Shown: piece by piece, positions 1 to 64,000 of the stretch
How positions within the stretch are numbered: the first letter of the stretch is position 1
How the letters are laid out: the number at the start of each line of letters is the position of its first letter
Sequence record: PQ657772.1
Reading direction: 5' to 3' (one strand)
Length of the DNA: 64,000 nt
The notes under the pieces: model-generated
Database searches by the model: none
Told to the model about the DNA's origin: nothing
The model's input: only the letters and a program-made list of their open reading frames with translations
Program-made: the position numbers and the translations under genes

Positions 1-140
1 TAACGCCTTTGTACTGTCTATATAAATTCAACTGCGTATATTGCCTTTGATCAAGAATTGATCAGAATTATACGCCTTATGCTAAATTGATCCAGTACTT
101 TTTGATCATTTATTGATCGATATTATATAGTTACATTTGT

Positions 141-209
141 GCACCCTATGGGTTAGTGACGTTCTCGTCTTGATGTAAGTATTATGCCAGTACTGGAGGA
201 TATTGTCAA
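141..209 (-). ncRNA. promoter-driven ORF-less two-hairpin element, copy A
   Basis: TTGACA(204-209)-17-CATAAT(181-186), then CATCAAGACGAGAACGTCACTAACCCATAGGGTGC; no RBS or ORF. Confidence 0.5.
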
Positions 210-213
210 TAGA

Positions 214-417
214 TTATTTTAATTTTTTTCTGTCATTGATTAATGCTTTCAGTACTATACTAATAACTTGCAATGATTCATCAATGACAATGAAATTATT
301 CTCTTTCATTAGATGATAGTTACCATTGATTGTATATTCTAACGAGTACTGTTTACGTTTAATTTTTGATAATGTTTCTATTTGTTTTTGTACTGATTTC
401 ATGCTAATCATTGTCAA
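214..417 (-). CDS. hypothetical protein
   Basis: 67-aa ORF; no clear RBS. Confidence 0.4.
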   Translation of the reverse strand: MTMISMKSVQKQIETLSKIKRKQYSLEYTINGNYHLMKENNFIVIDESLQVISIVLKALINDRKKLK

Positions 418-480
418 ACGTCCTGTAACGCATTCTAACGAGATAAACGGTTGAGTACTGGCATTGTATAGGGTAAATGA
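417..480. repeat. dispersed ACGCATTCTAACG-core repeat
   Basis: 417-436 identical to 3414-3433; core shared with 10203-10215. Confidence 0.6.
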
Positions 481-482
481 TT

Positions 483-512
483 ATAGCCCACCAGCGTTAA
501 CCAGTGGGCTAT
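483..512 (-). terminator. intrinsic terminator-like hairpin
   Basis: ATAGCCCAC...GTGGGCTAT inverted repeat just after a stop codon. Confidence 0.6.
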
Positions 513-516
513 AATA

Positions 517-660
517 TTACATCTTGCGGATAATCTTAACAGTATCTTTCACCGATTTACCGTTTTGCTGACATTGCTCGATCATCGCGTATTGTTCTGC
601 GGTCAGATCCTCGCCAGTTTTTGCCAGTACTGCGTCGATGAATGAATCCAGTGCGATCAT
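517..660 (-). CDS. early hypothetical protein (47 aa, MIALDSFIDAV...)
   Basis: hand-translated; GAGAG RBS; own promoter 705-732. Confidence 0.7.
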   Translation of the reverse strand: MIALDSFIDAVLAKTGEDLTAEQYAMIEQCQQNGKSVKDTVKIIRKM

Positions 661-750
661 TTTGTTTCTCTCTTAGGTTAAGTTAACTACTGTTTATAAA
701 ACTTATTATACAGTACTATCAAACGTTGTCAATAGTACTGGTAATATATT

Positions 751-930
751 TTAGCGGTAGTCGTCGTATGCTTTATTCACCTGGCGAATGTAACTTTCAA
801 AGGCTTCGTCTACCGTTTCATACTCCCGAACATAATCACCATAGGAAACTACATACATACCTTTTTGATCTTCAAACGTCATGATGATAGAATCCAGACC
901 AACGATTTCAGTTTTTGCGATGATAGCCAT
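751..930 (-). CDS. early hypothetical protein (59 aa, MAIIAKTEIV...)
   Basis: hand-translated; AAGGA RBS; own promoter 966-994. Confidence 0.75.
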   Translation of the reverse strand: MAIIAKTEIVGLDSIIMTFEDQKGMYVVSYGDYVREYETVDEAFESYIRQVNKAYDDYR

Positions 931-954
931 TTTTTAATTCCTTAGTAGTGTAGT

Positions 955-1016
955 TGATAAAAGTTATTATGTCAGTACTATCAAACTATGTCAATAGTAC
1001 TGTGATAATATTTTTA
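955..1016 (-). promoter_or_regulatory. sigma70 promoter cassette, duplicated at 4349-4410
   Basis: TTGACA-17-CATAAT; 62 bp with 1 mismatch to 4349-4410. Confidence 0.8.
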
Positions 1017-1226
1017 GTTAATGATAGTCAGTGTAAAATTGTAATCACCGCAGCGATATAGCACGTTATTCCCAAATGTCCCAACTAATCGCACATCACA
1101 CAAAACGCCGGTTTTTTCTTTTACTTCCTTGATACTTGTAACTCCTGTAATATCTTTATTAAAGTATTCATGATCTGAAAATAAAACTTGTTTTGCATTT
1201 TTTAATTTCGACCGGATATTAGCCAT
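1014..1226 (-). CDS. early hypothetical protein
   Basis: ORF with RBS behind promoter 1281-1308. Confidence 0.8.
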   Translation of the reverse strand: MANIRSKLKNAKQVLFSDHEYFNKDITGVTSIKEVKEKTGVLCDVRLVGTFGNNVLYRCGDYNFTLTIIN

Positions 1227-1247
1227 TTTGTTTTCTCTCTCTGTTAG

Positions 1248-1308
1248 TGGGGAGAAGTTTTTCTCCCCTTGATGTAAACTATTATACAGTACTATAATCT
1301 ATTGTCAA
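1248..1308 (-). promoter_or_regulatory. early promoter plus 5' stem-loop cassette
   Basis: TTGACA-16-TATAAT, then GGGGAGAA-AAC-TTCTCCCC hairpin at transcript start. Confidence 0.8.
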
Positions 1309-1322
1309 ACTATTTTTTTATA

Positions 1323-1664
1323 TTATTCGAAATCTTCTGGACCGGACTGATAATCATCTTCACCGTATGCACTTTCTAACCGCTCGCCAGTGTGATCATC
1401 AGTTAGTGAGTCATCCTCATAGTTCACGTCTACGCCAGTGATGTAAAACTGGCTATCGTCTGGATCATTGAAATTAATTTTTTGGATGTTTACAATAACT
1501 GTATTGATACCCAGGACACCGCCATCAGCCGTTACAAAGTACTGATATTTTTCACAACCGCCTGAATTGAAACCGTAATTAATTTCAGCCCGACCATCAT
1601 TTAAACGCAGTGCCTGGGCGATGATTTCATTTTCAAAGTTAGATTGAGCAATTGAGATAGTCAT
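1323..1664 (-). CDS. acidic early hypothetical protein
   Basis: ORF, RBS, promoter 1716-1743; D/E-rich C-terminus. Confidence 0.8.
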   Translation of the reverse strand: MTISIAQSNFENEIIAQALRLNDGRAEINYGFNSGGCEKYQYFVTADGGVLGINTVIVNIQKINFNDPDDSQFYITGVDVNYEDDSLTDDHTGERLESAYGEDDYQSGPEDFE

Positions 1665-1746
1665 GATTTGTTTCCTTATTACCAGGGGAAACCGTTTCCC
1701 CTTTCGATGTAAAACATTATACGCTTATCAGGAAGTAATGCAAGTA

Positions 1747-2214
1747 CTATTTCACGTTAATTTCAAAGTACTGCTCTTTGATGTTTTCCTGTTGGTAAAT
1801 CTCGTTTAATGCTTTAAGATCTAAAACCTGTTTACCTGCTGCCTGAATATACTTTTTAAGAGTCGCTAACAGCTTCTCAGGCGTGTTTGTAGTCTTACGT
1901 GTTGGGATCTTATCGTGCCCCATAGCGTAGTACTGCTTACGTGCTATAGTACTGATAACACTGCGGTACGGTTCCATGATCAGCTTGTCTGTGTATTCGT
2001 CGCTATCCCCAAACTTCATACCGTGGATCGCAAAGGTCATCATCATGCGGTCGTTATCGCGGATATTGTGGGGGCAGTCGGCAAGCTCGCGAGTCAGTGA
2101 CATAGTGATCCCCACGTCGCCACCCAGCGGTAAAGGTCGGGCGATAAAGAAACCGTTAGGGAATACTTTCAGGAAGTTTTCTTGAACTGCTGCGACGAAT
2201 TCGATGCTATTCAT
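1747..2214 (-). CDS. early hypothetical protein
   Basis: 155-aa ORF, AAGGA RBS, promoter 2267-2294. Confidence 0.85.
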   Translation of the reverse strand: MNSIEFVAAVQENFLKVFPNGFFIARPLPLGGDVGITMSLTRELADCPHNIRDNDRMMMTFAIHGMKFGDSDEYTDKLIMEPYRSVISTIARKQYYAMGHDKIPTRKTTNTPEKLLATLKKYIQAAGKQVLDLKALNEIYQQENIKEQYFEINVK

Positions 2215-2349
2215 AATTCATTTCCTTAATTAGTGGGGTAAGTTGTTTCCCCTCTCGATGTAAAACATTATACGCTTATTGAGATAGTTTGCAAGTACTT
2301 TTTAAAAATAGTTTTCAGTACTCAATACTCATATAATAGATACACTTAT

Positions 2350-2416
2350 GCACCCTGTGGGCTAGTGAGCTATCTCTCAATGAATATATAATAGCAAAAT
2401 GGCTGACCGGAGTCAA
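2350..2416 (-). ncRNA. promoter-driven ORF-less two-hairpin element, copy B
   Basis: TTGACT-17-TATTAT, then GAGATAGCTC-ACTAG-CCCACAGGGTGC. Confidence 0.5.
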
Positions 2417-2425
2417 CCACTTTTT

Positions 2426-2569
2426 TCATTTATTTTTAGCTTTTAGAATCGCCGCCTTTCGCGTCATGCCTTGCTTGATGTATTCTTGTACTTTCGCTTT
2501 ACGTGCATTCGCTTTATTTGCTTTCGTAAATGCCGAACAACTTTTATAGTTTAAACCTGTTGGATTCAT
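2426..2569 (-). CDS. basic hypothetical protein (47 aa)
   Basis: hand-translated MNPTGLNYK...KAKNK; abuts upstream stop. Confidence 0.65.
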   Translation of the reverse strand: MNPTGLNYKSCSAFTKANKANARKAKVQEYIKQGMTRKAAILKAKNK

Positions 2570-2659
2570 TTAAATCACCATAAAGAATAGATAGGTTACT
2601 AACAACGCCGCGATCAATGCACCGACCAGGGCCGAACTATAGTAAGCTAATGTTTTCAT
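2570..2659 (-). CDS. 29-aa single-TM peptide
   Basis: hand-translated MKTLAYYSSALVGALIAALLVTYLFFMVI; ATGA overlap. Confidence 0.6.
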   Translation of the reverse strand: MKTLAYYSSALVGALIAALLVTYLFFMVI

Positions 2660-2808
2660 TTTTTAGCCTGAAAGTAATGTTTAATTTGAGCGGCGGTCAG
2701 TGCACAATTACGCAGGAAGTTTTCTGTATAACTTTTGCGAGTACTGAAAGAGAATTGACCTTTGCCGTTACCGATAGTAACATCAAACCGAGCGTTGTAT
2801 TGTTTCAT
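2656..2808 (-). CDS. early hypothetical protein
   Basis: start moved to MKQYN (AGGAG RBS); promoter 2859-2886. Confidence 0.75.
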   Translation of the reverse strand: MKQYNARFDVTIGNGKGQFSFSTRKSYTENFLRNCALTAAQIKHYFQAKK

Positions 2809-2889
2809 TTTGATTCTCCTGTTATTGGGGAGAATCATTTCTCCCCTTCATGTAAAACATTATACAGTACTAAAAACTAATTGCAAGTA

Positions 2890-3036
2890 CTATTTTTTAG
2901 ATTTACGCAAACTTTCTACCATCTCAGGAGTAAGGCCCGGCGGGTAGGAAACTACTTCATCAACGAAACGTAAAGGGAATACCCCATCTAAGGTTGAACG
3001 TGCTTTCTTAGTATTACTCTTTTTTGATGCTTTCAT
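2890..3036 (-). CDS. early hypothetical protein (48 aa)
   Basis: hand-translated MKASKKSNTK...; AAGGA RBS; promoter 3088-3115. Confidence 0.65.
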   Translation of the reverse strand: MKASKKSNTKKARSTLDGVFPLRFVDEVVSYPPGLTPEMVESLRKSKK

Positions 3037-3105
3037 TTCATATTCCTTAATTAGTGGGGAGAATCATTTCTCCCCTTCATGTAAAACATTATACGCGTTT
3101 AAAAA

Positions 3106-3315
3106 CTAATTGCAAGTACTATTTGAAAGTAAATGCTCATACGCTACATTAACTACGTTTTCAATAACCGACTGTACAGAAAGATCCCCCACGTCCTGGC
3201 TATAGTAGAAATCGCTTACAGTACTGTCATCGTATGCAAATACTTTACCAGGTACTGCATCAATCACATACATATTAACCTTTAAGATGTCGATCTTATC
3301 CTGTACAGTAAGCAT
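3106..3315 (-). CDS. hypothetical protein
   Basis: ORF directly downstream of 3321-3593. Confidence 0.65.
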   Translation of the reverse strand: MLTVQDKIDILKVNMYVIDAVPGKVFAYDDSTVSDFYYSQDVGDLSVQSVIENVVNVAYEHLLSNSTCN

Positions 3316-3320
3316 ATTAA

Positions 3321-3593
3321 TTAACCTTTTAAGTACTGGCTTAAGTAGTCTTGTTGATCTTCGGTGATTGCAGCCATCTTCCCTAGTACTGGATTGATGA
3401 TATAATCCCCTGTAACGTCCTGTAACGCATTCTCAGGCGGTTTAACGGCTGGGGTAGCCATAGCCATTGCCTGGACTTGTTCGACGCTATAACGCTCATA
3501 TAGGCGGCATTCTTCCGGTGTTAACATAGCATCAATGCGTTTCATTGGTTTAATGATGCTTTCGATCTCATTCAGTACTTGATTAACGTTCAT
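3321..3593 (-). CDS. hypothetical protein containing a translated dispersed repeat
   Basis: GGGGA RBS; 3414-3433 matches intergenic repeat 417-436. Confidence 0.7.
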   Translation of the reverse strand: MNVNQVLNEIESIIKPMKRIDAMLTPEECRLYERYSVEQVQAMAMATPAVKPPENALQDVTGDYIINPVLGKMAAITEDQQDYLSQYLKG

Positions 3594-3644
3594 GGTATAA
3601 TCCCCAATATAAGCGGCCTAAATCGACCGCTAACGATGTTTTGA

Positions 3645-3914
3645 TTAATAGGTGTATGGTTGACGTTCAAACAATGATTGCACGTTGTACGCCCCGCTTA
3701 TGGGCTTTGCTGGTAAATCAATTTTATATTGTTCACGCTTAAAGATAATAAAACGGCAATTGTTTTTAACATCAAAATTGATTGAACGTTCCAGGAGTTT
3801 ACCATCGTGCACAAATACAAGATAACCGCTCGCTACTTGTTTTGTAGTACTGGTTGCAACCATAGACCGCCGAACATGTGTACCTGCGTCGATTAAAGTA
3901 CTGATATTTTTCAT
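3645..3914 (-). CDS. early hypothetical protein
   Basis: GAGGA RBS; promoter 3961-3989. Confidence 0.75.
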   Translation of the reverse strand: MKNISTLIDAGTHVRRSMVATSTTKQVASGYLVFVHDGKLLERSINFDVKNNCRFIIFKREQYKIDLPAKPISGAYNVQSLFERQPYTY

Positions 3915-3994
3915 TATACGTTCCTCTTAAGTTAATTTAATTTCTTTCCCCTATGCAGACACTATATCAAAGTATCTGCATAAAGTAAAGCTAA

Positions 3995-4318
3995 TTAAAG
4001 ATCTTTTTTGCGTTTAACATTCTGTACAGTACAATGCAACGGGATATTAAGATCATTGCACAAACGAGTAAGGGAGGTTTCATCAGTATTAAGCCCGTCT
4101 ACTGATTCCTTTAAGAGATCTAACGCCGTTTGTTGATATGCATCTTCATAGCCATAAGTAAATGATTCAACCGCCAGATCATTCAAACCGTTATCCAGTT
4201 CGACGCTTACATGACAAGAATGATAAGTATTGCCATATGAATCAGTCCAACGTTTACCGTCAACATTGATTGCACGGATTGCAGCCAGGGAAACGGTGTT
4301 AATGATAGTTTTAGCCAT
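3995..4318 (-). CDS. early hypothetical protein
   Basis: AAGGA RBS; promoter 4360-4388. Confidence 0.8.
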   Translation of the reverse strand: MAKTIINTVSLAAIRAINVDGKRWTDSYGNTYHSCHVSVELDNGLNDLAVESFTYGYEDAYQQTALDLLKESVDGLNTDETSLTRLCNDLNIPLHCTVQNVKRKKDL

Positions 4319-4407
4319 TTTAGTATTCCTTAAATTAATATGTTGTCTTGATAAAAGTTATTATGCCAGTACTATCAAACTATGTCAATAGTACTGTGAT
4401 AATATTT

Positions 4408-4551
4408 TTACTTACTTTTTGCTTTCTTGATTGCTTCCACCTGGTCGGCCCATTCTTTACCCCATACTTGTAAATTATAATGGTACTGGCAAAGAGCAAC
4501 GCCCCGCTTTAAACCCGTAATAGATTTCTGACCACATTGACAAGTTTTCAT
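4408..4551 (-). CDS. 47-aa protein with CxC...CxxH (possible Zn-binding)
   Basis: hand-translated MKTCQCGQK...LCQYHY; AAGGA RBS; promoter 4602-4629. Confidence 0.7.
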   Translation of the reverse strand: MKTCQCGQKSITGLKRGVALCQYHYNLQVWGKEWADQVEAIKKAKSK

Positions 4552-4637
4552 TTTAGTTTCCTTGTAGTGGGGAGAACCATTTTCTCCCCTTGATGTAATG
4601 TATTATACTTTATTCGATTTACTTTGCAAGTACTTTT

Positions 4638-4865
4638 TTAATTTAATTCATCAAGGCAAAGGATACGCTCAACGCCCAAATCAGTTAAACTAATCGACGG
4701 CACTTGATAGGTTTCAATGTATGCTACACTTGCCCACTGACCGAACTCATTAACGGCCCAGGTATTCATTGCATTTTGCAATTCCGCACCTTCCTTGTTG
4801 GTAATGACTGCAACTACTTGTTCGTTGCCAGTAGTACCAGATACGCGAGTAATGATAATAGCCAT
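4638..4865 (-). CDS. early hypothetical protein
   Basis: start moved to MAIIITR (AAGGA RBS); promoter 4921-4948. Confidence 0.75.
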   Translation of the reverse strand: MAIIITRVSGTTGNEQVVAVITNKEGAELQNAMNTWAVNEFGQWASVAYIETYQVPSISLTDLGVERILCLDELN

Positions 4866-4974
4866 TGTTTTGATTCCTTTGATTTGGAAGGAGAACCGTT
4901 TCCCCCTCTCGATGTAAAACATTATACGCTAATCTCTTAATCGTGCAAGTACTTTTTATTACTTTTTGCAAAAT

Positions 4975-5075
4975 ACTTTAAACGCTCTCAATCGCGTTCT
5001 TACAGCCTTAACGCCACCAGCTAGGGCAATGCATCAGATAATCAGTTTAATGCGTTAGAATCGTTTCTAGGCGGT
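4975..5075. repeat. dispersed ATTCTAACGCATTAA-core repeat
   Basis: 5047-5061 is the reverse complement of 10207-10221. Confidence 0.6.
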
Positions 5076-5102
5076 GCTGGTGGCCTGGTAAACGATAAAC
5101 AC

Positions 5103-5132
5103 AAAAAAGCCCACCGTTTAAGGTGGGCTAGT
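5103..5132. terminator. intrinsic terminator-like hairpin
   Basis: AAAAAAGCCCACC-GTTTAA-GGTGGGCT. Confidence 0.7.
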
Positions 5133-5150
5133 GATTCAGTACTTTAATTG

Positions 5151-5633
5151 TTATGCTTCAACTTTGCGATGAGATTCGATCCATTCCTCGCGAGTCATAC
5201 CGCTGGCGTTAATCGCGTCCAGTACTACCGCAATGCAGTTACCACGCACCGGAATCAGATATTCTTCCCCGTTGTCCAGTACTACCGCTACGCGTTCCTG
5301 AATCCATTTTTTGGCTTTTACTTCTGGCTTGTCTTCCCCATACTTAACCGCCAGGGCTTTTTGTGCCATCTCTGTAACTACTTCCAGATCCAATCCAACT
5401 ACTGCCGCCTGAATACTTTCGATTGTTGCTTGTAGTTCTGCTTCACGGGCCGCCTTTGCCGCTTCAATTTCTGCCGCTTTATTTGCTTGTAGTTCTTTCG
5501 CAGTACTGTACGCGATGTTAAAATTATTGCGTACCGCTTTCATGGTATCGTTATCCAGTTCAGCCAGGATCTCAGCCGCGACGTTAGTTTCATTTGCTAC
5601 CAGTGCTTTGATGAATGATTTTACATTAGCCAT
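5151..5633 (-). CDS. divergent H-NS-like protein
   Basis: coiled-coil N-half; C-terminal KAKK..VLDNGEE..RGNCIAVVLDAINASGMTREEWI parallels H-NS [34 protein letters not shown] (H-NS sequence recalled from memory). Confidence 0.6.
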   Translation of the reverse strand: MANVKSFIKALVANETNVAAEILAELDNDTMKAVRNNFNIAYSTAKELQANKAAEIEAAKAAREAELQATIESIQAAVVGLDLEVVTEMAQKALAVKYGEDKPEVKAKKWIQERVAVVLDNGEEYLIPVRGNCIAVVLDAINASGMTREEWIESHRKVEA

Positions 5634-5697
5634 TTTATAAATCCTCAATTAAAGTTTAGTTTACGTTTATTAGTGTATCAAAGTTTTCTCGACGTGT

Positions 5698-5732
5698 CCA
5701 GTTTTTCGTTCGACTTACTGGCGGTCTACTTA
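5698..5732 (-). promoter_or_regulatory. conserved 5'-leader RNA motif, copy 1
   Basis: TAAGTAG..CCAGT-AAGnnnnACGAAAA-ACTGG; stem covaries with 8235-8269. Confidence 0.55.
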
Positions 5733-5837
5733 GTGCTCCCCGTCTTGATGTAATACATTCTACGCTTTTCTGCGGTAATGTCAACTACTTTCTTAAAACT
5801 ATTTTCAAAGTATCTCAGTACTACGATACTACAAAAA

Positions 5838-5862
5838 CAAAAAAGCCCACCAGGTGGGCTAT
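5838..5862. terminator. intrinsic terminator-like hairpin
   Basis: AAAAAAGCCCACCAGGTGGGCT. Confidence 0.7.
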
Positions 5863-5866
5863 GTAC

Positions 5867-6097
5867 TTAATCAGTGAGTAAAATATTAAACACTTTACCA
5901 TTTAACGTTATTGGTGCACTGCTACCAGGCACAAGATCCGTTAGTATACCTGCAATCGCTTTATCATTGGCTACCTTTCCAGTGTCCAACAGAACTACAG
6001 TACTGATAAGATTAACGCTCGTTTCAATATCATAATGCACGGCGTTAAGTAGTTGTGTAGTACTGCTTTCGTTAAGTAAAACAATTCGCTTAGTCAT
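5867..6097 (-). CDS. hypothetical protein
   Basis: ORF with GGGG RBS. Confidence 0.75.
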   Translation of the reverse strand: MTKRIVLLNESSTTQLLNAVHYDIETSVNLISTVVLLDTGKVANDKAIAGILTDLVPGSSAPITLNGKVFNILLTD

Positions 6098-6118
6098 GAT
6101 GTTACCCCGTAGTATCTA

Positions 6119-6418
6119 TCAACGGCAATTAATAACGCCGGTATGAGTTACTTTCTCGGTATCCATAACAGTGACCGAACCGCGTTTAGTACTGGCATCA
6201 TAATAAATTGTTGTGCTACCGTTTTCGTCTTCTTCATGGAACGGGCCGTTTTTAAATGCTTCCGGCTGGATCTCTAAATCCTTTAATACAATCTCGCCAG
6301 TTCTTTCATCGGTCATTGCAACAGTGCACTGAATGAATTTTTCACTACTTACATCTAATGACGCATTAACAGCGAAAGAGGAAACAGATAAAGCCAGGGC
6401 GATGATTGCAATTTTCAT
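6119..6418 (-). CDS. exported (signal-peptide) two-Cys protein
   Basis: MKIAIIALALSVSSFAVNA leader; Cys near both ends; promoter 6469-6496. Confidence 0.8.
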   Translation of the reverse strand: MKIAIIALALSVSSFAVNASLDVSSEKFIQCTVAMTDERTGEIVLKDLEIQPEAFKNGPFHEEDENGSTTIYYDASTKRGSVTVMDTEKVTHTGVINCR

Positions 6419-6501
6419 TTGATTATCCTTAGTTACCAGGGGGAACCGCTCCCCTTGCGATGTAAAATATTATACAGTACTAAAAACTATTATCAAGTAC
6501 T

Positions 6502-6738
6502 TTATGATTTTTTATAAAACATTTCAGCCGTGATATTTTTACCCGTTGGTTGTACTTTATCCAGAATTTTTTGATGCCCAGGCCGTCCAAATGAATATGA
6601 TCCGTAAACCGTAAACCAGTAGTTACCCTCAGTGTTTACATGTACAGCACAATAGGGTACACCCCGCGATTCATCACTAGTAAAGTGTACTACCGTTCCC
6701 GTTACATTCGCAGACGTTGATTTGATTTGTTCAAGCAT
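6502..6738 (-). CDS. early hypothetical protein
   Basis: AAGGA RBS; promoter 6786-6813. Confidence 0.8.
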   Translation of the reverse strand: MLEQIKSTSANVTGTVVHFTSDESRGVPYCAVHVNTEGNYWFTVYGSYSFGRPGHQKILDKVQPTGKNITAEMFYKKS

Positions 6739-6846
6739 TTTATTATTCCTTAGTTACCAGGGGAACCGCTCCCCCTATGCAAAACATTATACGCGTTTAA
6801 AAACTAATAGCAAGTATTTTAATAAAAAGTATTTGAAAAATAGTTG

Positions 6847-6930
6847 TTGACAAGTGCATCCAGTACTGGCATAATTATTACATCAAGACGAAACAGTCAC
6901 TAACCCACCGGGTGCCGAGATCCGTCTATT
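6847..6930 (+). ncRNA. promoter-driven ORF-less two-hairpin element, copy C
   Basis: TTGACA-17-CATAAT, then CATCAAGACGAAACAGTCACTAACCCACCGGGTGC; runs into hairpin at ~6957-6977. Confidence 0.55.
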
Positions 6931-6981
6931 AAATGATTCAGTACTGAAAAAGTAACGGGGAGTTATTATCTCCCCGCGTTG

Positions 6982-7203
6982 TTATTTTGTAAGGTATAAA
7001 CAGAAGTCACCTTTATTTGCTACGCCGCCAGTGTAACGCGAGGAATAGTTAGAAACGTCCTGGACTTCTGCTATTACCAGGGTATCATCATTCAATTCGT
7101 CGCAGAAGCAAACGGCTGGATCTTGTACGCCGATTTTGTCGGCATGTTCCCGCATAGATTTAACCAGTGCTTCCAGTTGGGAAAGAGTAGTGATATTAGC
7201 CAT
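6982..7203 (-). CDS. early hypothetical protein
   Basis: start moved to MANIT (GAGGA RBS); promoter 7254-7281. Confidence 0.8.
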   Translation of the reverse strand: MANITTLSQLEALVKSMREHADKIGVQDPAVCFCDELNDDTLVIAEVQDVSNYSSRYTGGVANKGDFCLYLTK

Positions 7204-7291
7204 TTTATTTTCCTCATTACCAGGGAGAACCATTTCTCCCTTTGATGTAAACCATTATACAGTACTGAAAACTAATTGCAAGTACTTTCTA

Positions 7292-7456
7292 TTATTTTTT
7301 TAGATCTTCCAGTACTTCTGCGATAGCATCACAAAAATTATTAATTACATCAGGGTGAATGTCAACATTGTCAAATAAACCGCTTTCAGTTGCATCCCGC
7401 AAAGCATCAGACAATACATCCAGGGCGTTCAATTGAGCGAAGGTAAAAGTATTCAT
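7292..7456 (-). CDS. acidic early hypothetical protein (54 aa)
   Basis: hand-translated MNTFTFAQLN...; GAGGA RBS; promoter 7509-7536. Confidence 0.75.
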   Translation of the reverse strand: MNTFTFAQLNALDVLSDALRDATESGLFDNVDIHPDVINNFCDAIAEVLEDLKK

Positions 7457-7548
7457 TTGTAGTATTCCTCATTAGTAGCTGGAACTATTCCCGCTCTCGA
7501 TATAAAGTATTATACGCTTTTAAACTTAGTTTGCAAGTACTTTTTAAA

Positions 7549-8160
7549 TTAATATTCGATTGATTCCACTACGCCATCAATAACATTGAATTGATACTCG
7601 TTACCCTCAATCAGTGCCGTAATGTTTTCAGTAGTGAATTGATCCTCATATGCATTCTCTAAATCACGGTACAACTTGCGGGACAATTCACGAATAGTTT
7701 CAGTGAGTAGTTCCTCAAGCTCATTAACTAACGTTTCTTGTTTTGCGGTTAAATCAGTGTAAGCCGATTCAATGTACCCGCTTACAGTATTCTCATGCGA
7801 GTAGTGGGAGTGCGAACGTTTTACACTCATCGCCAAATCATCTTCATTCAGCAAGTGACGGATTGAGCGATACTTAGTTAATGCTCTTACCTTGCGTAAA
7901 AACTTCACTGCGTCAACGTGGTCAGTACTGATTGATGCACCGTCACCCTGGGACCAAAAACCACTGAATTGTATTTCAGCGTCATTAATGCCATATTCCG
8001 GTAGTACTGTTTCTTTATAGTATTCAATTTCACTTTCAGAAAAATAATTGTCGTTTGAGTTTTTTTCACGTTCCCGAACCAGTTCGATAGCTGACGTTTT
8101 TTGTTCTGCGTTCAATTCAGAAAAATCCATAACGAAAGTAGTAGTAGTGATAGTTTTCAT
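7549..8160 (-). CDS. hypothetical protein with FSGFWSQGDGA motif
   Basis: 203-aa ORF; GAGGG RBS; promoter 8193-8220. Confidence 0.85.
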   Translation of the reverse strand: MKTITTTTFVMDFSELNAEQKTSAIELVREREKNSNDNYFSESEIEYYKETVLPEYGINDAEIQFSGFWSQGDGASISTDHVDAVKFLRKVRALTKYRSIRHLLNEDDLAMSVKRSHSHYSHENTVSGYIESAYTDLTAKQETLVNELEELLTETIRELSRKLYRDLENAYEDQFTTENITALIEGNEYQFNVIDGVVESIEY

Positions 8161-8234
8161 TTTGTAACCCTCATTCAGTAGTTTATGTAAGTATTATACG
8201 CTTTTAAAAACAATTGTCAAACTATTTTATCAGG

Positions 8235-8269
8235 GGAGTTTTTCGTGTGCCTTACTCCTGGGCTACTTA
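8235..8269 (-). promoter_or_regulatory. conserved 5'-leader RNA motif, copy 2
   Basis: TAAGTAG..GGAGT-AAGnnnnACGAAAA-ACTCC, downstream of promoter 8311-8338. Confidence 0.55.
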
Positions 8270-8384
8270 ACGGGAAGTTACTTATTTCGTTCCCCGTCCT
8301 GATGTAAAACATTATACGCCTTTAAACATAGTTTGCAAGTACTTTTTAAAAATAGTTTTCAGTACTGAATAGTAAAAAAAAGTA

Positions 8385-8460
8385 TTGACAGCATTATCAA
8401 GTACTGGTATAATATACCCCATGACAACAGCTAACCCACCGGGTGCACAATTGTAACTAT
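8385..8460 (+). ncRNA. promoter-driven ORF-less element, copy D
   Basis: TTGACA-17-TATAAT, then ...CTAACCCACCGGGTGCACAATTGTAACTATA (3' extension shared with copy A). Confidence 0.5.
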
Positions 8461-8480
8461 ACTAAACTAATTTTTCTATA

Positions 8481-8557
8481 GATACACTCCCGCACCCTAT
8501 GGGCTACGGCTTATCTGCCAATGAATACATTATGCCAGTACTGACAAAATAAGTCAA
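8481..8557 (-). ncRNA. promoter-driven ORF-less element, copy E (convergent with D)
   Basis: TTGACT-17-CATAAT, then GGCAGATAAGCC-GTAG-CCCATAGGGTGCGGGAGTGTATC. Confidence 0.5.
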
Positions 8558-8587
8558 TACCGGCAATTGTAAAGATTTGTAAACTGC

Positions 8588-8824
8588 TTATACTGCAATC
8601 GCGTCCAGGCTATAATAATAATAAGTGCCGTATTGGTGTACTTTATTACCTTTTATTTCAGTACTGAATGAATCCGAACGGTTTGCATATGATGTTAATT
8701 TAAAGTACTTTGATTTGCTGATACGTTGCCATACACCACAGATCCGCTGTAAGTAAGTAGTTTTATTCGTGGTAGTATCTTTTACGGTTTTAACTTCAGT
8801 CATATACATATTAGTCATTTTCAT
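8588..8824 (-). CDS. early hypothetical protein
   Basis: GGAG RBS; promoter 8871-8898. Confidence 0.8.
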   Translation of the reverse strand: MKMTNMYMTEVKTVKDTTTNKTTYLQRICGVWQRISKSKYFKLTSYANRSDSFSTEIKGNKVHQYGTYYYYSLDAIAV

Positions 8825-8905
8825 TACTCCAGGTTATAGGCGGGAAGAGTTCCCGCTCTCGATGTAAAACATTATACGCCTTTAAACATAGTTTGCAAGT
8901 ACTTT

Positions 8906-9172
8906 TTATTCAAGTACTGCAATCTTTTTAGTACGGTACACGGTCACGCGGTTGCCCTTTCGGTCGAGCTTTATTTCTACCACTCGACGCGATACACTAT
9001 CGGGACTTTTTAAGGCCGCTAACCAGTACTGTAATGATCTGGCGGTACTACGCTTTACAATGGCCCAACGTTCACCACTTGCCGATCCCGCTCCCATATC
9101 TTTAAACGTTGCCCCGTCCTGGCGTGCGGCGATCCGAGCTTGTTCACGCGTCGCAAAATACTTAATATTCAT
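8906..9172 (-). CDS. basic hypothetical protein
   Basis: start moved to MNIKY (AGGG RBS). Confidence 0.75.
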   Translation of the reverse strand: MNIKYFATREQARIAARQDGATFKDMGAGSASGERWAIVKRSTARSLQYWLAALKSPDSVSRRVVEIKLDRKGNRVTVYRTKKIAVLE

Positions 9173-9258
9173 GCTGTTGCCCTTATCGTTGGTGTATGAA
9201 TAAAACACTATTATAAAGTACTATCGCAAAAAAATGATAGTACTTTAAATAAATTCTA

Positions 9259-9498
9259 TTACATTCCAACCATCGCCGCACGGATCGCAGTAGTGCTATA
9301 TTTGAATCCGTCCGGTGTTTTATCTTGTCCAGTCTGTTCTAAAAATAACATCATATGACGGGCCGCATCATTGCGATTAGTGTTGTCGTTAATAAAATCC
9401 AGGGCCAACCGATACAATCCCTCATCGTTATTAATCCACAGGCTTACATTCCAATGAGTTTTGTTTTTGTGACCTAAGAACATTTTTGATTTAGCCAT
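9259..9498 (-). CDS. hypothetical protein with WNVSLWINNDEGLY motif
   Basis: GAGGA RBS; promoter 9552-9579. Confidence 0.85.
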   Translation of the reverse strand: MAKSKMFLGHKNKTHWNVSLWINNDEGLYRLALDFINDNTNRNDAARHMMLFLEQTGQDKTPDGFKYSTTAIRAAMVGM

Positions 9499-9593
9499 TT
9501 TTTTTTAATCCTCTTATATAGTGGGGAACTATTCCCCACCTGATGTAAAACATTATACGCCATTAAACATAGTTTGCAAGTACTTTATTAAAC

Positions 9594-9956
9594 TTATTTG
9601 TAAATTTTGCCACTGTCAGCCCATACCAGGAAACGAGGCATATTATCCCATGCATCTTGTTTTAAGTTTAAGCCGTGCAATTCCTCAGTTGTTGCCATCC
9701 CTGGTACTGGCTTACTACACACCGCGAAATTTTCGCCCATATACTGATAAACCATCGTCAAATCATTTGAGATCATTATATGGATCATTGAATCCAGCAT
9801 CAAAGTAGCGGCGTATTGTTCACGCTTAAGCGGCAACATTGCAATAAGTTCCCGATAAGCTGCAATGTGAATTTTTACAGTTTCAGCCGGAAGACCTTTC
9901 ATCTCATCGCGGAAGTTTACCAGGTTAAGCATGATTTTATTGATTTGAGTCGCCAT
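9594..9956 (-). CDS. early hypothetical protein
   Basis: start moved to MATQI (GAGAG RBS); promoter 10012-10039. Confidence 0.8.
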   Translation of the reverse strand: MATQINKIMLNLVNFRDEMKGLPAETVKIHIAAYRELIAMLPLKREQYAATLMLDSMIHIMISNDLTMVYQYMGENFAVCSKPVPGMATTEELHGLNLKQDAWDNMPRFLVWADSGKIYK

Positions 9957-10070
9957 CGTTTTAATCTCTCTTAATGTGTAGCGGGAAGTGTTCCCGCTCT
10001 CGATGTAAAACATTATACGCTTTTATCAGTACGGTGCAAGTACTTTCTACAAATACTTTTAAAATAGTTT

Positions 10071-10167
10071 TCTTTCTATATAGGAGTACTATTATTCAGT
10101 ACTGAATCAATCCAGGGGAACTATCTTTCTATATAGGAGTACTATTATTCAGTACTGAATCAATCCA
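10071..10167. repeat. perfect 44-bp direct repeat
   Basis: 10071-10114 = 10124-10167, 9-bp spacer; two AGTACT per unit. Confidence 0.95.
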
Positions 10168-10184
10168 CTAAATCATCCCTATAC

Positions 10185-10292
10185 CCCGTAAAACGGCCTC
10201 AGACGCATTCTAACGCATTAATACACATAAGCTATACATTTGCACCATTCCAATCATTCCAGGGCTTTACAGGCCGTTTAAACGCGTTAAAT
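10185..10292. repeat. dispersed ACGCATTCTAACG-core repeat with imperfect inverted ends
   Basis: AACGGCCT...AGGCCGTT ends; core shared with 428-440 and 5047-5061. Confidence 0.6.
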
Positions 10293-10319
10293 TATTTTCA
10301 ATTATTTTGTTTTTAGGTA

Positions 10320-10400
10320 TTGACTTGATCCTGAAAAAGCGTATAATTACTACATAGACGCGAGAAAGCGGATACCCCAGGGGGTGGGAAGATCCGTCCA
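10320..10400 (+). ncRNA. promoter-driven ORF-less element, copy F
   Basis: TTGACT-16-TATAAT; GCGAGAAAGC hairpin; CCCCAGGGGGTGG; GATCCGTC shared with copy C. Confidence 0.45.
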
Positions 10401-10421
10401 AAATTCAAGATATAAAAAAAG

Positions 10422-10501
10422 GATACACTCCCGCACCCTAGCAGGTAAACGCACTTTCTCAGTACTGAAATATAGTACCATAGTCCGGCCCAGGATAGCA
10501 A
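10422..10501 (-). ncRNA. promoter-driven ORF-less element, copy G (convergent with F)
   Basis: TTGCTA-18-TACTAT; GTACTGAGAAAGTGC hairpin; AGGGTGCGGGAGTGTATC shared with copy E. Confidence 0.4.
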
Positions 10502-10535
10502 GCAAATTAATTAAAACTTTTTTGCTTCCAGGGTA

Positions 10536-10612
10536 TTGCTTTATTTTTTCAGTACTGTATAATAGTTCCATCAAGTCGAGAAAGACTCAAGCCCACCGGG
10601 TGCATAGTTACG
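10536..10612 (+). ncRNA. promoter-driven ORF-less element, copy H
   Basis: TTGCTT-16-TATAAT; CATCAAGTCGAGAAAGACTCAAGCCCACCGGGTGC. Confidence 0.55.
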
Positions 10613-10786
10613 CCCAAAATTCAGTACTGAAAAAATTTTTAAAAATATCCGGCCAGGCCGTTGACATTGCCCCCAGTTTATAAGATAATGATTCCAGATT
10701 CAGAAAAATCTAACACCAGATACTGCGGGGAAACTATCCCCACGCGGTAGGGGAACTATTGGAAAAAACAAAATAAAATTTTGATT

Positions 10787-10898
10787 TAGCCGTCTATACT
10801 TCCAGACGTGTAACCATCTAGCCGTTTAGCCGTCCAAACGTCTAGCCATCCAGCCATCCAGAAATCTAGCCGTTTAGCCGTTTAGATGGATAGCCATC
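10787..10898. repeat. degenerate 8-bp-period tandem array (YAGCCRTY)
   Basis: units at 10787, 10811, 10819, 10827, 10843, 10851, 10867, 10875, 10891, all in 8-bp register. Confidence 0.85.
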
Positions 10899-11300
10899 TT
10901 TACTTCCAGACTTCTGGAGGGCTAGACATATCTACGCCCAAAATCCATCCAGGGTAACTACACCCAAAATCCGTCAGTACTATACCATAGATCTATCTTT
11001 TGAAAGGGAGTATTCAGTACTGCCATCATAGCCCTCACTATGTTACCCTAGGAGGATGAAGACCATCATGTAGTACTGAATACTGTTAGAGGGAATCCAC
11101 CAGCTTGTGCTGGTGGCATAATGCTTTAGATTAAAATCAGTACTGACACCATTCTGTTAATATCAGTACTGTTATTACGATTTTCATATGAGGTTCAAAA
11201 AGATGTACCACCACAGGAGGAACTATCTTTTCTGTACTGTCTCACGACAGGAGGTAGAGTAAATGAATTGTTCGCAGCAACTCATCACCCTATGTAGAAC

Positions 11301-11328
11301 ATTATACAGTACTGAATCATAAAGTCAA
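11301..11328 (-). promoter_or_regulatory. sigma70 promoter firing into ORF-free DNA
   Basis: TTGACT-16-TATAAT with CAGTACTG abutting the -10 box. Confidence 0.7.
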
Positions 11329-11801
11329 TAACTTTCTTTCATCTTTCAGTACTGATATTCTTGAGAACTACCCGACTACAAACATCATTATATCCCACAA
11401 ATCATAAACGTCCCAACGTAAATTTCAACTTTCGAAGATCCAACTTTTATTTCATAGGTACTCCAAAATTTTTAGGATCGAGATTTAGGATGGAGTACTA
11501 ACCAACTTTTTGCTGGAGCCTCAAGGGGTAATGGAATTTTACCCCGAAGGGTAAAGGGGTAATTGAAATTAAGGTGAAAGTAATAATTCAGTACTAATCA
11601 TTGCGTGATTACTTTTGATTACATTTGATGTAATTTGCAAAATGGAAAAGGAGCTTGGAAACTACAAAGTACGGCAGACTTCCTCTGCCTACTTAGTGGG
11701 ATATCGCCACCTTCAGTACTGAATACTTTTAGGGCAGTACTGCTACGTTCTTGATTAAACGTGCACATTCCTGTACTCTATTACACTCTGGTACTCAATA
11801 C

Positions 11802-11872
11802 TGATCACTACAATGATTATAAATGATTACTTAAATGTTTATATATGATTACTTATGACTACATATGATTAC
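11802..11872. repeat. helically phased TGATTAC repeats
   Basis: exact or variant copies at 11802, 11814, 11824, 11846, 11856, 11866; also 11606 and 11616. Confidence 0.75.
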
Positions 11873-11995
11873 GGGGTTTAGCCTGGGGAGAATCCTAGTG
11901 ATCGCATTTGTCCAGGCTGAATTTTAACAATTCTTCTAATTGTTAAAGCCTGTCCAATGCTTTCCCTGCGGAGCTTCCCCTGTCTATATGTTGAA

Positions 11996-12202
11996 TTACT
12001 TCCTATATATAAGCATTAACATATAGTAGTACTGATTATGCTGTACATTCTCTTTAATATTATAAGGGTCTATAGCAATCTCGGTACATCTGTTAAATGC
12101 ATATCTATTAAATGCCAGTACTATTATAGATCTAATCCATGCTTGGTCAGTCGGTGGTAGTTTACTTATATAGTACTCTTTATAGTTTTTTATGTTCTGC
12201 AT
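11996..12202 (-). CDS. ~60-aa tandem paralog (KE[YF]Y...LxLI family) 1/21
   Basis: family N- and C-terminal motifs. Confidence 0.8.
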   Translation of the reverse strand: MQNIKNYKEYYISKLPPTDQAWIRSIIVLAFNRYAFNRCTEIAIDPYNIKENVQHNQYYYMLMLIYRK

Positions 12203-12213
12203 AGTATACCTTA

Positions 12214-12405
12214 TTATTTCAAAGTACCATATAGTACTCTTAATAGGAAGTAGTACGTATTAGAGATATCATTACTAGTTAAAACAATCTTTGTACACAT
12301 ATTAAATTCGTATTGAGTCATTGCCAGGGGGATTAAATTGTTAACCCATGCTTGTTCGTTTTCTTTTAGTTTACTTATATAGAAATCTTTATGTTCTTTA
12401 TTCAT
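12214..12405 (-). CDS. ~60-aa tandem paralog 2/21
   Basis: family motifs; close to copy 1. Confidence 0.8.
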   Translation of the reverse strand: MNKEHKDFYISKLKENEQAWVNNLIPLAMTQYEFNMCTKIVLTSNDISNTYYFLLRVLYGTLK

Positions 12406-12607
12406 ATAGGAATAGTATACCTATGATGCCGGAGTACATATTAGTACTGTTATTATTGTCGTTTGCGTTTAAAGTCATTTGAATACAATTATTGTAGCAT
12501 ACTCTGCCGAAATAAGTATCAGTACTTAAAGGTGCTGTAGTCCTTAGAAACATTTGTTCTGTGGGGCTGAGGTGTTTGGAATAGAATTCTTTATGTTCTT
12601 TATTCAT
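12398..12607 (-). CDS. ~60-aa tandem paralog 3/21
   Basis: family motifs; close to copy 6. Confidence 0.8.
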   Translation of the reverse strand: MNKEHKEFYSKHLSPTEQMFLRTTAPLSTDTYFGRVCYNNCIQMTLNANDNNNSTNMYSGIIGILFLYE

Positions 12608-12612
12608 ATTAG

Positions 12613-12798
12613 TTAGTGTCTGTATATAAGTAATAGTAAGAATACGTACTGCACCTGTTCATCTTTAGTATTGAGTACTGTACGTATTGCGTCATGGAAC
12701 AAGAATATAGTACTTGGGTCATTAGAATTTAAGGGGTTTACGGGGACGGCGTGTTTGTAGTTCCCTTTAACAAATTGTATATAGTATTCTCTATGCAT
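12613..12798 (-). CDS. ~60-aa tandem paralog 4/21
   Basis: family motifs. Confidence 0.8.
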   Translation of the reverse strand: MHREYYIQFVKGNYKHAVPVNPLNSNDPSTIFLFHDAIRTVLNTKDEQVQYVFLLLLIYRH

Positions 12799-12799
12799 A

Positions 12800-12988
12800 T
12801 CAGTACCTATATATTAGGGCGAGAATGTAGTACAGTTTATATGTATTATAATCTGGGTTGATAGCACATAGTGTGTGGTAGTGGAATTGTTTGGTATTTT
12901 TCTTATCCTTGATATCTATTGGGTTTAGTGGTATAAGCATTTGGGAGTTTAGTTCCAGATGGTTTAAGTAGAATTCTTTGTTATTCAT
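12800..12988 (-). CDS. ~60-aa tandem paralog 5/21
   Basis: family motifs. Confidence 0.8.
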   Translation of the reverse strand: MNNKEFYLNHLELNSQMLIPLNPIDIKDKKNTKQFHYHTLCAINPDYNTYKLYYILALIYRY

Positions 12989-13187
12989 AGAAGAATATTA
13001 GTCCCATTACGCCTGAGTACTGAATATTTTTGTTATTGTTTTCTAAAGCTTCTAGAGTAATACGTATACAATTATTAAAGCAATCTCTGGCGTGTGGTGA
13101 ATCTAAACGTAAAGGTGATACACTCCTTAGAAACATTTGTTCTGATGCACTGAGGTGTTTGGTGTAAAATTCTTTCTGTTCGTTCAT
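12981..13187 (-). CDS. ~60-aa tandem paralog 6/21
   Basis: family motifs. Confidence 0.8.
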   Translation of the reverse strand: MNEQKEFYTKHLSASEQMFLRSVSPLRLDSPHARDCFNNCIRITLEALENNNKNIQYSGVMGLIFFYE

Positions 13188-13197
13188 ATTGGCCTCT

Positions 13198-13386
13198 TTA
13201 GTACACGAAAGCTAGGTACAGTGTATGATACAGTACTCGATGATAGCTATCAAAATCTAGTATACATGCTTTAGTGCACATAGTAAAGTACACTTTATCG
13301 TTTTGAGCATTGATACCGCGAGGTTTATCTAATAGATTAGTACTGAGGTACATTGGGAAATATTTTGTGTAGTATTCTTTATGCAT
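13198..13386 (-). CDS. ~60-aa tandem paralog 7/21
   Basis: start moved to MHKEYY. Confidence 0.8.
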   Translation of the reverse strand: MHKEYYTKYFPMYLSTNLLDKPRGINAQNDKVYFTMCTKACILDFDSYHRVLYHTLYLAFVY

Positions 13387-13387
13387 A

Positions 13388-13576
13388 TTAGTACCTGAAT
13401 ATAAGTAGGATAGTGTTATATAATTGGTCATAGCTACTACTATTTTCTATACTGCGTTCTATGCAATTATTGAATCCCAGTACTGCCAAATCGTTATCCA
13501 GGGGGACTTTATATCTGGCGTAGTGTTCAAATATACTGGGGAGAAATTGTGTGTAGTATTCTTTGTGGTTGTTCAT
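13388..13576 (-). CDS. ~60-aa tandem paralog 8/21
   Basis: family motifs. Confidence 0.8.
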   Translation of the reverse strand: MNNHKEYYTQFLPSIFEHYARYKVPLDNDLAVLGFNNCIERSIENSSSYDQLYNTILLIFRY

Positions 13577-13577
13577 A

Positions 13578-13769
13578 TTAGTACTTATATATTAGTAAAA
13601 GGATGTGATACAGTACTCGATTATAGTCTTCAATATATATCGAGGATTTAGTGCACTTAATGAAATAGTCTTTTTCGTAGTCTTTTTCTATACTCAATTG
13701 TTTTGTTGGTACAAGGTGTTGGAGATACATTGGGAGTTTCTCTATGTAGTATTCTTTGTGGTTATTCAT
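13578..13769 (-). CDS. ~60-aa tandem paralog 9/21
   Basis: family motifs; close to copy 7. Confidence 0.8.
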   Translation of the reverse strand: MNNHKEYYIEKLPMYLQHLVPTKQLSIEKDYEKDYFIKCTKSSIYIEDYNRVLYHILLLIYKY

Positions 13770-13777
13770 ATTATGTG

Positions 13778-13957
13778 TTATTTCGTGAAAACAAGGGTTA
13801 GTACTGCATAGTACAAGTCATACGTATCTTTAGGGTTAATAGCACCTTTAATACATTCTTTCATTACTTCATTATAGATAATTTTAGTACTGAATGTATT
13901 GGATGTTACTATATCGGAATTAAGATACGAGAGGTAGAATTCTTTATAAGTATTCAT
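13778..13957 (-). CDS. ~60-aa tandem paralog 10/21
   Basis: hand-translated MNTYKEFYLSYL...YYAVLTLVFTK (59 aa, missing from ORF track). Confidence 0.8.
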   Translation of the reverse strand: MNTYKEFYLSYLNSDIVTSNTFSTKIIYNEVMKECIKGAINPKDTYDLYYAVLTLVFTK

Positions 13958-13958
13958 A

Positions 13959-14141
13959 TTAGTACCTGAATGTTAGCATTACTACGTAGTACAGCATATA
14001 TGGATTATCATCGTATATGAGCGTGTACTTAGTACATTGTTGGAACATTATCTTTGCGTGATCTTTGATACCCAATGCAACGTTTGGTATATGGTGTTGT
14101 AGATGCATTGGGATTTTATCTTTGTAGTATTCTTTATACAT
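13959..14141 (-). CDS. ~60-aa tandem paralog 11/21
   Basis: start moved to MYKEYY. Confidence 0.8.
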   Translation of the reverse strand: MYKEYYKDKIPMHLQHHIPNVALGIKDHAKIMFQQCTKYTLIYDDNPYMLYYVVMLTFRY

Positions 14142-14793
14142 AGTTTGAAATATACGTAATGAGGTGATGAAATTTCTTATCAGTACTGATAAGTTCCTGT
14201 ACATGTTTTGTTAGTTTGTACGCGTTTTTATAGAGTCCTGGATTATCGATTACAGTACTGTACATGAATTCTTCTTCCTCGGATAATTCTTTGTGTTCTA
14301 GTTCTTTGAGGAATTGCAGTACTGTATCAGTTTCGTTAGTACGTTGCTTTTGGAAGAAGTGCATGTTATCGTGTATTTTTTCTGAACCCATGCAGTACAT
14401 ATCGCCGATTTGGAATTGTGCAGTACTGATATCATGGGTGCTATTACAATTCCCGAAGAAGTATACATTCCCGAAAGATAGAATTATAGTGCACGGGATA
14501 TTATCCATGTGTATATAGATAGATGCATTCTTTAGTGCTTTTGTGCTGGTATTAGTACTCAATACTTTTAAATCAGTATTATAGATATTAATAAAAGCAA
14601 GAGCTATATTATTTTTCTTCAAGTACGATTTGAGGTTCTTAGATACGAGAACATTTCTGGATTTTTTCTTTTTATTTCGTTTCTTTAGTACATTTGGGTC
14701 GTAAGTATATACTGGTGTAAAAGATTCTGCTTGAATACTGTTGAGGTACTTAAAGTGCTTATGGTATTGTTTGCTGTGTGCATTAAGTTTCAT
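14134..14793 (-). CDS. hypothetical protein, dispersed EExF(Q/M)xS(L/I/T)(I/V) family
   Basis: basic N-terminus; LSEEEEFMYSTVID motif shared with 31638, 46573, 52544. Confidence 0.8.
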   Translation of the reverse strand: MKLNAHSKQYHKHFKYLNSIQAESFTPVYTYDPNVLKKRNKKKKSRNVLVSKNLKSYLKKNNIALAFINIYNTDLKVLSTNTSTKALKNASIYIHMDNIPCTIILSFGNVYFFGNCNSTHDISTAQFQIGDMYCMGSEKIHDNMHFFQKQRTNETDTVLQFLKELEHKELSEEEEFMYSTVIDNPGLYKNAYKLTKHVQELISTDKKFHHLITYISNYV

Positions 14794-14804
14794 TTGGTTT
14801 TCCT

Positions 14805-14984
14805 TTATACAGATGCGAGTGCGAGGATTTCCCTGAAGGGATTATCTTTTGTTAGTGCGTGATGAATGCAGCTATTGAGATTAATATTTTTAGTACTGTT
14901 AGTTGCCAGGTTGTAGTACTTCACGAAGGTGTCGTACATGAAACGGTCTTTAATGCTTATGTGTTCTATATAGTATTCTTGCAT
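14805..14984 (-). CDS. ~60-aa tandem paralog 12/21
   Basis: hand-translated MQEYYIEHI...FREILALASV (59 aa). Confidence 0.8.
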   Translation of the reverse strand: MQEYYIEHISIKDRFMYDTFVKYYNLATNSTKNINLNSCIHHALTKDNPFREILALASV

Positions 14985-14992
14985 ATTATTCC

Positions 14993-15181
14993 TTACATAG
15001 AGATGAGTTTCAGTACATCAATATACATATAACGTTCAGATGACAGTACACGGGTAGTGATAATCTCAATCGATATATTTTTAATTCCATGTGCAGATGA
15101 TTGATGGTGCTGAATAAATGAGTTGTGCATACTTTGTTCTATGTGGTTTAGTTTATTGAAGTAGTACTCAAAAGTGTTCAT
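14993..15181 (-). CDS. ~60-aa tandem paralog 13/21
   Basis: family motifs; close to copy 15. Confidence 0.8.
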   Translation of the reverse strand: MNTFEYYFNKLNHIEQSMHNSFIQHHQSSAHGIKNISIEIITTRVLSSERYMYIDVLKLISM

Positions 15182-15188
15182 GTCTACC

Positions 15189-15368
15189 TTAGATTAAGAT
15201 TAGTTTAAGTACTTCTCTGTACGTGTACTTTTCGTTTTGTGCTTCTACTGTACATGATAGTAGGTATCGTTTTTTATCTCTTTTGTTCCCGACTGTGTAG
15301 TACCTTTGGAATTTATTATAGTTGTATCTATCTTTGTGCTGGAGGTTATAGATATAGAATTCTTGCAT
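15189..15368 (-). CDS. ~60-aa tandem paralog 14/21
   Basis: hand-translated MQEFYIYNL...YTYREVLKLILI (59 aa). Confidence 0.8.
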   Translation of the reverse strand: MQEFYIYNLQHKDRYNYNKFQRYYTVGNKRDKKRYLLSCTVEAQNEKYTYREVLKLILI

Positions 15369-15376
15369 AGAGTACC

Positions 15377-15562
15377 TTATATTGCTATCAGTTTGAGTAC
15401 TTCAATATATGTGCGGTACTCTGCTTTAATTAAATTTGTACACACTGTAAGGGAATTTCTTTGTATAAGTTTATTGCCGCTTTTATACGCATTTCTCCAC
15501 ACATAGAGATGAGATCTTTCAGGCATAGATAGTTTATTTGTATAGTACTCAAATGTATTCAT
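15377..15562 (-). CDS. ~60-aa tandem paralog 15/21
   Basis: family motifs. Confidence 0.8.
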   Translation of the reverse strand: MNTFEYYTNKLSMPERSHLYVWRNAYKSGNKLIQRNSLTVCTNLIKAEYRTYIEVLKLIAI

Positions 15563-15570
15563 ATATTACC

Positions 15571-15753
15571 TCAAATAGAGATTAGTTTAAGTACTTCTCT
15601 GTATGTGTACTTTTCGTTTTGTGCATCTCTTGTGCTTGTATATAGGTATCCTCGACGATATTTGTTGCTCCCGTTCTTGTAGTTGAATTCGAACTTATTG
15701 TAGATGAATCTATCGCCAGGCTGTAATTTACTTAAGTACAATTCAATGCTCAT
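15571..15753 (-). CDS. ~60-aa tandem paralog 16/21
   Basis: start moved to MSIELY; close to copy 14. Confidence 0.8.
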   Translation of the reverse strand: MSIELYLSKLQPGDRFIYNKFEFNYKNGSNKYRRGYLYTSTRDAQNEKYTYREVLKLISI

Positions 15754-15763
15754 AGTATTCTCT

Positions 15764-15949
15764 TTACATATCAATAAGTTTCAGTACTGCTCTGTACGTG
15801 TACTTAGTTGTTAGTGCTTCTTTTATAGCAATACAGAAGTAATGTTGTTTGTCTCTTATACTACCGCGTTTGTAGTACCATACATTGGAGTTGTGGGTGT
15901 ACTTGTCCCTGTCGGATAGATTTAGGTAATAGTATAATATATGATTCAT
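15764..15949 (-). CDS. ~60-aa tandem paralog 17/21
   Basis: family motifs. Confidence 0.8.
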   Translation of the reverse strand: MNHILYYYLNLSDRDKYTHNSNVWYYKRGSIRDKQHYFCIAIKEALTTKYTYRAVLKLIDM

Positions 15950-16158
15950 GGTAATGTAATTAGCCTTATTATGTTAAAGTACTCGGTCCCTGGTACACCT
16001 TGTAGAATATTATCAACTACATTTTCTTGGTGCAGGATTAATACATTCGGTGCGGTTCTTTTAAGGTTTTTTAAAGTACTGTATTCTTGTTTAAGGATGA
16101 ACTGTACATCTTTAGGGAGAATATCTAAGTAGTACTGGTGTATGTTCATAGTTTTCAT
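15946..16158 (-). CDS. ~60-aa tandem paralog 18/21
   Basis: family motifs; close to copy 20. Confidence 0.8.
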   Translation of the reverse strand: MKTMNIHQYYLDILPKDVQFILKQEYSTLKNLKRTAPNVLILHQENVVDNILQGVPGTEYFNIIRLITLP

Positions 16159-16169
16159 ATAGTACTCTT

Positions 16170-16355
16170 TTAGAACTTAAAGATGAGGTTCATGATAGAT
16201 AAGTACTTAGTTTCAGGAAATTGATGTTCTATTGCATAACGTGTCTCCAGTCTGAAGTCAAATTTATAAAAGGGACTATTCATATCCATAGGTTCATTGG
16301 GAAATGAATCTCTGTATTGTTTGTGCAGCTTACTACAGTAGAATTCTTTATACAT
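16170..16355 (-). CDS. ~60-aa tandem paralog 19/21
   Basis: family motifs. Confidence 0.8.
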   Translation of the reverse strand: MYKEFYCSKLHKQYRDSFPNEPMDMNSPFYKFDFRLETRYAIEHQFPETKYLSIMNLIFKF

Positions 16356-16356
16356 A

Positions 16357-16569
16357 TTAGTGCTCGATTAAAAGGGTTAGGATGTAATAGTATTGCATAC
16401 TTTCTACCCCTTGTACAGCATTTCTTATTTTATTATTCCTGTACGAGTTCAAGAGTTTAGGACAATGTTTGAAGTTTATATAATTATTTTGTGTATACAG
16501 TAGGCTTTCTCGTAGACCTTTTGTTGGTAGTGCATCAATGTAGTACTGTTCAATGTTCATAGTGTTCAT
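16357..16569 (-). CDS. ~60-aa tandem paralog 20/21
   Basis: family motifs. Confidence 0.8.
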   Translation of the reverse strand: MNTMNIEQYYIDALPTKGLRESLLYTQNNYINFKHCPKLLNSYRNNKIRNAVQGVESMQYYYILTLLIEH

Positions 16570-16793
16570 AGAGCTACCAGTACTAAGATTTTTGATAATT
16601 GTTTGTTTCTATCCCCGCAGATGTTGTTGTGTAAAATGCTCACTACAAGGGTATCAAGTGCATTGTTCAGCATAAGGTTACATCCAGTACTGTTATGTGT
16701 TTTTAGCTCAATTAGCCACGAACTATCCGCGAGAAACTTCGCGTACTCTAGTTCATTTAGAGTATTAATGTAGTACTTAAGTGCATTTGTCAT
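16566..16793 (-). CDS. ~60-aa tandem paralog 21/21 (divergent, first in operon)
   Basis: KYYINTL...ILVLVAL; AAGGAG RBS. Confidence 0.7.
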   Translation of the reverse strand: MTNALKYYINTLNELEYAKFLADSSWLIELKTHNSTGCNLMLNNALDTLVVSILHNNICGDRNKQLSKILVLVAL

Positions 16794-16818
16794 GTGTAGT
16801 TCTCCTTATATTCCTTCT

Positions 16819-16847
16819 ATAGTACACCAGTACTGAAAGGGTGTCAA
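16819..16847 (-). promoter_or_regulatory. sigma70 promoter of the small-paralog operon
   Basis: TTGACA-17-TACTAT with AGTACT in the spacer. Confidence 0.8.
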
Positions 16848-16864
16848 GGGTTTTCTTTAGGAGG

Positions 16865-16896
16865 TAAATATGATATAATGAATAAAGGAGGGAAAT
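16865..16896 (+). promoter_or_regulatory. TAAATA-N3-TATAAT promoter plus RBS of propeller gene 1
   Basis: TAAATAtgaTATAATGAATAAAGGAGG. Confidence 0.7.
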
Positions 16897-18045
16897 ATGT
16901 TACCTTTTGTTAGAATGTTTGATTATGGGAATGAAGCACCTACCAACTCTGGGCGTTTTAAAATATATTCCAGTGATTCTATGTATCTTCATGATACTTA
17001 TACTGACAAGTTGTATGCATCTTCTGCGACGAATTGGGGTACTGGTACAGGTGTAGCATCGAGTAAATTTATTCTTTGTGCGGAGAATGTTAAACGAGTT
17101 CTATTGGAAGATAACAGTAGTGATTGTCAATTGTATGAAGAGAAAGGTACTGGAAAAGTTTTTATCACTGGTAACACGAAGGCATTCACTGGTGTAACTG
17201 ATAGAAAAACTTTGTGGACGGACTGTACTACGTGGATAACATCAAGTGGTATTAATGTTTCTGATATAAAATACATGAGTAGTTTTTATGATATGAAGGT
17301 GAATTTGATAACAAACGATGGTACATTGTATTGTTGTGGAGCTAACAATATATCGAACATATCATCATTTGGTGATGGCACAAACATTAATTCTTTTAAC
17401 ACATTCAAAAGAGTAGATACTATAACTTCGGTTAAAAAGGCAGTTGGTAACATTTATTTGCGAGAAGATAATACTTTATGGGGTTGTGGTTTTAACTATT
17501 ACTACCAGTTGGGCACGGGTAATCAAACTTCTATTACTGGGGTGACGATGATTTCTTCGGATGTTATAGATTTTAATGTAAGTTATCAGAGTACATTTTT
17601 TATCAAATCGGATAATAATTTGTACGCTTGTGGTAAACAGTTCGGTGCACAATATGGGAACGAATTTGGTACAGGTGGTACTTCCTCTTCTACTGATATA
17701 CAATATAAAACTCCCACATTATTGAGTGCAGGTGTTTATAGTTTATATACTTGTGTTGGTAACATGGCATCACATATAGTTAAAGGTGATGAAGTACTTT
17801 ATGCATCTGGAAGCAACTCGTCTGGTCAATTAGGTGTTGGTAATAATAATAATCAGTACTCCTATACTCCTTCATATACTTCGTTTAATACCTCTTGTAA
17901 TTTGGTACGCACCCCATCTGGTTCACTTATACTTACTGATACTGGAAAATTATATTATTGTGGCCTTGCAATAGTAGTAATGGGTGGTATTTCTGGACAG
18001 AACGTTCTTAATTATACAGAAGTCGATATGTCATTTTTGCAGTAA
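16897..18045 (+). CDS. RCC1/BLIP-II-like beta-propeller protein 1/13
   Basis: MLPFVRMFDYGN tag; LWGCGFNYYYQLGTG and LYASGSNSSGQLGVG repeats. Confidence 0.85.
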   Translation: MLPFVRMFDYGNEAPTNSGRFKIYSSDSMYLHDTYTDKLYASSATNWGTGTGVASSKFILCAENVKRVLLEDNSSDCQLYEEKGTGKVFITGNTKAFTGVTDRKTLWTDCTTWITSSGINVSDIKYMSSFYDMKVNLITNDGTLYCCGANNISNISSFGDGTNINSFNTFKRVDTITSVKKAVGNIYLREDNTLWGCGFNYYYQLGTGNQTSITGVTMISSDVIDFNVSYQSTFFIKSDNNLYACGKQFGAQYGNEFGTGGTSSSTDIQYKTPTLLSAGVYSLYTCVGNMASHIVKGDEVLYASGSNSSGQLGVGNNNNQYSYTPSYTSFNTSCNLVRTPSGSLILTDTGKLYYCGLAIVVMGGISGQNVLNYTEVDMSFLQ

Positions 18046-18053
18046 ATTAATAT

Positions 18054-18112
18054 GCCAGTACTTGATACTGGCTTTTTTGATTAAATATAGTATAATGAAT
18101 AAAGGAGGAAAT
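18054..18112 (+). repeat. terminator-promoter-RBS junction cassette
   Basis: GCCAGTA-CTTGA-TACTGGC + T-tract + TAAATATAGTATAATGAATAAAGGAGG. Confidence 0.85.
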
Positions 18113-19222
18113 ATGTTACCTTTTGTAAGAATGGTTAAGTACGGGAATATTGCACCAGTACCGAAAAAAATAAAGAAAGTTATAGCAGGATATGATAATT
18201 TATATGTACTATATGGTGATGGTTCGCTATATGGTTGTGGAATCAATAACTATCAACAGTTAAATATTAATGGAACTGCTACACAAAATAATTGGGTACT
18301 AATTACCAATGGTGTTAGTAATGCATGGGCTGGTGGATACAATATTTTATATTTGAAAGAAGATAAATTTATAATGCACGGAACTAATGTCTCATTAGGT
18401 TTAGGAAATACTACAATTCCATTAGGTGGAGTAGATGTAACTTCTTCATTCCCAGATATCTCTAATATTAAAATGATATCCATTGGTTTTGATTCAATGC
18501 ACTATGTTAGTGCTGATGGTACAACTGTATATGGAAGAGGTATGAACACAAATGGTTCTGTTGGTTCAGGTAGTACTTACTCACAGAGTACTTTCACTTC
18601 AGTACTGAATAATGGAACTAATCAGGTTATTGATATATTTGGTAACGTTAATAATACAGTGCTTCTAACATCGAATGGTGAGCTTCGAGCATGTGGGACA
18701 AGTGCTTATGGTTCTATAGGAAATGAAACTGGTAAGTGGACATCGTTTGGTTTAAAATTATCTGGCACTAAAATAATGGGTGGTAATGGGTATAGTACGC
18801 TTGCATATACAAATTCGGGAATGTACCACTCAGGGTGGCAGTTAAATGGGGAACTAGGAAATGGTTTAGATACTAACGTACAGGTATATCCATTTCAATT
18901 TAACTCTAAAACGATAGATAGCAAGATAGATAAAATTGCCAAATCATCATCTGGGTCATATGTTAACATGTACTCAACAACAGAAGGAAAGATATATACG
19001 ACAGGTTCGTTTGGTAAAAACGGGTCAACTACTGCATTGAATTTGTTCACCAATACATTAACACTTATAAATTACAATCCAGATACCGCCTCGTTGTATA
19101 CGTGCACAAACTTCAGTGTTGTGTATGATGGTAATGAAACTATTGCTGTAAGTGGTAGTCCTACATATGTACCAGGGGGCGTTGCCGCTAATAGATGGAC
19201 TACAATTCCATTACCCAAGTAA
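18113..19222 (+). CDS. RCC1-like beta-propeller protein 2/13
   Basis: start moved to MLPF; LYGCGINNYQQL and SGWQLNGELGNG repeats. Confidence 0.85.
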   Translation: MLPFVRMVKYGNIAPVPKKIKKVIAGYDNLYVLYGDGSLYGCGINNYQQLNINGTATQNNWVLITNGVSNAWAGGYNILYLKEDKFIMHGTNVSLGLGNTTIPLGGVDVTSSFPDISNIKMISIGFDSMHYVSADGTTVYGRGMNTNGSVGSGSTYSQSTFTSVLNNGTNQVIDIFGNVNNTVLLTSNGELRACGTSAYGSIGNETGKWTSFGLKLSGTKIMGGNGYSTLAYTNSGMYHSGWQLNGELGNGLDTNVQVYPFQFNSKTIDSKIDKIAKSSSGSYVNMYSTTEGKIYTTGSFGKNGSTTALNLFTNTLTLINYNPDTASLYTCTNFSVVYDGNETIAVSGSPTYVPGGVAANRWTTIPLPK

Positions 19223-19228
19223 TACTAT

Positions 19229-19293
19229 GCCAGTACTTGAGTACTGGCTTTTCTTTTTGATTAAATATAGTATAATGAATAAAGGAGGGAAAT
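19229..19293 (+). repeat. terminator-promoter-RBS junction cassette
   Basis: GCCAGTACT-TG-AGTACTGGC + T-tract + TAAATA-N3-TATAAT. Confidence 0.85.
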
Positions 19294-20415
19294 ATGTTAC
19301 CTTTTGTTAGAATGTTTGATTATGGAAATGAAGTACCTGATCCTAGTTCGGGATTTCGAATAATAAGTACAGGAGACGCATTACTATTAATTACTAAGAG
19401 TGGTGATTTGTGGGTGCGTGGTTATAACCGTTATGGCAAGTTAGGTATAGGTAATAACACCACTACCTATGTACTTGATTGGACGAAGGTTAGAAGTGAT
19501 GTGAAGTTTGCGTGTGGTAGTGGATTGGTAACAGTTATCTTTACTAAGGATAATCGTATATTGTACTGTGGTGACAAATGGTTTGAAACGGGTGGTGTTG
19601 GTAGTGCACAGATTTTCACATGGACAGATGTTACGCATCAATTTGGGGTAGTAGATTTGAGTACTGTAAGGGATATGAAAATATCTTATTACGCGATTGG
19701 GTTAGTTACTACTAATAATCAATTATACGCTAAGGGATTTGATAATAACCTATCATTTGGTGGGGTTACTAATAAGGCGACTGCTGTGTTTATTGCGAAT
19801 AATGTACAAGAGTTGTATACGAGTTTAGTTAGTACTATCTACGTTGATACAAGTGGTATATTACATCGTTGTGGCATGAGTGATAACGGTTCGTTGGGTA
19901 ATAATGGTAGTTTAACTTCGTATCTAAGTTATTCACAGCCTGGTATGACGATTAAGGACATTGGAATGATGACTACGAACACTGGGTTATTATATACTGA
20001 TTCTAGTGCACGAACGAGATATTTTATTGCTGGACAGAACTTGAATAAACAGATGGGTAATGCGGCGGCTGCGAGTGCCATTACGAGTACTTACACAGAG
20101 CTTTCTGGTAGTGTTGATAAGTTTTCTTCTTTATGGGAGAATGATGGGATATTGATGACATTTGCTGTGGGTAAGAACACTAATCAGTTATTTTATGCTG
20201 GGACGAATACTTTTCATGCGAGTGGTGGTGAATCTTCATATGCGGATACATATGAGTTAGTTCCGATGGTGTTTAATGACATACAGGAAGTGTTATGTGC
20301 ACAGCGTTTATCGGTGGTACATGATTCTACGAAGTGGTATTACTGTGGTGATGCTAATTCAATGTATGGTTTACCGGACGTAAGTACTTTTACTGAGTTA
20401 CCGTTGCCCTTTTAA
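19294..20415 (+). CDS. RCC1-like beta-propeller protein 3/13
   Basis: tag; LWVRGYNRYGKLGIG. Confidence 0.85.
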   Translation: MLPFVRMFDYGNEVPDPSSGFRIISTGDALLLITKSGDLWVRGYNRYGKLGIGNNTTTYVLDWTKVRSDVKFACGSGLVTVIFTKDNRILYCGDKWFETGGVGSAQIFTWTDVTHQFGVVDLSTVRDMKISYYAIGLVTTNNQLYAKGFDNNLSFGGVTNKATAVFIANNVQELYTSLVSTIYVDTSGILHRCGMSDNGSLGNNGSLTSYLSYSQPGMTIKDIGMMTTNTGLLYTDSSARTRYFIAGQNLNKQMGNAAAASAITSTYTELSGSVDKFSSLWENDGILMTFAVGKNTNQLFYAGTNTFHASGGESSYADTYELVPMVFNDIQEVLCAQRLSVVHDSTKWYYCGDANSMYGLPDVSTFTELPLPF

Positions 20416-20421
20416 TAATAG

Positions 20422-20488
20422 GTCAGTACTGAAATATGTACTGGTATTTTTTGTAAATACTGTATGATTTAATTACGGAGATTTTATT
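20422..20488 (+). repeat. variant terminator-promoter junction
   Basis: CAGTAC..GTACTG hairpin; TAAATActgTATGAT; GGAG RBS. Confidence 0.75.
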
Positions 20489-21670
20489 ATGTTACCTTTT
20501 GTTAGAATGTTTGATTATGGGAACGTCGTTGAGCCACCTGTGGGTACACGTTATACCTGTAGTGACTATAGTGCGACTTATAGTTTAATAAAGGATGGTG
20601 TGTTATATGTATCTGGGATGAATAACTATTATCAGTTAGGTAATAACACTAACGTAACACGTTACAACGAGTGGTTAAAAGTTCCAGAGACTGATAGTGT
20701 TAAGTTTTGTAGTACTGGTTATAGTCAGACAATGTATCTGACTAACAATGGTAGGATAATGATAGCAGGTGAAGATCCTACTTCCAGTGCGACGGCGGTA
20801 AGTGTAAAGGTTTGGACGGATATAACTTCTAGATTTCGTGCAGTTGATACTAAAAAGATTGTTTATATTTCAATAGAACGTTATGGTGTAATGATGATCA
20901 TGGAAGATGGTTCAGTATGGGCGTGTGGTGTTGATAATACTGGTTGGAGTGGACAAGGGAGTAAGACTGTTGGTTTCTTTACTTTCAGACAAATATACAC
21001 CGGAAGTGCAGGAAGTGCAGTTGCTTGTACTGCTGGTACTGGCACTTCGAGGATTCTATTAGTTGATGGTACAATATTGTCCTCTGGTACTAATACATAT
21101 CATCAATGTAATGCTAGTACTGATCTGGCTGTTCTAACATACACTGAATCATTCCCTGGGGTTGATCCTTCATTGATATATCAAGTCAAGATGTGTAATA
21201 ACAACTGTATTATATTCTTGAGTGATAAGAGATATTATGGTACTGGTTGGGGGAGTTTTGGTGCTTTGGGTGATGGTGATATTTCGGGTTCGAATAATAA
21301 ATTCTATGCTGGTACATTGTCAGTTGCTCCTAAAAACATGCGTGCTTATATGTCGTATCTATGTAGTTCTGCTGGGGATTCTAGTATGTACATAGGCGAT
21401 GATAATTTCATATACACCTGCGGTTATCGTGGGAGGAACTTAATAAATGCCACTACAGATATTGGGACGTTCACGAAATGCATTCAAAGTGCACAAGGAT
21501 ACAAGAATGGACTTATATATAGTGGGAATTATTGTGCTGTAGTTTTTGATCCAGATTTGGGTTCAGGAATGACATATGCGGTTTCATCACCAAAAGTGAA
21601 TGCACCAGCACCACAGGCGAGTGTTCCAACATTGGGTATGAGTTCGTTACAAGCTATTATTTTACCATAA
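20489..21670 (+). CDS. RCC1-like beta-propeller protein 4/13
   Basis: tag; LYVSGMNNYYQLGN. Confidence 0.85.
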   Translation: MLPFVRMFDYGNVVEPPVGTRYTCSDYSATYSLIKDGVLYVSGMNNYYQLGNNTNVTRYNEWLKVPETDSVKFCSTGYSQTMYLTNNGRIMIAGEDPTSSATAVSVKVWTDITSRFRAVDTKKIVYISIERYGVMMIMEDGSVWACGVDNTGWSGQGSKTVGFFTFRQIYTGSAGSAVACTAGTGTSRILLVDGTILSSGTNTYHQCNASTDLAVLTYTESFPGVDPSLIYQVKMCNNNCIIFLSDKRYYGTGWGSFGALGDGDISGSNNKFYAGTLSVAPKNMRAYMSYLCSSAGDSSMYIGDDNFIYTCGYRGRNLINATTDIGTFTKCIQSAQGYKNGLIYSGNYCAVVFDPDLGSGMTYAVSSPKVNAPAPQASVPTLGMSSLQAIILP

Positions 21671-21675
21671 CATTA

Positions 21676-21745
21676 TACCAGTACTGAAATACGTACTGGT
21701 ATTTTTTTGTAAATACATTATAATTATTATATGGAGATTTTAGTT
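21676..21745 (+). repeat. variant terminator-promoter junction
   Basis: TACCAGTAC..GTACTGGTA; TAAATAcatTATAAT. Confidence 0.75.
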
Positions 21746-22876
21746 ATGTTACCTTTTGTTAGAATGTTTGATTATGGGAATACAGTGGCTGCTCCCACTG
21801 GTATAAAGGATTTCCAAGCAAATGGAAGCCACTGTATGGCACTAACATATAGTGGTGAGATGTGGGCTTATGGTACAAGTACAAGTGGATCAATGGGAAC
21901 CGGATTCACGGTGGGTGCTGCTGATAAGGGTTGGTACAAGTCTAACATTAGTAATGTTAAATCATTCAGTTCTAATATGCAGACTAGCACAGTGGCTTTG
22001 ACAAATGATGATAGAGTGCTAGTTTGTGGCTCAACTAGATTTGACAAATTCAGTACTCCAGATATTGCATCATCTAACCTTGATTGGTTGGATGTTACTG
22101 ATCATATTCCACAGGAAGTTATTGATGCTGGGATGAAGCAAGTTATTAACCACGCATATTATGTTGCCATTTTTACTGAAAACAATCTATTATATAGTGT
22201 GGCATTATCTTTGGGTAATACTAGTACTATAATAGATAGAACATGGCGAAGAAATACATTTGGTGATATACAAGTTGAACGTGTTGTTTCGTTGACACAA
22301 ACCCCAAGTGGTCCTTTGTGTATAGTTCAAGATGCAGACGGATACCAGTATGGTATTGGATATAATGGTAATAAGATTATTGATAATACTTCCACTAATT
22401 CATATTCTGTATATACCAAAATGGGTACACTTCCTTACAATGAATTTGCCATATCGAATAGCGGGAAATTCAGTTCAGCGGTATTATCAGACGGGAGAAG
22501 TGTTTATAGTGGTACATTTCCAAAGTCATTCAATAATAGTTTTGGTTCATTTTTGAAAGTTGGTGCGGTATCAGATACTGTGTTTGGTTTAGATGCAAAA
22601 AATATGCGTGGTCAATATGGTCAAAATCAATTACCAATTGCGGCGGCTGATAACAATGCAAGTAATGGCGTTGTTAACCTTCGTAATGTTCCAGCGGGAA
22701 CACAAACGAAAGACATTCGATTTATATGCGGAAATGATGTAAAGAACGTTTATATCATATACACAAATGAAGACGGCATTAGCTCATTTTATGGATTGGG
22801 ACCAAACTTTGATCAAAATTCCTCAGCATATGCACAATTCGTCAAAGTGGATTTGCCAGGGGCATTATTAAATTAA
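21746..22876 (+). CDS. RCC1-like beta-propeller protein 5/13
   Basis: start moved to MLPF; MWAYGTSTSGSMGTG. Confidence 0.8.
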   Translation: MLPFVRMFDYGNTVAAPTGIKDFQANGSHCMALTYSGEMWAYGTSTSGSMGTGFTVGAADKGWYKSNISNVKSFSSNMQTSTVALTNDDRVLVCGSTRFDKFSTPDIASSNLDWLDVTDHIPQEVIDAGMKQVINHAYYVAIFTENNLLYSVALSLGNTSTIIDRTWRRNTFGDIQVERVVSLTQTPSGPLCIVQDADGYQYGIGYNGNKIIDNTSTNSYSVYTKMGTLPYNEFAISNSGKFSSAVLSDGRSVYSGTFPKSFNNSFGSFLKVGAVSDTVFGLDAKNMRGQYGQNQLPIAAADNNASNGVVNLRNVPAGTQTKDIRFICGNDVKNVYIIYTNEDGISSFYGLGPNFDQNSSAYAQFVKVDLPGALLN

Positions 22877-22886
22877 GGAGAGAAAT

Positions 22887-23996
22887 ATGTTACCTTTTGT
22901 TAGATTGTTTGATTATGGGAATATCACACCTGGTCCTAAAAATATAATTAAAGTTGGTGCTTCTACACAGGGTCAATTCTTATTGACAGATTCACATGAT
23001 TTATATTACATAGGTAGAAATCAAGGTGGTGAATCTGGAAATGGAAATACCAACACAGTATCCTCATGGATATTAGTAAGTACAGATGTTTCTAATTTTT
23101 TCGTGGGTGATCGTACACTTGTTATTATTAAAAATGATAATACGATATGGTCATCAGGTCAAACGTACTGGTTCACATCTTCCACAACTACTTCTTACAG
23201 TACTGTATTAGTTGATAGAACCAGTTGGTTTACCAATGCCATACCAGTAAGTGAAATTGCTGATATAGTATGTTCGTATGGTTTAATATTTGTACTTAGC
23301 ACTAGTTCAGTACTCTATGGTGCAGGGGCTAATGGATATCGTGGTGCTTTAGGTATTGGTTCATCATCAATTTACACATTAACTCAATGTGCTACTAATG
23401 TGCGTAAAGTAATGACGAATGCAAATGACAGTATGTATATTACATTAGATAATAAGTTATATAGTTCTGGGTGGAATGACCGTGGATTACATGGCACAGG
23501 GAACAGAACACAAGTTAACATTTGGGGACTGCGTAGTTCTGGTGTAATAGATGCAGCTATTGGTGGACATACACTCAATTACTATAATGGTACATCATAT
23601 TTCACATGTGGTACAACTCCAAACTTTCTTAGTTCAGATTCAACTACATTCAAAGCAGTTCCTGTAAGTACTTTACCTAATAATTCACCTTTGTTTATGA
23701 CAAATTCAGAGGCAACAAGCACGGCTACGCAAATTATATTAACTAGTGCATATCAGAAAGGTATTGGGGGAAACCGTGGTTTGGGATTAAACAATTCTCA
23801 AACGGGTGCTATCTATAGTGCTGCTAATTTACAATTACCTGTAGAAGTTAGTGAGATTAGTGATGTTGCTTTTAGTGACGGATTAACATCATTATTAACC
23901 AAAGACGGGAATGTATATAGTACTGGATCGTATTACGCCATTCCAGGTGCAAGTGCAGATGTTGCAGTCTTTACTAAAATTGATTTACCAAAATAA
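22887..23996 (+). CDS. RCC1-like beta-propeller protein 6/13
   Basis: tag; LYGAGANGYRGALGIG; no own promoter (coupled to gene 5). Confidence 0.85.
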   Translation: MLPFVRLFDYGNITPGPKNIIKVGASTQGQFLLTDSHDLYYIGRNQGGESGNGNTNTVSSWILVSTDVSNFFVGDRTLVIIKNDNTIWSSGQTYWFTSSTTTSYSTVLVDRTSWFTNAIPVSEIADIVCSYGLIFVLSTSSVLYGAGANGYRGALGIGSSSIYTLTQCATNVRKVMTNANDSMYITLDNKLYSSGWNDRGLHGTGNRTQVNIWGLRSSGVIDAAIGGHTLNYYNGTSYFTCGTTPNFLSSDSTTFKAVPVSTLPNNSPLFMTNSEATSTATQIILTSAYQKGIGGNRGLGLNNSQTGAIYSAANLQLPVEVSEISDVAFSDGLTSLLTKDGNVYSTGSYYAIPGASADVAVFTKIDLPK

Positions 23997-24002
23997 CATA
24001 AT

Positions 24003-24066
24003 GCCAGTAATCTGTACTGGCTTTTCTTTTTTGTTAAATATAGTATAATGAATAAAGGAGGAATAT
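24003..24066 (+). repeat. terminator-promoter-RBS junction cassette
   Basis: GCCAGTA..TACTGGC; TAAATA-N3-TATAAT. Confidence 0.85.
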
Positions 24067-25246
24067 ATGTTACCTTTTGTTAGATTATTTGATTATGGGA
24101 ATATTGCCCCTGTCAAAGATACTGTTGTTAAAATTAATAGTGATGAAAATTCAATAAGCGTATTATACAGTGATGGGTCATTATATATGCGTGGACGGAA
24201 ACCAATCAGCAAAAATGGGAGTTACTGGTTCATCTTTTTTGGATAGATGGGTTTTATGTCCTTATAGTGTTGATGATTTCTGGAGTTCTCTATATTGTAC
24301 TATAATTAGAACAAAACAAGGGGAATTGTACTATAGTGGGACTAACTCAGTTTTTGGTATATCATCTTCGGTTTCAACATGGACTCGTTGTGAATCATAT
24401 TTTGGATCTATTTCTCCGAGTTCAATAAAAGATATAAAAATAACATCATCAACCGGAACTAACAATTCCATGTTAATACTAACAAGTGACGGGCAGTTAT
24501 ATGGTATAGGCATGAATGGTGCAAGTGAATTGGGTACAGCAACTGCACCAATTACATCTCCACTCTTAATTGACACTAGTGTATCTGCAATTGCATCTAG
24601 TGAAATGAGCAGAAACTTTCACTATATAAAAGATGGTATATATTATCGTTGTGGTGAGAATACTTTTTATCAATTAGGAACCGGTGATAATAAGCCTATT
24701 ACTAGTTTTACTGCATTGAATCTTGGTAGTTCTCATGTAATTGCAGTACAAGCTACACGATGGGTAACACGTTTGATTGTTCAAAGTAGTACATCTGCTT
24801 TGTCTTTAATGGCGGCTGGTTGGAACACACAGTTGACTATAGGTGGTTCTGAAAATACTGGTATAATAAGGTCATCATTTACTACCAATCCCTATACCGA
24901 TATAACAGCAAATTCATTCGATAAACTTTCACCAGTATCCTATGTTAATGCAATAAAATCCAGTACTAACATTATTAATACGAATGGTAAGGGATATAAT
25001 TCTAATGGTGCTGGTTTAGGCCGCAACGCAGTCTCTGGGAATTATGGTTCAATATTACCAATAGAATTCTTTGATGATAGTGTTGACTTATCACATGTTG
25101 AGTGGTTTGGTACGATTGGTAATGGTTCAGTATCGGTAGTTAGTATAGGTGAGGATTTATACTGGACTGGAAACCCTGGGTATTTTACTGAACAAGGTGA
25201 GACTGGATATATATATAAATTCAAAAAGTGCGTTCCTTTTAGATAA
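24067..25246 (+). pseudogene. RCC1-like beta-propeller 7/13, frameshifted (+1 A at 24199-24201)
   Basis: MLPF frame stops at 24246; removing one A gives LYMRGRNQSAKMG and joins ORF 24170-25246 (392 aa); could be a sequencing error. Confidence 0.8.
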
Positions 25247-25250
25247 ACAC

Positions 25251-25316
25251 AATGCCAGTACTCAAGTACTGGCATTCTTTTTGATTAAATATAGTATAAT
25301 GAATAAAGGAGGAAAT
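25251..25316 (+). repeat. terminator-promoter-RBS junction cassette
   Basis: AATGCCAGTACT-CA-AGTACTGGCATT; TAAATA-N3-TATAAT. Confidence 0.85.
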
Positions 25317-26471
25317 ATGTTACCTTTTGTTAGAATGTTTGATTATGGGAATGAAGCACCTGTACCAGTTGGTATAAAGATGGTAAAAGTTTTACAGAAT
25401 AATGTGTTTATTTTATTAGAAGACGGAAGGTTATATGGCAGAGGGCATAATTTTTACTATCAATTAGGTACTGGTAGTAGTTCTCCTACTATAGTTGAAG
25501 AGTGGGTTTTATGTTTAACTGATGTAAAGGAATTTTGGACTACTGGTGATACACAAGGAATATTAGTACGTAAAAATGATGGCACATGGTGGAGTACTGG
25601 TACTCAAATCTATCGTGGTGTTAATACTACTTATCGTGTATGGACAGAAATACTTGGTATTTTTAATAATGTGAATGACACATATAGTAAAATAGTTATA
25701 GGAAACGGCGTTACATTATTATTAACAATAGATAATAAATTATATAAGATGGGTGACAATAACAACGGTGAAGTTTTTACTGGGGCTGTTGGACAAAGAG
25801 TATCAGTACTGACATTGACCCCAGAAGTTGATGTTAAAGATATTGGTGTAACCGCGAATAATGCTTCATTTGTATTATACAATGATGGAACATTAAAGTA
25901 CAGTGGGAATAAATCTAGTATTGGTTCGACTGGTACAACTACCACAACTACCACATTGACTACTGTTACTACTGGAGTATTACAGATAAATTCGGAAAAT
26001 GCATATAGTGCTAATTACGTATTAAAGAGTGATGGGCTATATGTATTCGGTTCACAAATAGATGGACAGTTGGGTGATGGCACTGATGGCACTATTAACA
26101 GTCTTAGAACAATCACAAAGATACCAGCTTCTAGTATTCCTAGTACTGCGATTGATTACATAGGTGGTTCTAATTATGAAGCACACGTTAGAGCAGGTGG
26201 TATATGGTATTTCGCTGGGCGTGGAAACGCTTCTGGAGATGGAATAACGAACTCTAATGTTATTAAAACATGGCGTGCATGTACTAATATAACTGAACCA
26301 GTTCCATATGATAAAATGACACATGGTTATATGATAACATTCATGTTAAAAAACGGTGAATTATATGGTTCAGGGAATGGTAGTAGAACTGCTGGTATGG
26401 GTACAATTCCGTATGAAGAAGAAAATGCCGGAAATACAGGATTATTTAAAAAAATAGTTACACCGAGTTAA
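25317..26471 (+). CDS. RCC1-like beta-propeller protein 8/13
   Basis: start moved to MLPF; LYGRGHNFYYQLGTG and LYVFGSQIDGQLGDG. Confidence 0.85.
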   Translation: MLPFVRMFDYGNEAPVPVGIKMVKVLQNNVFILLEDGRLYGRGHNFYYQLGTGSSSPTIVEEWVLCLTDVKEFWTTGDTQGILVRKNDGTWWSTGTQIYRGVNTTYRVWTEILGIFNNVNDTYSKIVIGNGVTLLLTIDNKLYKMGDNNNGEVFTGAVGQRVSVLTLTPEVDVKDIGVTANNASFVLYNDGTLKYSGNKSSIGSTGTTTTTTTLTTVTTGVLQINSENAYSANYVLKSDGLYVFGSQIDGQLGDGTDGTINSLRTITKIPASSIPSTAIDYIGGSNYEAHVRAGGIWYFAGRGNASGDGITNSNVIKTWRACTNITEPVPYDKMTHGYMITFMLKNGELYGSGNGSRTAGMGTIPYEEENAGNTGLFKKIVTPS

Positions 26472-26477
26472 AATTAA

Positions 26478-26547
26478 AATGCCAGTACTTGAGTACTGGC
26501 ATTTCTTTTTTTGATTAAATATAGTATAATGAATAAAGGAGGAAAAT
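26478..26547 (+). repeat. terminator-promoter-RBS junction cassette
   Basis: same architecture as the other junctions. Confidence 0.85.
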
Positions 26548-27738
26548 ATGTTACCTTTTGTTAGATTGTTTGATTATGGGAATATCACACCTGAACCTCT
26601 TCTAATTAAGAAAATAATACCAACTGATACTGATGTGGTTGTACTTTATACTGACGGTCAACTATACGCACGAGGAAATAATAGTTATGGGAAGTTCGGT
26701 CGCGGAAATAATAATGCAGTAAGGTCGTGGACATTAATTAGAGAAAATGTCAAAGATTGCTGGATGACACAAGGAACTTTGTTAGTTCAAGATAAGGACT
26801 TAAATTATTTTTATTGTGGATATGGTGGTCATATTGGTTTAGAAACTAGTACTACATCATTTTTAAGTTATAACCAATATATTGAAAATTTGTACACACA
26901 AAGTTCAGGTACTTCAATTAAACAGATGTATGCAGGTACTACGTGGTTTACTTTCTTAATGGATAATAATACAATATGGAGTACTGGTTGGAGTGGGGCT
27001 AGACAATTCGCTGATGGTACTGGTAGTACTCAACAAATAACAGATGGATCATTTGTAAAAGCTGTCACGCCTAATGTTGATATTGCACGAATACAGTCAA
27101 CAAATAGCTGTGTAATGTTTTATGATACACAAAATAATTTATATATTGGTGGTAGTACATCAGGTATAAGTACTACTGATACATGGACTCCATACAATCA
27201 ATATACTTTATATCAGCCAAGTACAACATATACAAAAACATTACAATATGTTGTATGTACAATTGGTGCAGTCAGTGCTTTAGTGGAGAATCCAAGTACA
27301 GGAGCACGTCAGTTCCTAGTGGGTGGGAACGCCAATAATGGGGCATGGGGTAATAACACTACGTCTAGTACAGCACGAGCAGTATTAGGAAATAATAGTA
27401 CAACCTTACCACCCGGTACTTTGTATTCAATTCATACTGGATACCCAGCACAATCTAGTATACTAGTTACGAGTTCTGGTGTATATGCAACAGGTTTAAA
27501 TGCGAGTAGTTATGCTGGTTCATTGGGTGTTGGTTCTAATGTTACCATTGGTAAATTTACTGCATGTCCATTGCCGTCAGAAATAACATATTCTATGTAT
27601 GATAAAATAAAAATATATCGAGGGTCGTTACGTACTTTCCTAACTGCTGATATGAAAAATATATATTCAACCGGAACTTATGATGATGGTGGTCCTAGTA
27701 CAAATAGATATGTACTTGACACTCCAAGACAACTATAA
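26548..27738 (+). CDS. RCC1-like beta-propeller protein 9/13
   Basis: tag; LYARGNNSYGKFGRG. Confidence 0.85.
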   Translation: MLPFVRLFDYGNITPEPLLIKKIIPTDTDVVVLYTDGQLYARGNNSYGKFGRGNNNAVRSWTLIRENVKDCWMTQGTLLVQDKDLNYFYCGYGGHIGLETSTTSFLSYNQYIENLYTQSSGTSIKQMYAGTTWFTFLMDNNTIWSTGWSGARQFADGTGSTQQITDGSFVKAVTPNVDIARIQSTNSCVMFYDTQNNLYIGGSTSGISTTDTWTPYNQYTLYQPSTTYTKTLQYVVCTIGAVSALVENPSTGARQFLVGGNANNGAWGNNTTSSTARAVLGNNSTTLPPGTLYSIHTGYPAQSSILVTSSGVYATGLNASSYAGSLGVGSNVTIGKFTACPLPSEITYSMYDKIKIYRGSLRTFLTADMKNIYSTGTYDDGGPSTNRYVLDTPRQL

Positions 27739-27745
27739 CAATAAT

Positions 27746-27812
27746 GCCAGTACTTTGTACTGGCTTTTATTTTTTTTTGATTAAATATAGTATAATGAAT
27801 AAAGGAGGAAAT
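27746..27812 (+). repeat. terminator-promoter-RBS junction cassette
   Basis: same architecture as the other junctions. Confidence 0.85.
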
Positions 27813-29000
27813 ATGTTACCTTTTGCAAGAATGGTTAAGTACGGGAATAAAGTCATTCCATATGTTCCCAATTTTACTAAATTAGTCACCCCAGCAGTTG
27901 GTTATTCATTTACATGCACAATGCTGCTTGATGTAAATGGATCAGTGTGGGCTATGGGTCTTCAGAATGCAGGAATTTTTGGGTTAGGTAATACTACACA
28001 GGTTACTGAATGGACAAAAATATATAACAATGTTAAAGATTTTTGGTGCAGCACGGGGAATGGTTTTTGTCTAATACGAACAAATGATGATAGATTCTTT
28101 TATAGTGGTTTAGATAAATGGCTAGGTAACAATACAACAAATACTGTAACAACATTCACTGAATGTACGAGTTATTTTACACAATTTGGTATTTCAAAAA
28201 TCAAAGAGATATATGTAGGTCTTGATTATGCTTTGATTTTAGGTACTGATAATAGTTTATATTTGTTAGGTGATAATAAAAATTCAAAGTTTGGTTTAAA
28301 CACTGCATCATATTTTAATAAATTTACATTTTTAGTCGATAATGTTAAAAAATTCTGTTCATCCATCACACCATCTAACTGGATTATTAAACTAGATAAT
28401 ACAATATGGCGTACTGGGACAACATCTCATGGAACGTTGGGAAATGGAGTTCAAAACACATATATATTTCCTTGGGTTCAATATAAGGGCACACCTGTTA
28501 CCGAAGCTATAGACGTTTTTTGTAGTGCGAGTTATATTGGTATTATAACTAAAGGTACACCAGAATCATGTCCTATGTATACACTAGGCTATCAAGCTGA
28601 TGGTCAGTTGGGTAATAATACTACAGCAGGGGGTTATAAATTAACGCCAACATTATCGAAAACCGTTCCAGATGATAGTGAATTCATTCGAATTGAAAAC
28701 ATCTCATCCCGTGGTCTGGTATATTATAGCTCTGGTAAAATTTATAGTACTGGTTATAATAACAATGGTCAGTTGGCAAATAATACTAAAATCAATTCTG
28801 GTTCATTTGTTGAAGCAATTTTACCTAATGGTGTTAACTTTAAGAAAAGTGAATCACTTGTAGCTGGGAACGATGCAACGTTGTATATGTACATTAATAA
28901 TAAATTATACTACGCGGGGAAATCTCCTGATAATATTTCAGCAAGTAGTTCGTCTGTCATGAAAGAATTCCCACTTCCAACAATTAATGCCAGTACTTGA
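27813..29000 (+). CDS. RCC1-like beta-propeller protein 10/13
   Basis: start moved to MLPF; IYSTGYNNNGQLAN; stop codon lies in the terminator loop. Confidence 0.85.
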   Translation: MLPFARMVKYGNKVIPYVPNFTKLVTPAVGYSFTCTMLLDVNGSVWAMGLQNAGIFGLGNTTQVTEWTKIYNNVKDFWCSTGNGFCLIRTNDDRFFYSGLDKWLGNNTTNTVTTFTECTSYFTQFGISKIKEIYVGLDYALILGTDNSLYLLGDNKNSKFGLNTASYFNKFTFLVDNVKKFCSSITPSNWIIKLDNTIWRTGTTSHGTLGNGVQNTYIFPWVQYKGTPVTEAIDVFCSASYIGIITKGTPESCPMYTLGYQADGQLGNNTTAGGYKLTPTLSKTVPDDSEFIRIENISSRGLVYYSSGKIYSTGYNNNGQLANNTKINSGSFVEAILPNGVNFKKSESLVAGNDATLYMYINNKLYYAGKSPDNISASSSSVMKEFPLPTINAST

Positions 29001-29051
29001 TACTGGCTTTTCTTTTTGATTAAATATAGTATAATGAATAAAGGAGGAAAT
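28989..29051 (+). repeat. terminator-promoter-RBS junction cassette
   Basis: same architecture as the other junctions. Confidence 0.85.
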
Positions 29052-30401
29052 ATGTTACCTTTTGCGAGAATGGTTAAGTACGGAAATAAAGTTGAAGCCT
29101 CTACTGTGAAGAAATTCGACTCCATTGGTATGGGTCATGATAGGAATGGTGGTGGTAATTGGTTTGGTGCAATATTAGCATCAAATGGAAATTTATATGG
29201 TATTGGTCAAACAAAATATGTTTCTTTTGGTATAACACCAACCAATGGTACAGGAATTGAATTAGTACGAAAAAATGTAAACAATTTTTGGCTACTATCA
29301 AATGGAATAATAGTTAAAGATAATGATGGTTCATATCATTTTTGTGGTGTATATGCAAATGGAATATTCACACATTCAAGTATAACTACAGCACCTTTTA
29401 TAACAAATGGTTTTATAAATGTATCTTCTTATTTTTCTAACGTAGGTGAAGTTGTGGAAATGGTATTCTGTGGTGGATATGATAAAGGTCCAGCAACATC
29501 ATTAACCCCAGCATACACTTCAAAATATAGTTGTATTTTGGCAGCATTGAACACTAATGGTGAAATCTGGTATATGGGTTTGTCGATTCAAGGTTTAATA
29601 AACAACTCCACATCAGATTACTACTTTACTTCTTTTACTAAAGATAATCAATTGACACAAAAAGCAGTTTCATTAAGATGCACAATAGACATGTCACATA
29701 ATAATGTGTATTTTGTTGGTAATAGACCTGTACTTTATGCCAAATTAGAAGATGGTACAATCGTAGGTAAGGGATATAATATACGATATGGTATACAAAA
29801 ACCAGCTAGTACAAACCAAGTGATTAAAACGTGGACTACAGTGGCTGTAATCGGAACAGCAGATGATTTTGATGCAACAAACGAAGGCATGATGTACTGC
29901 TCAAATTCACAACTATATCGCTGTGGTAATGGTGGTGGTTTTTCTTTCTGGAATGGTACAAGTAGTGTGTATTATATGGGCTACAACGTTGGTATGTTTC
30001 TAATCGGTGCGAATGACGTCAACCGTGTAGCGGGTGGTTTTAACGTCCTAACTACAGGGATTAAAGATGATGTAGGTATAAATGTACCAACTTCATCCAG
30101 TACCAAAATACGAATGAACTACTGTGGAACTGTAATTTTTGAACCCGGAACAACATCAATATATAAAGCACATGGTGTTTATAGTGATTACTATGCTAGT
30201 CCTTCATGGCAAGCGGGTGCAGTCGCTTCATTTACATATGAAGACATTGGTATTAAAATCAAAGATGCTATGTATGTTGGTGGTACTCTTGGGTTTACAA
30301 CATATGGATTATTAGTGGTTAGTACTGAAGGTAAGGTATATTGGAGAGGTGTGTACAACGGTGTAACATATCAAACACTCACAGAAATACATTTGTTGTA
30401 A
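29052..30401 (+). CDS. RCC1-like beta-propeller protein 11/13 (most divergent, 449 aa)
   Basis: start moved to MLPF; SNGNLYGIG and TEGKVYWRG blades. Confidence 0.8.
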   Translation: MLPFARMVKYGNKVEASTVKKFDSIGMGHDRNGGGNWFGAILASNGNLYGIGQTKYVSFGITPTNGTGIELVRKNVNNFWLLSNGIIVKDNDGSYHFCGVYANGIFTHSSITTAPFITNGFINVSSYFSNVGEVVEMVFCGGYDKGPATSLTPAYTSKYSCILAALNTNGEIWYMGLSIQGLINNSTSDYYFTSFTKDNQLTQKAVSLRCTIDMSHNNVYFVGNRPVLYAKLEDGTIVGKGYNIRYGIQKPASTNQVIKTWTTVAVIGTADDFDATNEGMMYCSNSQLYRCGNGGGFSFWNGTSSVYYMGYNVGMFLIGANDVNRVAGGFNVLTTGIKDDVGINVPTSSSTKIRMNYCGTVIFEPGTTSIYKAHGVYSDYYASPSWQAGAVASFTYEDIGIKIKDAMYVGGTLGFTTYGLLVVSTEGKVYWRGVYNGVTYQTLTEIHLL

Positions 30402-30407
30402 TATAGT

Positions 30408-30471
30408 GCCAGTACAGAGTACTGGCTTTTCTTTTTGATTAAATATAGTATAAAGAATAAAGGAGGGAATT
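30408..30471 (+). repeat. terminator-promoter-RBS junction cassette
   Basis: GCCAGTAC..GTACTGGC; TAAATAtagTATAAA. Confidence 0.8.
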
Positions 30472-31605
30472 ATGTTACCTTTTGCAAGAATGGTTAAGTA
30501 CGGGAATATAAAAGTAAAGAGTACTATCCAAAAAGTTATCCTTGGTGGTGGTCAATGTGTGGTAACATTACTCAGTGATGGTAGAGTGTATGGACGTGGT
30601 TACAACACTACACATGGGTTAGGTACTGGTACAACAACATTCGTAAGTGATTGGGTATTAATGGGAGATAATATTGTTGATATCCATTCAAATGGTGTTA
30701 CTGGAACATTCCTTATTACCAAAGAAAATAGAATATTGTATTCTGGTTTTGCGACACCAATCAATGGCACAACATCACATTATACACGTTTCACTGATTT
30801 AACATCAACTGTATTTGCTGCGGTGGATGTTAGTAATATTAAAACAATTACGGGAAATGGTAATGTTACAATGGTTCTTTTGAATGATGGTTCACTTTAT
30901 GGGAGTGGTGCAAATACAGGGGTTATAGGTAATGGTAGTAACGTTGCATTATCAACACAAACATATGTGACTAATGATGTGCGTGATGTGAAAACATATC
31001 CATCAATGAACACTATAACAAAAAATAATAATCAAATATTGGCTAGTGGTATTTTATACCAAGGCGTGAACGGTACAAATTCATCAATAAACACGTCTTC
31101 ATATACATTACTGTACACATTACCGAGTTCTGATTGTTTTCAATTTGCATTTGATACATATACATTTGGATATGTTGACCCTAGTACTAACACTTCTTAT
31201 ATAAGAGGTATACCAATAAATGGTTCATTAGGTAATGGCGTTACTAATAATACAGCAGTTACAACATGGGTTACTAAAGTTTGGAATACACCAATTGATA
31301 GTTCTATACCTAATAAATCATATACAACTAACCATGTCTCCTTGTTCAATGATGGAAACTTATGGACAACTGGTGCATCTAGTGTAGGTTATTCCAATGG
31401 TACAAATAGCACAACAGCTAATACATGGACCAGTTCATCTAATTTACCATTCAACACTAATAACATAACAGACTATGCTTTTGGTGGTAGTATTACTGTA
31501 GTGGTAATCGACTACAGGACTATGTACATACTAGCTAACAACGCCATTGCTGGTACTGCTACGACAACTTATAAATTTGAGCCATATAATTCTCCACCAG
31601 TTTAA
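30472..31605 (+). CDS. RCC1-like beta-propeller protein 12/13
   Basis: tag; VYGRGYNTTHGLGTG. Confidence 0.85.
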   Translation: MLPFARMVKYGNIKVKSTIQKVILGGGQCVVTLLSDGRVYGRGYNTTHGLGTGTTTFVSDWVLMGDNIVDIHSNGVTGTFLITKENRILYSGFATPINGTTSHYTRFTDLTSTVFAAVDVSNIKTITGNGNVTMVLLNDGSLYGSGANTGVIGNGSNVALSTQTYVTNDVRDVKTYPSMNTITKNNNQILASGILYQGVNGTNSSINTSSYTLLYTLPSSDCFQFAFDTYTFGYVDPSTNTSYIRGIPINGSLGNGVTNNTAVTTWVTKVWNTPIDSSIPNKSYTTNHVSLFNDGNLWTTGASSVGYSNGTNSTTANTWTSSSNLPFNTNNITDYAFGGSITVVVIDYRTMYILANNAIAGTATTTYKFEPYNSPPV

Positions 31606-31612
31606 TATAATT

Positions 31613-31638
31613 CCAGTACTATGTACTGGCTTTTCTTT
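31613..31638. terminator. terminator between convergent genes
   Basis: CCAGTAC-TAT-GTACTGG + T-tract. Confidence 0.7.
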
Positions 31639-32288
31639 TACATATTATATAATGTGAATGCAGTCACTTTACCAGTTGTTGTTAGTTCATTATAAAGATA
31701 CTCCAAGATTCTCGCACACTCTAAGTATATCTCGATATCATCATGAATAAGTGAGTACTGAAATAGCTGTTCTTCAGATAATTTGTATTGACTTCCTTTT
31801 AATGAATTGAGAATATCTTTCACATCATCAAGTACTGGGTAAAGTACGAAATCTTCATCATATTTTGAAGCAATAAATTCAAATCCACCACCATCAGTAC
31901 TAGATATACCAATCAGTACTTTATCAATCAAGTTAATGTTTATATAACGGTTGTGATTTGGGTGAATTGAAATCTCAAACATAAGAGTACTGTTACAATC
32001 AACATCAATATACAAATATACATCATTGAATTTATAAGTTAAGCAACCGTACTCAAGAAAATCAGAGCAAATAATTGATGAGTTTTTTCTCGTCTCTGCG
32101 TAATGCATCTTGATATTCTTTTCACGCATAAGTAATTCGAACTTTGCACTAAACTTGCCACCAGCAAGATAGTTAGTATTAGGACGTTTGTAACTTGCAA
32201 CTGGTCGGTGGGATGATGTAAAGTATTTTTTTGTGAATCGTTTATGTTTAGTGAAATATTCTTGATAGAACTTACTTCTTTTATTCAT
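31638..32288 (-). CDS. hypothetical protein, dispersed EExF(Q/M)xS(L/I/T)(I/V) family
   Basis: LSEEQLFQYSLIHDD; GAGG RBS; antisense insertion in the propeller array. Confidence 0.8.
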   Translation of the reverse strand: MNKRSKFYQEYFTKHKRFTKKYFTSSHRPVASYKRPNTNYLAGGKFSAKFELLMREKNIKMHYAETRKNSSIICSDFLEYGCLTYKFNDVYLYIDVDCNSTLMFEISIHPNHNRYININLIDKVLIGISSTDGGGFEFIASKYDEDFVLYPVLDDVKDILNSLKGSQYKLSEEQLFQYSLIHDDIEIYLECARILEYLYNELTTTGKVTAFTLYNM

Positions 32289-32365
32289 GAGTACCTCAAT
32301 TAAATCGCTGTAAAATTGTACATTATAAAATGATTAAATAAAGTATAACACAAGGAGATTTTATC

Positions 32366-33490
32366 ATGTTACCTTTCGTATTGTTATTTGATTATGGGAA
32401 CGAAAAACAAGAAAGTTCTTATGATGTTAGTGTATATGGAAACAATAACTACATTTTAAATAAACAAACTGGAAACCTTTTTGCATCCGGTGCTGCGGCA
32501 TTCATGGGTGATAACACAGTTAAGTATTATATTACCCAAATAGAATCAAATGTTCATAGCTGTGAGATAGGTTTCCTATCATCATGGATAATTAAGAAGG
32601 ACAAAACTGTTTTCATTTTAGGAAACAAAAGCAGTATTGGATTAACTGATTCGACAACATCATGGTTCGAAATTACAAACTTATTTTCTGCTGTTCCTGA
32701 AATATGGGACAACCTATTTGAATGTAAAGTTCAATTGGGATATAACTGCATACGTGTTATGACACCACTAGGATCAATATATGCGATTGGTACAAACACT
32801 TATGGTGCATTGGGTACTGGTACTACATCCTCATCCACTTCGTTCGTTAAAAGTGGTGCTGTGGATGCTGTACGCATGGAATCAACAGAACGTTCAGTGT
32901 TCTATCAAAACAGTTCTGGACAATGGTTTGGATGTGGTGATAACACATATGGTATACTAGGTCTAGGAACTACCGCTAGTCGTGTAAACTCATACACCGC
33001 ACCAGTATGGACTAATGCAGAAGCTGTTAGCTTCTCTAACCGTGGAATCATATACAGCCTCAATGGTACTCTATACTCATGTGGTGACAAAGTTAATGGT
33101 CAGCTAGGGGATGGATATACACAAAGCATAGACGCAGCCAGGAGCACACCATACACCATAGGAACCGCATTCCAAATTGGTAAGGCAATAACATCAGCTA
33201 CACAAGCATCAGCCAACGTATTCATTGGTAAAGATAATAAGTTCTATGGTACTGGTAGTATTGCTGCTGGTATAAATGGTAGTACTAGTGCTGCATTAAG
33301 TAAAGTTACTGCGTTATCAGCAGCACTACCACCTGACATTACATACAATGATATTATAACATTCAATACAGGGACCGTAACTTTTATTCAAGCAAAAGGA
33401 CAACTATATTATGTTGGTAGAAGAACTTACATAGATAATAGTTCAGACGTTACCACACAGTTCAGTGTAATTGGTGGCTTAGATAATTAA
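32366..33490 (+). CDS. RCC1-like beta-propeller protein 13/13
   Basis: MLPFVLLFDYGN; WFGCGDNTYGILGLG and LYSCGDKVNGQLGDG. Confidence 0.85.
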   Translation: MLPFVLLFDYGNEKQESSYDVSVYGNNNYILNKQTGNLFASGAAAFMGDNTVKYYITQIESNVHSCEIGFLSSWIIKKDKTVFILGNKSSIGLTDSTTSWFEITNLFSAVPEIWDNLFECKVQLGYNCIRVMTPLGSIYAIGTNTYGALGTGTTSSSTSFVKSGAVDAVRMESTERSVFYQNSSGQWFGCGDNTYGILGLGTTASRVNSYTAPVWTNAEAVSFSNRGIIYSLNGTLYSCGDKVNGQLGDGYTQSIDAARSTPYTIGTAFQIGKAITSATQASANVFIGKDNKFYGTGSIAAGINGSTSAALSKVTALSAALPPDITYNDIITFNTGTVTFIQAKGQLYYVGRRTYIDNSSDVTTQFSVIGGLDN

Positions 33491-33494
33491 AATT

Positions 33495-33525
33495 AATCCA
33501 GTACTATTATAGTACTGGATTTTTT
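33495..33525. terminator. bidirectional terminator
   Basis: AATCCAGTACT-ATTAT-AGTACTGGATT between convergent blocks. Confidence 0.8.
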
Positions 33526-33526
33526 A

Positions 33527-33898
33527 TTATAACATACGTTTTTTACGAATAGTATTGTGGATATTTTTTAAGTAGTTCACACCTTTACACAACCCATAAA
33601 ATACACCAGCACATACACCAAATGCAGGTATCATACATGCAAACATCGTTATCAATTCCCACATCTCCATACCATCTTGATTCGGTCCAAGGTCAAAGAT
33701 AACAACCAAAACCAAACCTGTGATACTTAGCATATAATATGCCATGAAGATAATAAAAGAAACAATACCAACATCAGAGCGAACTGAATTTAGCATATTA
33801 TATACTGGGGTTACACAGAAGTAATACAATAACCAAATCAAAGAACCTAAACTAAACACAATAATAGTAATGATTGAAAATATTTCACGATAACTCAT
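33527..33898 (-). CDS. 3-TM membrane protein paralog
   Basis: three hydrophobic segments, basic C-tail. Confidence 0.8.
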   Translation of the reverse strand: MSYREIFSIITIIVFSLGSLIWLLYYFCVTPVYNMLNSVRSDVGIVSFIIFMAYYMLSITGLVLVVIFDLGPNQDGMEMWELITMFACMIPAFGVCAGVFYGLCKGVNYLKNIHNTIRKKRML

Positions 33899-33899
33899 T

Positions 33900-34262
33900 T
33901 TAGTTCCTCTTACCTAAACGCTCATGGATTTCGGAAATCTTATTATACATCCATGCCAGCAACTCAACGGATGCACAGAGAATAACCACACACAGTGTTA
34001 GTGAACATACCATAATACCAAATGTTATAAAATTCGAACTCGATGTTAATAATGCAACCAGCATTAGAATAAAACCAAAATTGAATGCTGTACTCAACAC
34101 AGTATATGCTGGACTATATCTCCTTTGTATTACATCATATATATTTGATAATGGTCGCTTATGGAAGTACTTCCCAATGCACACGAATGCATTCAGTGAG
34201 AAGATAAATGTATACGCCATTACCATTAATTGACCAATAAAAGAAAATTCAATATTATTCAT
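33900..34262 (-). CDS. 3-TM membrane protein paralog
   Basis: GKYFHKR after TM1; basic tail. Confidence 0.8.
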   Translation of the reverse strand: MNNIEFSFIGQLMVMAYTFIFSLNAFVCIGKYFHKRPLSNIYDVIQRRYSPAYTVLSTAFNFGFILMLVALLTSSSNFITFGIMVCSLTLCVVILCASVELLAWMYNKISEIHERLGKRN

Positions 34263-34263
34263 G

Positions 34264-34635
34264 TTATCCTCGTTTGCGGTATTTGATGCTTTGGTGCATT
34301 CTCTGAAAATGTGGAACTAATACATATTGTACGGTTTGCCAAATTACCATCAGATTATGGACAGCACCACCGAGTAGACCAAACACTACACAGATAATTG
34401 CCAGTACTGGATCACCATCTACCATACCCCATTTGAATATATGTAAAATCCATACAGTGATAAGTAGTAATAAACTAATCCAATACGTAGTAAAAAATCC
34501 CGCATGTAATTCATAATCATCAGCAATTTCATCGTATACGGTTTCCAAGAAGGATACACAGAAGAACTTGCCAATAATAACAATTGTACTAATAAACAAC
34601 ATAGAAGTTAATATAATAAGTGCAATTTCCATCAC
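34264..34635 (-). CDS. 3-TM membrane protein paralog
   Basis: GKFF after TM1; basic tail. Confidence 0.8.
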   Translation of the reverse strand: MMEIALIILTSMLFISTIVIIGKFFCVSFLETVYDEIADDYELHAGFFTTYWISLLLLITVWILHIFKWGMVDGDPVLAIICVVFGLLGGAVHNLMVIWQTVQYVLVPHFQRMHQSIKYRKRG

Positions 34636-34946
34636 ATCCCTCGTTTACGCTTTTGATTGCGTCTAAATTCGGTTAGCCCACGACTAATCGGTGGCATCAG
34701 ACTACATAAAAAAATAACAGTTGTTGGTAATAACATGAAGTCAATCATTGCTGTATTAACAGGTGGATCACATACCAAATAATACAAACAAGTAATACTA
34801 ATTATGGTTGACCCAATAAAAGGAATACAAAATTCTTTTATCTGTTTTTCAACATAATCAAACATCTTCAATACAAATAAAAATCCAACCCAACACATAA
34901 TAAAATAGAATGAATAAAGCGTGTAAATCAATGTTACGATATCCAT
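34632..34946 (-). CDS. 3-TM membrane protein paralog
   Basis: hydrophobic; basic tail. Confidence 0.8.
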   Translation of the reverse strand: MDIVTLIYTLYSFYFIMCWVGFLFVLKMFDYVEKQIKEFCIPFIGSTIISITCLYYLVCDPPVNTAMIDFMLLPTTVIFLCSLMPPISRGLTEFRRNQKRKRGM

Positions 34947-35284
34947 TAGTACCTCGCATCAGGAACTTTAGCACGTAATTTATGAACGGCTGGGATCAAC
35001 AACAAACTTACATATGCAATAGTTGAACCCCAATAGAATACTAATATAATTGGTTCACCATTAGAACGAAAACCTCTACTAATCATTGAGTAGTGAATAA
35101 TAGGCATAAACATCGCCATAAAAAACCATGCGTGTAATTTTAATTGCAGCATGTTATCAGAGATGAATACTGAAATTGGTCGTTTGAAGAACCACATCAG
35201 AAAGTAGAATCCAGCACTAAGAATATAGTACATAGTACTAACTTTCATATACCACGGCAGTAAGTGTAAAAAATATTCCATCAT
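34946..35284 (-). CDS. 3-TM membrane protein paralog
   Basis: WFFKR after TM1; LRAKVP tail. Confidence 0.8.
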   Translation of the reverse strand: MMEYFLHLLPWYMKVSTMYYILSAGFYFLMWFFKRPISVFISDNMLQLKLHAWFFMAMFMPIIHYSMISRGFRSNGEPIILVFYWGSTIAYVSLLLIPAVHKLRAKVPDARY

Positions 35285-35628
35285 TCCTCCGGTATCTTGT
35301 TTCGAAGTTCAATCATAACACAACAAAGTTTAATGGTCAAGTAAAAAACTACACATATCATACCCAATGTACCGTAAACTGCGGAGAATGCTGGCAGTAC
35401 CTTTCCTGTGAGTGTTGCTACAATACATGCTATCAATGTTGATGCAAACAACGATTGATTAATGAAAGAATTCATAAAATCTTCACCATTACGCTTATAG
35501 AATTGTCGTTTAAAATACCATCCTAGAAACATAACTACCCAAAATGTTACATAACCTGTTAGAATAATCCCTGCAATTGAATGTGCAACAGAACTACTCT
35601 TTAAAAACTCAAGATAAGATTCAAACAT
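35281..35628 (-). CDS. 3-TM membrane protein paralog
   Basis: GWYFKR; LRNKIPE tail. Confidence 0.8.
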   Translation of the reverse strand: MFESYLEFLKSSSVAHSIAGIILTGYVTFWVVMFLGWYFKRQFYKRNGEDFMNSFINQSLFASTLIACIVATLTGKVLPAFSAVYGTLGMICVVFYLTIKLCCVMIELRNKIPEE

Positions 35629-35966
35629 TAGAAGTCCCCACGAATTTTTGCTCTACCATTAATGATGAGATTAAACAAGTATATCAGCACCCAAATTAGT
35701 AATCCAAGGAATACAATATATTGTGATATTGAGTTCAACTGTGGATTAGCACAATAAATTAAGTGTGCGATAAGACCAACAATTGCAAACATACCTTGGA
35801 TAATAGTGAAAAGAAGTAGTGAAATGTTTCCATCAGGATACAGTTTGAAAACGATTTTCTTTTTAAAATACCATAGTACTACAACTAGTGCATGATAAAA
35901 GAAAAAACCAAACAGATAAATCAAAGTAATACTAAGCATTGTATCTGAATTAAAAAACTCAAGCAT
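35628..35966 (-). CDS. 3-TM membrane protein paralog
   Basis: LWYFKK..KLYP; GGAG RBS; promoter 35996-36024. Confidence 0.8.
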   Translation of the reverse strand: MLEFFNSDTMLSITLIYLFGFFFYHALVVVLWYFKKKIVFKLYPDGNISLLLFTIIQGMFAIVGLIAHLIYCANPQLNSISQYIVFLGLLIWVLIYLFNLIINGRAKIRGDF

Positions 35967-36033
35967 ATCGTATCTCCGGTGGTGAATATTAAGTTATAGT
36001 ACTACCATAGTGTAGTACTGTCAATACATGTAA

Positions 36034-36804
36034 TTAAATTTTCTCAAGGAACAAGTTTTCGCACTGCTCTTCCCAATCATACGGGTTGTTGTTGTATACT
36101 GCTGAAATCAACAGAGGCATACGCAGTGAAGGAGCACGAAGTGCATCTTCATGTTTCAGCATCCAATTCAGGATTGCTTTGCTACCATTACTATTAACAC
36201 CTTTAGTTGACAGGATGTTGGTCTTGTTCATTACGTTTTCAATGTGAATCATGATATCGCTTTTAGTCTGGATCTGTAAGTCAACATACACAGAGCGAGA
36301 CATAAGAGCAGCATAGTGAGCAGACATTTTGGTTTTAGCTTTAGCATTCAGTGCTAAATCTTTGTTAGTAATGAATACGATACGACCATTAAAATCAAAG
36401 CTGTTAGGGATACCGTTGGTAGTTAAGTACTTAGAGCTAGTCATGTAAGACACAGTACGTTTACCGCTGTCCAGTACTGCTTTGAGCAGGTTCATACCGT
36501 CTTCTGAATCAAAGATGCTGTCCATATCATCCAGTACTAATACGTTAGTGCTGTGACGATTCTTGTACAGAACTTCATACAGAGCAAGAGTAGTCATCTT
36601 ACCACTGATAGTGGCTACGTTCCATTCTGCTGCGTCATGAGCTTTCTGGAGGCGTTGTGACAGGGTGTAAGTCTTACCAACACCAGGTGCACCGCTGACA
36701 ACCATACTTTTTACAGTACTGCTATCATCGAGCAAACACTCAAGAGCAACCATCATGGAGTTGAAGTTTTTCTGGATTTGAATGCTACGGGCTTCTCTGG
36801 TCAT
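36034..36804 (-). CDS. AAA+ / P-loop ATPase
   Basis: Walker A GAPGVGKT, Walker B VLVLDDMD, sensor-like FITN. Confidence 0.85.
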   Translation of the reverse strand: MTREARSIQIQKNFNSMMVALECLLDDSSTVKSMVVSGAPGVGKTYTLSQRLQKAHDAAEWNVATISGKMTTLALYEVLYKNRHSTNVLVLDDMDSIFDSEDGMNLLKAVLDSGKRTVSYMTSSKYLTTNGIPNSFDFNGRIVFITNKDLALNAKAKTKMSAHYAALMSRSVYVDLQIQTKSDIMIHIENVMNKTNILSTKGVNSNGSKAILNWMLKHEDALRAPSLRMPLLISAVYNNNPYDWEEQCENLFLEKI

Positions 36805-36832
36805 TTCGTTATCCTCATCAGTTGATGAAATA

Positions 36833-36868
36833 ATTATAGCAAAAAGGGCTGACCGAAGTCAACCCTTT
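36833..36868 (-). promoter_or_regulatory. terminator/promoter hybrid
   Basis: GGGTTGAC-TTCG-GTCAGCCC-TTTTT hairpin holds -35 TTGACT; TATAAT 18 bp downstream. Confidence 0.8.
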
Positions 36869-36871
36869 CCT

Positions 36872-37387
36872 TTAATAATTATTCATTTCATCTTTGATTT
36901 GTTCTTCAATTTCGTCGAACATATCATTACTAGATTCGTCCTTACTACTTACGTTCTGCATATCTTTAACGTACTGTGGACATTCAACATCAGTAAACTT
37001 ATACCACGTAGGTTTCATCTGGAGCTTCTCAATCAAACGGTCACGAGACATTTTAATCTCTGACTCCGATGGTACGTAGTCATTACAAAACTCAGCCGGG
37101 AAGCCGCTAATGTCGTTTACTTCAGTGTTTTGAATCTTCATACCACGACGCAAACATTCGTTAACAATATCAATATGACGCTTCTGTAAGTACAATAACT
37201 TGTTGTAGAAGAATGTTACATGACCTGAACCTAACAGGTAAGTACTGTTAATTTTGAAATCACGGACTCGCTTACGTGCGTGAACATGTTTTTGTACAGC
37301 ACCAAACACACGTGGGAGTTCACGATATTCAGCCATCAGATGTTGGTCAGCAAGTTCTTTAACGTGTACTAAGTTAATGCGTGTCAT
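36872..37387 (-). CDS. denV: pyrimidine-dimer DNA glycosylase / endonuclease V
   Basis: [35 protein letters not shown]4 DenV-like; extra acidic tail. Confidence 0.95.
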
Positions 37388-37415
37388 GTATTCATCCTCT
37401 CGTTTCGATGAAATG

Positions 37416-37453
37416 ATTATAGCAAAAAGGGCTGACCGAAGTCAACCCTTTTT
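37416..37453 (-). promoter_or_regulatory. terminator/promoter hybrid
   Basis: same as 36833-36868. Confidence 0.8.
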
Positions 37454-37855
37454 TCTTTCAATCAAACATAGTCTACCAGAATGTACCATGCGATGGTGAT
37501 TAGAACAAAGAATCATACACTTTCGAATTTCATCTTTGATAGATTCTCGACTTTTACTGAACATAGAACTTGGTGTATGTTCTTTGGTATTAGGGTCAAG
37601 ATGGTGAAAGTCTAAACATTCTGGATACTTCATCATACAAACACTACAACCATAAAATGATTTAACTCTGGTCATGAAATCTTTATTTTTTCTTTTGATT
37701 TCTTCAAGTGTTTTTACATCAGTTTTTTTATTTCTGGTTCTCTTACTGGTAATATTACTACAACCTTTGCATGTATTTCTATGTTTCCCAGTATCACTTC
37801 TTATACCAAATTCACTAATGTCTTTTTCAATATTACACGTGATACACTTCTTCAT
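37442..37855 (-). CDS. HNH endonuclease with Zn-finger
   Basis: CxxC..CxxC; CSVC..LDFHHLDP..EIRKCMILCSNHHRMVH. Confidence 0.85.
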   Translation of the reverse strand: MKKCITCNIEKDISEFGIRSDTGKHRNTCKGCSNITSKRTRNKKTDVKTLEEIKRKNKDFMTRVKSFYGCSVCMMKYPECLDFHHLDPNTKEHTPSSMFSKSRESIKDEIRKCMILCSNHHRMVHSGRLCLIERKKG

Positions 37856-38139
37856 TGTTTAATCCATTTATTCAACAATGCACCCAACTTCACAATCTCA
37901 TACCCATCCAGATAGCCATAGGAACACTCAGGTGTTTCATAAGTTGAACCATCATGGATACCTTGGCATTGGCTTTTGGAACGTTCAAGCAATCGTTGCA
38001 GTACTGATACGTCATCAAGAACGTAATACAAGTTAGCATATGGGTCCGTCACAATACAGTACTTAAACATGCCAAATGTATCAATCGATTTTTCAACCTT
38101 AGCAAATTGTTTCTTTTCTTTATTATACAGTGCGTACAT
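37852..38139 (-). CDS. hypothetical protein (resembles 40001-40258)
   Basis: start moved to MYALYN (GGAG RBS). Confidence 0.75.
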   Translation of the reverse strand: MYALYNKEKKQFAKVEKSIDTFGMFKYCIVTDPYANLYYVLDDVSVLQRLLERSKSQCQGIHDGSTYETPECSYGYLDGYEIVKLGALLNKWIKQ

Positions 38140-38140
38140 A

Positions 38141-38512
38141 TTAATCTCCATAATCAAGTTTAACTAACTTACCACCCAGATACCCAAAGTTTTCTGGCTT
38201 CGCATCTGAATAGAAGAAGTCAGTACTCAACTCTGAATCCAATGCTAAAGCACACAACTCCACCCAAAATAAACCCCTATGTTGTACTGGCTTACAACGT
38301 TTCTGTACAGTTACTAGTCCAGTACATGATGACCACAACGTAGGGCAGATACCACTATTACTACGCTTGGAGTACTGCATCCACGAACGTTCATTGAGGT
38401 TAGCTATCATCCCTGTTAAGAATAGCTTCCAACTTTTAAAGGTTGGAATCTTGATAGCATATTCCCCAATGAGTATGACAGTTCGTGTTGCACCTTTCAA
38501 ATCTATATTCAT
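38141..38512 (-). CDS. minimal protein-kinase-like protein
   Basis: KGATRTV..YAIKIP (beta3 Lys), NLNER, SDAKPENFG (catalytic loop), KLDYG (DFG-like). Confidence 0.7.
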   Translation of the reverse strand: MNIDLKGATRTVILIGEYAIKIPTFKSWKLFLTGMIANLNERSWMQYSKRSNSGICPTLWSSCTGLVTVQKRCKPVQHRGLFWVELCALALDSELSTDFFYSDAKPENFGYLGGKLVKLDYGD

Positions 38513-38521
38513 ATTTTTTAA

Positions 38522-38773
38522 TTAGAAGAACACAAACCAAGTCCAGAATAAATTCCACACTACAAATAAAAACATAGTGGTTTTATGTAAAATATCAGCA
38601 GTACTGGTCCATCCTCCACCGTGTCCTATTCCATTTATGAATAGAACTAAGAACAAGATACCATTTACTACAATAGTACATAGTAAGTACACAAACACAT
38701 TCCATGCAAGTTCAGGGGATACTAACGTAAATGGTAAAACAATTAGTAGTATTAGAACTAATAAAATTTTCAT
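38522..38773 (-). CDS. small membrane protein
   Basis: hydrophobic; GAGG RBS. Confidence 0.75.
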   Translation of the reverse strand: MKILLVLILLIVLPFTLVSPELAWNVFVYLLCTIVVNGILFLVLFINGIGHGGGWTSTADILHKTTMFLFVVWNLFWTWFVFF

Positions 38774-38801
38774 TTATCGCCTCACTTAATTAACGTGACA
38801 A

Positions 38802-38978
38802 TTAGTACGAATCAGATTCCCAGTACTCGATTGCTTCTTTCAGCAATTCTTTAGCACGTTGTTTTGCAATGCGAGCGGGTAACAGATATGTGTACATTAA
38901 CTGACGCTTCACTTCATTCAGTGAAAGCTGTTCATGGTACAGTGCATCCATCAGTCGATTACGAGTACGTAGTTTCAT
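38802..38978 (-). CDS. hypothetical protein (58 aa)
   Basis: hand-translated MKLRTRNRL...YWESDSY; AAGGA RBS. Confidence 0.7.
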   Translation of the reverse strand: MKLRTRNRLMDALYHEQLSLNEVKRQLMYTYLLPARIAKQRAKELLKEAIEYWESDSY

Positions 38979-38989
38979 ATAAGTTATCC

Positions 38990-39544
38990 TTATTTCAAAG
39001 AATCATAGTAAGCAGTGTCAAAGATTGGAGTCATAATAACATAGTCAATACGGTCAATGTAAGTTGAACTCCACATTTCTGGTTTGTCATAAAATTGACG
39101 CTCGCGTTCATTCATACGAGTCAGTACTTCTTCCAATTTACTACGTGAAGCCATCAATGTATTACGCGATCCATAAGTGAAGTACTCAGTCCATTGATAT
39201 TCATATTCAGTACTGATAGATTGAATAGTACCATCTTTGAAATGAGCTAAGGCATATCCTTTCTCTACAAAGTTATCAGGTGGAAGAACACTATCTGGAT
39301 TAGTTTTCAATGCTTTGGTTAACTTTTCTTTAATTTCAGTTAACGTGCATACTGAACGAATGTTCTTCAGGTTTGATACTTGAAAATCACTGTACTTTCC
39401 AAAGAAAAATACACGCCAATCTTTAGGTTCATTATCAGATACGGTAATATTCGGATGATGGGCGAGTAAACGAAGAAGGCCAGCTTTGTGACCGTTAATG
39501 TAGATCTCATGGATGTGGTTAGCAGTTTTCTTAAAAGTAATCAT
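38990..39544 (-). CDS. hypothetical protein
   Basis: GAGGA RBS; promoter plus 5' hairpin cassette at 39562-39619. Confidence 0.8.
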   Translation of the reverse strand: MITFKKTANHIHEIYINGHKAGLLRLLAHHPNITVSDNEPKDWRVFFFGKYSDFQVSNLKNIRSVCTLTEIKEKLTKALKTNPDSVLPPDNFVEKGYALAHFKDGTIQSISTEYEYQWTEYFTYGSRNTLMASRSKLEEVLTRMNERERQFYDKPEMWSSTYIDRIDYVIMTPIFDTAYYDSLK

Positions 39545-39620
39545 GACAATTCCTCGATTGTGGGGATGAGAAGTTCATCCCCTTGATAAACATTATACAG
39601 TACTGAATGAGTTTGTCAAC

Positions 39621-40001
39621 TCAAAATAAATTCATTTCATGTGCGTATTGTGGTTCAAGATGCGATAAGTTTTTGAAGCTTTCTTTCAACTCAGCATCAT
39701 CTACATACACCGTACCTGGTACATTCCCCATAGTGAAACCTACCCACACAGTCATGTCACCAGTCCCTAAGCGTGGCATTGATAGCGAACCATCAGGTGA
39801 AACATCAAACGCTACACTGAAGTCATCAGTAACAACGTCAGAACCATTTTCGAGAATAATACATCCACTATCTTTAAGCTTCTGAATGTGGATAGCAGCC
39901 TCTACAGCACGTTTGAAGTTATAGTAAGACTCTTTATCCTCAAACATTGATTGTTTAATCAGACGCTTGTTTAGCTCGGTTACTTTGTGCATTTGACGCA
40001 T
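39621..40001 (-). CDS. hypothetical protein
   Basis: ORF coupled to the upstream gene. Confidence 0.75.
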   Translation of the reverse strand: MRQMHKVTELNKRLIKQSMFEDKESYYNFKRAVEAAIHIQKLKDSGCIILENGSDVVTDDFSVAFDVSPDGSLSMPRLGTGDMTVWVGFTMGNVPGTVYVDDAELKESFKNLSHLEPQYAHEMNLF

Positions 40002-40258
40002 TACTTATCCATCTCCCACAGTTGTAGAATTTCATAAGAGCCTGGTGGTGCTGGATTCCTGATCTCAGGGAATTGAGTACTTTTAGGATTTCCACCAGCA
40101 TTAAATTCGTCAAGTAATGATTCCAGTTCGCGACGATCCTGAACAACATAAACACAATCACCTGAACCTTCTTCGAGAATCATTTCACTTCCTGCACAAT
40201 CCCATACTGTTGAGATACATAGAATCTCTTTTGTATTTTTATTACGCAATGCAAACAT
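40001..40258 (-). CDS. hypothetical protein
   Basis: GGGGG RBS. Confidence 0.75.
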   Translation of the reverse strand: MFALRNKNTKEILCISTVWDCAGSEMILEEGSGDCVYVVQDRRELESLLDEFNAGGNPKSTQFPEIRNPAPPGSYEILQLWEMDK

Positions 40259-40266
40259 AGCACCCC

Positions 40267-40635
40267 CTATCGATTTGGCATTTTATCTCGTAATCTAATG
40301 AGATAATCAACCACAGACCATGTTGAAATGAAAGTGATATAAGTACCGAAGAATCCTACCAGAATAAAGGCAACAAGTGTACTCCCATTTGGATCTTCAG
40401 CTTTAATACCGATGATACCATCAAATACAGTGAAAAATGTAGACATACACGTTAAACAGATGTACATCACCAATAAGAATTCATGTTCCAATGATGGATA
40501 TAAACGGTCAAAGAGTTTATAAAATTTAAAGTACAGTAGGAGTATACCAACAAAGGTATAGAAAGTAAACAGTGTTGTTATGATATATGAGATTAAATTT
40601 AAATTATACATCTCAACGCTCCGGTAGATTATCAC
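40267..40635 (-). CDS. 3-TM membrane protein paralog
   Basis: LYFKF..LFDRLYP; LRDKMP tail. Confidence 0.8.
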   Translation of the reverse strand: MIIYRSVEMYNLNLISYIITTLFTFYTFVGILLLYFKFYKLFDRLYPSLEHEFLLVMYICLTCMSTFFTVFDGIIGIKAEDPNGSTLVAFILVGFFGTYITFISTWSVVDYLIRLRDKMPNR

Positions 40636-40960
40636 GTAAGGTTTTAATTCGATTATACAATTTCATTGCTACATTCCCAAATAAACCAGAACCCATTACT
40701 AAAATGTATGCGATGATCATAGTAATAATCACAATAGTACCTAGACTGTAATGTACTGCACTAATACCCATTATTGTTTCTACAATGATGTGAGCAACAG
40801 AAATAATCAAAAGTACTACTACAATTGGATGATTTGGATACATTCGGTTAAACAATGTTTTGTACTTAAAGAAGTACAGTACTCCACCAAATAAGAAGTA
40901 CACAATGTAGATTGATGCAACGGCATAAGCAAACGCATTAGTGTAAAAAATCATTATCAA
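40613..40960 (-). CDS. 3-TM membrane protein paralog
   Basis: YFFKYKTLFNRMYP; LRDNLP tail. Confidence 0.8.
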   Translation of the reverse strand: MIMIFYTNAFAYAVASIYIVYFLFGGVLYFFKYKTLFNRMYPNHPIVVVLLIISVAHIIVETIMGISAVHYSLGTIVIITMIIAYILVMGSGLFGNVAMKLYNRIKTLRDNLPER

Positions 40961-40963
40961 TCC

Positions 40964-41302
40964 TTACTTTTCAGGGATTTTATTACGCCACTCATCGATG
41001 CGATGAAGCAGTTTAAAGAGCAAAAATATCGGAACAGTAGCTATCATAGTAGCAATTGTTAGTAATGTCAACACCGATACGAGATTTAATTCGTCAGTAC
41101 TATATCCACATACCAGTGCTTCAATTATCCCCCACGTACATGCACTGAACATCAAAAATGAAATTGGTGCATCGTAGTATATGCGTTGATACAAGGTCGT
41201 GTATCGGAAGAATGCAATAATGTAACAAAACATGTAATACACCCAAATTAACGATACTACATAAAATGATACCTTATTAATTAATTCAAAATGATGTTCC
41301 AT
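40964..41302 (-). CDS. 3-TM membrane protein paralog
   Basis: AFFRYTTLYQRIY; WRNKIPE tail. Confidence 0.8.
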   Translation of the reverse strand: MEHHFELINKVSFYVVSLIWVYYMFCYIIAFFRYTTLYQRIYYDAPISFLMFSACTWGIIEALVCGYSTDELNLVSVLTLLTIATMIATVPIFLLFKLLHRIDEWRNKIPEK

Positions 41303-41311
41303 TTTTACCCC

Positions 41312-41587
41312 CTACATATATTCTAAGAATAATGTATTAGCTTCGTCTATGTTCTTAAGATAATACATGTAATACAGATTTGGTTGTCCGTCTTTTGAAC
41401 TCAAATCAAAGTACTTTAAACTATGCACCTTCATGACAAAAACAAATAATGACTTAAAACCAATCTCACCGTACTTAATAAACAGTTCATCTAAATGAAT
41501 GTAACTCTTAGTTTCAGATAATTCCTTCACATCAGCTTCAATTTCTTGTAAGCGAAGTTTACCGATTAAGTTTTCAAATGAACGCAT
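41312..41587 (-). CDS. hypothetical protein
   Basis: start moved to MRSF (AAGGA RBS). Confidence 0.7.
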   Translation of the reverse strand: MRSFENLIGKLRLQEIEADVKELSETKSYIHLDELFIKYGEIGFKSLFVFVMKVHSLKYFDLSSKDGQPNLYYMYYLKNIDEANTLFLEYM

Positions 41588-41598
41588 GATGTTGTTCC

Positions 41599-42012
41599 TT
41601 ATGCTGGTACACAATTTTTTATAATGAATACACGTTTCATGAATGAACTTTCATATACGTACTTCAGTTTACCATTTTCACGCATACGATGAAACACATC
41701 TTTACCGCTAGTACTCCATGTTGAACCAGTCTCTGCATCAACATTGTTCATTACACCAGATGTTACATTCACCCCGTACTTGAAGCTAAAGGTACTACCT
41801 TCTTCCACTAGAGGGATTGGTGTACTACGTTCATGTTCCAGTACAAGTTTACTGCCGATGATGTTGTACGAAGTTAGCTTGCATTTTAAAACACCCATCT
41901 CTTGTGCAGTTGGGTAATTCTTCTCAAATAAATCAGATACTTCATTTGCATAACAAACTGAACTAATCATAAGAAGTAATGAACTGATAGAACGGAAAAT
42001 AACTTTTAACAT
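41599..42012 (-). CDS. exported two-Cys protein
   Basis: signal peptide ending VCYA; LKC...KNC; GGAGG RBS. Confidence 0.8.
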   Translation of the reverse strand: MLKVIFRSISSLLLMISSVCYANEVSDLFEKNYPTAQEMGVLKCKLTSYNIIGSKLVLEHERSTPIPLVEEGSTFSFKYGVNVTSGVMNNVDAETGSTWSTSGKDVFHRMRENGKLKYVYESSFMKRVFIIKNCVPA

Positions 42013-42038
42013 GTTTGCCTCCAGTAGTTGATGAAATG

Positions 42039-42075
42039 ATTATAGCAAAAAGGGCCGACCGAAGTCAACCCTTTT
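42039..42075 (-). promoter_or_regulatory. terminator/promoter hybrid
   Basis: TTGACT in TTCG hairpin; TATAAT at 18 bp. Confidence 0.8.
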
Positions 42076-42078
42076 CTT

Positions 42079-42453
42079 TTATATTTTACATGTCATGTCT
42101 GGTTTTGGCTTTTCATTCTTTGGCTTTTCAAATGGATTTGGCTTAGGGGACTTTTTATCTTTGTCATCTTTAGCTTTCTTTTTGTTTTCTTTTTTATCCG
42201 ATTTGTCAGCTTTGTCTTTCTTATCTTTTGAATCTTTGTCAGCTTTAGATTGTGGTTCCTCACATACAGCAGTTTTTGGCTCCGGCATATCACATGAGTT
42301 ATCCACTGGTTTAATGAACTCTTTACAGTTGTAGAAGTATAAACTTTCATTAGTAGTAAGATTGTGGAATCTAAAGGTATTTTCACCATTAGTATATACT
42401 TTCTTAGTACTCTCAATATCATTACACATTGCAACCGTGTCACCGGAATTCAC
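42079..42453 (-). CDS. Lys/Asp-rich protein; possibly the 3' half of a frameshifted gene with 42440-42691
   Basis: GTG start with weak RBS; YFYNC motif then KDK low-complexity tail. Confidence 0.55.
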   Translation of the reverse strand: MNSGDTVAMCNDIESTKKVYTNGENTFRFHNLTTNESLYFYNCKEFIKPVDNSCDMPEPKTAVCEEPQSKADKDSKDKKDKADKSDKKENKKKAKDDKDKKSPKPNPFEKPKNEKPKPDMTCKI

Positions 42454-42691
42454 GCTCGATACCTATTACATCCGACTTACGTTCAGATAGTATTCCAGAC
42501 GTATATCGATCTTTGTTATCAAATGCATTGAACCCTATAGTTTTATTATTGTCATGTACCAATCCTCTAGTGTAAGACTTGGTATAGAACTCACCGTTTC
42601 TAAACTCCTGTCTAGCAATGGAGCACTGGTATTCAGTACTATAAACTATATCAGTAAACAATACAAGTGAAAATAAAACATATTTAAACAT
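42440..42691 (-). CDS. exported protein (possibly the 5' half of a frameshifted gene)
   Basis: signal peptide; YQC and YTSG like 41599-42012; GAGG RBS. Confidence 0.65.
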   Translation of the reverse strand: MFKYVLFSLVLFTDIVYSTEYQCSIARQEFRNGEFYTKSYTRGLVHDNNKTIGFNAFDNKDRYTSGILSERKSDVIGIEREFR

Positions 42692-42730
42692 TGCATTACC
42701 TCTTATAAAACCCTCTACAATATTTACAAA

Positions 42731-42756
42731 AAAAGGTTGACCGAAGTCAACCTTTT
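42731..42756. terminator. TTCG-loop terminator
   Basis: AAAAGGTTGAC-CGAA-GTCAACCTTTT. Confidence 0.85.
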
Positions 42757-42762
42757 AAATGT

Positions 42763-44256
42763 TTATTTTTTATCCTTTCCAACACCACGGTCGTACTCTT
42801 TGAATGAGTTATCAAGTGTAGTTAGTGCATACTCATATGCTTCTGGTGATTCAATGTCAACATCATCTGCACCATTTACTAAATCAGCCCAAGCCTTTTG
42901 AAGTTTACGAGCATTGTTACCAACATTATCTTTAATCCAACTAATATTTTTGTTGATACTTTTACTATCAGCACCTGCTTTTTTACCAATCTCGGATATC
43001 CACATCATTAACTTTTGAAGTTCATGAATTGATTTATCAGTCATTTCAAGATGTTCTTCTTCCATACCGTCAGAATCAGATGAACCAACGTCAATTCCAT
43101 GTTTAGCTAATAGTTTACCAAGTTCAAAGAATGCAGCTTCAGCAGGGAAGTCATAACCTTTGTCTTTATAGTTATTCCATGCACTATCAAACTCGTCAAC
43201 AAAACGGTTAGCATAATCTGGATTTTTAACTAATGCTTTATATACTGCCATTGCATGTTCAAAACCTTCTTTATCTGACCCAAACTCTTCCATCTCAGGA
43301 CGATGAATGTATCCATCCATATCAACGGTATCAGGTAGATCTTCTTGCTCAGGCTCAACATCTTTCTGTTCAACTGCACCTTCTTCATCTTTACGTAGTA
43401 GATATCCATCAGGTGTCACTTTCTCACCATGTTCTGCTTCATACTTTTTCATAGTGTTGAATGCAGCATCCATAGCTGTTACGAAGCGACTTTTCTCACC
43501 TTGTACATAAGATTTAAGTGCACTGTTAACTGCATCTGATACGAGCTTAACCTTATCATCTTTACCTTCTAAACGGTTTTCAAGTTTAGCCAGTACATTC
43601 TTGACTTGCTGGGCATTAGCACGGTCTGCTTTACCAATACTATCAAAAGTTTTAAGAATACCATCAAGACTTGCTTCACCCTGTTCAGGTTCTTTGTAAT
43701 CTTCTTTGTGTGTACCTTCAAGTGCACGCATGATAGTACTGAATACTTCAGTGGGTTCAGTGCTCTTATTACCTTTCATTGCATCAAGTACAGCTTGTGC
43801 TTTACCTTTGAGTTCTTCTTTAGGAACTGCCTGTAGTGCTTTGACAATACCCTGAATCAACTGTGGTTTGTTAGCAAAGATCTTACCTAAGTTATCAGAT
43901 AACTCTTTAACAGGGTTAGCAGCTTTAGGTGCTTCTGCTTTTGGTTCTTCTTTAGGAACTGCTTGTTCTTTCTCAGCACGTTCCATATCAGCAAGGCGTT
44001 GTTTCTGTGTTGCGTTAAGAAGACCTAATGAGTTAACATAACGTAGCTTTTCTAGCTCAGTCATGTTCTCAGTACTCTTAACTTCACCTGCTTCTGCGTT
44101 TGCCTTACCAGCTAAACCTGTCCCTTGATTACGTGAACCACGTGAACCTTGTCCTGCTTGATAACTATTTTTGCGACGATTTCGGTCGGCCCATTTATCC
44201 GAGTGTTGTACTAGTCCACCATTACGATGTTTCATATCCCCATTATCTTGTGGCAT
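42763..44256 (-). CDS. 497-aa charged helical protein (possible internal virion protein)
   Basis: GAGGA RBS; K/E/D-rich; N-half homologous to 45621-46004. Confidence 0.8.
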   Translation of the reverse strand: MPQDNGDMKHRNGGLVQHSDKWADRNRRKNSYQAGQGSRGSRNQGTGLAGKANAEAGEVKSTENMTELEKLRYVNSLGLLNATQKQRLADMERAEKEQAVPKEEPKAEAPKAANPVKELSDNLGKIFANKPQLIQGIVKALQAVPKEELKGKAQAVLDAMKGNKSTEPTEVFSTIMRALEGTHKEDYKEPEQGEASLDGILKTFDSIGKADRANAQQVKNVLAKLENRLEGKDDKVKLVSDAVNSALKSYVQGEKSRFVTAMDAAFNTMKKYEAEHGEKVTPDGYLLRKDEEGAVEQKDVEPEQEDLPDTVDMDGYIHRPEMEEFGSDKEGFEHAMAVYKALVKNPDYANRFVDEFDSAWNNYKDKGYDFPAEAAFFELGKLLAKHGIDVGSSDSDGMEEEHLEMTDKSIHELQKLMMWISEIGKKAGADSKSINKNISWIKDNVGNNARKLQKAWADLVNGADDVDIESPEAYEYALTTLDNSFKEYDRGVGKDKK

Positions 44257-44260
44257 ATTT

Positions 44261-44788
44261 TTAATCCTCTATCCATGTTTGATTGTATAAAATACGACGT
44301 ATTGTTTTTTTACATACACGGTATTTATTACAATTTTCTCGTGCATATTCTATCACATCATTATAATTATCATTATAATCTTTTCTTATTTCTCTTACAA
44401 TTTCCCATGTCAACACAGCAGCACCACGATTAGTTGTTGCGTTACCATGTGAATAAGAATATAGTACGTTTTCAGATGCTGTGTTCCATTCCAAATTCAA
44501 ATAGTGATTGTTACTTCTATTACAATCTTTATGGTTTATGTGAACAACTTTTTTCTTTGTTCTACTTGCCCACTGTAACTGTTTCTGTGTGGGTGGTGGT
44601 AAAAATGCTTCAGCTACTAGTCGATGAATCGCCTTTCTATTTTTCACAGAATTGCGATACAAATCGACCTTCACATACCCATCTTTATTTTTAAATCCAC
44701 AACTTATATATCCAGTTTGTTCGTTTCTTACTCTTCCATGATCAGAAATTGAATAGTCATAATCAGGAATTAATTTCCAACGTTCCAT
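44261..44788 (-). CDS. NUMOD4-HNH homing endonuclease
   Basis: ERWKLIP..YSISDHGRVR; IHRLVAEAF; INHKDCNRSNNHYLNLEW. Confidence 0.9.
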   Translation of the reverse strand: MERWKLIPDYDYSISDHGRVRNEQTGYISCGFKNKDGYVKVDLYRNSVKNRKAIHRLVAEAFLPPPTQKQLQWASRTKKKVVHINHKDCNRSNNHYLNLEWNTASENVLYSYSHGNATTNRGAAVLTWEIVREIRKDYNDNYNDVIEYARENCNKYRVCKKTIRRILYNQTWIED

Positions 44789-44801
44789 GTTTATTTCTTC
44801 C

Positions 44802-44833
44802 ATTATATATAAAGGTTGACCGAAGTCAACCCT
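44802..44833 (-). promoter_or_regulatory. terminator/promoter hybrid
   Basis: TTGACT in TTCG hairpin; TATAAT at 16 bp. Confidence 0.7.
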
Positions 44834-44853
44834 ATTTTCACTGTACTATACTA

Positions 44854-45150
44854 TTAATAGTTACAGTCAGCTTTCGCTGTGAATGTTTTACTTTCTCCGC
44901 GTTGTGTGGTGATTCGTCCGAGTAAAGTAGTTTTGTCAATAGTCATTGTAGTTAGTACTGGAACATTACCTTCAAAGTCAATAGCTTTGAAATTGTAGGT
45001 GGTTTCATTCTCCACTACACTTGGACCAAAGAGTTCATATGTGTTGATTTCAAGTGTGTCACCATCTGAACGCAACAGTGTGCAGTCCAGATTAGGAGTA
45101 GCCAGTACTGGGAAAGCCAAAAACATCATCATTACAATAATTAATTTCAT
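44854..45150 (-). CDS. exported two-Cys protein (own AGGAG RBS inside ORF 44854-45411)
   Basis: MKLIIVMMMFLAFPVLA leader; LDC...ADC. Confidence 0.7.
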   Translation of the reverse strand: MKLIIVMMMFLAFPVLATPNLDCTLLRSDGDTLEINTYELFGPSVVENETTYNFKAIDFEGNVPVLTTMTIDKTTLLGRITTQRGESKTFTAKADCNY

Positions 45151-45411
45151 TTCACTTCTCCTGTTTTTTTTCTTAGGATCAACCAATGACCAAATGAAGA
45201 ATCCGAGAATTACAAGTACCCACAGAATCATGATAAAGAAAGCGAACAGTACAATAGTGTTTGTCAAAAAGAAATACAATAGAATGTTCGACCCAATACT
45301 ACATACAATCAATGCAGCTTCATGTTTAACAACACGAATGGCTGTAATGAGTGCGGGAAGAAATCCGACAAATAACAGTACTAACGCATATAGTGATAAT
45401 GTTTCAGCCAT
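44854..45411 (-). CDS. T4 Imm-like membrane protein reading in-frame into the next gene
   Basis: FLPALITAIR..IWSL pattern; an A8 run at 45164-45171 creates the fusion. Confidence 0.6.
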   Translation of the reverse strand: MAETLSLYALVLLFVGFLPALITAIRVVKHEAALIVCSIGSNILLYFFLTNTIVLFAFFIMILWVLVILGFFIWSLVDPKKKNRRSEMKLIIVMMMFLAFPVLATPNLDCTLLRSDGDTLEINTYELFGPSVVENETTYNFKAIDFEGNVPVLTTMTIDKTTLLGRITTQRGESKTFTAKADCNY

Positions 45412-45419
45412 GATATCCC

Positions 45420-45533
45420 TTATTTGGTTTGTTCAACACTAGGTGTATTGATATAGGTGTCAATTGAATAACATACTGTACCCACTACAACAGCAGCGAT
45501 TAGGGCAGCGATGATGAATTTAGTACCTTGCAT
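45420..45533 (-). CDS. 37-aa single-TM peptide
   Basis: hand-translated MQGTKFIIAALIAAVVVG...; GAGG RBS. Confidence 0.65.
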   Translation of the reverse strand: MQGTKFIIAALIAAVVVGTVCYSIDTYINTPSVEQTK

Positions 45534-45580
45534 AATTTAATACCTCACGTTGTTTGTATTTTGTATCACTTGATGAAAAT

Positions 45581-45617
45581 ATTATACGACAAAGGGCTGA
45601 CTGAAGTCAACCCCTTT
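45581..45617 (-). promoter_or_regulatory. terminator/promoter hybrid
   Basis: TTGACT in hairpin; TATAAT at 18 bp. Confidence 0.75.
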
Positions 45618-45620
45618 TAA

Positions 45621-46004
45621 TTATTTTTTAAACTTATGTTTTTCGCCTTCAATAGAGTTCACGATGTCATCATGAATCTTGCGAAGGTTATGAGTTTTCT
45701 TTAGTGCTTCATGTAGTGCACGGAATGCTGCGTGTACTGTTGCCTTGAAGTGCTCTTTAGGAGTCACTTTAAGTTTCTCAATGATATCACGTACATAAAT
45801 TGGATGATCTTCAAATACACGATTCAATTCATGGCCTAGTGATTCTAAACTGAAAGCTTTTTCGCGTGAAGGACGATCATGTGCAAGACTTTGGTCAGGC
45901 TTTAGTAGACCTAGTGAATCAAGATACTTATGCTTATGTGCATTATCAATTCCAGAAATATCCACATCATGCGATGGATCTTTCTTATTCCATTTATCAA
46001 CCAT
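45621..46004 (-). CDS. paralog of the N-half of 42763-44256
   Basis: KYLDSLGLL vs RYVNSLGLL; PKEHFK vs PKEELK; AAGGAG RBS. Confidence 0.8.
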   Translation of the reverse strand: MVDKWNKKDPSHDVDISGIDNAHKHKYLDSLGLLKPDQSLAHDRPSREKAFSLESLGHELNRVFEDHPIYVRDIIEKLKVTPKEHFKATVHAAFRALHEALKKTHNLRKIHDDIVNSIEGEKHKFKK

Positions 46005-46036
46005 TTCATACTCCTTAAAGAGATAAATTACTTTAA

Positions 46037-46044
46037 TATTTATA
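46037..46044 (-). promoter_or_regulatory. T4-type late promoter consensus TATAAATA
   Basis: exact match ~33 nt upstream of the 46004 start. Confidence 0.55.
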
Positions 46045-46115
46045 CTTCATGTGCTGTTTATTTCAACAGACACTTAAGATTATATCACATATGAAATGGT
46101 TGTTCCAAAGTCAAA

Positions 46116-46559
46116 TCAGTACTGTTTAAGTTCTGAACTGAAGATAAAGGAATCCATATCTTCTAGTGTTAACTTCAAGTTCGGTGTGTACTTTAATATC
46201 ACACATTCAGGTTTCTTAATGGCAGCTTGATAGGCAGCAATTGCCAACTGTTGAAGCTGCTCTGGTGTGTAGTTCATGCGTTCTGCATTGAATACGATGT
46301 TCTTAATATCACCACCTGGCAGCTTCTCAAACTCACACATAACAGCAGCCATCACATCATCAGATGTATTCTTATAAGCCCAATGAGGTAGTTGCATAAC
46401 GTCATAAATCTCGCCATTGTCGTTCATAAGAGAGATCCATTTTTTACCGTCCGATGAACTAAACAGACGACCTTTAATAGCAATGTTCTCTACCAAATTA
46501 ACAAAGGCAAATATGTCTTGCTCATTTAGCTCAATGCTATTAACGTTAATCCAACCCAT
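46116..46559 (-). CDS. hypothetical protein
   Basis: GGAG RBS. Confidence 0.8.
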   Translation of the reverse strand: MGWINVNSIELNEQDIFAFVNLVENIAIKGRLFSSSDGKKWISLMNDNGEIYDVMQLPHWAYKNTSDDVMAAVMCEFEKLPGGDIKNIVFNAERMNYTPEQLQQLAIAAYQAAIKKPECVILKYTPNLKLTLEDMDSFIFSSELKQY

Positions 46560-46572
46560 ACTTCATCTCCAG

Positions 46573-47145
46573 TTATAAATCACGAACGACATTCATTAAA
46601 CACAATTTGGGCTTTATCGCATTCAAAACCCATATGCATTCTTTGTAAGTTGCTATTATAGCATCTAAATGCTCAGTTACAATGCTTTCTTGAAAATATT
46701 CTTCTTCATTGAGCTTTGCTAAATTAGTCACATCACATGTAGGTACTATAGGTCTGGATTGTACACCCATTCCATTATTGATATTGGTAAAATGTAAAAA
46801 ATTGTACTTCACCACACCGTTATCTACACTTATGATACATGTCAAATGTTCTAACTCAGTTAGTTCGGTATTACAAGTGACATGAATGAATCCAGCATTA
46901 TAGGCTCTATAATCATCTACTAATATCTCAAAATCATTACGTTTAAATATAAGTGAAATGAGTTTGTCTTGTGGTTTAACCTTCTGAAATTTTACCGAAT
47001 TTACGTATGATACTTTAATCTTAGATGAAATTATCTTTTTACTAAGTGCAGTTAATTCTTCTTTAGCCTTAAAAGTTAAAGTTATAGGTCTAAATCTAGA
47101 ACTTTTGTTCTTCTTTGATACTTTGAACTTACCTTTTCTATTCAT
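46573..47145 (-). CDS. hypothetical protein, dispersed EExF(Q/M)xS(L/I/T)(I/V) family
   Basis: basic N-terminus; LNEEEYFQESIVTE. Confidence 0.8.
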   Translation of the reverse strand: MNRKGKFKVSKKNKSSRFRPITLTFKAKEELTALSKKIISSKIKVSYVNSVKFQKVKPQDKLISLIFKRNDFEILVDDYRAYNAGFIHVTCNTELTELEHLTCIISVDNGVVKYNFLHFTNINNGMGVQSRPIVPTCDVTNLAKLNEEEYFQESIVTEHLDAIIATYKECIWVLNAIKPKLCLMNVVRDL

Positions 47146-47199
47146 TAATTAAACCCCACATAAAGTAAAAGGGATGGCATATTACCAACCCTATATCTT

Positions 47200-47436
47200 T
47201 TATTTTTTAATAGATTCATAAAGCAGAAACAACCAAATAAACATTGATGAACAAACTACTACTGGGATTAATGTAAATTCAGTAAAGAATAAAAGTATTC
47301 CATAAGTTAGTATGCAACATAAGTTTACGTACATAATTGCTTCTGCATTTTTATTTTTCATTTTATATGCAATGAATGTTGGTGACCACATTACCAAAAA
47401 TGCAAACAACGCACATATGATGATTATAGTTTCCAT
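47200..47436 (-). CDS. T4 Imm-like superinfection-immunity membrane protein
   Basis: WSPTFIAYK..AIMYVNL..IWL; ~80 aa. Confidence 0.6.
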   Translation of the reverse strand: METIIIICALFAFLVMWSPTFIAYKMKNKNAEAIMYVNLCCILTYGILLFFTEFTLIPVVVCSSMFIWLFLLYESIKK

Positions 47437-47506
47437 ATTACACCTCCGTAAAATAATGTTCTGTACTGCTATTATTTACAGAGAATATCTGAAAAATTGA
47501 TCTAGA

Positions 47507-47731
47507 TCAATTTTTAGTCACTTTACAATTTGAATCTTTTTTGTACTGAACAATCACATTGTTCTTAAGGAAGATGATGGTCCCATAGGAACCTTGGGCT
47601 GCAACTTCAACAATATGGTTCTTATATGTTTCAGTATACCCTTCCATCTCGTTGATACACACTACATGATACTTTGGTTTAGCACATACAACAGTACTCA
47701 AGAATAGCAGTACTAGTACTAGATATTTCAT
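47507..47731 (-). CDS. exported two-Cys protein
   Basis: signal peptide; VVC...NCK. Confidence 0.75.
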   Translation of the reverse strand: MKYLVLVLLFLSTVVCAKPKYHVVCINEMEGYTETYKNHIVEVAAQGSYGTIIFLKNNVIVQYKKDSNCKVTKN

Positions 47732-47781
47732 TTTATTACCTTATAAACAAGAACAGGAATCCTTTTACGGATTCCTATAAT

Positions 47782-48075
47782 TTAGTCCTTTAATGTACCA
47801 TTGTGTAAACGATTATACACATCATTGCGACGCAATTCAACAATATCTTCAGCGTACTTCATTGTAAACGCCCATGCTTTTGGATGCACATTAAGCTTCA
47901 TACGAATGCGATTCTTCATCAATTCACCGCTTAGGCGAACAAACTCATGAACACCACGACTTCCGTACTCTGAAATCAAATCATTGATGTACATGTTGCG
48001 AAGGGTTTCGTCTGTACATTCTTTAACCATTTCTACGTCTGCCACGATGCTTGCATTTACTGAAGTACTGATCAT
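47782..48075 (-). CDS. hypothetical protein
   Basis: ORF in operon. Confidence 0.75.
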   Translation of the reverse strand: MISTSVNASIVADVEMVKECTDETLRNMYINDLISEYGSRGVHEFVRLSGELMKNRIRMKLNVHPKAWAFTMKYAEDIVELRRNDVYNRLHNGTLKD

Positions 48076-48086
48076 TTTAAGTTACC

Positions 48087-48353
48087 TTATTTGAATTGGA
48101 CTGTAATTTTATCACCTTCAACTACGAACTTACAGTCGTAGCGACGGGCCATATCCATATACATATGCTCAGAATACCACGGAACATCAATAACTGGATG
48201 CTCTGCGTATTGTAGCACTTCACGGTCACCAACAGTAGTGATGACGAAAGGAATGTTCATCTCTCGCAAAAACAACTCGGCACCTGGTGAACGATTGACA
48301 AACTCAGTGTCGTTACGCAAAGTAAAACCATTGTATTGTAATTTAAGCTTCAT
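48087..48353 (-). CDS. hypothetical protein
   Basis: GAGGA RBS. Confidence 0.75.
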   Translation of the reverse strand: MKLKLQYNGFTLRNDTEFVNRSPGAELFLREMNIPFVITTVGDREVLQYAEHPVIDVPWYSEHMYMDMARRYDCKFVVEGDKITVQFK

Positions 48354-48367
48354 GATTATCCTCTAAG

Positions 48368-48724
48368 TTAATACCATTCTTTTAAACCATCAAGTTCGGC
48401 TATGTGAGTAATTATAACACAGATAACACTCAGGTCAAGCATTATTTGCTCATAATTTAATTTTATTCTATCATCACTGTATGCTCTAAAAACAACATCA
48501 AAGTCAAAGTAGTTATCGTTTTCATCATTCATTGGAATGATTCTATATCTACGTCTACCATCATCATTGAATACAGTCAAACATTGTTTGAATTTCTTCA
48601 TTAACTGTGTAGTCAATGCATTGTAATATGCAACATCATATTGTGTACAACGTGGGTCATTGGGTAGATAAAACGATACAAATTTTTTTAATTCTATTTG
48701 AGTCTTATCCATATACAGCCTCAT
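48368..48724 (-). CDS. hypothetical protein
   Basis: ORF in operon. Confidence 0.75.
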   Translation of the reverse strand: MRLYMDKTQIELKKFVSFYLPNDPRCTQYDVAYYNALTTQLMKKFKQCLTVFNDDGRRRYRIIPMNDENDNYFDFDVVFRAYSDDRIKLNYEQIMLDLSVICVIITHIAELDGLKEWY

Positions 48725-49145
48725 GTATTACTCTTTTACTTTGGCGGTACTCATCCTTTGCTTCTCTCACTGACATGATACGAACCAGATTGGCACTACC
48801 ACAATAGTACTGAACCTGACTACGACCAATGTCAACATGATTATCAGGAACTTCATATACTGATACAGCAAACCCTGCACGATGTAATTTACCCAAGTCC
48901 ATAGTAAAGAACTTAAACAAATCATTCAAACTCTGACAGCCAAATGCCCAGCCACGTTTGATTGAATAGATTCCATCTTCAGTTGGTTCTGGTTGGAATT
49001 GCGAAGGCGTGGTCATGCACAAACGGTCAAATCCATTTTTAGTACTGTATCGTGAAGAGTACCGTGCGAACGGACCTACTGTTTTTGCTGGATCTAAGTT
49101 AGGTTCAATATAACTGAATTTAAGTTCAAAACGATATACGTACAT
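48705..49145 (-). CDS. hypothetical protein, possible ADP-ribosyltransferase-like fold
   Basis: VYR..GP..P.P..D..FGCQS..GF..YEV..G..Q pattern; GGGGA RBS. Confidence 0.6.
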   Translation of the reverse strand: MYVYRFELKFSYIEPNLDPAKTVGPFARYSSRYSTKNGFDRLCMTTPSQFQPEPTEDGIYSIKRGWAFGCQSLNDLFKFFTMDLGKLHRAGFAVSVYEVPDNHVDIGRSQVQYYCGSANLVRIMSVREAKDEYRQSKRVIHEAVYG

Positions 49146-49174
49146 AATTAAAATCCCCAGTATTTGATGAAATA

Positions 49175-49210
49175 ATTATAACAAAAAAGGCTGACCGAAG
49201 TCAACCTTTA
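49175..49210 (-). promoter_or_regulatory. terminator/promoter hybrid
   Basis: TTGACT in TTCG hairpin; TATAAT at 18 bp. Confidence 0.8.
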
Positions 49211-49392
49211 TTTTGAAGTTCTTGAACTAATTGTCGTACTTCTTTGATGTTATGACACTGCTTTACAGTGAAGTAATCATACTTACGACCATAGGTTCTT
49301 GGGTCATCACCTTCCATATACTGCTGCACATCAAAGATTTGTAAGTAGGGATGCTGCATAACACGAATGTTATCACATTGATAAATCAACAT
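49201..49392 (-). CDS. hypothetical protein
   Basis: start moved to MLIYQ (GAGGA RBS). Confidence 0.7.
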   Translation of the reverse strand: MLIYQCDNIRVMQHPYLQIFDVQQYMEGDDPRTYGRKYDYFTVKQCHNIKEVRQLVQELQNKG

Positions 49393-49396
49393 ATGT

Positions 49397-49747
49397 TTAG
49401 TCCTCATATTTACACAAGCCACCGAATGTTGCCTGTTTTGCTGCCTTACGCATCATCACAAGTTTAACATACTGTTCGCCATTACTTTCTTCATATACAT
49501 CAACTTGAAGAAATGCAAGCATATTGGGATCAGTATCATTCGAGTACTGCGTAAAACTAATGTCACCTACAGTATGTTCTTTAACAAAATTATACACTTC
49601 ACCATCGATATAAACGATAGTATGGTCATCGCTATCACCTTGGTAAATGTGTTTAATATCACCTTCAGTACAGACTAGTCCAGGTAATGGTTCTGCATAA
49701 GACATACCACATATAATCATACAAACAAAAAACAAAATTACTTTCAT
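49397..49747 (-). CDS. exported two-Cys protein
   Basis: signal peptide; LVC...GLC; paralog of 50138-50503. Confidence 0.8.
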   Translation of the reverse strand: MKVILFFVCMIICGMSYAEPLPGLVCTEGDIKHIYQGDSDDHTIVYIDGEVYNFVKEHTVGDISFTQYSNDTDPNMLAFLQVDVYEESNGEQYVKLVMMRKAAKQATFGGLCKYED

Positions 49748-50127
49748 GATTTGTTTCCTTTGGATAAAATGGATTTCTTCACTTTGTACTGCTTGTAGTT
49801 ATTATACCAAACATCGATTACATAAATCAAGTACCAAAGTGATGGATATAATGATAGACCAATAAAAACTGAAAAAATACTTGTATTAATAAAACCAATA
49901 CAGTGCAGTGTAAATGCAACGATTAGAATACCAATCGTAATCATACTAGCTGAATATGGTACACTATCAGATGCGAACCATGAATCAACCTTACTAATTA
50001 AAGTATACTTTCCAGTACTAACCGCATAAACAATTGCTACTATACCAAATAATGCCATTGAAATAGTTATTACTGAGTTAATAAGAATCGGAGTAATTAA
50101 TACATAAAGCATTACATCGTTGATCAT
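49744..50127 (-). CDS. 3-TM membrane protein
   Basis: hydrophobic segments, basic tail. Confidence 0.8.
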   Translation of the reverse strand: MINDVMLYVLITPILINSVITISMALFGIVAIVYAVSTGKYTLISKVDSWFASDSVPYSASMITIGILIVAFTLHCIGFINTSIFSVFIGLSLYPSLWYLIYVIDVWYNNYKQYKVKKSILSKGNKS

Positions 50128-50137
50128 TTGTTATACC

Positions 50138-50503
50138 TTAAAGTTCACAATGAATATTCAATTTATCAATATCCTGATCGCGTTTGTTCGACGAATCTTG
50201 ATAAATGACTATGTAAATATCCCCATCCTTTGTCTTGGGGTCCACTATCAATATTACATTTGCTATTATACCAGCATCTGATTTATATGTCGATACCTTT
50301 TTATTCCCAATCAAACTCTCGGCCCTGAAACGGTAAACCTCATTATCTACGACAATATTGTTTCCATTTTGTGGGTCATTAGAAAGTACATGCCATGTTC
50401 CATCGTTTCCCATACAATCAAGGTAAGCAGGTACGGCTGTACTGAACCTTGAATAAAGCATGAATACTACAAACACCATTATCATTCTTATATATTTTTT
50501 CAT
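50138..50503 (-). CDS. exported two-Cys protein
   Basis: start moved to MKKY (GAGG RBS); LDC...IHC. Confidence 0.75.
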   Translation of the reverse strand: MKKYIRMIMVFVVFMLYSRFSTAVPAYLDCMGNDGTWHVLSNDPQNGNNIVVDNEVYRFRAESLIGNKKVSTYKSDAGIIANVILIVDPKTKDGDIYIVIYQDSSNKRDQDIDKLNIHCEL

Positions 50504-50581
50504 TATAACCTCTAACGAGCAATACTTCTGCACATATTATTTGTACAGAAGTATTTAATACTATTAGAGACTTTTTGAACG

Positions 50582-50908
50582 TTACTTCTTACTAGTTAGT
50601 TTATCTTTCAAGATATCAAACCAAATGGAAACTTTACCAGCAAACAATGCATTAATAAACCACACAATACCGACAATGTTCTCAACTAAATTCATAATTG
50701 AAACAAATGGTCCAATTGGTAATACAAAACTTACTAACCATGACAGTACTGAAATAAGTACTACAACAAAGAAGATTCGTGCAATAGGTGAGTCTAGCAT
50801 AAACAACTCACGAAACTCATCACGCTCGGTTTCGTCTTTAATGAAGAATTCGAAAACCATAACCCATAACAGAATTAGAGCAGGAATTGAAATTAGAACT
50901 GATAACAT
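50582..50908 (-). CDS. membrane protein
   Basis: 3 hydrophobic segments; promoter 50956-50983. Confidence 0.8.
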   Translation of the reverse strand: MLSVLISIPALILLWVMVFEFFIKDETERDEFRELFMLDSPIARIFFVVVLISVLSWLVSFVLPIGPFVSIMNLVENIVGIVWFINALFAGKVSIWFDILKDKLTSKK

Positions 50909-50966
50909 GTTTTATATCCTCAAGTTTAAGTGTTAAGTTTCAGACTACAAGAACCATTATACAGTA

Positions 50967-51209
50967 CTACAAACGTTTGTCAACAGGTTTTTCTTCAATA
51001 AGCATAAGATAACTGAAGACGAATAGTAATACAGATGCCATATCAATAACCGTAAAGCTCACGGGAATGATAATAGACACTAGAACGAGTGCCACGTTTA
51101 GCAAGAATACAGTAGTGATATCCACCAGCTTTCGTTTAGTGGCTACTGCTACTAGTGTAGGGTAGAACATAAACAATAATGCAACTACAAAACTCAATAC
51201 TAGATACAT
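50967..51209 (-). CDS. T4 Imm-like membrane protein
   Basis: FYPTLVAV..TVFLLNV; 80 aa. Confidence 0.55.
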   Translation of the reverse strand: MYLVLSFVVALLFMFYPTLVAVATKRKLVDITTVFLLNVALVLVSIIIPVSFTVIDMASVLLFVFSYLMLIEEKPVDKRL

Positions 51210-51862
51210 TTCTTTTTCACCTTAAGAAAATTATAACATAAAACAACCTCAACATCTGGCTCATCATACAAGTACTCAAAGCGTTCTTTACTACGCTTAG
51301 TACCGATGTACTCACCATTCTTATGCCAACGCCACCCACCACTCTCTGGTTGGTCAGACTTCAGTACTGGATGATAGCACATGACAATTTCTTCTGGACC
51401 TTCAATAAGGTTCTTGTACTTCGTCAAAATCTGTTCAAGCGTATCTGCTACACCATAAGACGAGTGCATAAGATAAGACTCAGGACGTGGACGACCACTT
51501 GGTAGAATGTCATCAGTACTATTAAAGATAGCACGGAAGTCTTCTGACGTGTATAAACTTCCATCTTCATGGATCATTGGATACTCATCTACTACATCAT
51601 AATCAGTGAAGTGTTCAATCGCATGTCCTGGTCTGTAACCTGCGAGGATACCTGTATGTTTCGTCTGTACAATAGTCATAACAGATGTACTATTGTTTAC
51701 ATTAGGATCATGAATTTCAGCCCAAAAAGGATGATGAGGATCAAATTTAGCATTAACTAAAGTACAATCACCAATGTAGTCGAAATTAGTTTCTTTAAAG
51801 TTCAAAGAAACACCACGCAATGCCCAATCAGGAGAAGTGATGAAATTAAGATTAACTAACAT
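51200..51862 (-). CDS. hypothetical protein with GGWRWHKxGxYIG motif
   Basis: GAGGA RBS; 220 aa. Confidence 0.85.
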   Translation of the reverse strand: MLVNLNFITSPDWALRGVSLNFKETNFDYIGDCTLVNAKFDPHHPFWAEIHDPNVNNSTSVMTIVQTKHTGILAGYRPGHAIEHFTDYDVVDEYPMIHEDGSLYTSEDFRAIFNSTDDILPSGRPRPESYLMHSSYGVADTLEQILTKYKNLIEGPEEIVMCYHPVLKSDQPESGGWRWHKNGEYIGTKRSKERFEYLYDEPDVEVVLCYNFLKVKKKCI

Positions 51863-51895
51863 AGTATCCTCAGTTGCAGTTGTTTTTTGATGTAG

Positions 51896-52111
51896 TTATT
51901 GTATCAAAGACGTGTCAATTTGTACAACATTTATTGTAACTATTTCGTACATATATTCAATTGCATTGAACTCTGCATACCACTCTACAATCTCACAAGC
52001 AGCATCAACTTGGGTTTTCGCATTAACACGTCTGGCATAGGTACTGCTCATTTTGAATCTACCATATTCATAGACATTGTAGACACCATGACACCACCAC
52101 ATCTTAGTCAT
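51896..52111 (-). CDS. hypothetical protein
   Basis: start moved to MTKMW to limit overlap. Confidence 0.6.
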   Translation of the reverse strand: MTKMWWCHGVYNVYEYGRFKMSSTYARRVNAKTQVDAACEIVEWYAEFNAIEYMYEIVTINVVQIDTSLIQ

Positions 52112-52322
52112 TAATACTAGGCCATACAGTGAATTGTAAGTCTTGGTATTCAAATTTACCAATATCATTCTTCTTACGGAATGATTCTTCAACCTGAATT
52201 TCTGCGTCGTACTGACCATCGGCCTTTACTACGTACTTAAAATATTCTACATGTGAAAAACGATACCCTTCTCCGTCTTGCTTGGATACTTGTACTGACC
52301 CTTCAACTAGATATAAATTCAT
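52104..52322 (-). CDS. hypothetical protein
   Basis: GGAG RBS. Confidence 0.7.
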   Translation of the reverse strand: MNLYLVEGSVQVSKQDGEGYRFSHVEYFKYVVKADGQYDAEIQVEESFRKKNDIGKFEYQDLQFTVWPSIND

Positions 52323-52325
52323 TTG

Positions 52326-52547
52326 TCATTCTCCATCATATTCAGTGAGTATTACACTATGTACTGTTTCAATATAGCGTTGTGTTTTTGATGTGTTGTA
52401 CTTAGTTACTTCATCAAACAATTTAAATAGTGCATGTGTTGGACTTAATGCACGAACAAATACATCAATCTTCTGTACTTCTTTCTTATAACCACGTACA
52501 TTATTAAACTCAGATACATGCTCATACACAATGTAGTAACGATTCAT
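52326..52547 (-). CDS. hypothetical protein
   Basis: ATGA-coupled ORF. Confidence 0.7.
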   Translation of the reverse strand: MNRYYIVYEHVSEFNNVRGYKKEVQKIDVFVRALSPTHALFKLFDEVTKYNTSKTQRYIETVHSVILTEYDGE

Positions 52548-53059
52548 ATATTAAGTAGTTCCATAAATTCATCGATCAAGGAAGTTCTAATGCACATAAC
52601 AAATTCAAAATCAACATCGATAGTATCGAGTAGTTTGAACAACTTTGGTACATTTGGATCATTCAACTGGAAGTTATGAATCAAGCTCTGTTGAAACACA
52701 CTTTCTTCAGTACTGTAATCAATAACAAAATATTCAGCTACACCTGGAGGTGAATAAACATCATATAATATCTGACGTTTATTGTGTGTTTCTGAACCAG
52801 GGCAATATATAAGTTCTATTTCATACGAACCTGCCGAGGATCTATCATAAAACACAATTTCAGTACTGATTATTTCACTACCATCACTTCGTTCATGAAA
52901 ACATACATCGGCATATCGTTTGCCATTTGGCTTCAAAATCTCATGAGTTGTTTTACCATAACATTTATCAGTTTCAATGTGAATTTTGTCTTGATATTCA
53001 GAACGTCTTACATCATTTCCACGATTAAACAATAAGATCAACAACTCATTAATATCCAT
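52544..53059 (-). CDS. hypothetical protein, dispersed EExF(Q/M)xS(L/I/T)(I/V) family
   Basis: STEESVFQQSLIHN. Confidence 0.8.
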   Translation of the reverse strand: MDINELLILLFNRGNDVRRSEYQDKIHIETDKCYGKTTHEILKPNGKRYADVCFHERSDGSEIISTEIVFYDRSSAGSYEIELIYCPGSETHNKRQILYDVYSPPGVAEYFVIDYSTEESVFQQSLIHNFQLNDPNVPKLFKLLDTIDVDFEFVMCIRTSLIDEFMELLNI

Positions 53060-53259
53060 TATTTCGCCTCGATAACCTTAAGGTTAACAAAATCACCTTT
53101 TACTTTCATGCATTTGAATTCAGTGCGAGTTTCATCCCCACTATCGCGAGGCCAATGAGTAGCAGAGTAGCACTGGTCTGGTGTTTTATATACACCTTCA
53201 CCAATAGTACGAGTGATTTCACCATTGGTGAGAACTACTGCGAGATATAAAGTAAACAT
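53059..53259 (-). CDS. small two-Cys protein
   Basis: start moved to MFTLY; DQC...FKC, like 56469-56678. Confidence 0.7.
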   Translation of the reverse strand: MFTLYLAVVLTNGEITRTIGEGVYKTPDQCYSATHWPRDSGDETRTEFKCMKVKGDFVNLKVIEAK

Positions 53260-53269
53260 GATATTCGCC

Positions 53270-53416
53270 TTAGAATAATTTATTAATAATAATAGCACCC
53301 AACGCAAGAACTGCAATAATTACAGATACCCACATTACTGCATTCACTGTACCAGTTAGTTCTTTATCAAACTCCCTGCACTTCTTACGGTACTCTTCCC
53401 ACTCTTTGTTATTCAC
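53270..53416 (-). CDS. 48-aa single-TM protein
   Basis: hand-translated; GTG start overlaps the upstream TGA. Confidence 0.6.
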   Translation of the reverse strand: MNNKEWEEYRKKCREFDKELTGTVNAVMWVSVIIAVLALGAIIINKLF

Positions 53417-53628
53417 ACTGCCGCTCCTAATAGGTCGGTAGCTTTCTTCAGTACTACGTCAATTGTTTCCAGTACTGCACCTTTGTGTTCAATTGATACA
53501 ATATTATTATAAGTATCAAGGTCCAAGTACTCCATATATTCAGTTTTGAATACACGAACATCAGTACTAGTGATTTTAATATCACAACCTTTATCCCAAA
53601 TAACCTGCATCATTTCATTGGTAGTCAT
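53413..53628 (-). CDS. hypothetical protein
   Basis: ORF in operon. Confidence 0.7.
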   Translation of the reverse strand: MTTNEMMQVIWDKGCDIKITSTDVRVFKTEYMEYLDLDTYNNIVSIEHKGAVLETIDVVLKKATDLLGAAV

Positions 53629-53903
53629 TATTCAACCTTATCATAAACAAGTTTGTGTGTGCTTAGTACTTTGTTGAGATGTCCAGGGCATTCATATACA
53701 TACAATCTCTCCTGACGTTTTTCCCAACCACCACAGATACGGCCTGATTGTGTACATACCTCATACTCGTTAATAAAAGACTTACCTGTGAATGTACAAT
53801 CCTGACGAACTAAGTCTTTTGCACTAAACCTGCCGTCATCATTACATGCTGTAAGAAACATTGTACAGAATACAAAGACAACTGTCAATAGTTTTTTAAT
53901 CAT
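53628..53903 (-). CDS. lipoprotein
   Basis: lipobox LTAC after a hydrophobic leader. Confidence 0.8.
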   Translation of the reverse strand: MIKKLLTVVFVFCTMFLTACNDDGRFSAKDLVRQDCTFTGKSFINEYEVCTQSGRICGGWEKRQERLYVYECPGHLNKVLSTHKLVYDKVE

Positions 53904-54268
53904 TTAACATCACCCCAACGGAAACCTTTCATATAATTCAAATTCACCTCAACTAGTTCATGTGTTTTTGTACACCAAATGGAGAGAGTTTTTGTAACAT
54001 CACCAGGTTCAGATTCATAATTTACACAATAACCTTCAATGCGTAGAGTTTTGTTAGTCCAATGTTCCCACTCAATCCAAATTTCATTTGGATAATAAAC
54101 CATATCTTCTTTGAACGTATGGAATTGATCCATTGGTAAATGACCTTTAACTTCAATTACTTCAGCACTTCGTGCCAGTTTTTCAAGCTTGTACTTTATT
54201 TCAGCAAGATATTCTTCATCATTCAGACGAGTTAATAAATCTGTTGCACGGGTTGTATCAAGGCTCAT
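53900..54268 (-). CDS. hypothetical protein
   Basis: GGAG RBS; ATGA overlap. Confidence 0.75.
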   Translation of the reverse strand: MSLDTTRATDLLTRLNDEEYLAEIKYKLEKLARSAEVIEVKGHLPMDQFHTFKEDMVYYPNEIWIEWEHWTNKTLRIEGYCVNYESEPGDVTKTLSIWCTKTHELVEVNLNYMKGFRWGDVK

Positions 54269-54516
54269 TGTTGTACTCCATTAATCACTGAAGTATTGAT
54301 TCGTGTTTTACCGCTGCTGTATCCAGTACTGGTATTTGCATTAGGGCAATAAACTGTATACAAGGTTACGCCAGCACCGTCCTTTTGCATACGATAAATC
54401 TTACATCCTGCTTCTTGTAATTCAATAGGGAGAATAAAATCACTTGTGCGTTCTTTGGTTGAAGCGTCACATGCAGTGAGTAAAAATGCAACGAGTACTG
54501 CTACGATATATTTCAT
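54265..54516 (-). CDS. lipoprotein
   Basis: lipobox LTAC. Confidence 0.8.
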   Translation of the reverse strand: MKYIVAVLVAFLLTACDASTKERTSDFILPIELQEAGCKIYRMQKDGAGVTLYTVYCPNANTSTGYSSGKTRINTSVINGVQQ

Positions 54517-54824
54517 TAACGAACCTCCACTTCTTGAGAAAGAGCATGAGTCAGTGCATTTGAATTCGAACTATTCATTTCACGCTGACATACAAACATA
54601 ATGGCATCTTGTACTGAACCTGCGATTTCATACTCACGGCCTTCAGGATCTGTTACCAGATGTTCAACGATACAACCACCACGCAGTACAGAAGCACCAG
54701 TACTTACACTAATCCTGTAACCTAAAAAATCAAACTGCATACATGCGTCAGTAGGTTTCATCCAATAACCGCTGTTTTGATTCAAATCGATGATTACAAA
54801 ACCTTGAGTGTTAGTTTGAAACAT
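54516..54824 (-). CDS. hypothetical protein
   Basis: GAGGA RBS; promoter 54918-54945. Confidence 0.8.
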   Translation of the reverse strand: MFQTNTQGFVIIDLNQNSGYWMKPTDACMQFDFLGYRISVSTGASVLRGGCIVEHLVTDPEGREYEIAGSVQDAIMFVCQREMNSSNSNALTHALSQEVEVR

Positions 54825-54948
54825 AGTTAATTCCTCATTTAATTTAAAAGGGCGGGAACGCAGTGACGAGTACGATTATGCTGTCTTTCCTTTCACTGCA
54901 TTCCCTTTGATATAAACATTATACAGTACTGATATCTTATGTCAAGTA

Positions 54949-55032
54949 TTAATCACCAAAAATCATCAGATACCCAAACCAACCCACACAGACGACTAAG
55001 CTAACAATACCAAAGACAATCTCTAAAGTCAT
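54949..55032 (-). CDS. 27-aa single-TM peptide
   Basis: hand-translated MTLEIVFGIVSLVVCVGWFGYLMIFGD; AAGGA RBS. Confidence 0.55.
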   Translation of the reverse strand: MTLEIVFGIVSLVVCVGWFGYLMIFGD

Positions 55033-55041
55033 GTTGCATCC

Positions 55042-55242
55042 TTAATCAATGATTTTATATTCACGATGACCATAGAATCCAGCCTCAAGGATGCGATTAC
55101 CATCAGCATCTTCCAAATCCCACCCACGGGATGTTTCGGCAATAATAGTCATGATGTGACCTCTTGGGAAAATTCCACTCAAGGTGGATACATCCTCAAG
55201 TAATTGAACCTTCTTACCAACATTCGAATTTGATTTAAACAT
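55042..55242 (-). CDS. hypothetical protein
   Basis: AAGGG RBS. Confidence 0.75.
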   Translation of the reverse strand: MFKSNSNVGKKVQLLEDVSTLSGIFPRGHIMTIIAETSRGWDLEDADGNRILEAGFYGHREYKIID

Positions 55243-55251
55243 ACTTTACCC

Positions 55252-55434
55252 TTATTCGTTGATTACGTCAAGTACTTTGTCCAGTTTCTTACCAATACTA
55301 TCCTTTGGTTTATCACTATTCTGGAATACATTAGTACTGCAATACTCAGGACGGGTATTAGGGAACTTCTCGTTCATCCAGGAGTGACCATATACACCAA
55401 GAATGATACCTACGATAAGAATGATGATTTGCAT
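55252..55434 (-). CDS. small membrane-anchored protein
   Basis: N-terminal TM; GAGGA RBS. Confidence 0.75.
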   Translation of the reverse strand: MQIIILIVGIILGVYGHSWMNEKFPNTRPEYCSTNVFQNSDKPKDSIGKKLDKVLDVINE

Positions 55435-55448
55435 GATATATCCTCTAA

Positions 55449-56243
55449 TTAAATTACATATGGTTTATAGTAATGAATCTCGTTTGCGATTGCAGTGAAA
55501 ACTTTATTATTAAATCTTTCACCATAATCACGAAGTGATTCACCTTCTTCGCTTTCAATAAAGTAATTATATACTGGTAGACGTGCGGTGTCAACACCTA
55601 TAAATGATTTCATGTAAATTTGTACTAAACGATTCATTCCTTCATTTAAGCATTGCACCTCAAAGTGCTTGATACCTTTGTCTAAATGTTTGAATGCATT
55701 AATGATACCACGTTTAAAATCACTCTGCATAGTACTGAATAGATTCTCAGGGAACACTGTAATAGGTGACATTGATTTAAGAATGTATGTATCTTTAGCA
55801 TTCTTAATATACTCAATGAAGCAGTAGTTAACGTCAGGCTCGATAGAACGATCAGCGTTATGATACCAGTGCTTAAACTCACTGTACTCAGCAAACTTAT
55901 GCTGGCGTAATGCGTTACAATCCTCACACAATGCAGTCATGTTCTCTTTATCATTACCGCCCTGAAGACAGTCCAGTACATTATGGTCTAACGTCATGCG
56001 TACAAGGCGTTTCCCTTTAAGTACATAAGGTCTGAATTTATAACGGTCTTTAGTACTGTGCTTATGTAAAGTGAATACCACATTGGATTCACCACAACAA
56101 TCACATTTAAAGCCATCACGTGACATTACATGAATGAGTTTTCGAGTATTTGGTCCGAACTCAGATTTAGTAATGTTGCCGACAATTTCTGATGGGTCGT
56201 AGTATTTTGAATTCCGGCGAATCAATTCATCTATAGTGCTCAT
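55449..56243 (-). CDS. HNH endonuclease
   Basis: RDGFKCDCCG..MTLDHN..GGNDKENMTALCEDCN; start moved to MSTID. Confidence 0.8.
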   Translation of the reverse strand: MSTIDELIRRNSKYYDPSEIVGNITKSEFGPNTRKLIHVMSRDGFKCDCCGESNVVFTLHKHSTKDRYKFRPYVLKGKRLVRMTLDHNVLDCLQGGNDKENMTALCEDCNALRQHKFAEYSEFKHWYHNADRSIEPDVNYCFIEYIKNAKDTYILKSMSPITVFPENLFSTMQSDFKRGIINAFKHLDKGIKHFEVQCLNEGMNRLVQIYMKSFIGVDTARLPVYNYFIESEEGESLRDYGERFNNKVFTAIANEIHYYKPYVI

Positions 56244-56244
56244 T

Positions 56245-56472
56245 TTATATTTCTCCAGCAAGACACTCAAAAGTGACTTTTTTAACTTCGATAACTCGTA
56301 CCAAATAGTATCCATGAAAGAAATTAAAACCAATCATTTGTGATAATGCATCTGCTTCAGATTTTGCACGGATACATGATAGATATAGTTCTCGTATATC
56401 GCCATCCAACGATGCTTGTTTCTCGTCATTGATAACAATAGAACGAATCTCAAAACGAACACCATAACTCAT
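56245..56472 (-). CDS. hypothetical protein
   Basis: ATGA-coupled ORF. Confidence 0.7.
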   Translation of the reverse strand: MSYGVRFEIRSIVINDEKQASLDGDIRELYLSCIRAKSEADALSQMIGFNFFHGYYLVRVIEVKKVTFECLAGEI

Positions 56473-56678
56473 TCTGTTTGTCCAACAATTAGTTTTTCTT
56501 TAGTATTACTATTGTAACACCACATTAATTCTTCACCAACTGTTCTAAGTGAAACGCTGTTTACTTGTTCATACGTACTGTCACGTACTGCAATGCATTG
56601 ATTCATTGAATTCATTGGGGTGATTTGTACACCAGATTGTGGTGAAAGAGCAATAATTAAAAAGATTACTGAATTCAT
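56469..56678 (-). CDS. small two-Cys protein
   Basis: GAGGA RBS; promoter 56743-56771. Confidence 0.75.
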   Translation of the reverse strand: MNSVIFLIIALSPQSGVQITPMNSMNQCIAVRDSTYEQVNSVSLRTVGEELMWCYNSNTKEKLIVGQTE

Positions 56679-56809
56679 TAGATATTCCTCAATGGTTAAT
56701 CATCCATCTCTTCGAGATGTCTGTTCGCTTCTAATACTACGTATTCTACGCGAATGAATCATAACTGTCAAGGACTTTTAATATTGACGGGATTTGAGGA
56801 AGGGATTTT

Positions 56810-57235
56810 TCTTCCCCCCGCACGGAGGGAAATTTGACGCTGATGGTATCAGAGCTATTGCATTGAAGATTACTCATAACGAGTGCGAAAGCGGGTCATC
56901 CTGTTTCTCTCTACTTCAGTTTCATATGACGGTCTACACTTTTAAACATAGTGTATCTTCATTAAGTATCTATGCAATCAAATACTTAATGTGAGTACTC
57001 AAATTTTGGACGCAACTTTCCTGTACAAAATTCGATAACTCTCCCTTAGATAATTCGTAAGGTGTTATCCTTATATGTCTATCGAGGAACCACCAGCTAT
57101 CCTAACGTGGTTCTTTATACAGCCGCATTGCCGTGAGGGGTTCAAACTATGCCCACATCTAACGGGTTTCTTTTGCTGTTCGCTACAATGAAAAGCTCAT
57201 CTATCCTTTACATTTTCAAGTGAAGTAGGGGAAGA
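56810..57235. ncRNA. candidate large structured non-coding RNA (~430 nt)
   Basis: no credible ORF; TCTTCCCC/GGGGAAGA closing stem; several internal stems; GNRA loops on +. Confidence 0.5.
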
Positions 57236-57305
57236 TTGTCAGTACCAGTACTGTCATTGTGATTGTACATAGATCATTGTATCACCATTAATAAATTTGT
57301 CCCAT

Positions 57306-57333
57306 AAAAAAAGGCTGACCGAAGTCAACCCTT
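57306..57333 (-). terminator. TTCG-loop terminator after the sigma factor (no -10 box)
   Basis: GGGTTGAC-TTCG-GTCAGCCTTTTTTT. Confidence 0.85.
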
Positions 57334-57338
57334 TAATC

Positions 57339-58307
57339 TTAAAAATCTTCGAACTCATAACCTTTTGTCTTAACCATCTTACGCAGTCGTTCCATTGCTT
57401 CAGAGTACTTACGGTGCAATGAAGAACGAGCAGTCATGACCTTACCCTTCTCATCTTCAAAACCACTCTCAATGATTTCTCGTAGCGTTTCTGGTTCAGA
57501 ATAAGAACCAATACCATGTACACGTTCAATCAATTCACGGTCTTTGGCAGATAGGTTACTCATCATTTCTGCAATACTTTGTACCAGTGGGGTACTGACA
57601 GTTTCTACGCCTAAGTTGTAATCAGGTTCAACTGAAGTAACAATGTCAGATAATGTACTTTCTGAATCATTACTCATTTTCATATTCAATGCTACATAAG
57701 TGTTATTGTAAGTTAGACAATTCTTAACGTGTTGAATCTCAATACCAGTCTCTTTTGACACCATCTCAGGAGTTGGGTATTTACCATGTTTCCTTTGATA
57801 CTCTTCTACACAACGTTTCACATAAATGTTATTAACACTCATATAACGTGGGAAATGCACTAGATAATTAGCATCTGCACTTTCGTTATAGATTGTCATG
57901 TACACAGTTGTTGTTGCATATGTAATGAACTTGACATTTTTGGTAGTGTCGAACGTATGAATTGCTCGCATTAAACCTTCAACACCATAAGAAATCTTAT
58001 CTTCAAATGGGATGAAACATGTACACTTACGTGCAACACTTACTACCATTGGATAGTTGTAGCGAACCAAAAGGTCAATGTTCTTTTCAACGTCAATACC
58101 ATCACGCACTGCTTGGATTAACATTTCATTCGTTAGACCTTTAGGTCGGGTTAAGCTGATACCAGTTTTTGGCTTCTCAAACTTGTGACCGTCATGTTCT
58201 TCTTCTTCTTCGACGGAATCAAGAGCCTCTAATACGTTGACTTCTTCACTAGCAAAACACTCATCCAGTACTTCTTCAGAAATTGCATTTAAATCAAGCT
58301 TTTTCAC
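57339..58307 (-). CDS. sigma70-family RNA polymerase sigma factor
   Basis: region 2 EDKISYGVEGLMRAIHTFD..KFITYAT; region 3 PTPEMVSKETG; region 4 LSAKDRELI..TLREI; GTG start, AGGAG RBS. Confidence 0.9.
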   Translation of the reverse strand: MKKLDLNAISEEVLDECFASEEVNVLEALDSVEEEEEHDGHKFEKPKTGISLTRPKGLTNEMLIQAVRDGIDVEKNIDLLVRYNYPMVVSVARKCTCFIPFEDKISYGVEGLMRAIHTFDTTKNVKFITYATTTVYMTIYNESADANYLVHFPRYMSVNNIYVKRCVEEYQRKHGKYPTPEMVSKETGIEIQHVKNCLTYNNTYVALNMKMSNDSESTLSDIVTSVEPDYNLGVETVSTPLVQSIAEMMSNLSAKDRELIERVHGIGSYSEPETLREIIESGFEDEKGKVMTARSSLHRKYSEAMERLRKMVKTKGYEFEDF

Positions 58308-58329
58308 TTACTTCTCCTAATGAATGAAA

Positions 58330-58827
58330 TCAAAAACGGTATACATTAATATTATCATCGGTATAGATATCATGGTTATGAACATCCATGAAGGTATCAA
58401 ATACCTTATCAAGAAGAGTATTATACTCTTCATGTACTGCTGCATCAAGCATGTATTCACCACCACTACCCATAAAGAATGTATAATCATTATGGAGATA
58501 ATCAATCTTCTTGGTAAACTTACCCTTATTAACGATTAAGTGAATGATGTAATCTTTTGACACAAGAACACAGTGACAACTCGCCTTGCGGTCTGGTATC
58601 ACAGTCTCTTGTGAAATCAAGTATCTCAGTACTTTGTTAATTTCACTAACCTCACCGCAAGCACTAAACAGTCGGTCGTGTACATACAATGTTTTTTGTG
58701 AAACTACACCATAACTAAGTTTTGGCTTCAACGGGAATAGGTTCAAAAATGAACGTTGCTCAGTTGATGTCACTTTTGAATCAGTAAGTAATACTCCCAA
58801 GCGTTTATCAATATAAACAGTCGTCAT
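58330..58827 (-). CDS. HslV/proteasome-beta-like Ntn protease
   Basis: MTT start, TDSKVT, GSGG, late D..T. Confidence 0.65.
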   Translation of the reverse strand: MTTVYIDKRLGVLLTDSKVTSTEQRSFLNLFPLKPKLSYGVVSQKTLYVHDRLFSACGEVSEINKVLRYLISQETVIPDRKASCHCVLVSKDYIIHLIVNKGKFTKKIDYLHNDYTFFMGSGGEYMLDAAVHEEYNTLLDKVFDTFMDVHNHDIYTDDNINVYRF

Positions 58828-58828
58828 A

Positions 58829-59248
58829 TTAAACCTTATCTAAAAATTTATCATAGATATAATATTCTTTATCGTTGAATACATTAATTCCAGGATCGAA
58901 GCGTTGAAGTGTATTCATGTATAATGAACTTTTTAAATAAAAATACAATGCAACAAATTCAGATATATGCATATTCTTTTTATTATTACATAAATTCTTT
59001 AGCATTTTAATGCTATCAAAATCATCTTTATCATATCTGTACTGGAAAAAATTGTATCTATTTGAAAGGCACTCATAGATGCGAAGTGCCATTATATCAA
59101 TACATGCTTGAGATTTACAGTACTTATTCAATACAGGGTAATCACCAGTACATAATGCTACGAAGATTTTATGTGCAAGTGTTGCTTTGCCTTCAATCGT
59201 ATAATAGCCAAAAAATTTAATGATTAAGTAATGTATAAATCTAAGCAT
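58829..59248 (-). CDS. hypothetical protein
   Basis: ORF in operon. Confidence 0.7.
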   Translation of the reverse strand: MLRFIHYLIIKFFGYYTIEGKATLAHKIFVALCTGDYPVLNKYCKSQACIDIMALRIYECLSNRYNFFQYRYDKDDFDSIKMLKNLCNNKKNMHISEFVALYFYLKSSLYMNTLQRFDPGINVFNDKEYYIYDKFLDKV

Positions 59249-59253
59249 TGGAT

Positions 59254-59514
59254 TTAGAATTTCTCCGAAATTACAAGTGTATCATCATAGTCATCAGCAA
59301 CGGAGTTCAGTACTTTCAAATTACTTTCACCAGAAATACTTTGTACTTCGTTCAAAAGATAGTTTAGATCAACTTTAGTTACTTTTTCTGAATCAAACAC
59401 ACAGAAAGTCAATTCAGCGTTTGGACAGATCTTCTTCAGATTATCAGCAACAACTTGTTTGAAGTTAAAAGATGGGGAAGCAACCAGGTTAACTGCAACG
59501 AGAATAGATTTCAT
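59254..59514 (-). CDS. hypothetical protein
   Basis: AAGGA RBS; promoter 59554-59582. Confidence 0.75.
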   Translation of the reverse strand: MKSILVAVNLVASPSFNFKQVVADNLKKICPNAELTFCVFDSEKVTKVDLNYLLNEVQSISGESNLKVLNSVADDYDDTLVISEKF

Positions 59515-59588
59515 AATGTTTTCCTTTTTAGCTGATAATTAAATTAGGAGCACATTGTACTCCATGTTATTGGTTAAGTCAAATACTT

Positions 59589-59840
59589 TTAGATACCGAG
59601 TGCCGAATTTAATTCTTTACGCTTATTGTATGAATCAGATTCAATCTTACTTTTCTTGTTGAAAAGGGATTCGATATCCTTATAGATTGCTTCGATAGAT
59701 TTAGTTACTACCCATTCGGATTCCTGAATCATAGCTTGAAGACGTGCGTACTCAACTTTGATAGTACTGCGAAGTTCTTCACAAGCTTCTTCGTTCTTAA
59801 TTAGTGCTTCACTAAGTTCTTTGACCTTATCGATGTTCAT
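59589..59840 (-). CDS. coiled-coil hypothetical protein
   Basis: AAGGA RBS; promoter 59875-59903. Confidence 0.75.
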   Translation of the reverse strand: MNIDKVKELSEALIKNEEACEELRSTIKVEYARLQAMIQESEWVVTKSIEAIYKDIESLFNKKSKIESDSYNKRKELNSALGI

Positions 59841-59899
59841 AAGTTCCTTACCATTTCCCAGTTTTGATGTAATAATTATATATCTCTCAATAACTCACG

Positions 59900-60325
59900 T
59901 CAACTGTTTTCCGTACCTTTCTCTGCCATTTTGGTGATGTGCCATTTGAGTACTGATTTGTGTACCATAAAAAATGTGAATGCAAAGACTGTAATGGCTG
60001 CTGAAGTAACACTATTAGATAAAGACCCAAGTTGGATGTTAGTACCTAAAATAACAATAAATGGATACAACACAATCAATCTACTGTAAGGTTCGTCTCC
60101 AGTATCACGGATAAATCCAAGCCTTTCATGATCAGTATCCATAGTGACAATTGGACAGAACATAAGTGCAGACATAACAGCAATACCAATTTGTGCTACA
60201 TTGGCAATTGTAAACCACAAAGGATTTAAACCATATGAAATGTTGTTTTCAGTACAGTAATATCCAAATGTATTGATTGCACAAACTAAAAATACAAAAA
60301 TACAAATCTTATTGTATCCCCTCAT
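59900..60325 (-). CDS. membrane protein
   Basis: 4 hydrophobic segments. Confidence 0.8.
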   Translation of the reverse strand: MRGYNKICIFVFLVCAINTFGYYCTENNISYGLNPLWFTIANVAQIGIAVMSALMFCPIVTMDTDHERLGFIRDTGDEPYSRLIVLYPFIVILGTNIQLGSLSNSVTSAAITVFAFTFFMVHKSVLKWHITKMAEKGTENS

Positions 60326-60744
60326 TTGTTTAGCTCCGTTAATTTTCGTTTAACTTCAAGATCATAATACTCATCAGCATATGAGTTTTGAACAGTTCTT
60401 GTATATTCCAACATAACAAACATAGAACCACACACCCACAGATAAGTATAGTAATCAAATACAAAAGCATAGATAATACATGGTATTAAAATAAATGTAA
60501 ACACAAAACTATATCTCTTAGTACCGAATACTTTAACAAAAAGCAGACGGCGGCAATCACGTGCAAATGTATGAATACATATAGAAAATATAATCAATGA
60601 ATACCATGAAATGCCCTGAATTACACCTGAAACATTTACAAGTTTATGTCCGTCTGGAAACCCCAGTGCATTAAGCACTGGAGCCATAACCCAACCAATA
60701 ATAGCAATAAGAAATAGATACTTTGCATTGCTAAGTGTGAACAT
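60322..60744 (-). CDS. membrane protein
   Basis: start moved to MFTL (TAATG overlap); 4 TM. Confidence 0.75.
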   Translation of the reverse strand: MFTLSNAKYLFLIAIIGWVMAPVLNALGFPDGHKLVNVSGVIQGISWYSLIIFSICIHTFARDCRRLLFVKVFGTKRYSFVFTFILIPCIIYAFVFDYYTYLWVCGSMFVMLEYTRTVQNSYADEYYDLEVKRKLTELNK

Positions 60745-61202
60745 TATTTCAGTCCCCATGCCTTTTTAATAGCATCCACTGCGTTCTGGTCTACGACTTC
60801 CTGTTTAGTAGCACTGGTTTGTAGTTTATCAATTACATAGTTCTTAGCATCTTTTTCAATCATAAACTTACCATCAACTAAACACCCAAATACTTTAGAG
60901 TTACGTGCTGGATATGTCCCGATTTCATCAAGAGTACGAACTTTCTTATCAACTACAATTGCTTTGATGTAACCAGTTTCCAGTACTGTAGTGATGACAG
61001 TCATTTCGATTGCAATTGGTGACTCTTCCCAGAATGCAATCCACTTGGTGAAGCTGCGGTCCGGTGAATCTTTTGTTGGCTTCAGTTTAATTGCACTGTT
61101 GAAAATGTACTGCTTGAATCCATCTTCAACCACTTCACTGATACTTAGGTAACCTTCGCGTTCTTCTGCGTTGCGTTTGAATTGAGTAGCTAATACGTCC
61201 AT
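60744..61202 (-). CDS. hypothetical protein
   Basis: GAGGA RBS. Confidence 0.8.
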   Translation of the reverse strand: MDVLATQFKRNAEEREGYLSISEVVEDGFKQYIFNSAIKLKPTKDSPDRSFTKWIAFWEESPIAIEMTVITTVLETGYIKAIVVDKKVRTLDEIGTYPARNSKVFGCLVDGKFMIEKDAKNYVIDKLQTSATKQEVVDQNAVDAIKKAWGLK

Positions 61203-61255
61203 CGTTAAATCCTCTTGTCAGTTATTGCGGTACGAAGCTATTATACTGCCATTTA

Positions 61256-61699
61256 CTATTTGGAGTCAACACATTTCAACAAGTATTTTTCTATGTATCT
61301 TATATGTGATGGTGGTAACAGTAAGTTTTCGTATCTAACCCTGTACACACTACAATCACCTAGATGAAAGTGACTGGTAGGATACAAGTCAGTTCTAATA
61401 CTAACACGTTTACGATTATCAGTAAAGTTAATTAATGATTTTGGATTGTTATTAGCATGAGTTCTTACAAAGTATTCAATTTCATTGAGTGCTTTTTCGT
61501 CGTATACATACTTGTCAAACACACCTAGTGTAAAGTACCTTGGATGGTACATATATGAGAATAACAATGCAGGAATATACTTCTTTATCCCTTCGTGTTT
61601 TGCAATAGCTGAAGCATATGCAAAATGTGATGCATCAGAGAAGATGTTAAGAAAAATGAAATATGACACTAATAAACCTAGAATCAGCAAAAGTGTCAT
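61256..61699 (-). CDS. membrane-anchored hypothetical protein
   Basis: N-terminal TM; GAGG RBS. Confidence 0.75.
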   Translation of the reverse strand: MTLLLILGLLVSYFIFLNIFSDASHFAYASAIAKHEGIKKYIPALLFSYMYHPRYFTLGVFDKYVYDEKALNEIEYFVRTHANNNPKSLINFTDNRKRVSIRTDLYPTSHFHLGDCSVYRVRYENLLLPPSHIRYIEKYLLKCVDSK

Positions 61700-62160
61700 T
61701 CAAAACCTCTGTATTTTTCATATACTTCAACACATTCCATGATCTTGTCATCATCGGTCATGTCATAACCCTGAAGAAATTCTTCTTTATCAACCTTAGC
61801 AGCCATCATGTCATCATCCGAGATCCTCGAATCATAGAATGTGTACATATCTTTATAGTACTGCTTGTTGTGCTGTTCATCCTTAACCTTAGCATACCCA
61901 GCACAAAACGATGGCGATTTGACTACATTCCATTTATGCTTTTTGATAGGCTTATCATTAGCATGTTTTTCACGGTATTGCTGGCGGTAACGTTCACGCA
62001 TCTCAGGCATGTATTCTTCAGCAGTACGTTTTGGTTGGGCTTTCCCTGTTCCAATCGTCTTGATTGTTTGACGCTGGTCTTCCGCATGTACTGGTGCAAC
62101 AAAGCAGGAAGTACTGAATACAACAGCAGTGATTACTAGAAAGTGTTTAAACATAATCAA
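61696..62160 (-). CDS. exported protein
   Basis: signal peptide ending PVHA; GGAGG RBS. Confidence 0.75.
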   Translation of the reverse strand: MIMFKHFLVITAVVFSTSCFVAPVHAEDQRQTIKTIGTGKAQPKRTAEEYMPEMRERYRQQYREKHANDKPIKKHKWNVVKSPSFCAGYAKVKDEQHNKQYYKDMYTFYDSRISDDDMMAAKVDKEEFLQGYDMTDDDKIMECVEVYEKYRGFE

Positions 62161-62384
62161 ACCTCTTTTACAATAATGTCGATTTGCACAGGAATAGCAA
62201 TCTCACTGTTGCATGAATAAACATCGGCACAGTACTCAATATCTAGTACTTCATAGTATTTTTCAAAGCCACAGATTGTAAGATTCAACGTAGCACCAAT
62301 AGCTGGCAATACGGGAAAGGATAAAAATGCAATTTTAGAATTAAATTCTTCATTAATATCTTGATATACAGTGGCAGTAATCAT
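62157..62384 (-). CDS. hypothetical protein
   Basis: GGAG RBS; ATGA overlap. Confidence 0.75.
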   Translation of the reverse strand: MITATVYQDINEEFNSKIAFLSFPVLPAIGATLNLTICGFEKYYEVLDIEYCADVYSCNSEIAIPVQIDIIVKEV

Positions 62385-62965
62385 AATGGTAACTCCTGAA
62401 GTGGTTTAATAATACTCAGTACTGGGTGATTTTCAATCATTGGTCGCCCTGGTACACCTGTTAGCACAACTGGAATCGAACTAATGTCTTTTACATAGTT
62501 GAATCCCTCAAATGTGAATTCTTGCTTTTTCTCATTATACAATACCCACAGAATAACGTCAGCTTTTTTCTGTATATTTTTTAACTGTCGAGTACTAACA
62601 CATGGTCCAAAGTCGGTCCACGATTTGTACTTGATACCTTTCACTTCAATTCTTAAGTTGTTTACTTTGATATCACATTCCCCATCACGTCCATCACTTT
62701 GGAACGCTGGATCGATGTTAAGTGCAATACCTGAATAGTTTTCAATTTCATTAAAAAGTACAAATGAAGCATGTTCACATACCATACCAACAAAATGACT
62801 GTGAGCGTGATTAAACCCATACGGCGATTTACTTGCAGGTGCAAGAATTTTATATCGTTCGGATTTCTCAATTGCTTTAGCCATAAAAGAATCAGCTTCA
62901 TCTTTGTATAGCTTAACAGTCATTTTACCATTTTTCAGTACTAAACGTTTTTCTACAACACTCAT
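62381..62965 (-). CDS. PD-(D/E)XK nuclease-like protein
   Basis: GMVCE..DGECDIKVNNLRIEVKG; AGGGG RBS; promoter 62993-63021. Confidence 0.65.
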   Translation of the reverse strand: MSVVEKRLVLKNGKMTVKLYKDEADSFMAKAIEKSERYKILAPASKSPYGFNHAHSHFVGMVCEHASFVLFNEIENYSGIALNIDPAFQSDGRDGECDIKVNNLRIEVKGIKYKSWTDFGPCVSTRQLKNIQKKADVILWVLYNEKKQEFTFEGFNYVKDISSIPVVLTGVPGRPMIENHPVLSIIKPLQELPL

Positions 62966-63044
62966 AAAATCCCCTTATTGATATTCCATTTAAGTATACG
63001 TCAAAAACACAACTCAGTCAAGGTGCTTTTTTACCTATCTAGAA

Positions 63045-63059
63045 TAAATACGTTATAAT
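63045..63059 (+). promoter_or_regulatory. TAAATA-N3-TATAAT promoter
   Basis: same motif as upstream of the propeller genes. Confidence 0.65.
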
Positions 63060-63081
63060 AATTATACCAATGGAGGGATGA

Positions 63082-64000
63082 ATGTCAAGATCGATTGCTG
63101 CTGCTGGACAATATAAGTTCGGTGAATGTGGATATGTAGTCGATGGTGCAATTCTCAACGATGGGACTAAACTCAAAAATGTTCGAATCTATCGTCAGAG
63201 AAGCCATAGATTATATGATTTACTTGATCCTGTAAGTAATGTAATTTATCGTAAAGTACAAATTACAACAAAGGATATACAAGGATATCAATTAAACTAC
63301 AACAAAACTAATGACCAAATCCTAAGTGAAATAAGAAAGAACTCTTTTTTCGTAAGAGGATACTCAGATGCTAAACTTGAATCAGATCCTACTGGGTTTG
63401 TTTATAAGTTTCTTTTGCACAAAACAATTCTAGGTAGTTCACAAACACTATATAATATGTACACCCCTGAATGCGGGATTATAGATAGAGATATAGACAA
63501 CATCCTTATGTTCCCAACGTTCGTAGGTGATGATTTGGTAGGTGGTCGCCTATTCAACGCAGGTTCAGCCATTGATACAACTGGAATGCGTATTACCGTT
63601 ATACTTCCTGACGGAACCGAGTACTTCACAACTGAAATAATTGATGATGTTTTTAGTATTCCAGTTGATCCAATTACTCAATCCGGTAAAGGAACCATCA
63701 TACTCACTTCTGACATATATAATACCAAAACTATTGAATTTGATATACTAGAAAGCGGCGAAGATATTGACTTCGTTACTTCAGTACTTCTATCTCAGTT
63801 TGAGTACACGTCCGATGGTATGTACGTGGCAACTGTACCAGCTACTGTGCATGAACGTGGTGAGTATCTTGCTCTACAAGCATACAGTGGTGATTTATTC
63901 CAAATTGGAGTAGACCTCATTGTAGATCCTAGCGGTAATATTACTGTGTACCAAACTGATGATGCTCCAATCTCATTGAGTATTATTGGTAAAACCTTAC
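63082..64000 (+). CDS. probable virion structural protein (truncated by window end)
   Basis: hand-translated open frame MSRSIAAAGQYKFG...; GGAGG RBS; beta-rich acidic C-part; no stop in window. Confidence 0.7.
   Translation, partial: MSRSIAAAGQYKFGECGYVVDGAILNDGTKLKNVRIYRQRSHRLYDLLDPVSNVIYRKVQITTKDIQGYQLNYNKTNDQILSEIRKNSFFVRGYSDAKLESDPTGFVYKFLLHKTILGSSQTLYNMYTPECGIIDRDIDNILMFPTFVGDDLVGGRLFNAGSAIDTTGMRITVILPDGTEYFTTEIIDDVFSIPVDPITQSGKGTIILTSDIYNTKTIEFDILESGEDIDFVTSVLLSQFEYTSDGMYVATVPATVHERGEYLALQAYSGDLFQIGVDLIVDPSGNITVYQTDDAPISLSIIGKTL

Follow-up and report, generated by a model that had tools for sequence, protein, structure and literature searches.

AGTACT is a highly over-represented, selectively maintained palindrome with fixed positions in early promoters of a jumbo coliphage

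We find that the palindrome AGTACT occurs in a jumbo coliphage in large excess over expectation, and that this excess is a property of the DNA under purifying selection. The window, a stretch of 64,000 nucleotides from sequence record PQ657772.1, belongs to an Asteriusvirus jumbo coliphage (~99% identity to phage EC.P1, 8 kb searched). AGTACT ranks first by count among all hexamers of the window, with 253 copies compared with 22.2 ± 4.6 (largest value 34) in dinucleotide-preserving shuffles. Judging from sequence, we see an even chance that AGTACT is the density-selected site of a putative twofold-symmetric DNA-binding protein and, in addition, an early-promoter operator.

Abundance and selective maintenance of AGTACT

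The ten AGTACT positions that an earlier, sequence-only reading had given for the first kilobase are all exact, and its claim that the word stays frequent across the window and in all reading frames agrees with our counts (in genes, the three frames hold 86, 35 and 58 copies). Longer forms are enriched as well: CAGTACTG occurs 57 times (0.95 expected) and TTCAGTACTGAA 8 times (0.01 expected). The density is ~7 per kb at 1-17 kb, a region of small early-type genes, and ~2.8 per kb beyond, and it amounts to 8.2 per kb in non-coding versus 3.25 per kb in coding DNA. The sites lie in 215 distinct 30-nt contexts, including 198 singletons. Their spacing is near-random, with no regularity except for the promoter pairs described below, and nothing in it suggests an ordered nucleoprotein array.

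The coding sequences contain 179 copies of AGTACT, compared with 53 (maximum 72) after within-gene permutation of synonymous codons and 27 after permutation of whole codons. The Ser-Thr dipeptide is itself over-represented; about half of all Ser-Thr dipeptides in the window, and 51-66% in every enriched lineage, are written AGTACT. Within the genus, 79% of the sites are intact in phage PBECO4, compared with 60% of control hexamers located within 30 bp. Between genera (PBECO4 versus RaK2 orthologs), retention is 41.5% for AGTACT and 15.1% for controls, and rises to 77% versus 32% where the amino acids are conserved. The earlier reading is thus borne out in that the excess is selected, lies at the level of DNA and implies a symmetric reader. 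The earlier reading would have given way had the enrichment vanished after codon or dinucleotide correction, or been confined to duplicated cassettes; neither applies, as the excess outlives both corrections and extends over the many contexts listed above. As in a HIP-type (highly iterated) palindrome, a short palindromic word is present in composition-corrected excess, is dispersed in independent contexts over non-coding DNA and all frames of coding DNA, and is selectively maintained across relatives.

The flanks of AGTACT are symmetric: C at -1 is matched by G at +1, and T at -3/-4 by A at +3/+4, yielding the extended consensus TTnC-AGTACT-GnAA. At position -1, 45-47% of sites have C and ~71% have a pyrimidine. 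Past ±4 bp the information content is at background, and with so many singleton contexts there is no longer shared unit, as a dispersed repeat of the REP/MITE type would have. The fullest form of the motif is found at

10094..10107, no strand assigned: perfect 14-bp palindrome ATTCAGTACTGAAT, with a repeat copy at 10147-10160.

Neighbors of AGTACT with one mismatch are enriched 1.3-2.6-fold rather than depleted, and are commonest for changes at the outer positions; such an enrichment is expected for weak or decaying putative binding sites.

AGTACT in early promoters and terminator-type stems

Early promoters contain two AGTACT sites in fixed register, the first bordering the -35 hexamer and the second beside the -10 box. 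Their distance is 20-22 bp in the window and strictly 20 bp in RaK2, and AGTACTNTAWAAT occurs 11 times (0.11 expected). AGTACT had been described as abutting the -10 box of TTGACA promoters and overlapping the -35 box of TTGCAA promoters, and we can locate both placements:

705..739, minus strand: early sigma70-type promoter AGTACT-A-TTGACA-N9-AGTACT-G-TATAAT, sites 734-739 and 712-717, 22 bp apart
966..1001, minus strand: paired-site promoter of the same architecture, sites 996-1001 and 974-979
4360..4395, minus strand: paired-site promoter of the same architecture, sites 4390-4395 and 4368-4373
6469..6501, minus strand: paired-site promoter in the 20-bp register of RaK2, sites 6496-6501 and 6476-6481; positions 6469-6481 read AGTACTGTATAAT
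7254..7286, minus strand: paired-site promoter AGTAC-TTGCAA-N9-AGTACT-G-TATAAT, sites 7281-7286 and 7261-7266, 20-bp register
9210..9244, minus strand: paired-site promoter, sites 9239-9244 and 9217-9222
8898..8903, minus strand: example of the single-site class AAAA-AGTAC(T)TGCAA-N17-TATAAT, the site overlapping the -35 hexamer
2294, 4629, 7536, 8338 and 9579: further promoters of the single-site class, AGTACT over -35
39592..39619, minus strand: promoter TTGACA-N10-AGTACT-G-TATAAT, outside the early block
50956..50983, minus strand: promoter TTGACA-N10-AGTACT-G-TATAAT
54918..54945, minus strand: promoter TTGACA-N10-AGTACT-G-TATAAT

A fixed place relative to -35 and -10 that is kept in relatives is what a promoter operator would show, and here it holds for ~12% of all sites. 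The global regulator considered by the sequence-only reading fits this register, but no more than roughly one site in eight falls into it, and an operator role therefore cannot account for the bulk of AGTACT.

Pairs of AGTACT also form stems followed by T-runs, as had been noted for the terminators, and the palindrome is densest in a non-coding segment in which we found no Rfam match:

19229..19248, plus strand: terminator-type stem GCC-AGTACT-TG-AGTACT-GGC, then a T-run, after an RCC1-like gene
25254-25273 and 26481-26500: repeats of this stem design
33497..33519, no strand assigned: stem CC-AGTACT-ATTAT-AGTACT-GG, then a T-run, between convergent genes
10014..11618, no strand assigned: densest AGTACT cluster, non-coding, 16 sites (10 per kb)

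We infer that TTnC-AGTACT-GnAA may be recognized by a sequence-specific reader of double-stranded DNA with twofold symmetry, most simply a dimeric DNA-binding protein. Selection would maintain as many copies as coding permits. The reader would be concentrated on phage DNA, since AGTACT is present at 2.6-4 per kb there and at ~0.06 per kb in an E. coli sample; its genome-wide role could be tagging, coating or titration. Early sigma70-type promoters of the jumbo clade have also incorporated the site, at two fixed positions separated by 20-22 bp: one borders the -35 hexamer on its upstream side, and the other adjoins the -10 hexamer. Occupancy of these positions would gate access of RNA polymerase, possibly to repress or shut off early transcription.

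Distribution among phages and candidate readers

The genome of PBECO4 contains 891 AGTACT (observed/expected 8.9), again the commonest hexamer. The excess is also found in RaK2, GAP32 and XbC2, and is not found in PA5oct, Atu_ph07, T4 or the E. coli chromosome; the latter two rule out a general host or coliphage effect. In 348 kb, 6-bp palindromes are strongly avoided and 23 of the 64 are absent. AGTACT appears as a selected exception, since the remaining genome is heavily purged of such words. XbC2 infects Xanthomonas and retains the excess; unless it changed hosts only recently, this makes a reader confined to enterobacterial hosts less likely. A ~33-kb Leclercia siphovirus family, unrelated to the jumbo phages, shares both the excess and the extended consensus, and the Leclercia phage also contains a 9-bp inverted repeat. 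Promoter motifs of the jumbo type, early or late, were not found in this small phage, ruling out that it hitch-hikes on jumbo-phage transcription. The literature that we searched holds no mention of the motif in these jumbo phages, and a comparative jumbo-phage review gave no lead.

A Pfam search of the 111 window proteins returned no DNA-binding domains other than a sigma70-type factor. Comparison of the jumbo and Leclercia lineages by blastp, profile HMMs and phmmer, which included proteins as short as 35 aa, identified as common genes a T4-type lysozyme, an HNH nuclease and one small uncharacterized ORF in L125; a plausible reader gene common to both was not found. We know of no E. coli protein with AGTACT specificity. 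The LexA box CTGT-N8-ACAG (TACTG-N10-CAGTA) has the wrong geometry, as the half-sites in AGTACT face outward and overlap. The window contains no LexA-type pairs at the required 18-bp spacing, and the Leclercia phage contains a single CTG-N10-CAG pair. The sequence-only reading had proposed a phage-encoded protein, which finds no support in a Leclercia family that has the extended motif and shares only these three genes; its packaging factor is unlikely, because the two enriched lineages use different terminases. We lean slightly toward a reader that is not jumbo-specific, because the unrelated family has the extended motif and there is no common candidate gene. That the reader is a host or shared protein, be it one conserved among enterobacteria or a small one whose fast evolution hides it from homology searches, comes fairly close to an even chance in our estimate; a phage-encoded reader seems possible, with something like one chance in three. 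Rather unlikely, in our judgment, is the more specific scenario that the genomes of two unrelated enterobacterial phage lineages came convergently to fill up with sites for a single conserved reader. No gene for this reader is obvious in either lineage, and its simplest identity would be a host protein. In that case, AGTACT would serve as a genome-wide tag or sponge that concentrates or titrates the host protein on phage DNA, and in jumbo phages would additionally time early transcription.

We consider it improbable that a methyltransferase or base modifier targets AGTACT or GTAC, with methylation-dependent repair or selection making and keeping the sites. Methyltransferases reading its core have been linked to HIP1 (PMC4390886), the bias of AGTACT variants to outer positions is shared with HIP1, and a palindrome-purged genome that tolerates 891 copies could mean that the sites are protected. 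The jumbo phage encodes two methyltransferases, a Dam-family PF05869 enzyme and a PF00145 C5 enzyme. Neither is known to be specific for AGTACT, and neither is present in the Leclercia phage, where the trait occurs with no detectable methyltransferase. The PF05869 enzyme is conserved across the enriched jumbo clade and co-occurs with the trait there, but is common in phages not known for the motif, and we see nothing that connects it with AGTACT. The C5 enzyme probably corresponds to the reported CpG methylase of RaK2, and is irrelevant as a reader because AGTACT contains no CpG. Among lost sites, C-to-T changes account for 4 of 42, which is no excess and rules out m5C hotspot decay, and the enriched neighbors rule out a very-short-patch-type repair drive, which predicts a depleted class. 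No AGTACT-specific restriction/modification enzyme is recognizable from sequence in the genome, and methylome papers that mention AGTACT were not relevant. The methylase of the sequence-only reading finds no support here.

We regard as very improbable that AGTACT is a site favored by a type IIA topoisomerase, be it gyrase or topo IV of the host or a phage T4-type topoisomerase II. The symmetry and 4-bp core of A-GTAC-T would match a twofold-symmetric cleavage with a 4-nt stagger, a T4-type topoisomerase II gene is present in the jumbo phages, and strong gyrase sites matter in phage Mu (PMC6379681). The mapped E. coli gyrase motif, however, is ~130 bp long, degenerate and periodic, with no sharp hexamer (PMC6379681), the annotated proteins of the small phage include no topoisomerase, and other coliphages face the same host enzymes and lack the excess. 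Even less do we favor an RNA-level signal AGUACU, readable as a palindrome from either transcribed strand and acting, for example, in processing or in pairing of nearby copies: the hairpin stems and the Leclercia inverted repeat would suit it, but the flank preferences are symmetric on DNA, the density is highest at promoter positions that are not transcribed, and an RNA signal has no need of palindromy. That AGTACT has no function and merely results from mutational bias, from codon or codon-pair preferences or from amplified cassettes is largely refuted and hardly credible. In the window AGT makes up 34% of Ser codons and ACT 45% of Thr codons, so that both are common, and RaK2 is reported to carry its own tRNA-Ser and tRNA-Thr (PMC3622015), but the excess outlives codon permutation, occurs in all frames, peaks in non-coding DNA, spans 215 distinct contexts, is kept above control hexamers and is missing from T4 and from the chromosome of the host.

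Cyanobacteria are known to have highly iterated palindromes, whose role has remained unsettled after three decades of work. AGTACT brings this question, namely who reads such a palindrome and why a genome saturates itself with it, into culturable coliphages of a model host, where it is directly testable: the 14-bp consensus is sharp, the positions in promoters are fixed, selection is clear, and a second lineage shows the signal independently. Should AGTACT prove to be a host-read tag, highly iterated palindromes would be described from viruses for the first time, and a pull-down could find the reader of this one. For the RaK2/121Q group of jumbo phages, which are used in phage-therapy studies, the site may bear on the timing of early transcription or on telling their own DNA from that of the host.

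Comparison with known systems

The sequence-only reading had likened AGTACT to HIP1 (GCGATCGC, cyanobacteria), and as an over-represented, dispersed and selected palindrome HIP1 is the right analogy. Both are short palindromes, many-fold over-represented in coding and non-coding DNA and maintained by selection; one-off variants of HIP1, too, are biased to outer positions, and its function has long been unsettled (PMC5861425, PMC4390886). AGTACT is not HIP1 proper, as it differs from GCGATCGC in sequence and belongs to an enterobacterial phage rather than a cyanobacterial genome. It is AT-rich, it fills phage genomes rather than cellular chromosomes and the host chromosome lacks the excess, no cognate methyltransferase was found, and it is incorporated into promoters at fixed positions. 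Its spacing is near-random, whereas the HIP1 distribution is reported as quasi-periodic.

AGTACT forms the central six bases of the SlmA-binding sites of E. coli (GTGAGTACTCAC). The SlmA site is a 12-bp palindrome bound by a dimeric TetR-family protein of enterobacteria, and requires G1, T2, a purine at position 3, A4 and G5 (PMC3020112). The phage motif mostly has a pyrimidine at this position 3, and SlmA-type 12-mers (GTRAGYRCTYAC) occur 0 times exactly and once with one mismatch around the 253 cores (1.8 expected). We thus reject SlmA as the reader.

Like the lambda OR sites and the T4 MotA box, AGTACT is short and stands at set distances from -35 and -10, and its promoter pairs, about two helical turns apart and conserved between genera, resemble phage early-promoter operators. 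Unlike these, it has hundreds of copies per genome, ~7/8 of them in genes and terminator stems. As in restriction-site avoidance by phages, the same genome shows extreme avoidance of 6-bp palindromes, with 23 of 64 absent; the opposite is seen for AGTACT, the ScaI site, at ~9-fold over expectation. Chi, DNA uptake sequences and KOPS are likewise short words, selected at high density and within genes for a machine that reads DNA; they are asymmetric and strand-oriented, whereas AGTACT is palindromic and has symmetric flanks.

AGTACT copies in the window and their setting

The window is part of an E. coli jumbo myovirus of the PBECO4/121Q group, genus Asteriusvirus. It has a GC content of 33-40%, an 8-kb sample shares 99.4% identity with Escherichia phage EC.P1, and its gene coordinates match the EC.P1 record from base 1 on. 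Its main features are as follows.

1-16.8 kb, minus strand: about 50 small genes behind strong sigma70-type promoters
16.9-33.5 kb: RCC1-like gene array, with 14 tandem paralogous RCC1-like (beta-propeller) genes at 16897-33490, plus strand
Beyond the array, remainder of the window: small genes of unknown function
42763-44256, minus strand: 497-aa gene, the sole large one in that part
57339-58307, minus strand: sigma70-family protein, matching Pfam regions 2 and 3

The 497-aa protein is probably a member matching STAND-type NTPase and AAA ATPase domains (Pfam) and could be a defence or counter-defence gene. In the sigma70-family protein, region 4 (the -35-reading domain) has no Pfam match at E<=0.001; the PBECO4 homolog is annotated as an RNA polymerase sigma factor.

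AGTACT is the commonest hexamer of the window, with 253 copies compared with 22.2 ± 4.6 in dinucleotide-preserving shuffles. Two longer forms, CAGTACTG and TTCAGTACTGAA, are found 57 and 8 times (0.95 and 0.01 expected). The sequence-only reading had described the hexamer as unusually frequent and present in all frames; every position it listed is exact, and the coding copies indeed occupy all three frames (86/35/58). The density is 8.2 per kb in non-coding and 3.25 per kb in coding DNA. Within-gene synonymous codon permutation yields 53 coding copies (maximum 72) and whole-codon permutation 27, compared with the 179 observed. There are 170 Ser-Thr dipeptides (102 expected by composition), of which 86 use AGTACT, compared with 26 predicted from codon usage, and the two excesses together reveal pressure on synonymous choice and on protein sequence too. 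Their 30-nt contexts number 215 distinct ones, and 198 of these occur only once. An artefact of codon usage, dinucleotide composition or duplicated cassettes, which the same reading had named as ways in which its claim might fail, is thus ruled out, because the excess survives codon permutation and the contexts are distinct.

Promoters, terminators and anatomy of the site

Two promoter types in the early block contain the palindrome, each at fixed positions. The first, AGTACT-(A)-TTGACA-N9-AGTACT-G-TATAAT, holds two copies 20-22 bp apart, and the second, AAAA-AGTAC(T)TGCAA-N17-TATAAT, has a single copy that runs into the -35 hexamer. Promoters of the form TTGACA-N10-AGTACT-G-TATAAT are present three times elsewhere in the window, and AGTACT-N-TAWAAT is found 11 times in the window (0.11 expected). 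Terminators 3' of the RCC1-like genes consist of a GCC-AGTACT-NN-AGTACT-GGC stem and a T-run. The earlier placements of the hexamer next to the -10 box of TTGACA promoters, across the -35 box of TTGCAA promoters and in the propeller-array terminator stems are therefore all borne out; about one copy in eight belongs to these promoters and terminators. An early-type region of the Klebsiella jumbo phage RaK2 has the paired arrangement about thirteen times in 11 kb, in a strict 20-bp register, and promoter use is thus conserved between genera.

Two further elements accompany these signals. A conserved leader hairpin, GGGGA-loop-TCCCC (e.g. GGGGAGAAAAACTTCTCCCC), is located ∼10 nt past the -10 box of nearly every early promoter and upstream of the ribosome-binding site; RaK2 promoters have GGGGA at the same position. 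Most RCC1-like genes are followed by the AGTACT-stem terminator and then by a near-identical cassette of a TTGATTAAATATAGTATAATGAATAAAGGAG promoter and a ribosome-binding site.

1227-1322, 1665-1746, 3037-3105 and 4552-4637, minus strand: examples of leader hairpins

The flanks of the core are symmetric, about 47% of sites having C at -1 and G at +1, with G at -1 disfavoured and T at -3/-4 pairing with A at +3/+4; beyond -4/+4 the sequence is background. In its fullest form the motif is a perfect 14-bp palindrome, ATTCAGTACTGAAT; both copies of it belong to a non-coding stretch of 1.6 kb (10.0-11.6 kb) with 16 sites in all. One-mismatch variants are 1.3-2.6-fold enriched, chiefly at the outer positions, AGGACT/AGTCCT being the sole depleted one. 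Spacing is near random given the local density, the only exception being an excess at 20-25 bp. The same non-coding stretch, with the densest cluster of sites, harbors about nine head-to-tail 8-bp units (CGTCTAGC, CATCCAGC, CGTTTAGC and similar) at 10791-10942. This array is iteron-like and possibly an origin or other protein-binding array; an Rfam search of the region returned no match.

Conservation and distribution among phages

We compared the window with PBECO4 over 47.9 kb of alignment (87.6% identity). AGTACT is intact in PBECO4 at 79.3% of window sites, whereas control hexamers no more than 30 bp away reach 60.4% and the entire set of other hexamers 55.5%. Differences go both ways (42 sites window-only, 32 PBECO4-only), and the sites thus turn over. 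Among 39 PBECO4-RaK2 ortholog pairs (63% identical in amino acids, 51% identical at third positions), retention is 41.5% compared with 15.1% for other hexamers, rising to 77% compared with 32% where the amino acids are unchanged. Some of this agreement is to be expected, since both genomes use AGTACT for more than half of their Ser-Thr opportunities; pressure for AGTACT is thus strong and continuing, with site-by-site constraint and density pressure not separable in these data.

Complete PBECO4 contains 891 copies (observed/expected 8.9), again as the commonest hexamer, enriched in every 10-kb bin and peaking in early-gene regions. The counts in relatives that the sequence-only reading had called for are high in PBECO4, RaK2, GAP32 and XbC2.

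AGTACT counts in samples of relatives and controls (sample length; host; observed; expected)
RaK2 (50 kb); Klebsiella; 114; 11.3
GAP32 (50 kb); Cronobacter; 114; 14.2
XbC2 (50 kb); Xanthomonas; 113; 16.7
PA5oct (50 kb); Pseudomonas; 3; 14.4
Atu_ph07 (25 kb); Agrobacterium; 3; 2.9
SCTP-2 (25 kb); Salicola; 12; 5.5
T4 (50 kb); E. coli; 12; 8.8
E. coli K-12 chromosome (50 kb); none; 3; 5.1

These counts place the origin of the strong trait within the enterobacterial RaK2-like clade, and the density in phage DNA is about 40- to 65-fold above that in host DNA. XbC2 (L133, OP292654.1 160001-210000), reported from Xanthomonas vesicatoria and in the same genus as the Cronobacter phage GAP32, retains the full signature; either it has recently jumped hosts or the signature is independent of an enterobacterial host. 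Other palindromes are avoided: the 64-kb window lacks 25 palindromic hexamers altogether, and PBECO4 lacks 23 of the 64 over its full 348 kb (3-46 copies each expected; CCATGG 0 compared with 46, TGGCCA 0 compared with 43), almost all of them with four or more G/C.

Scanning viral contigs for close CAGTACTG pairs and counting AGTACT per locus returned two truly enriched groups, further RaK2-like jumbo contigs and a large family of contigs, 25-35 kb long, that have 42-44% GC and carry 3.5-5.6 copies per kb (46 in L059, 3.4 expected).

L130 1-20400; L131 1-20000; L059, L060, L110; about 25 more: loci of the small-element family

The small elements are of siphovirus type, encoding a large serine recombinase, gpA-type terminase, lambda-type portal, capsid-protease fusion, tape measure, J-like fibre, T4-type lysozyme, and GIY-YIG and HNH nucleases. 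They are found as Leclercia prophages, and the enrichment ends at the prophage-host junction. The family is widespread, ∼33 kb in size, with a full virion module and 42-44% GC inside a ∼55% GC host; repressor or replication genes were not recognised among the proteins scanned. Diverged members (24-50% amino-acid identity) are enriched too. Most copies lie within structural genes, in all frames, and AGTACT spells 62-66% of Ser-Thr dipeptides. Jumbo and small phages share one and the same extended motif (in the small phages, C at -1 2.9-fold and G at -1 0.3-fold relative to background, T favoured at -3/-4), and none of the jumbo-phage promoter motifs was found in the small phages. At 8807-8836 of both L131 and L130, an intergenic C-AGTACT-GG-N8-CC-AGTACT-G forms a perfect 9-bp inverted repeat, which also has LexA-box spacing (CTG-N10-CAG). 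A search with blastp, with profile HMMs for all protein clusters and with phmmer on ORFs as short as 35 aa identified only three genes common to both lineages: a lysozyme, an HNH nuclease (present in GAP32, not in PBECO4) and a small ORF whose function is unknown.

Candidate readers and comparison with HIP1

Our data are best explained by a twofold-symmetric reader of double-stranded DNA, with selection for density acting on its sites and with an additional use in jumbo-clade early promoters, because core and flanks are symmetric, synonymous opportunities are saturated, the site is conserved above control hexamers and weak variants are enriched. Dimers bound at both sites, 20-22 bp apart, would cover the -35 edge and the spacer and should keep RNA polymerase out, from which we infer shut-off or timing of early transcription as the promoter-level function. 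The genome-wide role is less clear, and may be tagging or coating of phage DNA, or titration of the reader.

The sequence-only reading had assigned recognition to a phage-encoded protein. A protein reader fits, but its phage origin is less secure: the identical extended motif in an unrelated family without a shared candidate gene leads us to favour slightly a reader that is not peculiar to the jumbo lineage. The occurrence of XbC2 on Xanthomonas counts against this, as does the fact that we know of no E. coli protein with this specificity. Pfam detected no DNA-binding domain in 111 window proteins except in the sigma70-type factor (regions 2 and 3).

A methylation-linked mechanism of the HIP1 kind is possible but unlikely. 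The same reading had listed a methylase among the candidates; jumbo phages encode methyltransferases of the PF05869 Dam family and the PF00145 C5 type, and the Dam-family enzyme is conserved across the enriched jumbo clade; it is, however, absent from the Leclercia phage and widespread in phages of Lactococcus, Staphylococcus and Acinetobacter. The CpG methylation reported for RaK2 DNA (PMC3622015) cannot involve AGTACT. The published gyrase motif, long, degenerate and periodic (PMC6379681), is unlike the sharp hexamer.

To our knowledge, SlmA is the only E. coli protein with a site built around AGTACT. It needs G1 and T2 followed by a purine at position 3 (PMC3020112); about 71% of phage sites have a pyrimidine there, and no exact SlmA-binding 12-mers surround the window cores; SlmA is thus rejected.

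In the literature searched, AGTACT is never mentioned for these phages, and papers on their promoters are silent on the motif. The nearest described phenomenon is HIP1 of cyanobacteria, from which the phage palindrome differs in sequence, in its viral setting, in that no cognate methylase was found, and in its integration into promoters.

Follow-up and report, generated by a model that had tools for sequence, protein, structure and literature searches.

Promoter-driven, putatively non-coding RNA cassettes of RaK2/121Q-like jumbo phages, located in the long terminal repeat

What might be produced by the short, ORF-less elements that recur, each behind a promoter, close to one end of a jumbo phage genome? 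The question is raised by a sequence of 64,000 nucleotides (the whole stretch is referred to as the window) of Escherichia phage EC.P1 (PQ657772.1; Asteriusvirus, 356 kb). Bases 1 to ~11,690 of the window are part of the direct terminal repeat (DTR) of EC.P1, which spans ~21 kb, the physical genome end lying at ~11,693 of the window; the DTR has been verified by experiment (PMC13070987). Eight loci, A to H, had been claimed by a sequence-only reading, and all of them were borne out. The core CCCNNNGGGTGC occurs six times exactly in the 64 kb window, versus 0.05 expected, always before position 10,700, and, in agreement with the earlier reading, degenerate cores are carried by F (CCCAGGGGGTGG) and G (CCTGCTAGGGTGC). 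The matches of a sequence profile made from 28 copies of three phage genera are exactly the eight claimed loci (E-values from 1e-6 to 4e-12), i.e., A at 119-177(-), B at 2325-2386(-), C at 6879-6938(+), D at 8410-8471(+), E at 8468-8526(-), F at 10351-10411(+), G at 10409-10468(-), and H at 10568-10625(+). The profile detected no further copies in the remaining 52 kb of the window and none in another 93 kb of the EC.P1 genome. Three extra copies are located across the origin of the circular record (PQ657772 positions 348,707, 351,462, and 354,474), on the minus strand in every case and within the DTR, giving ~11 copies per DTR (8 in the window and 3 beyond the origin) and 22 per packaged genome. 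The copies beyond the origin were not in the earlier list.

The family extends to at least five related genera, with 113 matches (93 distinct) from RaK2, GAP32, CBB, 121Q, fENko-Kae01, and putative fHe-Yen9-04 contigs; the existence of a repeated family of ORF-less, promoter-coupled elements was confirmed. The sequence counts given here do not correspond to independent evolutionary events. Element C is ~77-80% identical in genera whose genomes share ~29% ANI with Asteriusvirus (PMC13070987). No matching family, including cis-regulatory ones, was retrieved from Rfam, and in the bacterial genomes searched the family did not exceed the chance level. Moreover, one copy (EC_K) gave no match in 5,426 E. 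coli genomes, so that at BLAST sensitivity no resemblance to repeats of E. coli, for example CRISPR repeats, was seen. On the basis of their sequences, these elements represent a previously undescribed family of promoter-driven, predicted non-coding RNA cassettes, confined to jumbo phages of the RaK2/121Q type and, there, to the long terminal repeat.

The promoters and terminators of all copies are predictions from sequence. The promoters of A, C, D, and F match 11-12 of the 12 consensus positions, and those of B and E match 10/12 and carry an extended -10 TG; weaker promoters, outside the listed set of the promoter scan, precede G (TTGCTA-N18-TACTAT) and H (TTGCTT-N17-TATAAT), so that the near-consensus sigma70 promoter attributed to each copy holds for six of the eight. 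A strict pattern (TTGAC-N18-20-ANNAT, ending 18-45 nt 5' of GGGTGC) precedes ~75 of the ~100 phage cores and none of 70 chance GGGTGC cores of bacterial genomes. The core is always 3' of the promoter, in the same orientation and at a constrained distance, and the module occupies a fixed promoter-proximal place, from +15 to +55. A very early expression, as predicted, would agree with the position of the elements in the DTR and with the consensus host promoters ahead of them. ORF-less loci within a long DTR are also known in the Pseudomonas jumbo phage PA5oct, a distant relative of the RaK2-like phages, whose abundant ncRNA001 and ncRNA002 account for 2.4-5% of the phage reads in early and middle samples (1.2% late for ncRNA002); they are 236 and 451 nt long and single-copy, and no promoter was recognised by the authors (Lood 2020, PMC7318152). 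ncRNA001 contains neither the hub motif (described below) nor any other motif of the family.

The module is centred on a hub, GGGUGC, whose GGGTG is invariant in 93/93 distinct copies. The hub may pair either with an upstream RCCC, forming a 4 bp triloop hairpin, or with a downstream GYRUYY, which gives a G.U-rich hairpin of 6 bp; these helices are mutually exclusive and nearly isoenergetic (medians of -3.7 and -4.4 kcal/mol). Of the two-hairpin design originally proposed, the first hairpin stands; in place of the second one (CCC-NNN-GGG), a bistable hub, RCCC/GGGU versus GGGUGC/GYRUYY, is the better description. The upstream helix, chosen independently by RNAalifold, is paired in 97.6% of cases; U.G pairs occur among its variants, as do two double changes from C:G to U:A. 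Its stem positions being nearly invariant, its covariation rests on few events. The downstream helix is paired in 91.2% of cases, versus 32-65% when the partner is slid. In the partner columns 49, 50, and 52, R faces U and Y faces G, and there are 62 transitions and no transversions, whereas flanking columns show mostly transversions. Since ~45% of the partner-column cells are G.U, the downstream helix would exist on the sense strand only, and the almost exclusive occurrence of wobble-compatible transitions suggests selection on RNA. In other words, the variation around GGGUGC is kept to G.U-tolerant pairing on the sense strand, which points to RNA-structure selection. The hub is buried in both folds, which is unusual in a base-pairing seed.

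The shared RNA 5' end also comprises a CUAR sequence, beside the hub and hairpin 1. The latter, with purine-rich loops and a fixed spacing, is found in ~70% of the family copies and in seven of the eight window copies, D being the exception. Among 59 distinct copies, 28 different stems occur at one fixed position, the hairpin ending 4-5 nt 5' of RCCC in 54/59; the earlier observation that the stems differ yet still pair was therefore correct, and hairpin 1 does covary across the phage homologs.

These patterns bear on the possibility that the conserved 30 bp are a DNA-level site, bound by a phage or host DNA-binding protein (a promoter regulator, or a recombination/packaging factor), or merely a homology patch for the recombination of cassettes. 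The full conservation of GGGTG exceeds what a helix requires, cores occur in both orientations and in inverted pairs, and the ORFan array is plastic, copy A lying within an indel between close relatives; besides, the promoter-early stem-loop (PeSL) motifs of T4-type phages, which the cassettes resemble, have been proposed to be substrates of recombination (PMC2839356). However, a duplex-DNA site does not predict the strand- and wobble-specific variation of the three partner columns, nor is it favoured by the covarying stems of hairpin 1, the core always being promoter-oriented and 3' of the promoter at a constrained distance, and the fixed distance between hub and terminator; this explanation is considered improbable.

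Within this common scheme, the eight copies differ in detail. Copy A (127..209, minus strand; 42.5 bits in the profile search) has its -35 (TTGACA) at 209-204, its -10 (CATAAT) at 186-181, and a predicted start at ~174, followed by hairpin 1 (GACG-AGAA-CGUC, 169-158), the core (152-141), and the downstream partner GTAACT (134-129). It is co-oriented with the genes, 5' of a DksA/TraR-type zinc-finger gene; in phage G17, which is devoid of copy A, the flanking genes abut there. In copy B (2336..2423, minus strand; 44.2 bits), the -35 (TTGACT, 2416-2411) is enclosed by an intrinsic terminator hairpin (2423-2396; terminator-like, 12 pairs), the -10 (TATTAT) is at 2393-2388, and the start at ~2381 precedes hairpin 1 (UGAG-AGAUAG-CUCA), the core (2361-2350), and the partner GTATCT (2343-2338).

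Copy C (6847..6990, plus strand; 41.9 bits) is the best predicted stand-alone small-RNA gene, oriented opposite to the genes. Its -35 (6847-6852), -10 (6870-6875), and start (~6882) are followed by hairpin 1 (6887-6898), the core (6904-6915), the partner CCGTCT (6922-6927), CAGTACTG (6939-6946), and a predicted bidirectional terminator (stem 6956-6976 and U-rich tail), for a predicted RNA of ~95-107 nt; it is 77-99% conserved across 52 phage records, including Klebsiella phages. Copy D (8385..8460, plus strand; 37 bits), with a 12/12 promoter with TG, a start at ~8420, the core at 8435-8446, and the partner GTAACT at 8453-8458, has AUGACAACAG in place of hairpin 1. It forms a convergent pair, with 45 bp between the cores, with copy E (8478..8557, minus strand; 39.4 bits), which consists of a -35 (TTGACT, 8557-8552), a -10 (CATAAT, 8534-8529), a start at ~8522, hairpin 1 (GGC-AGAUAA-GCC), the core (8503-8492), and the partner GTATCT (8485-8480).

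Copy F (10320..10400, plus strand; 30.2 bits), directed at the physical genome end, has its promoter at 10320-10347, a start at ~10354, hairpin 1 (CGC-GAGAAA-GCG), the degenerate core at 10376-10387, and the partner CCGTCC at 10394-10399. It converges with copy G (10413..10501, minus strand; 27.1 bits), which starts at ~10465 from its weak promoter and carries hairpin 1 (GUACU-GAGAA-AGUGC). In G the upstream pairing is lost (CCUGCUA; +1.5 kcal/mol for the upstream and -6.8 kcal/mol for the downstream helix), and U7 (10420-10414) comes after the downstream helix GGGUGC/GUAUCC (10438-10421), the two of which would constitute an intrinsic terminator (terminator-like site at 10439-10420) ending a predicted RNA of ~52 nt. 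Lastly, copy H (10536..10625, plus strand; 30.8 bits), also directed at the physical genome end, starts at ~10571 and contains hairpin 1 (AGUC-GAGAAA-GACU), the core (10592-10603), and the partner ACGCCC (10610-10615). The sharing of 3' extensions within the pairs A/D, C/F, and E/G was confirmed; the extension of copy H is found again at 10927-10975.

The claim that the elements contain no ORF is essentially right: after GGGTG, only start-stop pairs or micro-ORFs of 1-13 codons, not conserved, exist in A, B, D, E, and G. It is conceivable that the elements are decayed gene starts or leaders from which micro-ORFs are translated, GGGUG acting as a Shine-Dalgarno sequence five bases before AUG/GUG/UUG and the products being start-stop pairs (ATGTAA in A; TTGTAA in D) or MYL*, MYLLYEY*, and MYPFFIS*; micro-ORF leaders had been named beforehand among the findings that would refute the small-RNA interpretation, and the GGGUG-N5-RUG geometry is present in 6/8 window copies. 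Nevertheless, a start codon is found at that position in at most 54 of 93 family members, which means that the position is not conserved (G in just 54/93, ATC or GTC being common); peptide lengths and sequences are not conserved either, 5'-end leaderless AUG frames are out of frame in many copies, and the would-be Shine-Dalgarno sequence is paired in either fold. This alternative appears extremely unlikely.

As for orientation, 60 of 102 copies are co-oriented with the genes and 42 oppose them. An intrinsic terminator closes 20 of the 42 opposing copies, beginning in ~15 of these 39-46 nt past the hub; what closes an opposing copy is either a convergent partner or a terminator ~45 nt past the hub. 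A full small-RNA gene arrangement (promoter, ~100 nt, terminator at a fixed distance) is thus supported, as a prediction, for the gene-opposing copies, which would be released as free RNAs of ~50-110 nt. Conversely, the -35 lies within an upstream terminator hairpin in 33/60 co-oriented copies versus 0/42 opposing ones; enclosing the copy's own -35, this terminator would keep the module always 5'-terminal, and the predicted layout of the co-oriented copies reads on into the following cassette.

Since 60% of the copies are without a terminator of their own, a role in cis on the downstream mRNA has to be weighed. The module might act on the polymerase or the transcript carrying it, with RCCC/GGGU as an anti-terminator and GGGUGC/GYRUYY plus a U/A-rich tail as a weak terminator or pause, the switch deciding whether transcription reads on into the following cassette; alternatively, it might stabilise the 5' end of the downstream mRNA. 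The mutually exclusive helices of similar stability and the fixed promoter-proximal position are in keeping with such a leader or attenuator, as are the 60/102 co-oriented copies, placed just 5' of the next gene's promoter, and the U-run that directly follows the downstream helix, scored as a terminator, in G and at least five other copies. On the other hand, this U-tract is absent from most copies, and a consensus promoter of its own precedes each of the downstream genes examined in the window, which makes an extra leader unnecessary for its expression. The 42/102 opposing copies have nothing to regulate (~15 stop at once in a strong terminator), and Rfam offers no cis-regulatory counterpart. 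Purine-loop small hairpins in nascent RNA near early promoters recall lambda nut boxA/boxB and HK022 put, but the profile has no match at lambda nutL, nutR, or tR1, an N-like protein was not recognised in the DTR, and many family copies have no downstream genes. On the whole, a cis-acting role is regarded as rather unlikely.

Opposing copies might instead control in antisense the convergent gene whose 3' end and terminator they overlap, as does lambda OOP RNA, and convergent pairs might silence each other via double-stranded RNA. Like OOP and PR' (6S), the elements would be short ORF-less host-polymerase transcripts with a constitutive promoter and a nearby terminator; OOP converges on the 3' end of a neighbour gene, as copy C does, the bidirectional terminator is common to opposing copies and the convergent gene, and convergent pairs are kept in three genera (D/E and F/G in EC.P1; 1002/1077 and 7278/7346 in fENko-Kae01; 14774/14853 in RaK2). 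Yet OOP and 6S are single-copy and lack a shared sequence; OOP works by way of its antisense overlap, but in the present family the overlap does not include the conserved hub, no relationship exists among the partner genes, and 60% of the copies are antisense to nothing. An antisense function is very improbable.

A different reading, tentatively preferred with somewhat less than even confidence, is that these are early cassettes resembling the T4 promoter-early stem-loop (PeSL) elements, whose payload would be a 5'-terminal RNA module instead of an ORF, probably a binding or titration RNA. Each cassette would consist of a strong promoter for host RNAP, with a terminator fused to it in some cases, and a conserved ~50 nt RNA module, and, judging from promoter quality and location, would be transcribed by the host sigma70 polymerase once the terminal repeat enters the cell. 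Each RNA would carry at its 5' end an optional purine-loop hairpin, or the same A-rich sequence unpaired, then CUAR and the hub. The RNA itself would be the product, which might flood the cell in the first minute given ~11 copies per repeat and 22 per packaged genome; its invariant motif may be the target of a factor that is conserved either among enterobacterial hosts or among these phages, the recognition either titrating the factor or tagging transcripts, while the hub switch could set the exposed face of the RNA. The small-RNA interpretation initially put forward is partly retained, as regards the ORF-less family, stem covariation, RNA-level constraint, and small-RNA layout, but not the single CCC-NNN-GGG hairpin.

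Searches for a binding partner or target of the module were negative: complementary sites are not in excess within the window, the copies do not consistently complement E. coli 16S or 23S rRNA, and no host homologue was found. The DTR proteins are nearly all ORFans lacking a recognisable RNA-binding domain. The use of one short motif in many copies with small hairpins, expression here being predicted, resembles CsrB/RsmZ, pseudo-ToxI, and Racr RNAs; unlike these, the copies are dispersed, separate transcription units, no tandem repeats of the motif being seen in one RNA, and the family has neither a GGA loop motif nor, among the DTR proteins, a recognised ToxN-like toxin neighbour. A decoy function, or a link to ToxI or Racr, as initially suggested, is not supported by these results.

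The closest likeness in design is with the PeSL cassettes (Arbiol 2010, PMC2839356; Comeau 2014, PMC4122927), with which they have in common near-consensus sigma70 promoters preceded by an A/T-rich region, the fusion or overlap of promoter and G/C stem-loop terminator (the -35 being enclosed here by A5-GGG...CCC-T3, cf. the nt-1 type A3-4G3-loop-C3T3-4), and many repeats in ORFan-rich, indel-prone early regions. A PeSL, however, terminates with the Shine-Dalgarno sequence and start codon that belong to a gene, whereas the eight elements end in a non-coding module (hairpin 1, CUAR, CCCAYNGGGUGC, GYRUYY), which is absent from the PeSL descriptions (PMC2839356, PMC4122927) and whose conservation across genera far exceeds that of the genes around it. 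The ORF-bearing neighbour cassettes in the window are ordinary PeSL-plus-ORFan cassettes.

EC.P1 (PQ657772.1, 356 kb) is a 121Q/PBECO4-like jumbo myovirus belonging to the genus Asteriusvirus. In the vB_Ec-M-J record, a direct terminal repeat (DTR) of 21.5 kb is annotated over the region homologous to the EC.P1 repeat, and the record of fEgEco12 starts at about window position 11,693; on this basis, the DTR of EC.P1 spans the origin of the circular record, from ~9.3 kb ahead of it to window position ~11,690. The physical genome end corresponds to the right side of the DTR, and the genes are all located on the minus strand, reading away from that end; nearly all of them are small ORFans, each harboring its own consensus promoter and 5' hairpin. 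Out of the 30 DTR proteins tested, 27 had no Pfam family above threshold, the other three being assigned to a DksA/TraR zinc finger, a GNAT acetyltransferase, and DUF7249, and in this Pfam analysis no recognisable RNA-binding protein was detected near the elements. Three minus-strand ORFs are unannotated in the EC.P1 record, i.e., 2426-2569, 2656-2838, and 4408-4551 (47, 60, and 47 aa, respectively); the first and the third match by position 47-aa genes annotated in relatives (EcMJ_023 and EcMJ_015, G17_00039), and the second has no counterpart of the same length in them.

The exact core of the elements (CCCNNNGGGTGC, of the CCC-NNN-GGG-TGC type) occurs six times in the window against 0.05 expected, always within the first 10.7 kb; copies F and G, as the sequence-only reading had stated, carry degenerate versions of it and are absent from these six matches. 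The family profile, i.e., a sequence-only covariance model constructed on 28 copies from EC.P1, Klebsiella phage fENko-Kae01, and RaK2, retrieved from the window exactly the eight promoter-driven, ORF-less copies A-H (positions 127-10625; E-values from 1e-6 to 4e-12) and, beyond the record origin, three further copies (I, J, and K); neither the rest of the window (52 kb) nor the part of the origin-spanning locus lying outside the DTR (40 kb) gave any match. EC.P1 thus harbors 11 copies, all of them within the repeat. The original observation of eight copies was correct and even understated, as the family occurs in the DTR only and is conserved throughout the clade. These loci are unannotated in every public record examined.

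Ten copies are present in the DTR of fENko-Kae01 and ~9 in RaK2, and an exact-pattern scan of IMG/VR disclosed the core in putative RaK2, GAP32, 121Q, CBB, and fHe-Yen9-04 contigs, as well as in metagenomic fragments. The profile search over all the fetched phage loci yielded 113 copies (93 of them distinct), and a strict promoter pattern is located upstream of ~75 of the ~100 phage cores. Copy C is 77-80% identical to sequences of phages of Klebsiella, Salmonella, and Erwinia whose ANI with Asteriusvirus is only ~29% (PMC13070987). Copy A and its flank are present in EC.P1, vB_Ec-M-J, and 121Q, and absent in G17. When the exact pattern was searched in 596 Gb of bacterial genomes (185,579 species genomes), just 70 scattered single matches were retrieved, roughly the chance level, none of which was in Enterobacterales or had an upstream promoter; similarly, one copy compared by blastn with 5,426 complete genomes of E. 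coli gave no match at E-values up to 10. Mimicry of a host sequence was rejected on these grounds, and the whole distribution indicates a family that is clade-wide and phage-specific. Nucleotide-level features common to at least five genera of these phages are few, and the element family is one of them, so that it must be under strong constraint.

The anatomy of the elements was read from the family alignments A1 and A3. The promoter consists of an A-tract, TTGACW, a 17-nt spacer often ending in TG, and (T/C)AT(A/T)AT; the predicted start, seven bases on, is the A of CAT. A 5' hairpin with a purine-rich loop of 6-8 nt (AGAUAA, GAGAAA, AGAACAA, GCGAAA) was found in 59 distinct copies, with 28 different stems, and ends 4-5 nt ahead of the core in 54 of them; the copies without it carry the same A-rich sequence (GAAAACA or similar) in an unpaired form. 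This 5' segment is followed, in this order, by CUAR, CCCAYN-GGGUGC, 5-6 mostly purine bases, and a G-Y-R-U-Y-Y block, most often GUAUCU or CCGUCU, downstream of which lie UAUWRU and often (U)UCAGUACUG 25-35 nt past the GGGUGC hub. The GGG and the U of the hub are present in all 93 distinct copies, and the G at the fifth position in 92.

The hub can pair either with the upstream RCCC (helix H2a) or with the downstream GYRUYY (helix H2b); the two helices are mutually exclusive, with median energies of -3.7 and -4.4 kcal/mol, respectively, H2b being the more stable in 52/93 copies. H2a (R25-C26-C27-C29 x G36-G37-G38-U39) is picked unaided by RNAalifold and has 97.6% of its cells paired; A-U (41 copies) and G.U (42 copies) are about equally frequent as its outer pair, and its inner pair shows three U.G variants and two double changes to U-A. 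The covariation of H2a rests on few events; the copies are mutually related, so that sequence counts are not independent events. In H2b (G36 to C41 x columns 48-53), 91.2% of the cells are paired, versus 32-65% after displacement of the partner by 1-3 columns; columns 49, 50, and 52 display 62 transitions and no transversions, a pyrimidine being kept opposite G and a purine opposite U, and the flanking columns 55-62 vary chiefly by transversion. About 45% of the H2b cells are G.U or U.G, that is, C.A mismatches on the opposite strand, which makes the constraint specific for the sense strand. At the level of predicted pairing, the comparison of the copies shows a structural constraint that is sense-stranded and wobble-tolerant. 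This bears on the idea that the elements work as DNA-level binding or recombination sites, which we consider quite unlikely: duplex DNA does not predict the sense-strand wobble pattern of H2b, whereas RNA does. Copy G is a natural variant locked in one state, having the downstream helix only; the module is tractable, being short, with a 6-nt hub shared by two alternative helices and with natural single-state variants. A pseudoknot between the hairpin loop and the 3' block (AGAUA/UAUCU) was discarded, as it fits the AGAUAA-loop class only, and copies with a GAGAAA or AGAACAA loop exhibit no compensating change in the 3' block.

The organization of the elements was analyzed on 102 copies with distinct contexts, 42 transcribed against the surrounding genes (opposing) and 60 transcribed with them (same-direction). 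An intrinsic terminator is located within 140 nt of the hub in 20 of the 42 opposing copies; in ~15 of these 20, it is a G/C-rich hairpin beginning 39-46 nt past the hub, i.e., the bidirectional terminator of the convergent gene. Copy C falls into this class, with a predicted RNA of ~95-107 nt. The convergent partner genes are mutually unrelated, which argues for an RNA cassette independent of its neighbour and led us to reject a regulator of one particular neighbour gene. An antisense regulator acting in cis is in our opinion very unlikely. The remaining opposing copies mostly converge on a same-direction copy; such convergent pairs are D/E and F/G in EC.P1, 1002/1077 and 7278/7346 in fENko-Kae01, and 14774/14853 in RaK2, and in all three genera one of them lies ~1 kb from the physical end.

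In the same-direction copies, a terminator of their own is rare, the exception being a U-run placed directly after H2b, as in copy G (~52 nt predicted RNA) and at least five other copies. The -35 hexamer falls within the hairpin of an upstream intrinsic terminator in 33/60 same-direction versus 0/42 opposing copies (in EC.P1, in copies B, I, J, and K), so that read-through from upstream would be halted exactly at the start of the predicted transcript of the element itself. All the classes share one trait, that is, an RNA with the module at its 5' end. The layout of a small-RNA gene (a promoter, less than 200 nt, a Rho-independent terminator, and no conserved ORF) is found in copies C (terminator at 6956-6976) and G (10438-10414) and, family-wide, in 20/42 opposing copies; it was not found in A, B, D, E, F, and H. 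The proposal of a small-RNA family is borne out in part: the comparative evidence shows a conserved family coupled to predicted promoters, structurally constrained on the sense strand, with upstream insulation of the same-direction copies; a good number of copies, though not all, are laid out as small-RNA genes. In the literature, no transcriptome was found for any Asteriusvirus or RaK2-like enterobacterial phage.

Among the known systems, the promoter-early stem-loop (PeSL) is a composite early-promoter stem-loop cassette of T4-type phages (PMC2839356, PMC4122927). The elements share with it a strong promoter of the sigma70 type, preceded by an A/T-rich region: 10-12 of the 12 promoter positions are matched in six of the eight copies, several of which have an extended -10 TG, and the A-tract and TTGACW-N17-TATWAT are aligned in 30 copies from three genera; the near-consensus promoter attributed to each of the eight copies was thus recovered in those six and not in the other two. 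They also share the stem-loop terminator adjoining or overlapping the promoter, which is present in B (2423-2396), I, J, and K, where the -35 is embedded in an A5-GGG...CCC-T3 hairpin; this A-run/GGG...CCC/T-run stem corresponds to the nt-1 PeSL type (PMC2839356, PMC4122927). Copies A, C, D, E, F, G, and H have no terminator overlapping the promoter. A third likeness is the location in an ORFan-rich, plastic region associated with indels (27/30 proteins without Pfam family; the indel of copy A). Copy-to-copy recombination yielding mini-circles is a further trait ascribed to PeSLs.

The 3' end of a PeSL, however, is defined by the Shine-Dalgarno sequence and start codon of an ORF, which the elements lack: no ORF longer than 13 codons begins at their 3' end, and the position of the start codon is not conserved. 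In its place they carry a conserved non-coding module that appears in no PeSL description, unlike the ORF-bearing neighbours, which are ordinary PeSL-plus-ORFan cassettes. The promoter/terminator part of the elements is a PeSL, and the family as a whole can be described as PeSL-type early cassettes with a conserved RNA payload, predicted to be bistable. The same data weaken the reading of the elements as leaders of micro-ORFs (or of start-stop ORFs), in agreement with the earlier claim that they contain no ORF: neither the start position nor the peptides are conserved, and such a leader seems highly improbable. Similarly, a leaderless 5' ORF of 4-5 codons (AUG AAA ACA ... UAA) is in frame in some short-type copies only, and the frame is not kept in D and several more copies.

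A known RNA family was rejected: Rfam 15 gave no match in the 64 kb window at gathering thresholds and, at E-values up to 5 in positions 1-11,800, only unrelated matches far below threshold, none on an element core; neither tRNA nor tmRNA genes were found. In the Rfam and covariance check suggested by the sequence-only reading, Rfam yielded no family and our own model 113 copies in phage loci, as for a previously undescribed family. A presumed resemblance to lambda nut, boxC, or tR1 did not translate into homology, since the family profile has no match there; even unfiltered, it found nothing at nutL, nutR, or tR1 in lambda 35,000-39,000. Moreover, nut and put sites imply genes dependent on read-through, whereas the opposing copies have no downstream genes. 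A cis-acting attenuator or leader is an explanation that we regard as possible rather than likely. If the module were a switch in cis, it would represent a new minimal attenuator.

ToxI and pseudo-ToxI are tandem repeats of ~36 nt placed beside a gene for a ToxN-type endoribonuclease; the elements form no tandem array, and no ToxN-type family was found among the 30 DTR proteins tested. A Racr-type mimic would be similar to a host repeat or RNA; no such similarity emerged for the one copy compared with the E. coli genomes or, beyond chance level, for the exact pattern in the bacterial ones. The suggested likeness to pseudo-ToxI and Racr RNAs is not supported, none of the defining features tested having been found. 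Csr-type sponges carry GGA loop motifs that are missing from the family. The nearest functional analogues include the two abundant ORF-less RNAs of the PA5oct DTR (PMC7318152) and the lambda OOP and 6S-type short transcripts; homology to PA5oct ncRNA001 was rejected, as the hub motif is absent from it. Base pairing with phage mRNAs was also discarded, complementary sites not being in excess in the window, as was pairing with rRNA, since the best duplexes formed with the 16S and 23S of E. coli are scattered (mean z of -0.3 and -0.95, respectively). No target emerged from these complementarity searches or from the Pfam analysis, and a decoy role, as put forward in the sequence-only reading, is a possibility only. 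CsrA-type GGA sites, likeness to the tRNA-Thr anticodon stem, a consensus pause signal, and Fur control proved to be short resemblances only.

On the whole, we tentatively favour a reading, plausible though short of probable, in which the RNA itself would be the functional product: the host polymerase would transcribe the elements immediate-early, and a conserved factor would recognise the invariant hub, whose exposure would be controlled by the H2a/H2b switch. A "first-responder" RNA is an unlikely proposal: the ~22 copies per packaged genome would deliver one invariant bistable 5'-terminal motif, made by the host polymerase within seconds after DNA entry and before any phage protein exists. 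Gated by the GGGUGC hub switch, this motif might sequester or reprogram a conserved factor of the host, such as the ribosome, RNA polymerase, a defence sensor, a ribonuclease, or an enzyme modifying RNA ends. Should a factor of host or phage origin bind the RNA, it would follow that RNA rather than protein acts first in host takeover. Phage therapy counts the RaK2/121Q-like jumbo phages among its candidates; more than 80% of their genes and the whole early programme are uncharacterised, and the family would give this programme its first conserved non-coding component. Whether the RNA works as a product or in cis, PeSL-type cassettes would be able to carry RNA payloads, in loci that annotation pipelines overlook.

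Other features of the region can be mentioned. The palindrome AGTACT occurs 253 times in the 64 kb against ~22 expected (79 versus 3 in the DTR part; e.g., 10094-10107, 10459-10473, and 10619-10634), and CAGTACTG 57 times against ~1. Sites of this type are located in promoter spacers (CCAGTACTGG ahead of the -10), directly 5' of the -35 (AGTACTTGCAA), and, in 38/102 copies, 25-35 nt past the hub; AGTACT could be a genome-wide protein-binding or modification site. A perfect 44 bp direct repeat (10071-10114 and 10124-10167, 53 bp spacing), with two AGTACT per copy, is found in the interval separating the first gene of the array from the F/G/H cluster. Chi of E. coli (GCTGGTGG, counted on both strands) is found ten times in the window (488, 5014/5076, 11097/11109, 18329, and four more) against ~0.6 expected, with five sites falling within the DTR part (11.7 kb), and also beside copies I and K in the origin-spanning locus; inverted pairs form hairpins at 11097-11116 (CCACCAGC-ttgt-GCTGGTGG) and between 5014 and 5076. 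The excess may have to do with an attack of RecBCD on the linear ends, or with recombination of one repeat with the other. Just downstream of copy A, a stretch of ~80 bp (45-122) holds six or more GATC sites, of which three take the form TGATCA; GATC is enriched in the DTR (48 versus 28 expected) and depleted in the rest of the window (70 versus 142). Sites under Dam or SeqA control, for instance P1 pac and oriC, resemble this cluster. Finally, ~12-14 imperfect 8 bp units (TAGCCGTT, TAGCCATC, CAGCCATC, and similar) are arranged at 10787-10902, within a 1.7 kb non-coding stretch beside the physical genome end, and are candidates for a role in packaging, end recognition, or control of DNA entry.

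As to convergent hub pairs, in fENko-Kae01 and RaK2 palindromes close to a Fur box lie between them (775, 2342, and 7309 in the former locus; 14804-16162 in the latter), the best matching 16-17/19 positions (e.g., GAGAATGATAATCATTTAC), and they are repeated ~7 times in the terminal non-coding region of RaK2; in the EC.P1 DTR part, no Fur box lies within four mismatches of the consensus, and just two matches have five. A second predicted structured RNA without ORF (~90 nt, CAUCAGGACGGGGAACGAAAUAAGUAAC...CCCCUGAUAAAAUAG) occurs twice in the DTR, at 8217-8338 (-) and at ~47850-47965 (-) of the origin-spanning locus, flanked by a TTGCAA-N16-TATAAT promoter and the next consensus promoter; a related long leader (5640-5784, -) precedes gene 5151-5633. 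At 10661-10760 (+), an outward-facing consensus promoter (TTGACA-N17-GATAAT) is followed by a purine-loop hairpin (AGAUU-CAGAAA-AAUCU) and by G/C hairpins, with neither hub nor ORF. The ordinary intrinsic terminators of the region, for instance those at 481-516, 5108-5129, and 5844-5860 (-), are built of TAGCCCAC(C)...(G)GTGGGCTA, and the left arm of these hairpins coincides with the 8-mer that forms the 5' half of the hub core (CTAGCCCAC); the core may derive from such a terminator arm.

Follow-up and report, generated by a model that had tools for sequence, protein, structure and literature searches.

Two copies of a conserved, structured RNA domain behind early promoters of jumbo coliphage EC.P1, with relatives in T7 and other phages

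The early region of jumbo coliphage EC.P1 carries, at two sites, a conserved and structured RNA domain about 60–85 nt long. The domain is predicted to be transcribed by host RNA polymerase from strong early promoters of the sigma-70 (consensus) type. Its core is built from a closing helix, an extended single-stranded 5′ junction (an invariant UAAGUAG and a 4-nt spacer, NCNN), and an irregular hairpin of 4–5 bp with the loop UAAG-NC-NN-ACGAAAA. The same core is found in the A1 leader of T7, in Vequintavirinae and in several jumbo-phage lineages. We tentatively see in it an early, portable non-coding RNA domain that has a conserved host factor as its binding partner.

Two copies in the early promoter cassettes

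The window, which is the whole stretch of 64,000 nucleotides (64 kb) analyzed here, is the start of the EC.P1 genome (Asteriusvirus). An earlier note, made from the letters of this DNA, had pointed to two similar strings, and both were found on the minus strand exactly as it gave them, at 5698–5732 (copy A) and 8235–8269 (copy B). Each lies just 3′ of a strong sigma-70 promoter. They are the only exact matches of the gapped pattern in the window, and 0.3 matches are expected by chance when three mismatches are allowed. A covariance model run over the 64 kb likewise recovered only these two as full copies (E of about 1e-12); the sub-threshold matches at 11671–11699 and 36659–36687 are not full copies. 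The note had covered about half of the element and had missed the closing helix and the T7 relatives. The parts of the two loci are as follows.

Copy B:
8311–8338, minus strand: promoter P1 of copy B (TTGCAA, 16-nt spacer, TATAAT; inferred start A at 8303)
8229–8303, minus strand: copy B RNA domain, a three-way junction
8303–8298 with 8234–8229, minus strand: closing helix, AUCAGG with CCUGAU
8297–8270, minus strand: upstream hairpin
8269–8263, minus strand: UAAGUAG of the junction, followed by CCCA
8258–8235, minus strand: 24-nt hairpin P3, GGAGU/ACUCC, loop AAGGCACACGAAAA
8193–8220, minus strand: second promoter P2, directly after copy B (TTGACA, 16-nt spacer, TATAAT; 12/12 matches)
7549–8160, minus strand: 203-aa ORF 3′ of copy B, phrog_5162

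Copy A:
5757–5784, minus strand: promoter P1 of copy A (TTGACA, 16-nt spacer, TAGAAT; inferred start A at 5749)
5691–5749, minus strand: copy A RNA domain, short form
5744–5741 with 5694–5691, minus strand: closing helix, GACG with CGUC
5732–5726, minus strand: UAAGUAG of the junction, followed by ACCG
5721–5698, minus strand: 24-nt hairpin P3, CCAGU/ACUGG, loop AAGUCGAACGAAAA
5653–5681, minus strand: second promoter after copy A, weak and probably decayed (TTGATA, 17-nt spacer, TAAACT; 9/12 matches)
5151–5633, minus strand: 160-aa ORF 3′ of copy A, phrog_27871/20181

The first 10 kb contain 17 minus-strand promoters of the early-cassette type, and two of the roughly 17 cassettes use the element. 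About 15 of these promoters are followed by a 5′ hairpin, a Shine-Dalgarno (SD) sequence, and an ORF. The promoter at 8338 is followed by the element, no ORF, and then a perfect second promoter, P2, which serves the 203-aa gene with a transcript that lacks the element. At copy A, the second-promoter position is occupied by an intact promoter in the homologous loci of phages Munch, Hallingskeid, and L008. The succession of element and second promoter is seen in nearly all lineages, at a distance of 7 to about 52 nt and with no homology between lineages. The element itself is always promoter-proximal, about 20–75 nt from the start of the upstream-most strong promoter, and at least six unrelated genes lie 3′ of it in different phages. 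It has the look of a self-contained promoter-plus-RNA cassette. Both window transcripts begin with CAUCARGACGGGGA, as the earlier note held, but much of this start is common to about 15 other early cassettes of the phage and is therefore not specific to the motif.

The early region resembles the PeSL cassettes of T4-type phages, in which units of an early sigma-70 promoter and a stem-loop flank small ORFs at module-swap joints. The same arrangement was found here, and in related strains the cassette-swap joints cluster at the promoter and leader regions. The PeSL stem-loops are reportedly simple terminators or 5′ hairpins. By contrast, the element has an invariant junction and loop and a covarying enclosing helix or pseudoknot, and it crosses phage families; it is an unusual payload of two PeSL-type cassettes.

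The gene behind copy A had been labeled H-NS-like. The searches gave no support for this label: Pfam and PDB sequence searches with the 160-aa protein gave no match, and its weak AlphaFold model (pLDDT 64), which shows a long helix followed by a beta-beta-alpha-alpha unit at the C-terminus, had no Foldseek match at E below 0.07. In Munch and Hallingskeid, the element is likewise upstream of homologs of this ORF.

Fold and covariation

The compensatory flip of CC/GG to GG/CC between the two hairpin stems is real. The accompanying statement that the loop bases stay fixed applies to AAG, one C, and ACGAAAA; the four central bases differ, being UCGA in copy A and GCAC in copy B. Across the phages, the stem occurs as CCAG/CUGG, GGAG/CUCC, CCUG/CAGG, and CUUG/CAAG, with the pair types CG/GC/UA and UA/AU/UG. 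The observed covariation score was reached by none of 500 shuffles, and it collapsed in slid controls. An RNA-level element with true compensatory changes, as first proposed, is borne out by the hairpin. The bare hairpins have z-scores of −0.4 to −1.5, and their thermodynamic stability by itself is unremarkable; the support for the element comes from the comparative data.

The enclosing helix and the upstream hairpin covary as well. In 30 Autographiviridae sequences, 91% of cells are paired, with 3–4 pair types per position, and none of 500 shuffles did as well. In the jumbo-phage and Vequintavirinae forms, the segment right after the hairpin pairs with the 5′ end of the transcript (combined p of about 4e-5), and the closing helix of the window copies uses transcript nucleotides +1 to +9. 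A model built from the T7 family only aligned copy A over its full length (5684–5757), as well as LTH01, with the closing helix in register. In the T7-like phages, the loop of the upstream hairpin supplies the 5′ strand of the closing helix. The two helices there have the topology of an H-type pseudoknot or form a two-state switch; they could also be alternative folds instead of a pseudoknot. Independent covariation events are modest in number, and the sequences are related by descent and transfer.

The helix arms vary in sequence and yet stay complementary, including G-U pairs that work on the sense strand only; this points to RNA and not to a duplex DNA site. About 20 unpaired bases are invariant across phage families, as is typical of a binding element or of a tertiary fold. 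To this extent, the earlier proposal of a protein- or ligand-binding element is partly supported, whereas two of the forms suggested for it, a translational operator and a nut-like site, are not, as discussed below.

Relatives in other phages and comparison with known RNAs

A search of phage genomes, which the earlier note had named as a check, found homologs with covariation, including T7 and other Autographiviridae. In T7, the same core lies at 551–587, between the annotated promoters A1 (498) and A2 (626). The T7 version has matches in 485 phage records, mostly Autographiviridae. With copy A as the query, copy A itself was found in Asteriusvirus records, and its core in Munch-like jumbo phages, Erwinia phage Hallingskeid, LTH01 (Vequintavirinae), and T7-like Yersinia and Escherichia phages. 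Copy B was found at about 90% identity in phages of about 145 kb; the one record examined, A73, belongs to Vequintavirinae. In the loose pattern scan, chance matches were in the majority, and they were filtered by stem complementarity. The domain is internal in the T7-like phages, starting at about +30. In jumbo phages, the element lies inside the terminal repeat near the leading end, and a TAAGTAG with a hairpin is present at the terminal-repeat boundary.

On the bacterial side, BLAST with the T7 element gave no match in E. coli genomes (n = 5,426), and when 185,579 bacterial species genomes were scanned for the pattern, four matches came up, three by chance and one in a phage contig. The idea of a host copy or mimic was dropped, because no copy was present in E. 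coli or the other bacterial genomes searched.

The T7 copy falls within the long-known A1 "initiator" leader RNA, which extends from A1 to the RNase III site R0.3. To our knowledge, this part of the leader has been given neither a structured motif nor a function. Literature searches by sequence strings and by topic returned construct sequences only, with no description or name of the motif. The Rfam check suggested in the earlier note was run on the window and on seven relatives, and no family matches the element: in the window, Rfam 15 gave no gathering-level match, and even with E values of up to 10 allowed nothing matched the element; the same limit gave no match over it in T7, K1F, LIMElight, Kpp-9, CY1, and Mak.

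Like the element, the lambda nut sites and the rrn boxB-boxA sites lie in promoter-proximal leaders and combine a linear conserved block and a spacer with a hairpin whose loop is A-rich, and one relative of the element, contig L112, has a boxA 24 nt 3′ of the element. The rrnB boxB also has a 5-bp stem and a 14-nt A-rich loop, a likeness of shape that is a lead only; homology to it was rejected, because covariance model R1 run on the rrnB leader matched a 7-nt fragment at 4 bits. A nut-like site, as first suggested, is contradicted by two features. No boxA (CGCUCUUUA-like, up to two mismatches) is present on the minus strand near 5600–8400, and the loop of 14–16 nt differs from the GNRA-like pentaloop on a 5-bp stem that characterizes nut boxB. 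We know of no N-type protein in T7-like phages.

The put RNA of HK022 is similar in being a phage-borne structured RNA of about 70 nt right after early host-polymerase promoters, with no obvious need for a phage protein. However, put is described as two stem-loops, whereas the element has a single conserved irregular hairpin within a closed junction or pseudoknot; terminators follow put, whereas a second promoter follows the element in the window. The put family gave no match in the Rfam scans. Separately, readings as hammerhead-, pistol-, or tmRNA-like RNAs, CRISPR-repeat mimicry, SD mimicry, and IHF or UP elements were discarded, because the resembling bases are not conserved or the spacing varies.

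Possible roles of the domain

The strongest alternative to a host-factor-binding RNA, though in our view somewhat unlikely, is an element that acts in cis to modify the host RNA polymerase transcribing it, similar to put, nut, or RARE. The nascent domain would stay on or near the polymerase and make it resistant to pausing, Rho, or collisions as it passes through the long untranslated leader and over the promoters beyond, which would matter for transcription-driven genome entry. The constant promoter-proximal position, the nut-like layout of block, spacer, and hairpin, and the place of the jumbo-phage element inside the terminal repeat near the leading end are consistent with such a role. The boxA of contig L112 points the same way, as does a T7 hairpin with a UAACGAAAC loop just before the T7 boxA. 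In addition, the A1–A3 region, which holds the T7 element, was termed an internalization signal in a study of T7. A cis role is possible since the element is continuous with the mRNA in copy A and with the boxA leader in contig L112. However, boxA is absent near both window copies, and the transcripts from A2, A3, and the window P2 serve the same genes without the element. Nearly every gene of the jumbo phage has its own promoter; therefore, read-through is not obviously needed. In vitro, the early terminator and Rho sites still halt T7 A1 transcripts, which argues against factor-independent antitermination.

The closing helix at the very 5′ end of the window transcripts would also suit a 5′ stabilizer or folding insulator, a closed domain that buries the 5′ end, shields it from 5′-end-dependent decay, and keeps the leader off the mRNA. 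All other early cassettes have a simple 5′ hairpin at the same place. Such a function has no need for some 20 invariant unpaired bases kept across phage families, and it fits poorly with the internal position in T7-like phages and with the use of the element by so few of the cassettes. The T7 leader is, moreover, severed from the mRNAs at R0.3. We consider this explanation unlikely.

A ligand-sensing, riboswitch-like aptamer or a two-state RNA switch, reading a host metabolite or ion early in infection, is very unlikely. The closed junction with its invariant unpaired bases is aptamer-like, and the two overlapping, covarying helices are compatible with alternative folds. However, an expression platform is absent: no terminator or SD sequestration is within reach of the element. 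No riboswitch family was matched, and the downstream context varies.

We give slightly less weight still to an element that acts as DNA, such as an UP element or a protein-binding site serving the downstream promoter, a signal for packaging or the terminus, or a recombination linker simply carried along with the cassettes. The element does sit 5′ of a promoter, with an A-run at −46 to −38 of A2 in T7, and both the clustered swap joints and the TAAGTAG with a hairpin at the terminal-repeat boundary would agree with this. However, the variable distance to the downstream promoter and the complementarity kept in arms of differing sequence, with their sense-strand-only G-U pairs, speak for RNA.

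Least probable of all is an operator for a phage-encoded protein, translational or autoregulatory: the unpaired bases are conserved, and copy A stays with homologs of the 160-aa gene in Munch, Hallingskeid, and L008, but unrelated genes follow the element in T7, T3, Vequintavirinae, and other 121Q loci, and no phage protein common to all these families is evident. The translational form proposed earlier fails because the element ends 69 nt (copy B) or 58–65 nt (copy A) from the start codon and lies 60–100 nt or more upstream of ribosome-binding sites, usually with a second complete promoter in between, and because the downstream genes are so diverse.

We therefore return to the host-factor-binding domain, which we prefer with a confidence somewhat short of even. 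The domain would be the payload of its own promoter-plus-RNA cassette rather than a regulator of the gene behind it, and it may have moved horizontally between unrelated Enterobacterales phages. At the onset of infection, its invariant unpaired bases would be offered to a conserved but hypothetical host factor, which the RNA may recruit or may engage as an abundant aptamer or decoy. Against a discrete small RNA, neither a terminator nor a mapped processing site marks a 3′ end. In its broader form, put forward just as tentatively, this proposal describes an unrecognized class of phage non-coding RNA with a pseudoknotted or closed junction. Such an RNA would be the first made in infection, with the strongest host-type promoter (A1 in the case of T7) as its source, and would have been exchanged among at least three phage families. 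Its target would be a host factor with an essential or defensive role, which it might, for instance, disarm or recruit as an RNA aptamer.

T7 is among the best-studied phages, and its A1–A3 region is a widely used source of promoters. Fragments from A1 to A2 that are reused in constructs bring along a folded RNA. The element is also a portable marker of horizontally exchanged early-promoter cassettes, and its role is open to direct testing by T7 genetics. A conserved, covarying fold shared by the T7 leader, jumbo phages, and Vequintavirinae points to an unrecognized early step in the take-over of enterobacterial hosts.

Distribution and core of the element

The earlier note had proposed a conserved 5'-leader RNA motif in two early transcripts, and this observation was confirmed and extended. 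Region 5600-8400 of the window shows 100% identity to Escherichia phage EC.P1 (356 kb) and 93-99% identity to about 45 Asteriusvirus jumbo phages (PBECO4/121Q group), and its minus strand is the coding strand of the early genes. Both copies of the element, a UAAGUAG block followed by a hairpin, were recovered letter for letter when this strand was read.

Features of the window
5698-5732, minus: copy A of the element
5784-5757, minus: consensus-like sigma-70 promoter immediately upstream of copy A
5681-5653, minus: weak promoter remnant after copy A
5151-5633, minus: gene behind copy A (160 aa)
8235-8269, minus: copy B of the element
8338-8311, minus: consensus-like sigma-70 promoter immediately upstream of copy B
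8220-8193, minus: second promoter (P2) after copy B, 12/12 promoter match, serving the 203-aa gene
700-9600, minus: at least 17 near-identical early promoter cassettes, (A)GTACTTGCAA or TTGACA, 16-nt spacer, TATAAT

A gapped pattern built from the bases common to both copies matched exactly at copies A and B only; with up to three mismatches, four matches were observed against 0.3 expected by chance. The stability of the bare hairpins is ordinary, and folding energy alone is therefore insufficient to single them out. The variable positions 8247, 8250 and 8262 of copy B differ among related strains, as seen in contigs of those strains, which do not give transcript ends.

In BLAST searches, the copy A leader matched the early regions of T7-like Yersinia phage phiA1122 and phage 13a, of jumbo phages Munch, SE_PL, fENko-Kae01 and PHA46, of Erwinia phage Hallingskeid, and of phage LTH01 (Vequintavirinae). 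Copy B occurs at about 90% identity in the ~145-kb phages A73, W70, outra and muut; the record of A73 places that phage in Vequintavirinae. T7 carries the element at 551-587, flanked by the annotated promoters A1 (498) and A2 (626), and a 61-nt T7 query located it in 485 phage records. Among those whose taxonomy was checked are Teseptimavirus (T7), T3, Kayfunavirus, Limelightvirus and Drulisvirus; the host genera include Escherichia, Klebsiella, Salmonella, Yersinia, Enterobacter, Citrobacter, Pantoea, Erwinia and Serratia. Additional variants came to light in IMG/VR and metagenomes by pattern scanning. No copy was present in 5,426 E. coli genomes, and among 185,579 bacterial species (one genome each) only a T3-like contig, binned into a MAG, carried the element. 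It is outside every Rfam 15 family, as none matched it in the window, T7 or relatives even at E = 10. A full-text literature search with T7 element strings returned construct sequences only, with no description of the element.

Alignment of 24 distinct cores gave an invariant UAAGUAG, then NCNN with an invariant C, then a hairpin with a 4-5-bp stem. Its loop reads (U)AAG, N-C-N-N (C invariant) and ACGAAAA before the return strand. The stems include CCAG/CUGG, GGAG/CUCC, CCUG/CAGG, CUUG/CAAG, CCUG/CGGG and CAAC/GUUG, with pair types, by count, of CG/GC/UA and UA/AU/UG. The compensatory changes described from the two window copies are borne out across the 24 cores: none of 500 shuffles reached the observed covariation score, and the paired fraction of 89% fell to 31-48% when the partners were slid. 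Since the G-U pairs function on the sense strand only, the pattern points to action at the RNA level and makes the reading as a duplex DNA site less likely. The element is very probably a real structured RNA. What is firmly shown is a conserved, structured RNA domain whose unpaired bases include invariant ones and whose transcription starts at strong early host-type promoters.

Separately, the left physical end (direct terminal repeat start) of Asteriusvirus phages CRJP21 and vB_Ec-M-J corresponds to window position ~11691. It falls within CTA-AGTAGGCAG, directly after CTA, where TAAGTAG is directly followed by a GGCAG/CUGCC hairpin; among the matches of the motif model in the window, 11671-11699 (minus) ranks third (E = 0.72). 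The UAAGUAG block may be linked to terminus formation, or this may be coincidence.

Enclosing helix and upstream hairpin

The element extends beyond the part described in the earlier note. In Autographiviridae, GUCAA, a few nucleotides 5' of UAAGUAG, pairs with UUGAC 2 nt past the hairpin; in T7, this UUGAC corresponds to the A2 -35 hexamer, read as RNA. The helix takes the forms GUCAUC/GAUGAC, GUCAGA/UCUGAC, GUCGGU/ACCGAC, GAUUAG/CUAAUC and GCUAA/UUAGC in other lineages. Among 30 Autographiviridae sequences, each of the five pairs takes 3-4 standard types and is 97-100% paired. The 5' strand doubles as the loop of a local upstream hairpin, which also covaries (CCGG/CCGG, CCAG/CUGG, CCAC/GUGG, CGGG/CCCG). 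Over both helices, 91% of cells are paired, and 0/500 shuffles reach the score. One unpaired base precedes the 5-bp loop helix and none follows it, a predicted geometry that would suit an H-type pseudoknot; alternatively, the two helices may be different states of the RNA.

In jumbo phages and Vequintavirinae, the first transcript nucleotides form the enclosing helix.

Enclosing helices formed at the transcript 5' end
Window copy A: GACG/CGUC
Window copy B: AUCAGG/CCUGAU
LTH01: GACGG/CCGUC
Hallingskeid: AUC..CGG/CCG..GAU
Munch: CGGC/GCCG
Phage L008: GCGGC/GUCGC

These duplexes beat shuffled controls individually in 7 of 13 lineages (combined p ~4e-5, the lineages not being fully independent). 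A covariance model built from the Autographiviridae alignment alone aligned copy A (5684-5757) and LTH01 at full length and placed their closing helix in register. The copies of Munch and L008, and copy B, carry an additional hairpin that separates the closing helix from UAAGUAG and results in a three-way junction.

The T7 A2-A3 interval (640-720) contains UUAAGCGCACC...CAUAAGGUGAAACAAAACGG flanked by GUCAA and UUGAC, the latter being the A3 -35. This interval resembles a degraded second copy of the A1-A2 element and suggests an origin of A1-A3 by tandem duplication of a promoter-plus-RNA unit.

Promoters and downstream genes

The common transcript start reported earlier is confirmed: AUCARGACGGGGA opens both inferred transcripts, but it is partly generic among early promoters. 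About 15 others in the first 10 kb start AUC(A/G)AG(G)GG, followed by a simple 5' hairpin and then an SD and an ORF within ~50 nt. The cassettes of 700-9600 likewise have the start ACAUCRAGGGGAG, a 5' hairpin, and an SD and small ORF within ~50 nt, a layout resembling the PeSL cassettes of T4-type phages. Only two of the ~17 carry the element. In contigs of related strains, many joints at which cassettes are swapped lie in promoter and leader regions. The T3-like A1 transcript start ACGGGACAACGGC (L023, 1968-1995) matches the E. coli rrnB P1 start ACGGAACAACGGC (L191, 258-285) at 12 of 13 bases.

Almost every lineage has a second complete sigma-70 promoter after the element, at 7 nt (T7) to ~52 nt (Munch), and those of different lineages share no homology. 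P2 serves the 203-aa gene; therefore, the 8338 promoter has no ORF of its own and transcribes just the element. An intact promoter precedes the homologues of the copy A gene at the loci of Hallingskeid, Munch and L008. Otherwise, the element precedes unrelated genes (phrog_5162, phrog_27871/20181, phrog_13850, phrog_8099, a different ORF at a second 121Q locus, and ocr in T7). Two near-perfect sigma-70 promoters directed against the early genes (TTGACA, 17-nt spacer, TATAAT or CATAAT, extended TG) lie at 8385-8413 and 6847-6875 (plus), each within a repeated element containing GCACCCGGTGGGTTAG, and would yield antisense or divergent transcripts.

Sequence searches of Pfam and PDB returned no match for the 160-aa product of the gene behind copy A. 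The AlphaFold model of this protein is weak (pLDDT 64) and shows a long helix and a C-terminal beta-beta-alpha-alpha unit; Foldseek returned nothing significant for it. The modeled topology would fit a small nucleic-acid-binding domain; the label "H-NS-like" is unproven. The Munch and Hallingskeid homologues are longer (195 and 208 aa). The ribosome binding regions of the gene (5633-5670, minus) and of its Munch homologue (2640-2657), AACUUUAA..GAGG..AUAUACAAUG, are very similar to the T7 gene 10 leader and enhancer.

Possible function

The earlier interpretation is partly supported: it survives as an RNA-level structured element, but not as a translational operator or a nut site. A translational operator is contradicted by the distances, the intervening promoter and the variety of downstream genes, and a nut site fails on the loop type and on boxA, which was not found near copy A or B. 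The metagenomic T7-like contig L112 (4113-4190) has a canonical boxA, CGCTCTTTAACAA, 24 nt 3' of the element, and in T7 (780-846) boxA is directly preceded by a small hairpin with a UAACGAAAC loop. The hairpin resembles rrn boxB in its 5-bp stem and 14-nt A-rich loop; homology was not supported by the covariance model.

We tentatively favor, as one possible reading, that the element is the payload of its own promoter cassette, a candidate early non-coding RNA acting on a conserved host factor. This is favored because the element is portable between phage families with few proteins in common, the gene that follows is as a rule served by a separate promoter, just two of the ~17 early cassettes contain it, and the T7 leader is cut away from the mRNAs at R0.3. 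The main alternative is a put- or RARE-like effect in cis on the transcribing polymerase, consistent with the location of the element in the T7 "internalisation signal" and within the jumbo phage terminal repeat, near the leading end. However, the A2, A3 and P2 transcripts do not contain it, boxA is absent, and T7 A1 transcripts terminate normally in vitro. No terminator-like site was found after either copy. A stabiliser, a riboswitch or a phage-protein operator is less likely.

It is also firmly shown that the element is restricted to phages of Enterobacterales and a few neighbours and common to unrelated phage families. As the T7 A1 leader contains it, it can readily be tested.
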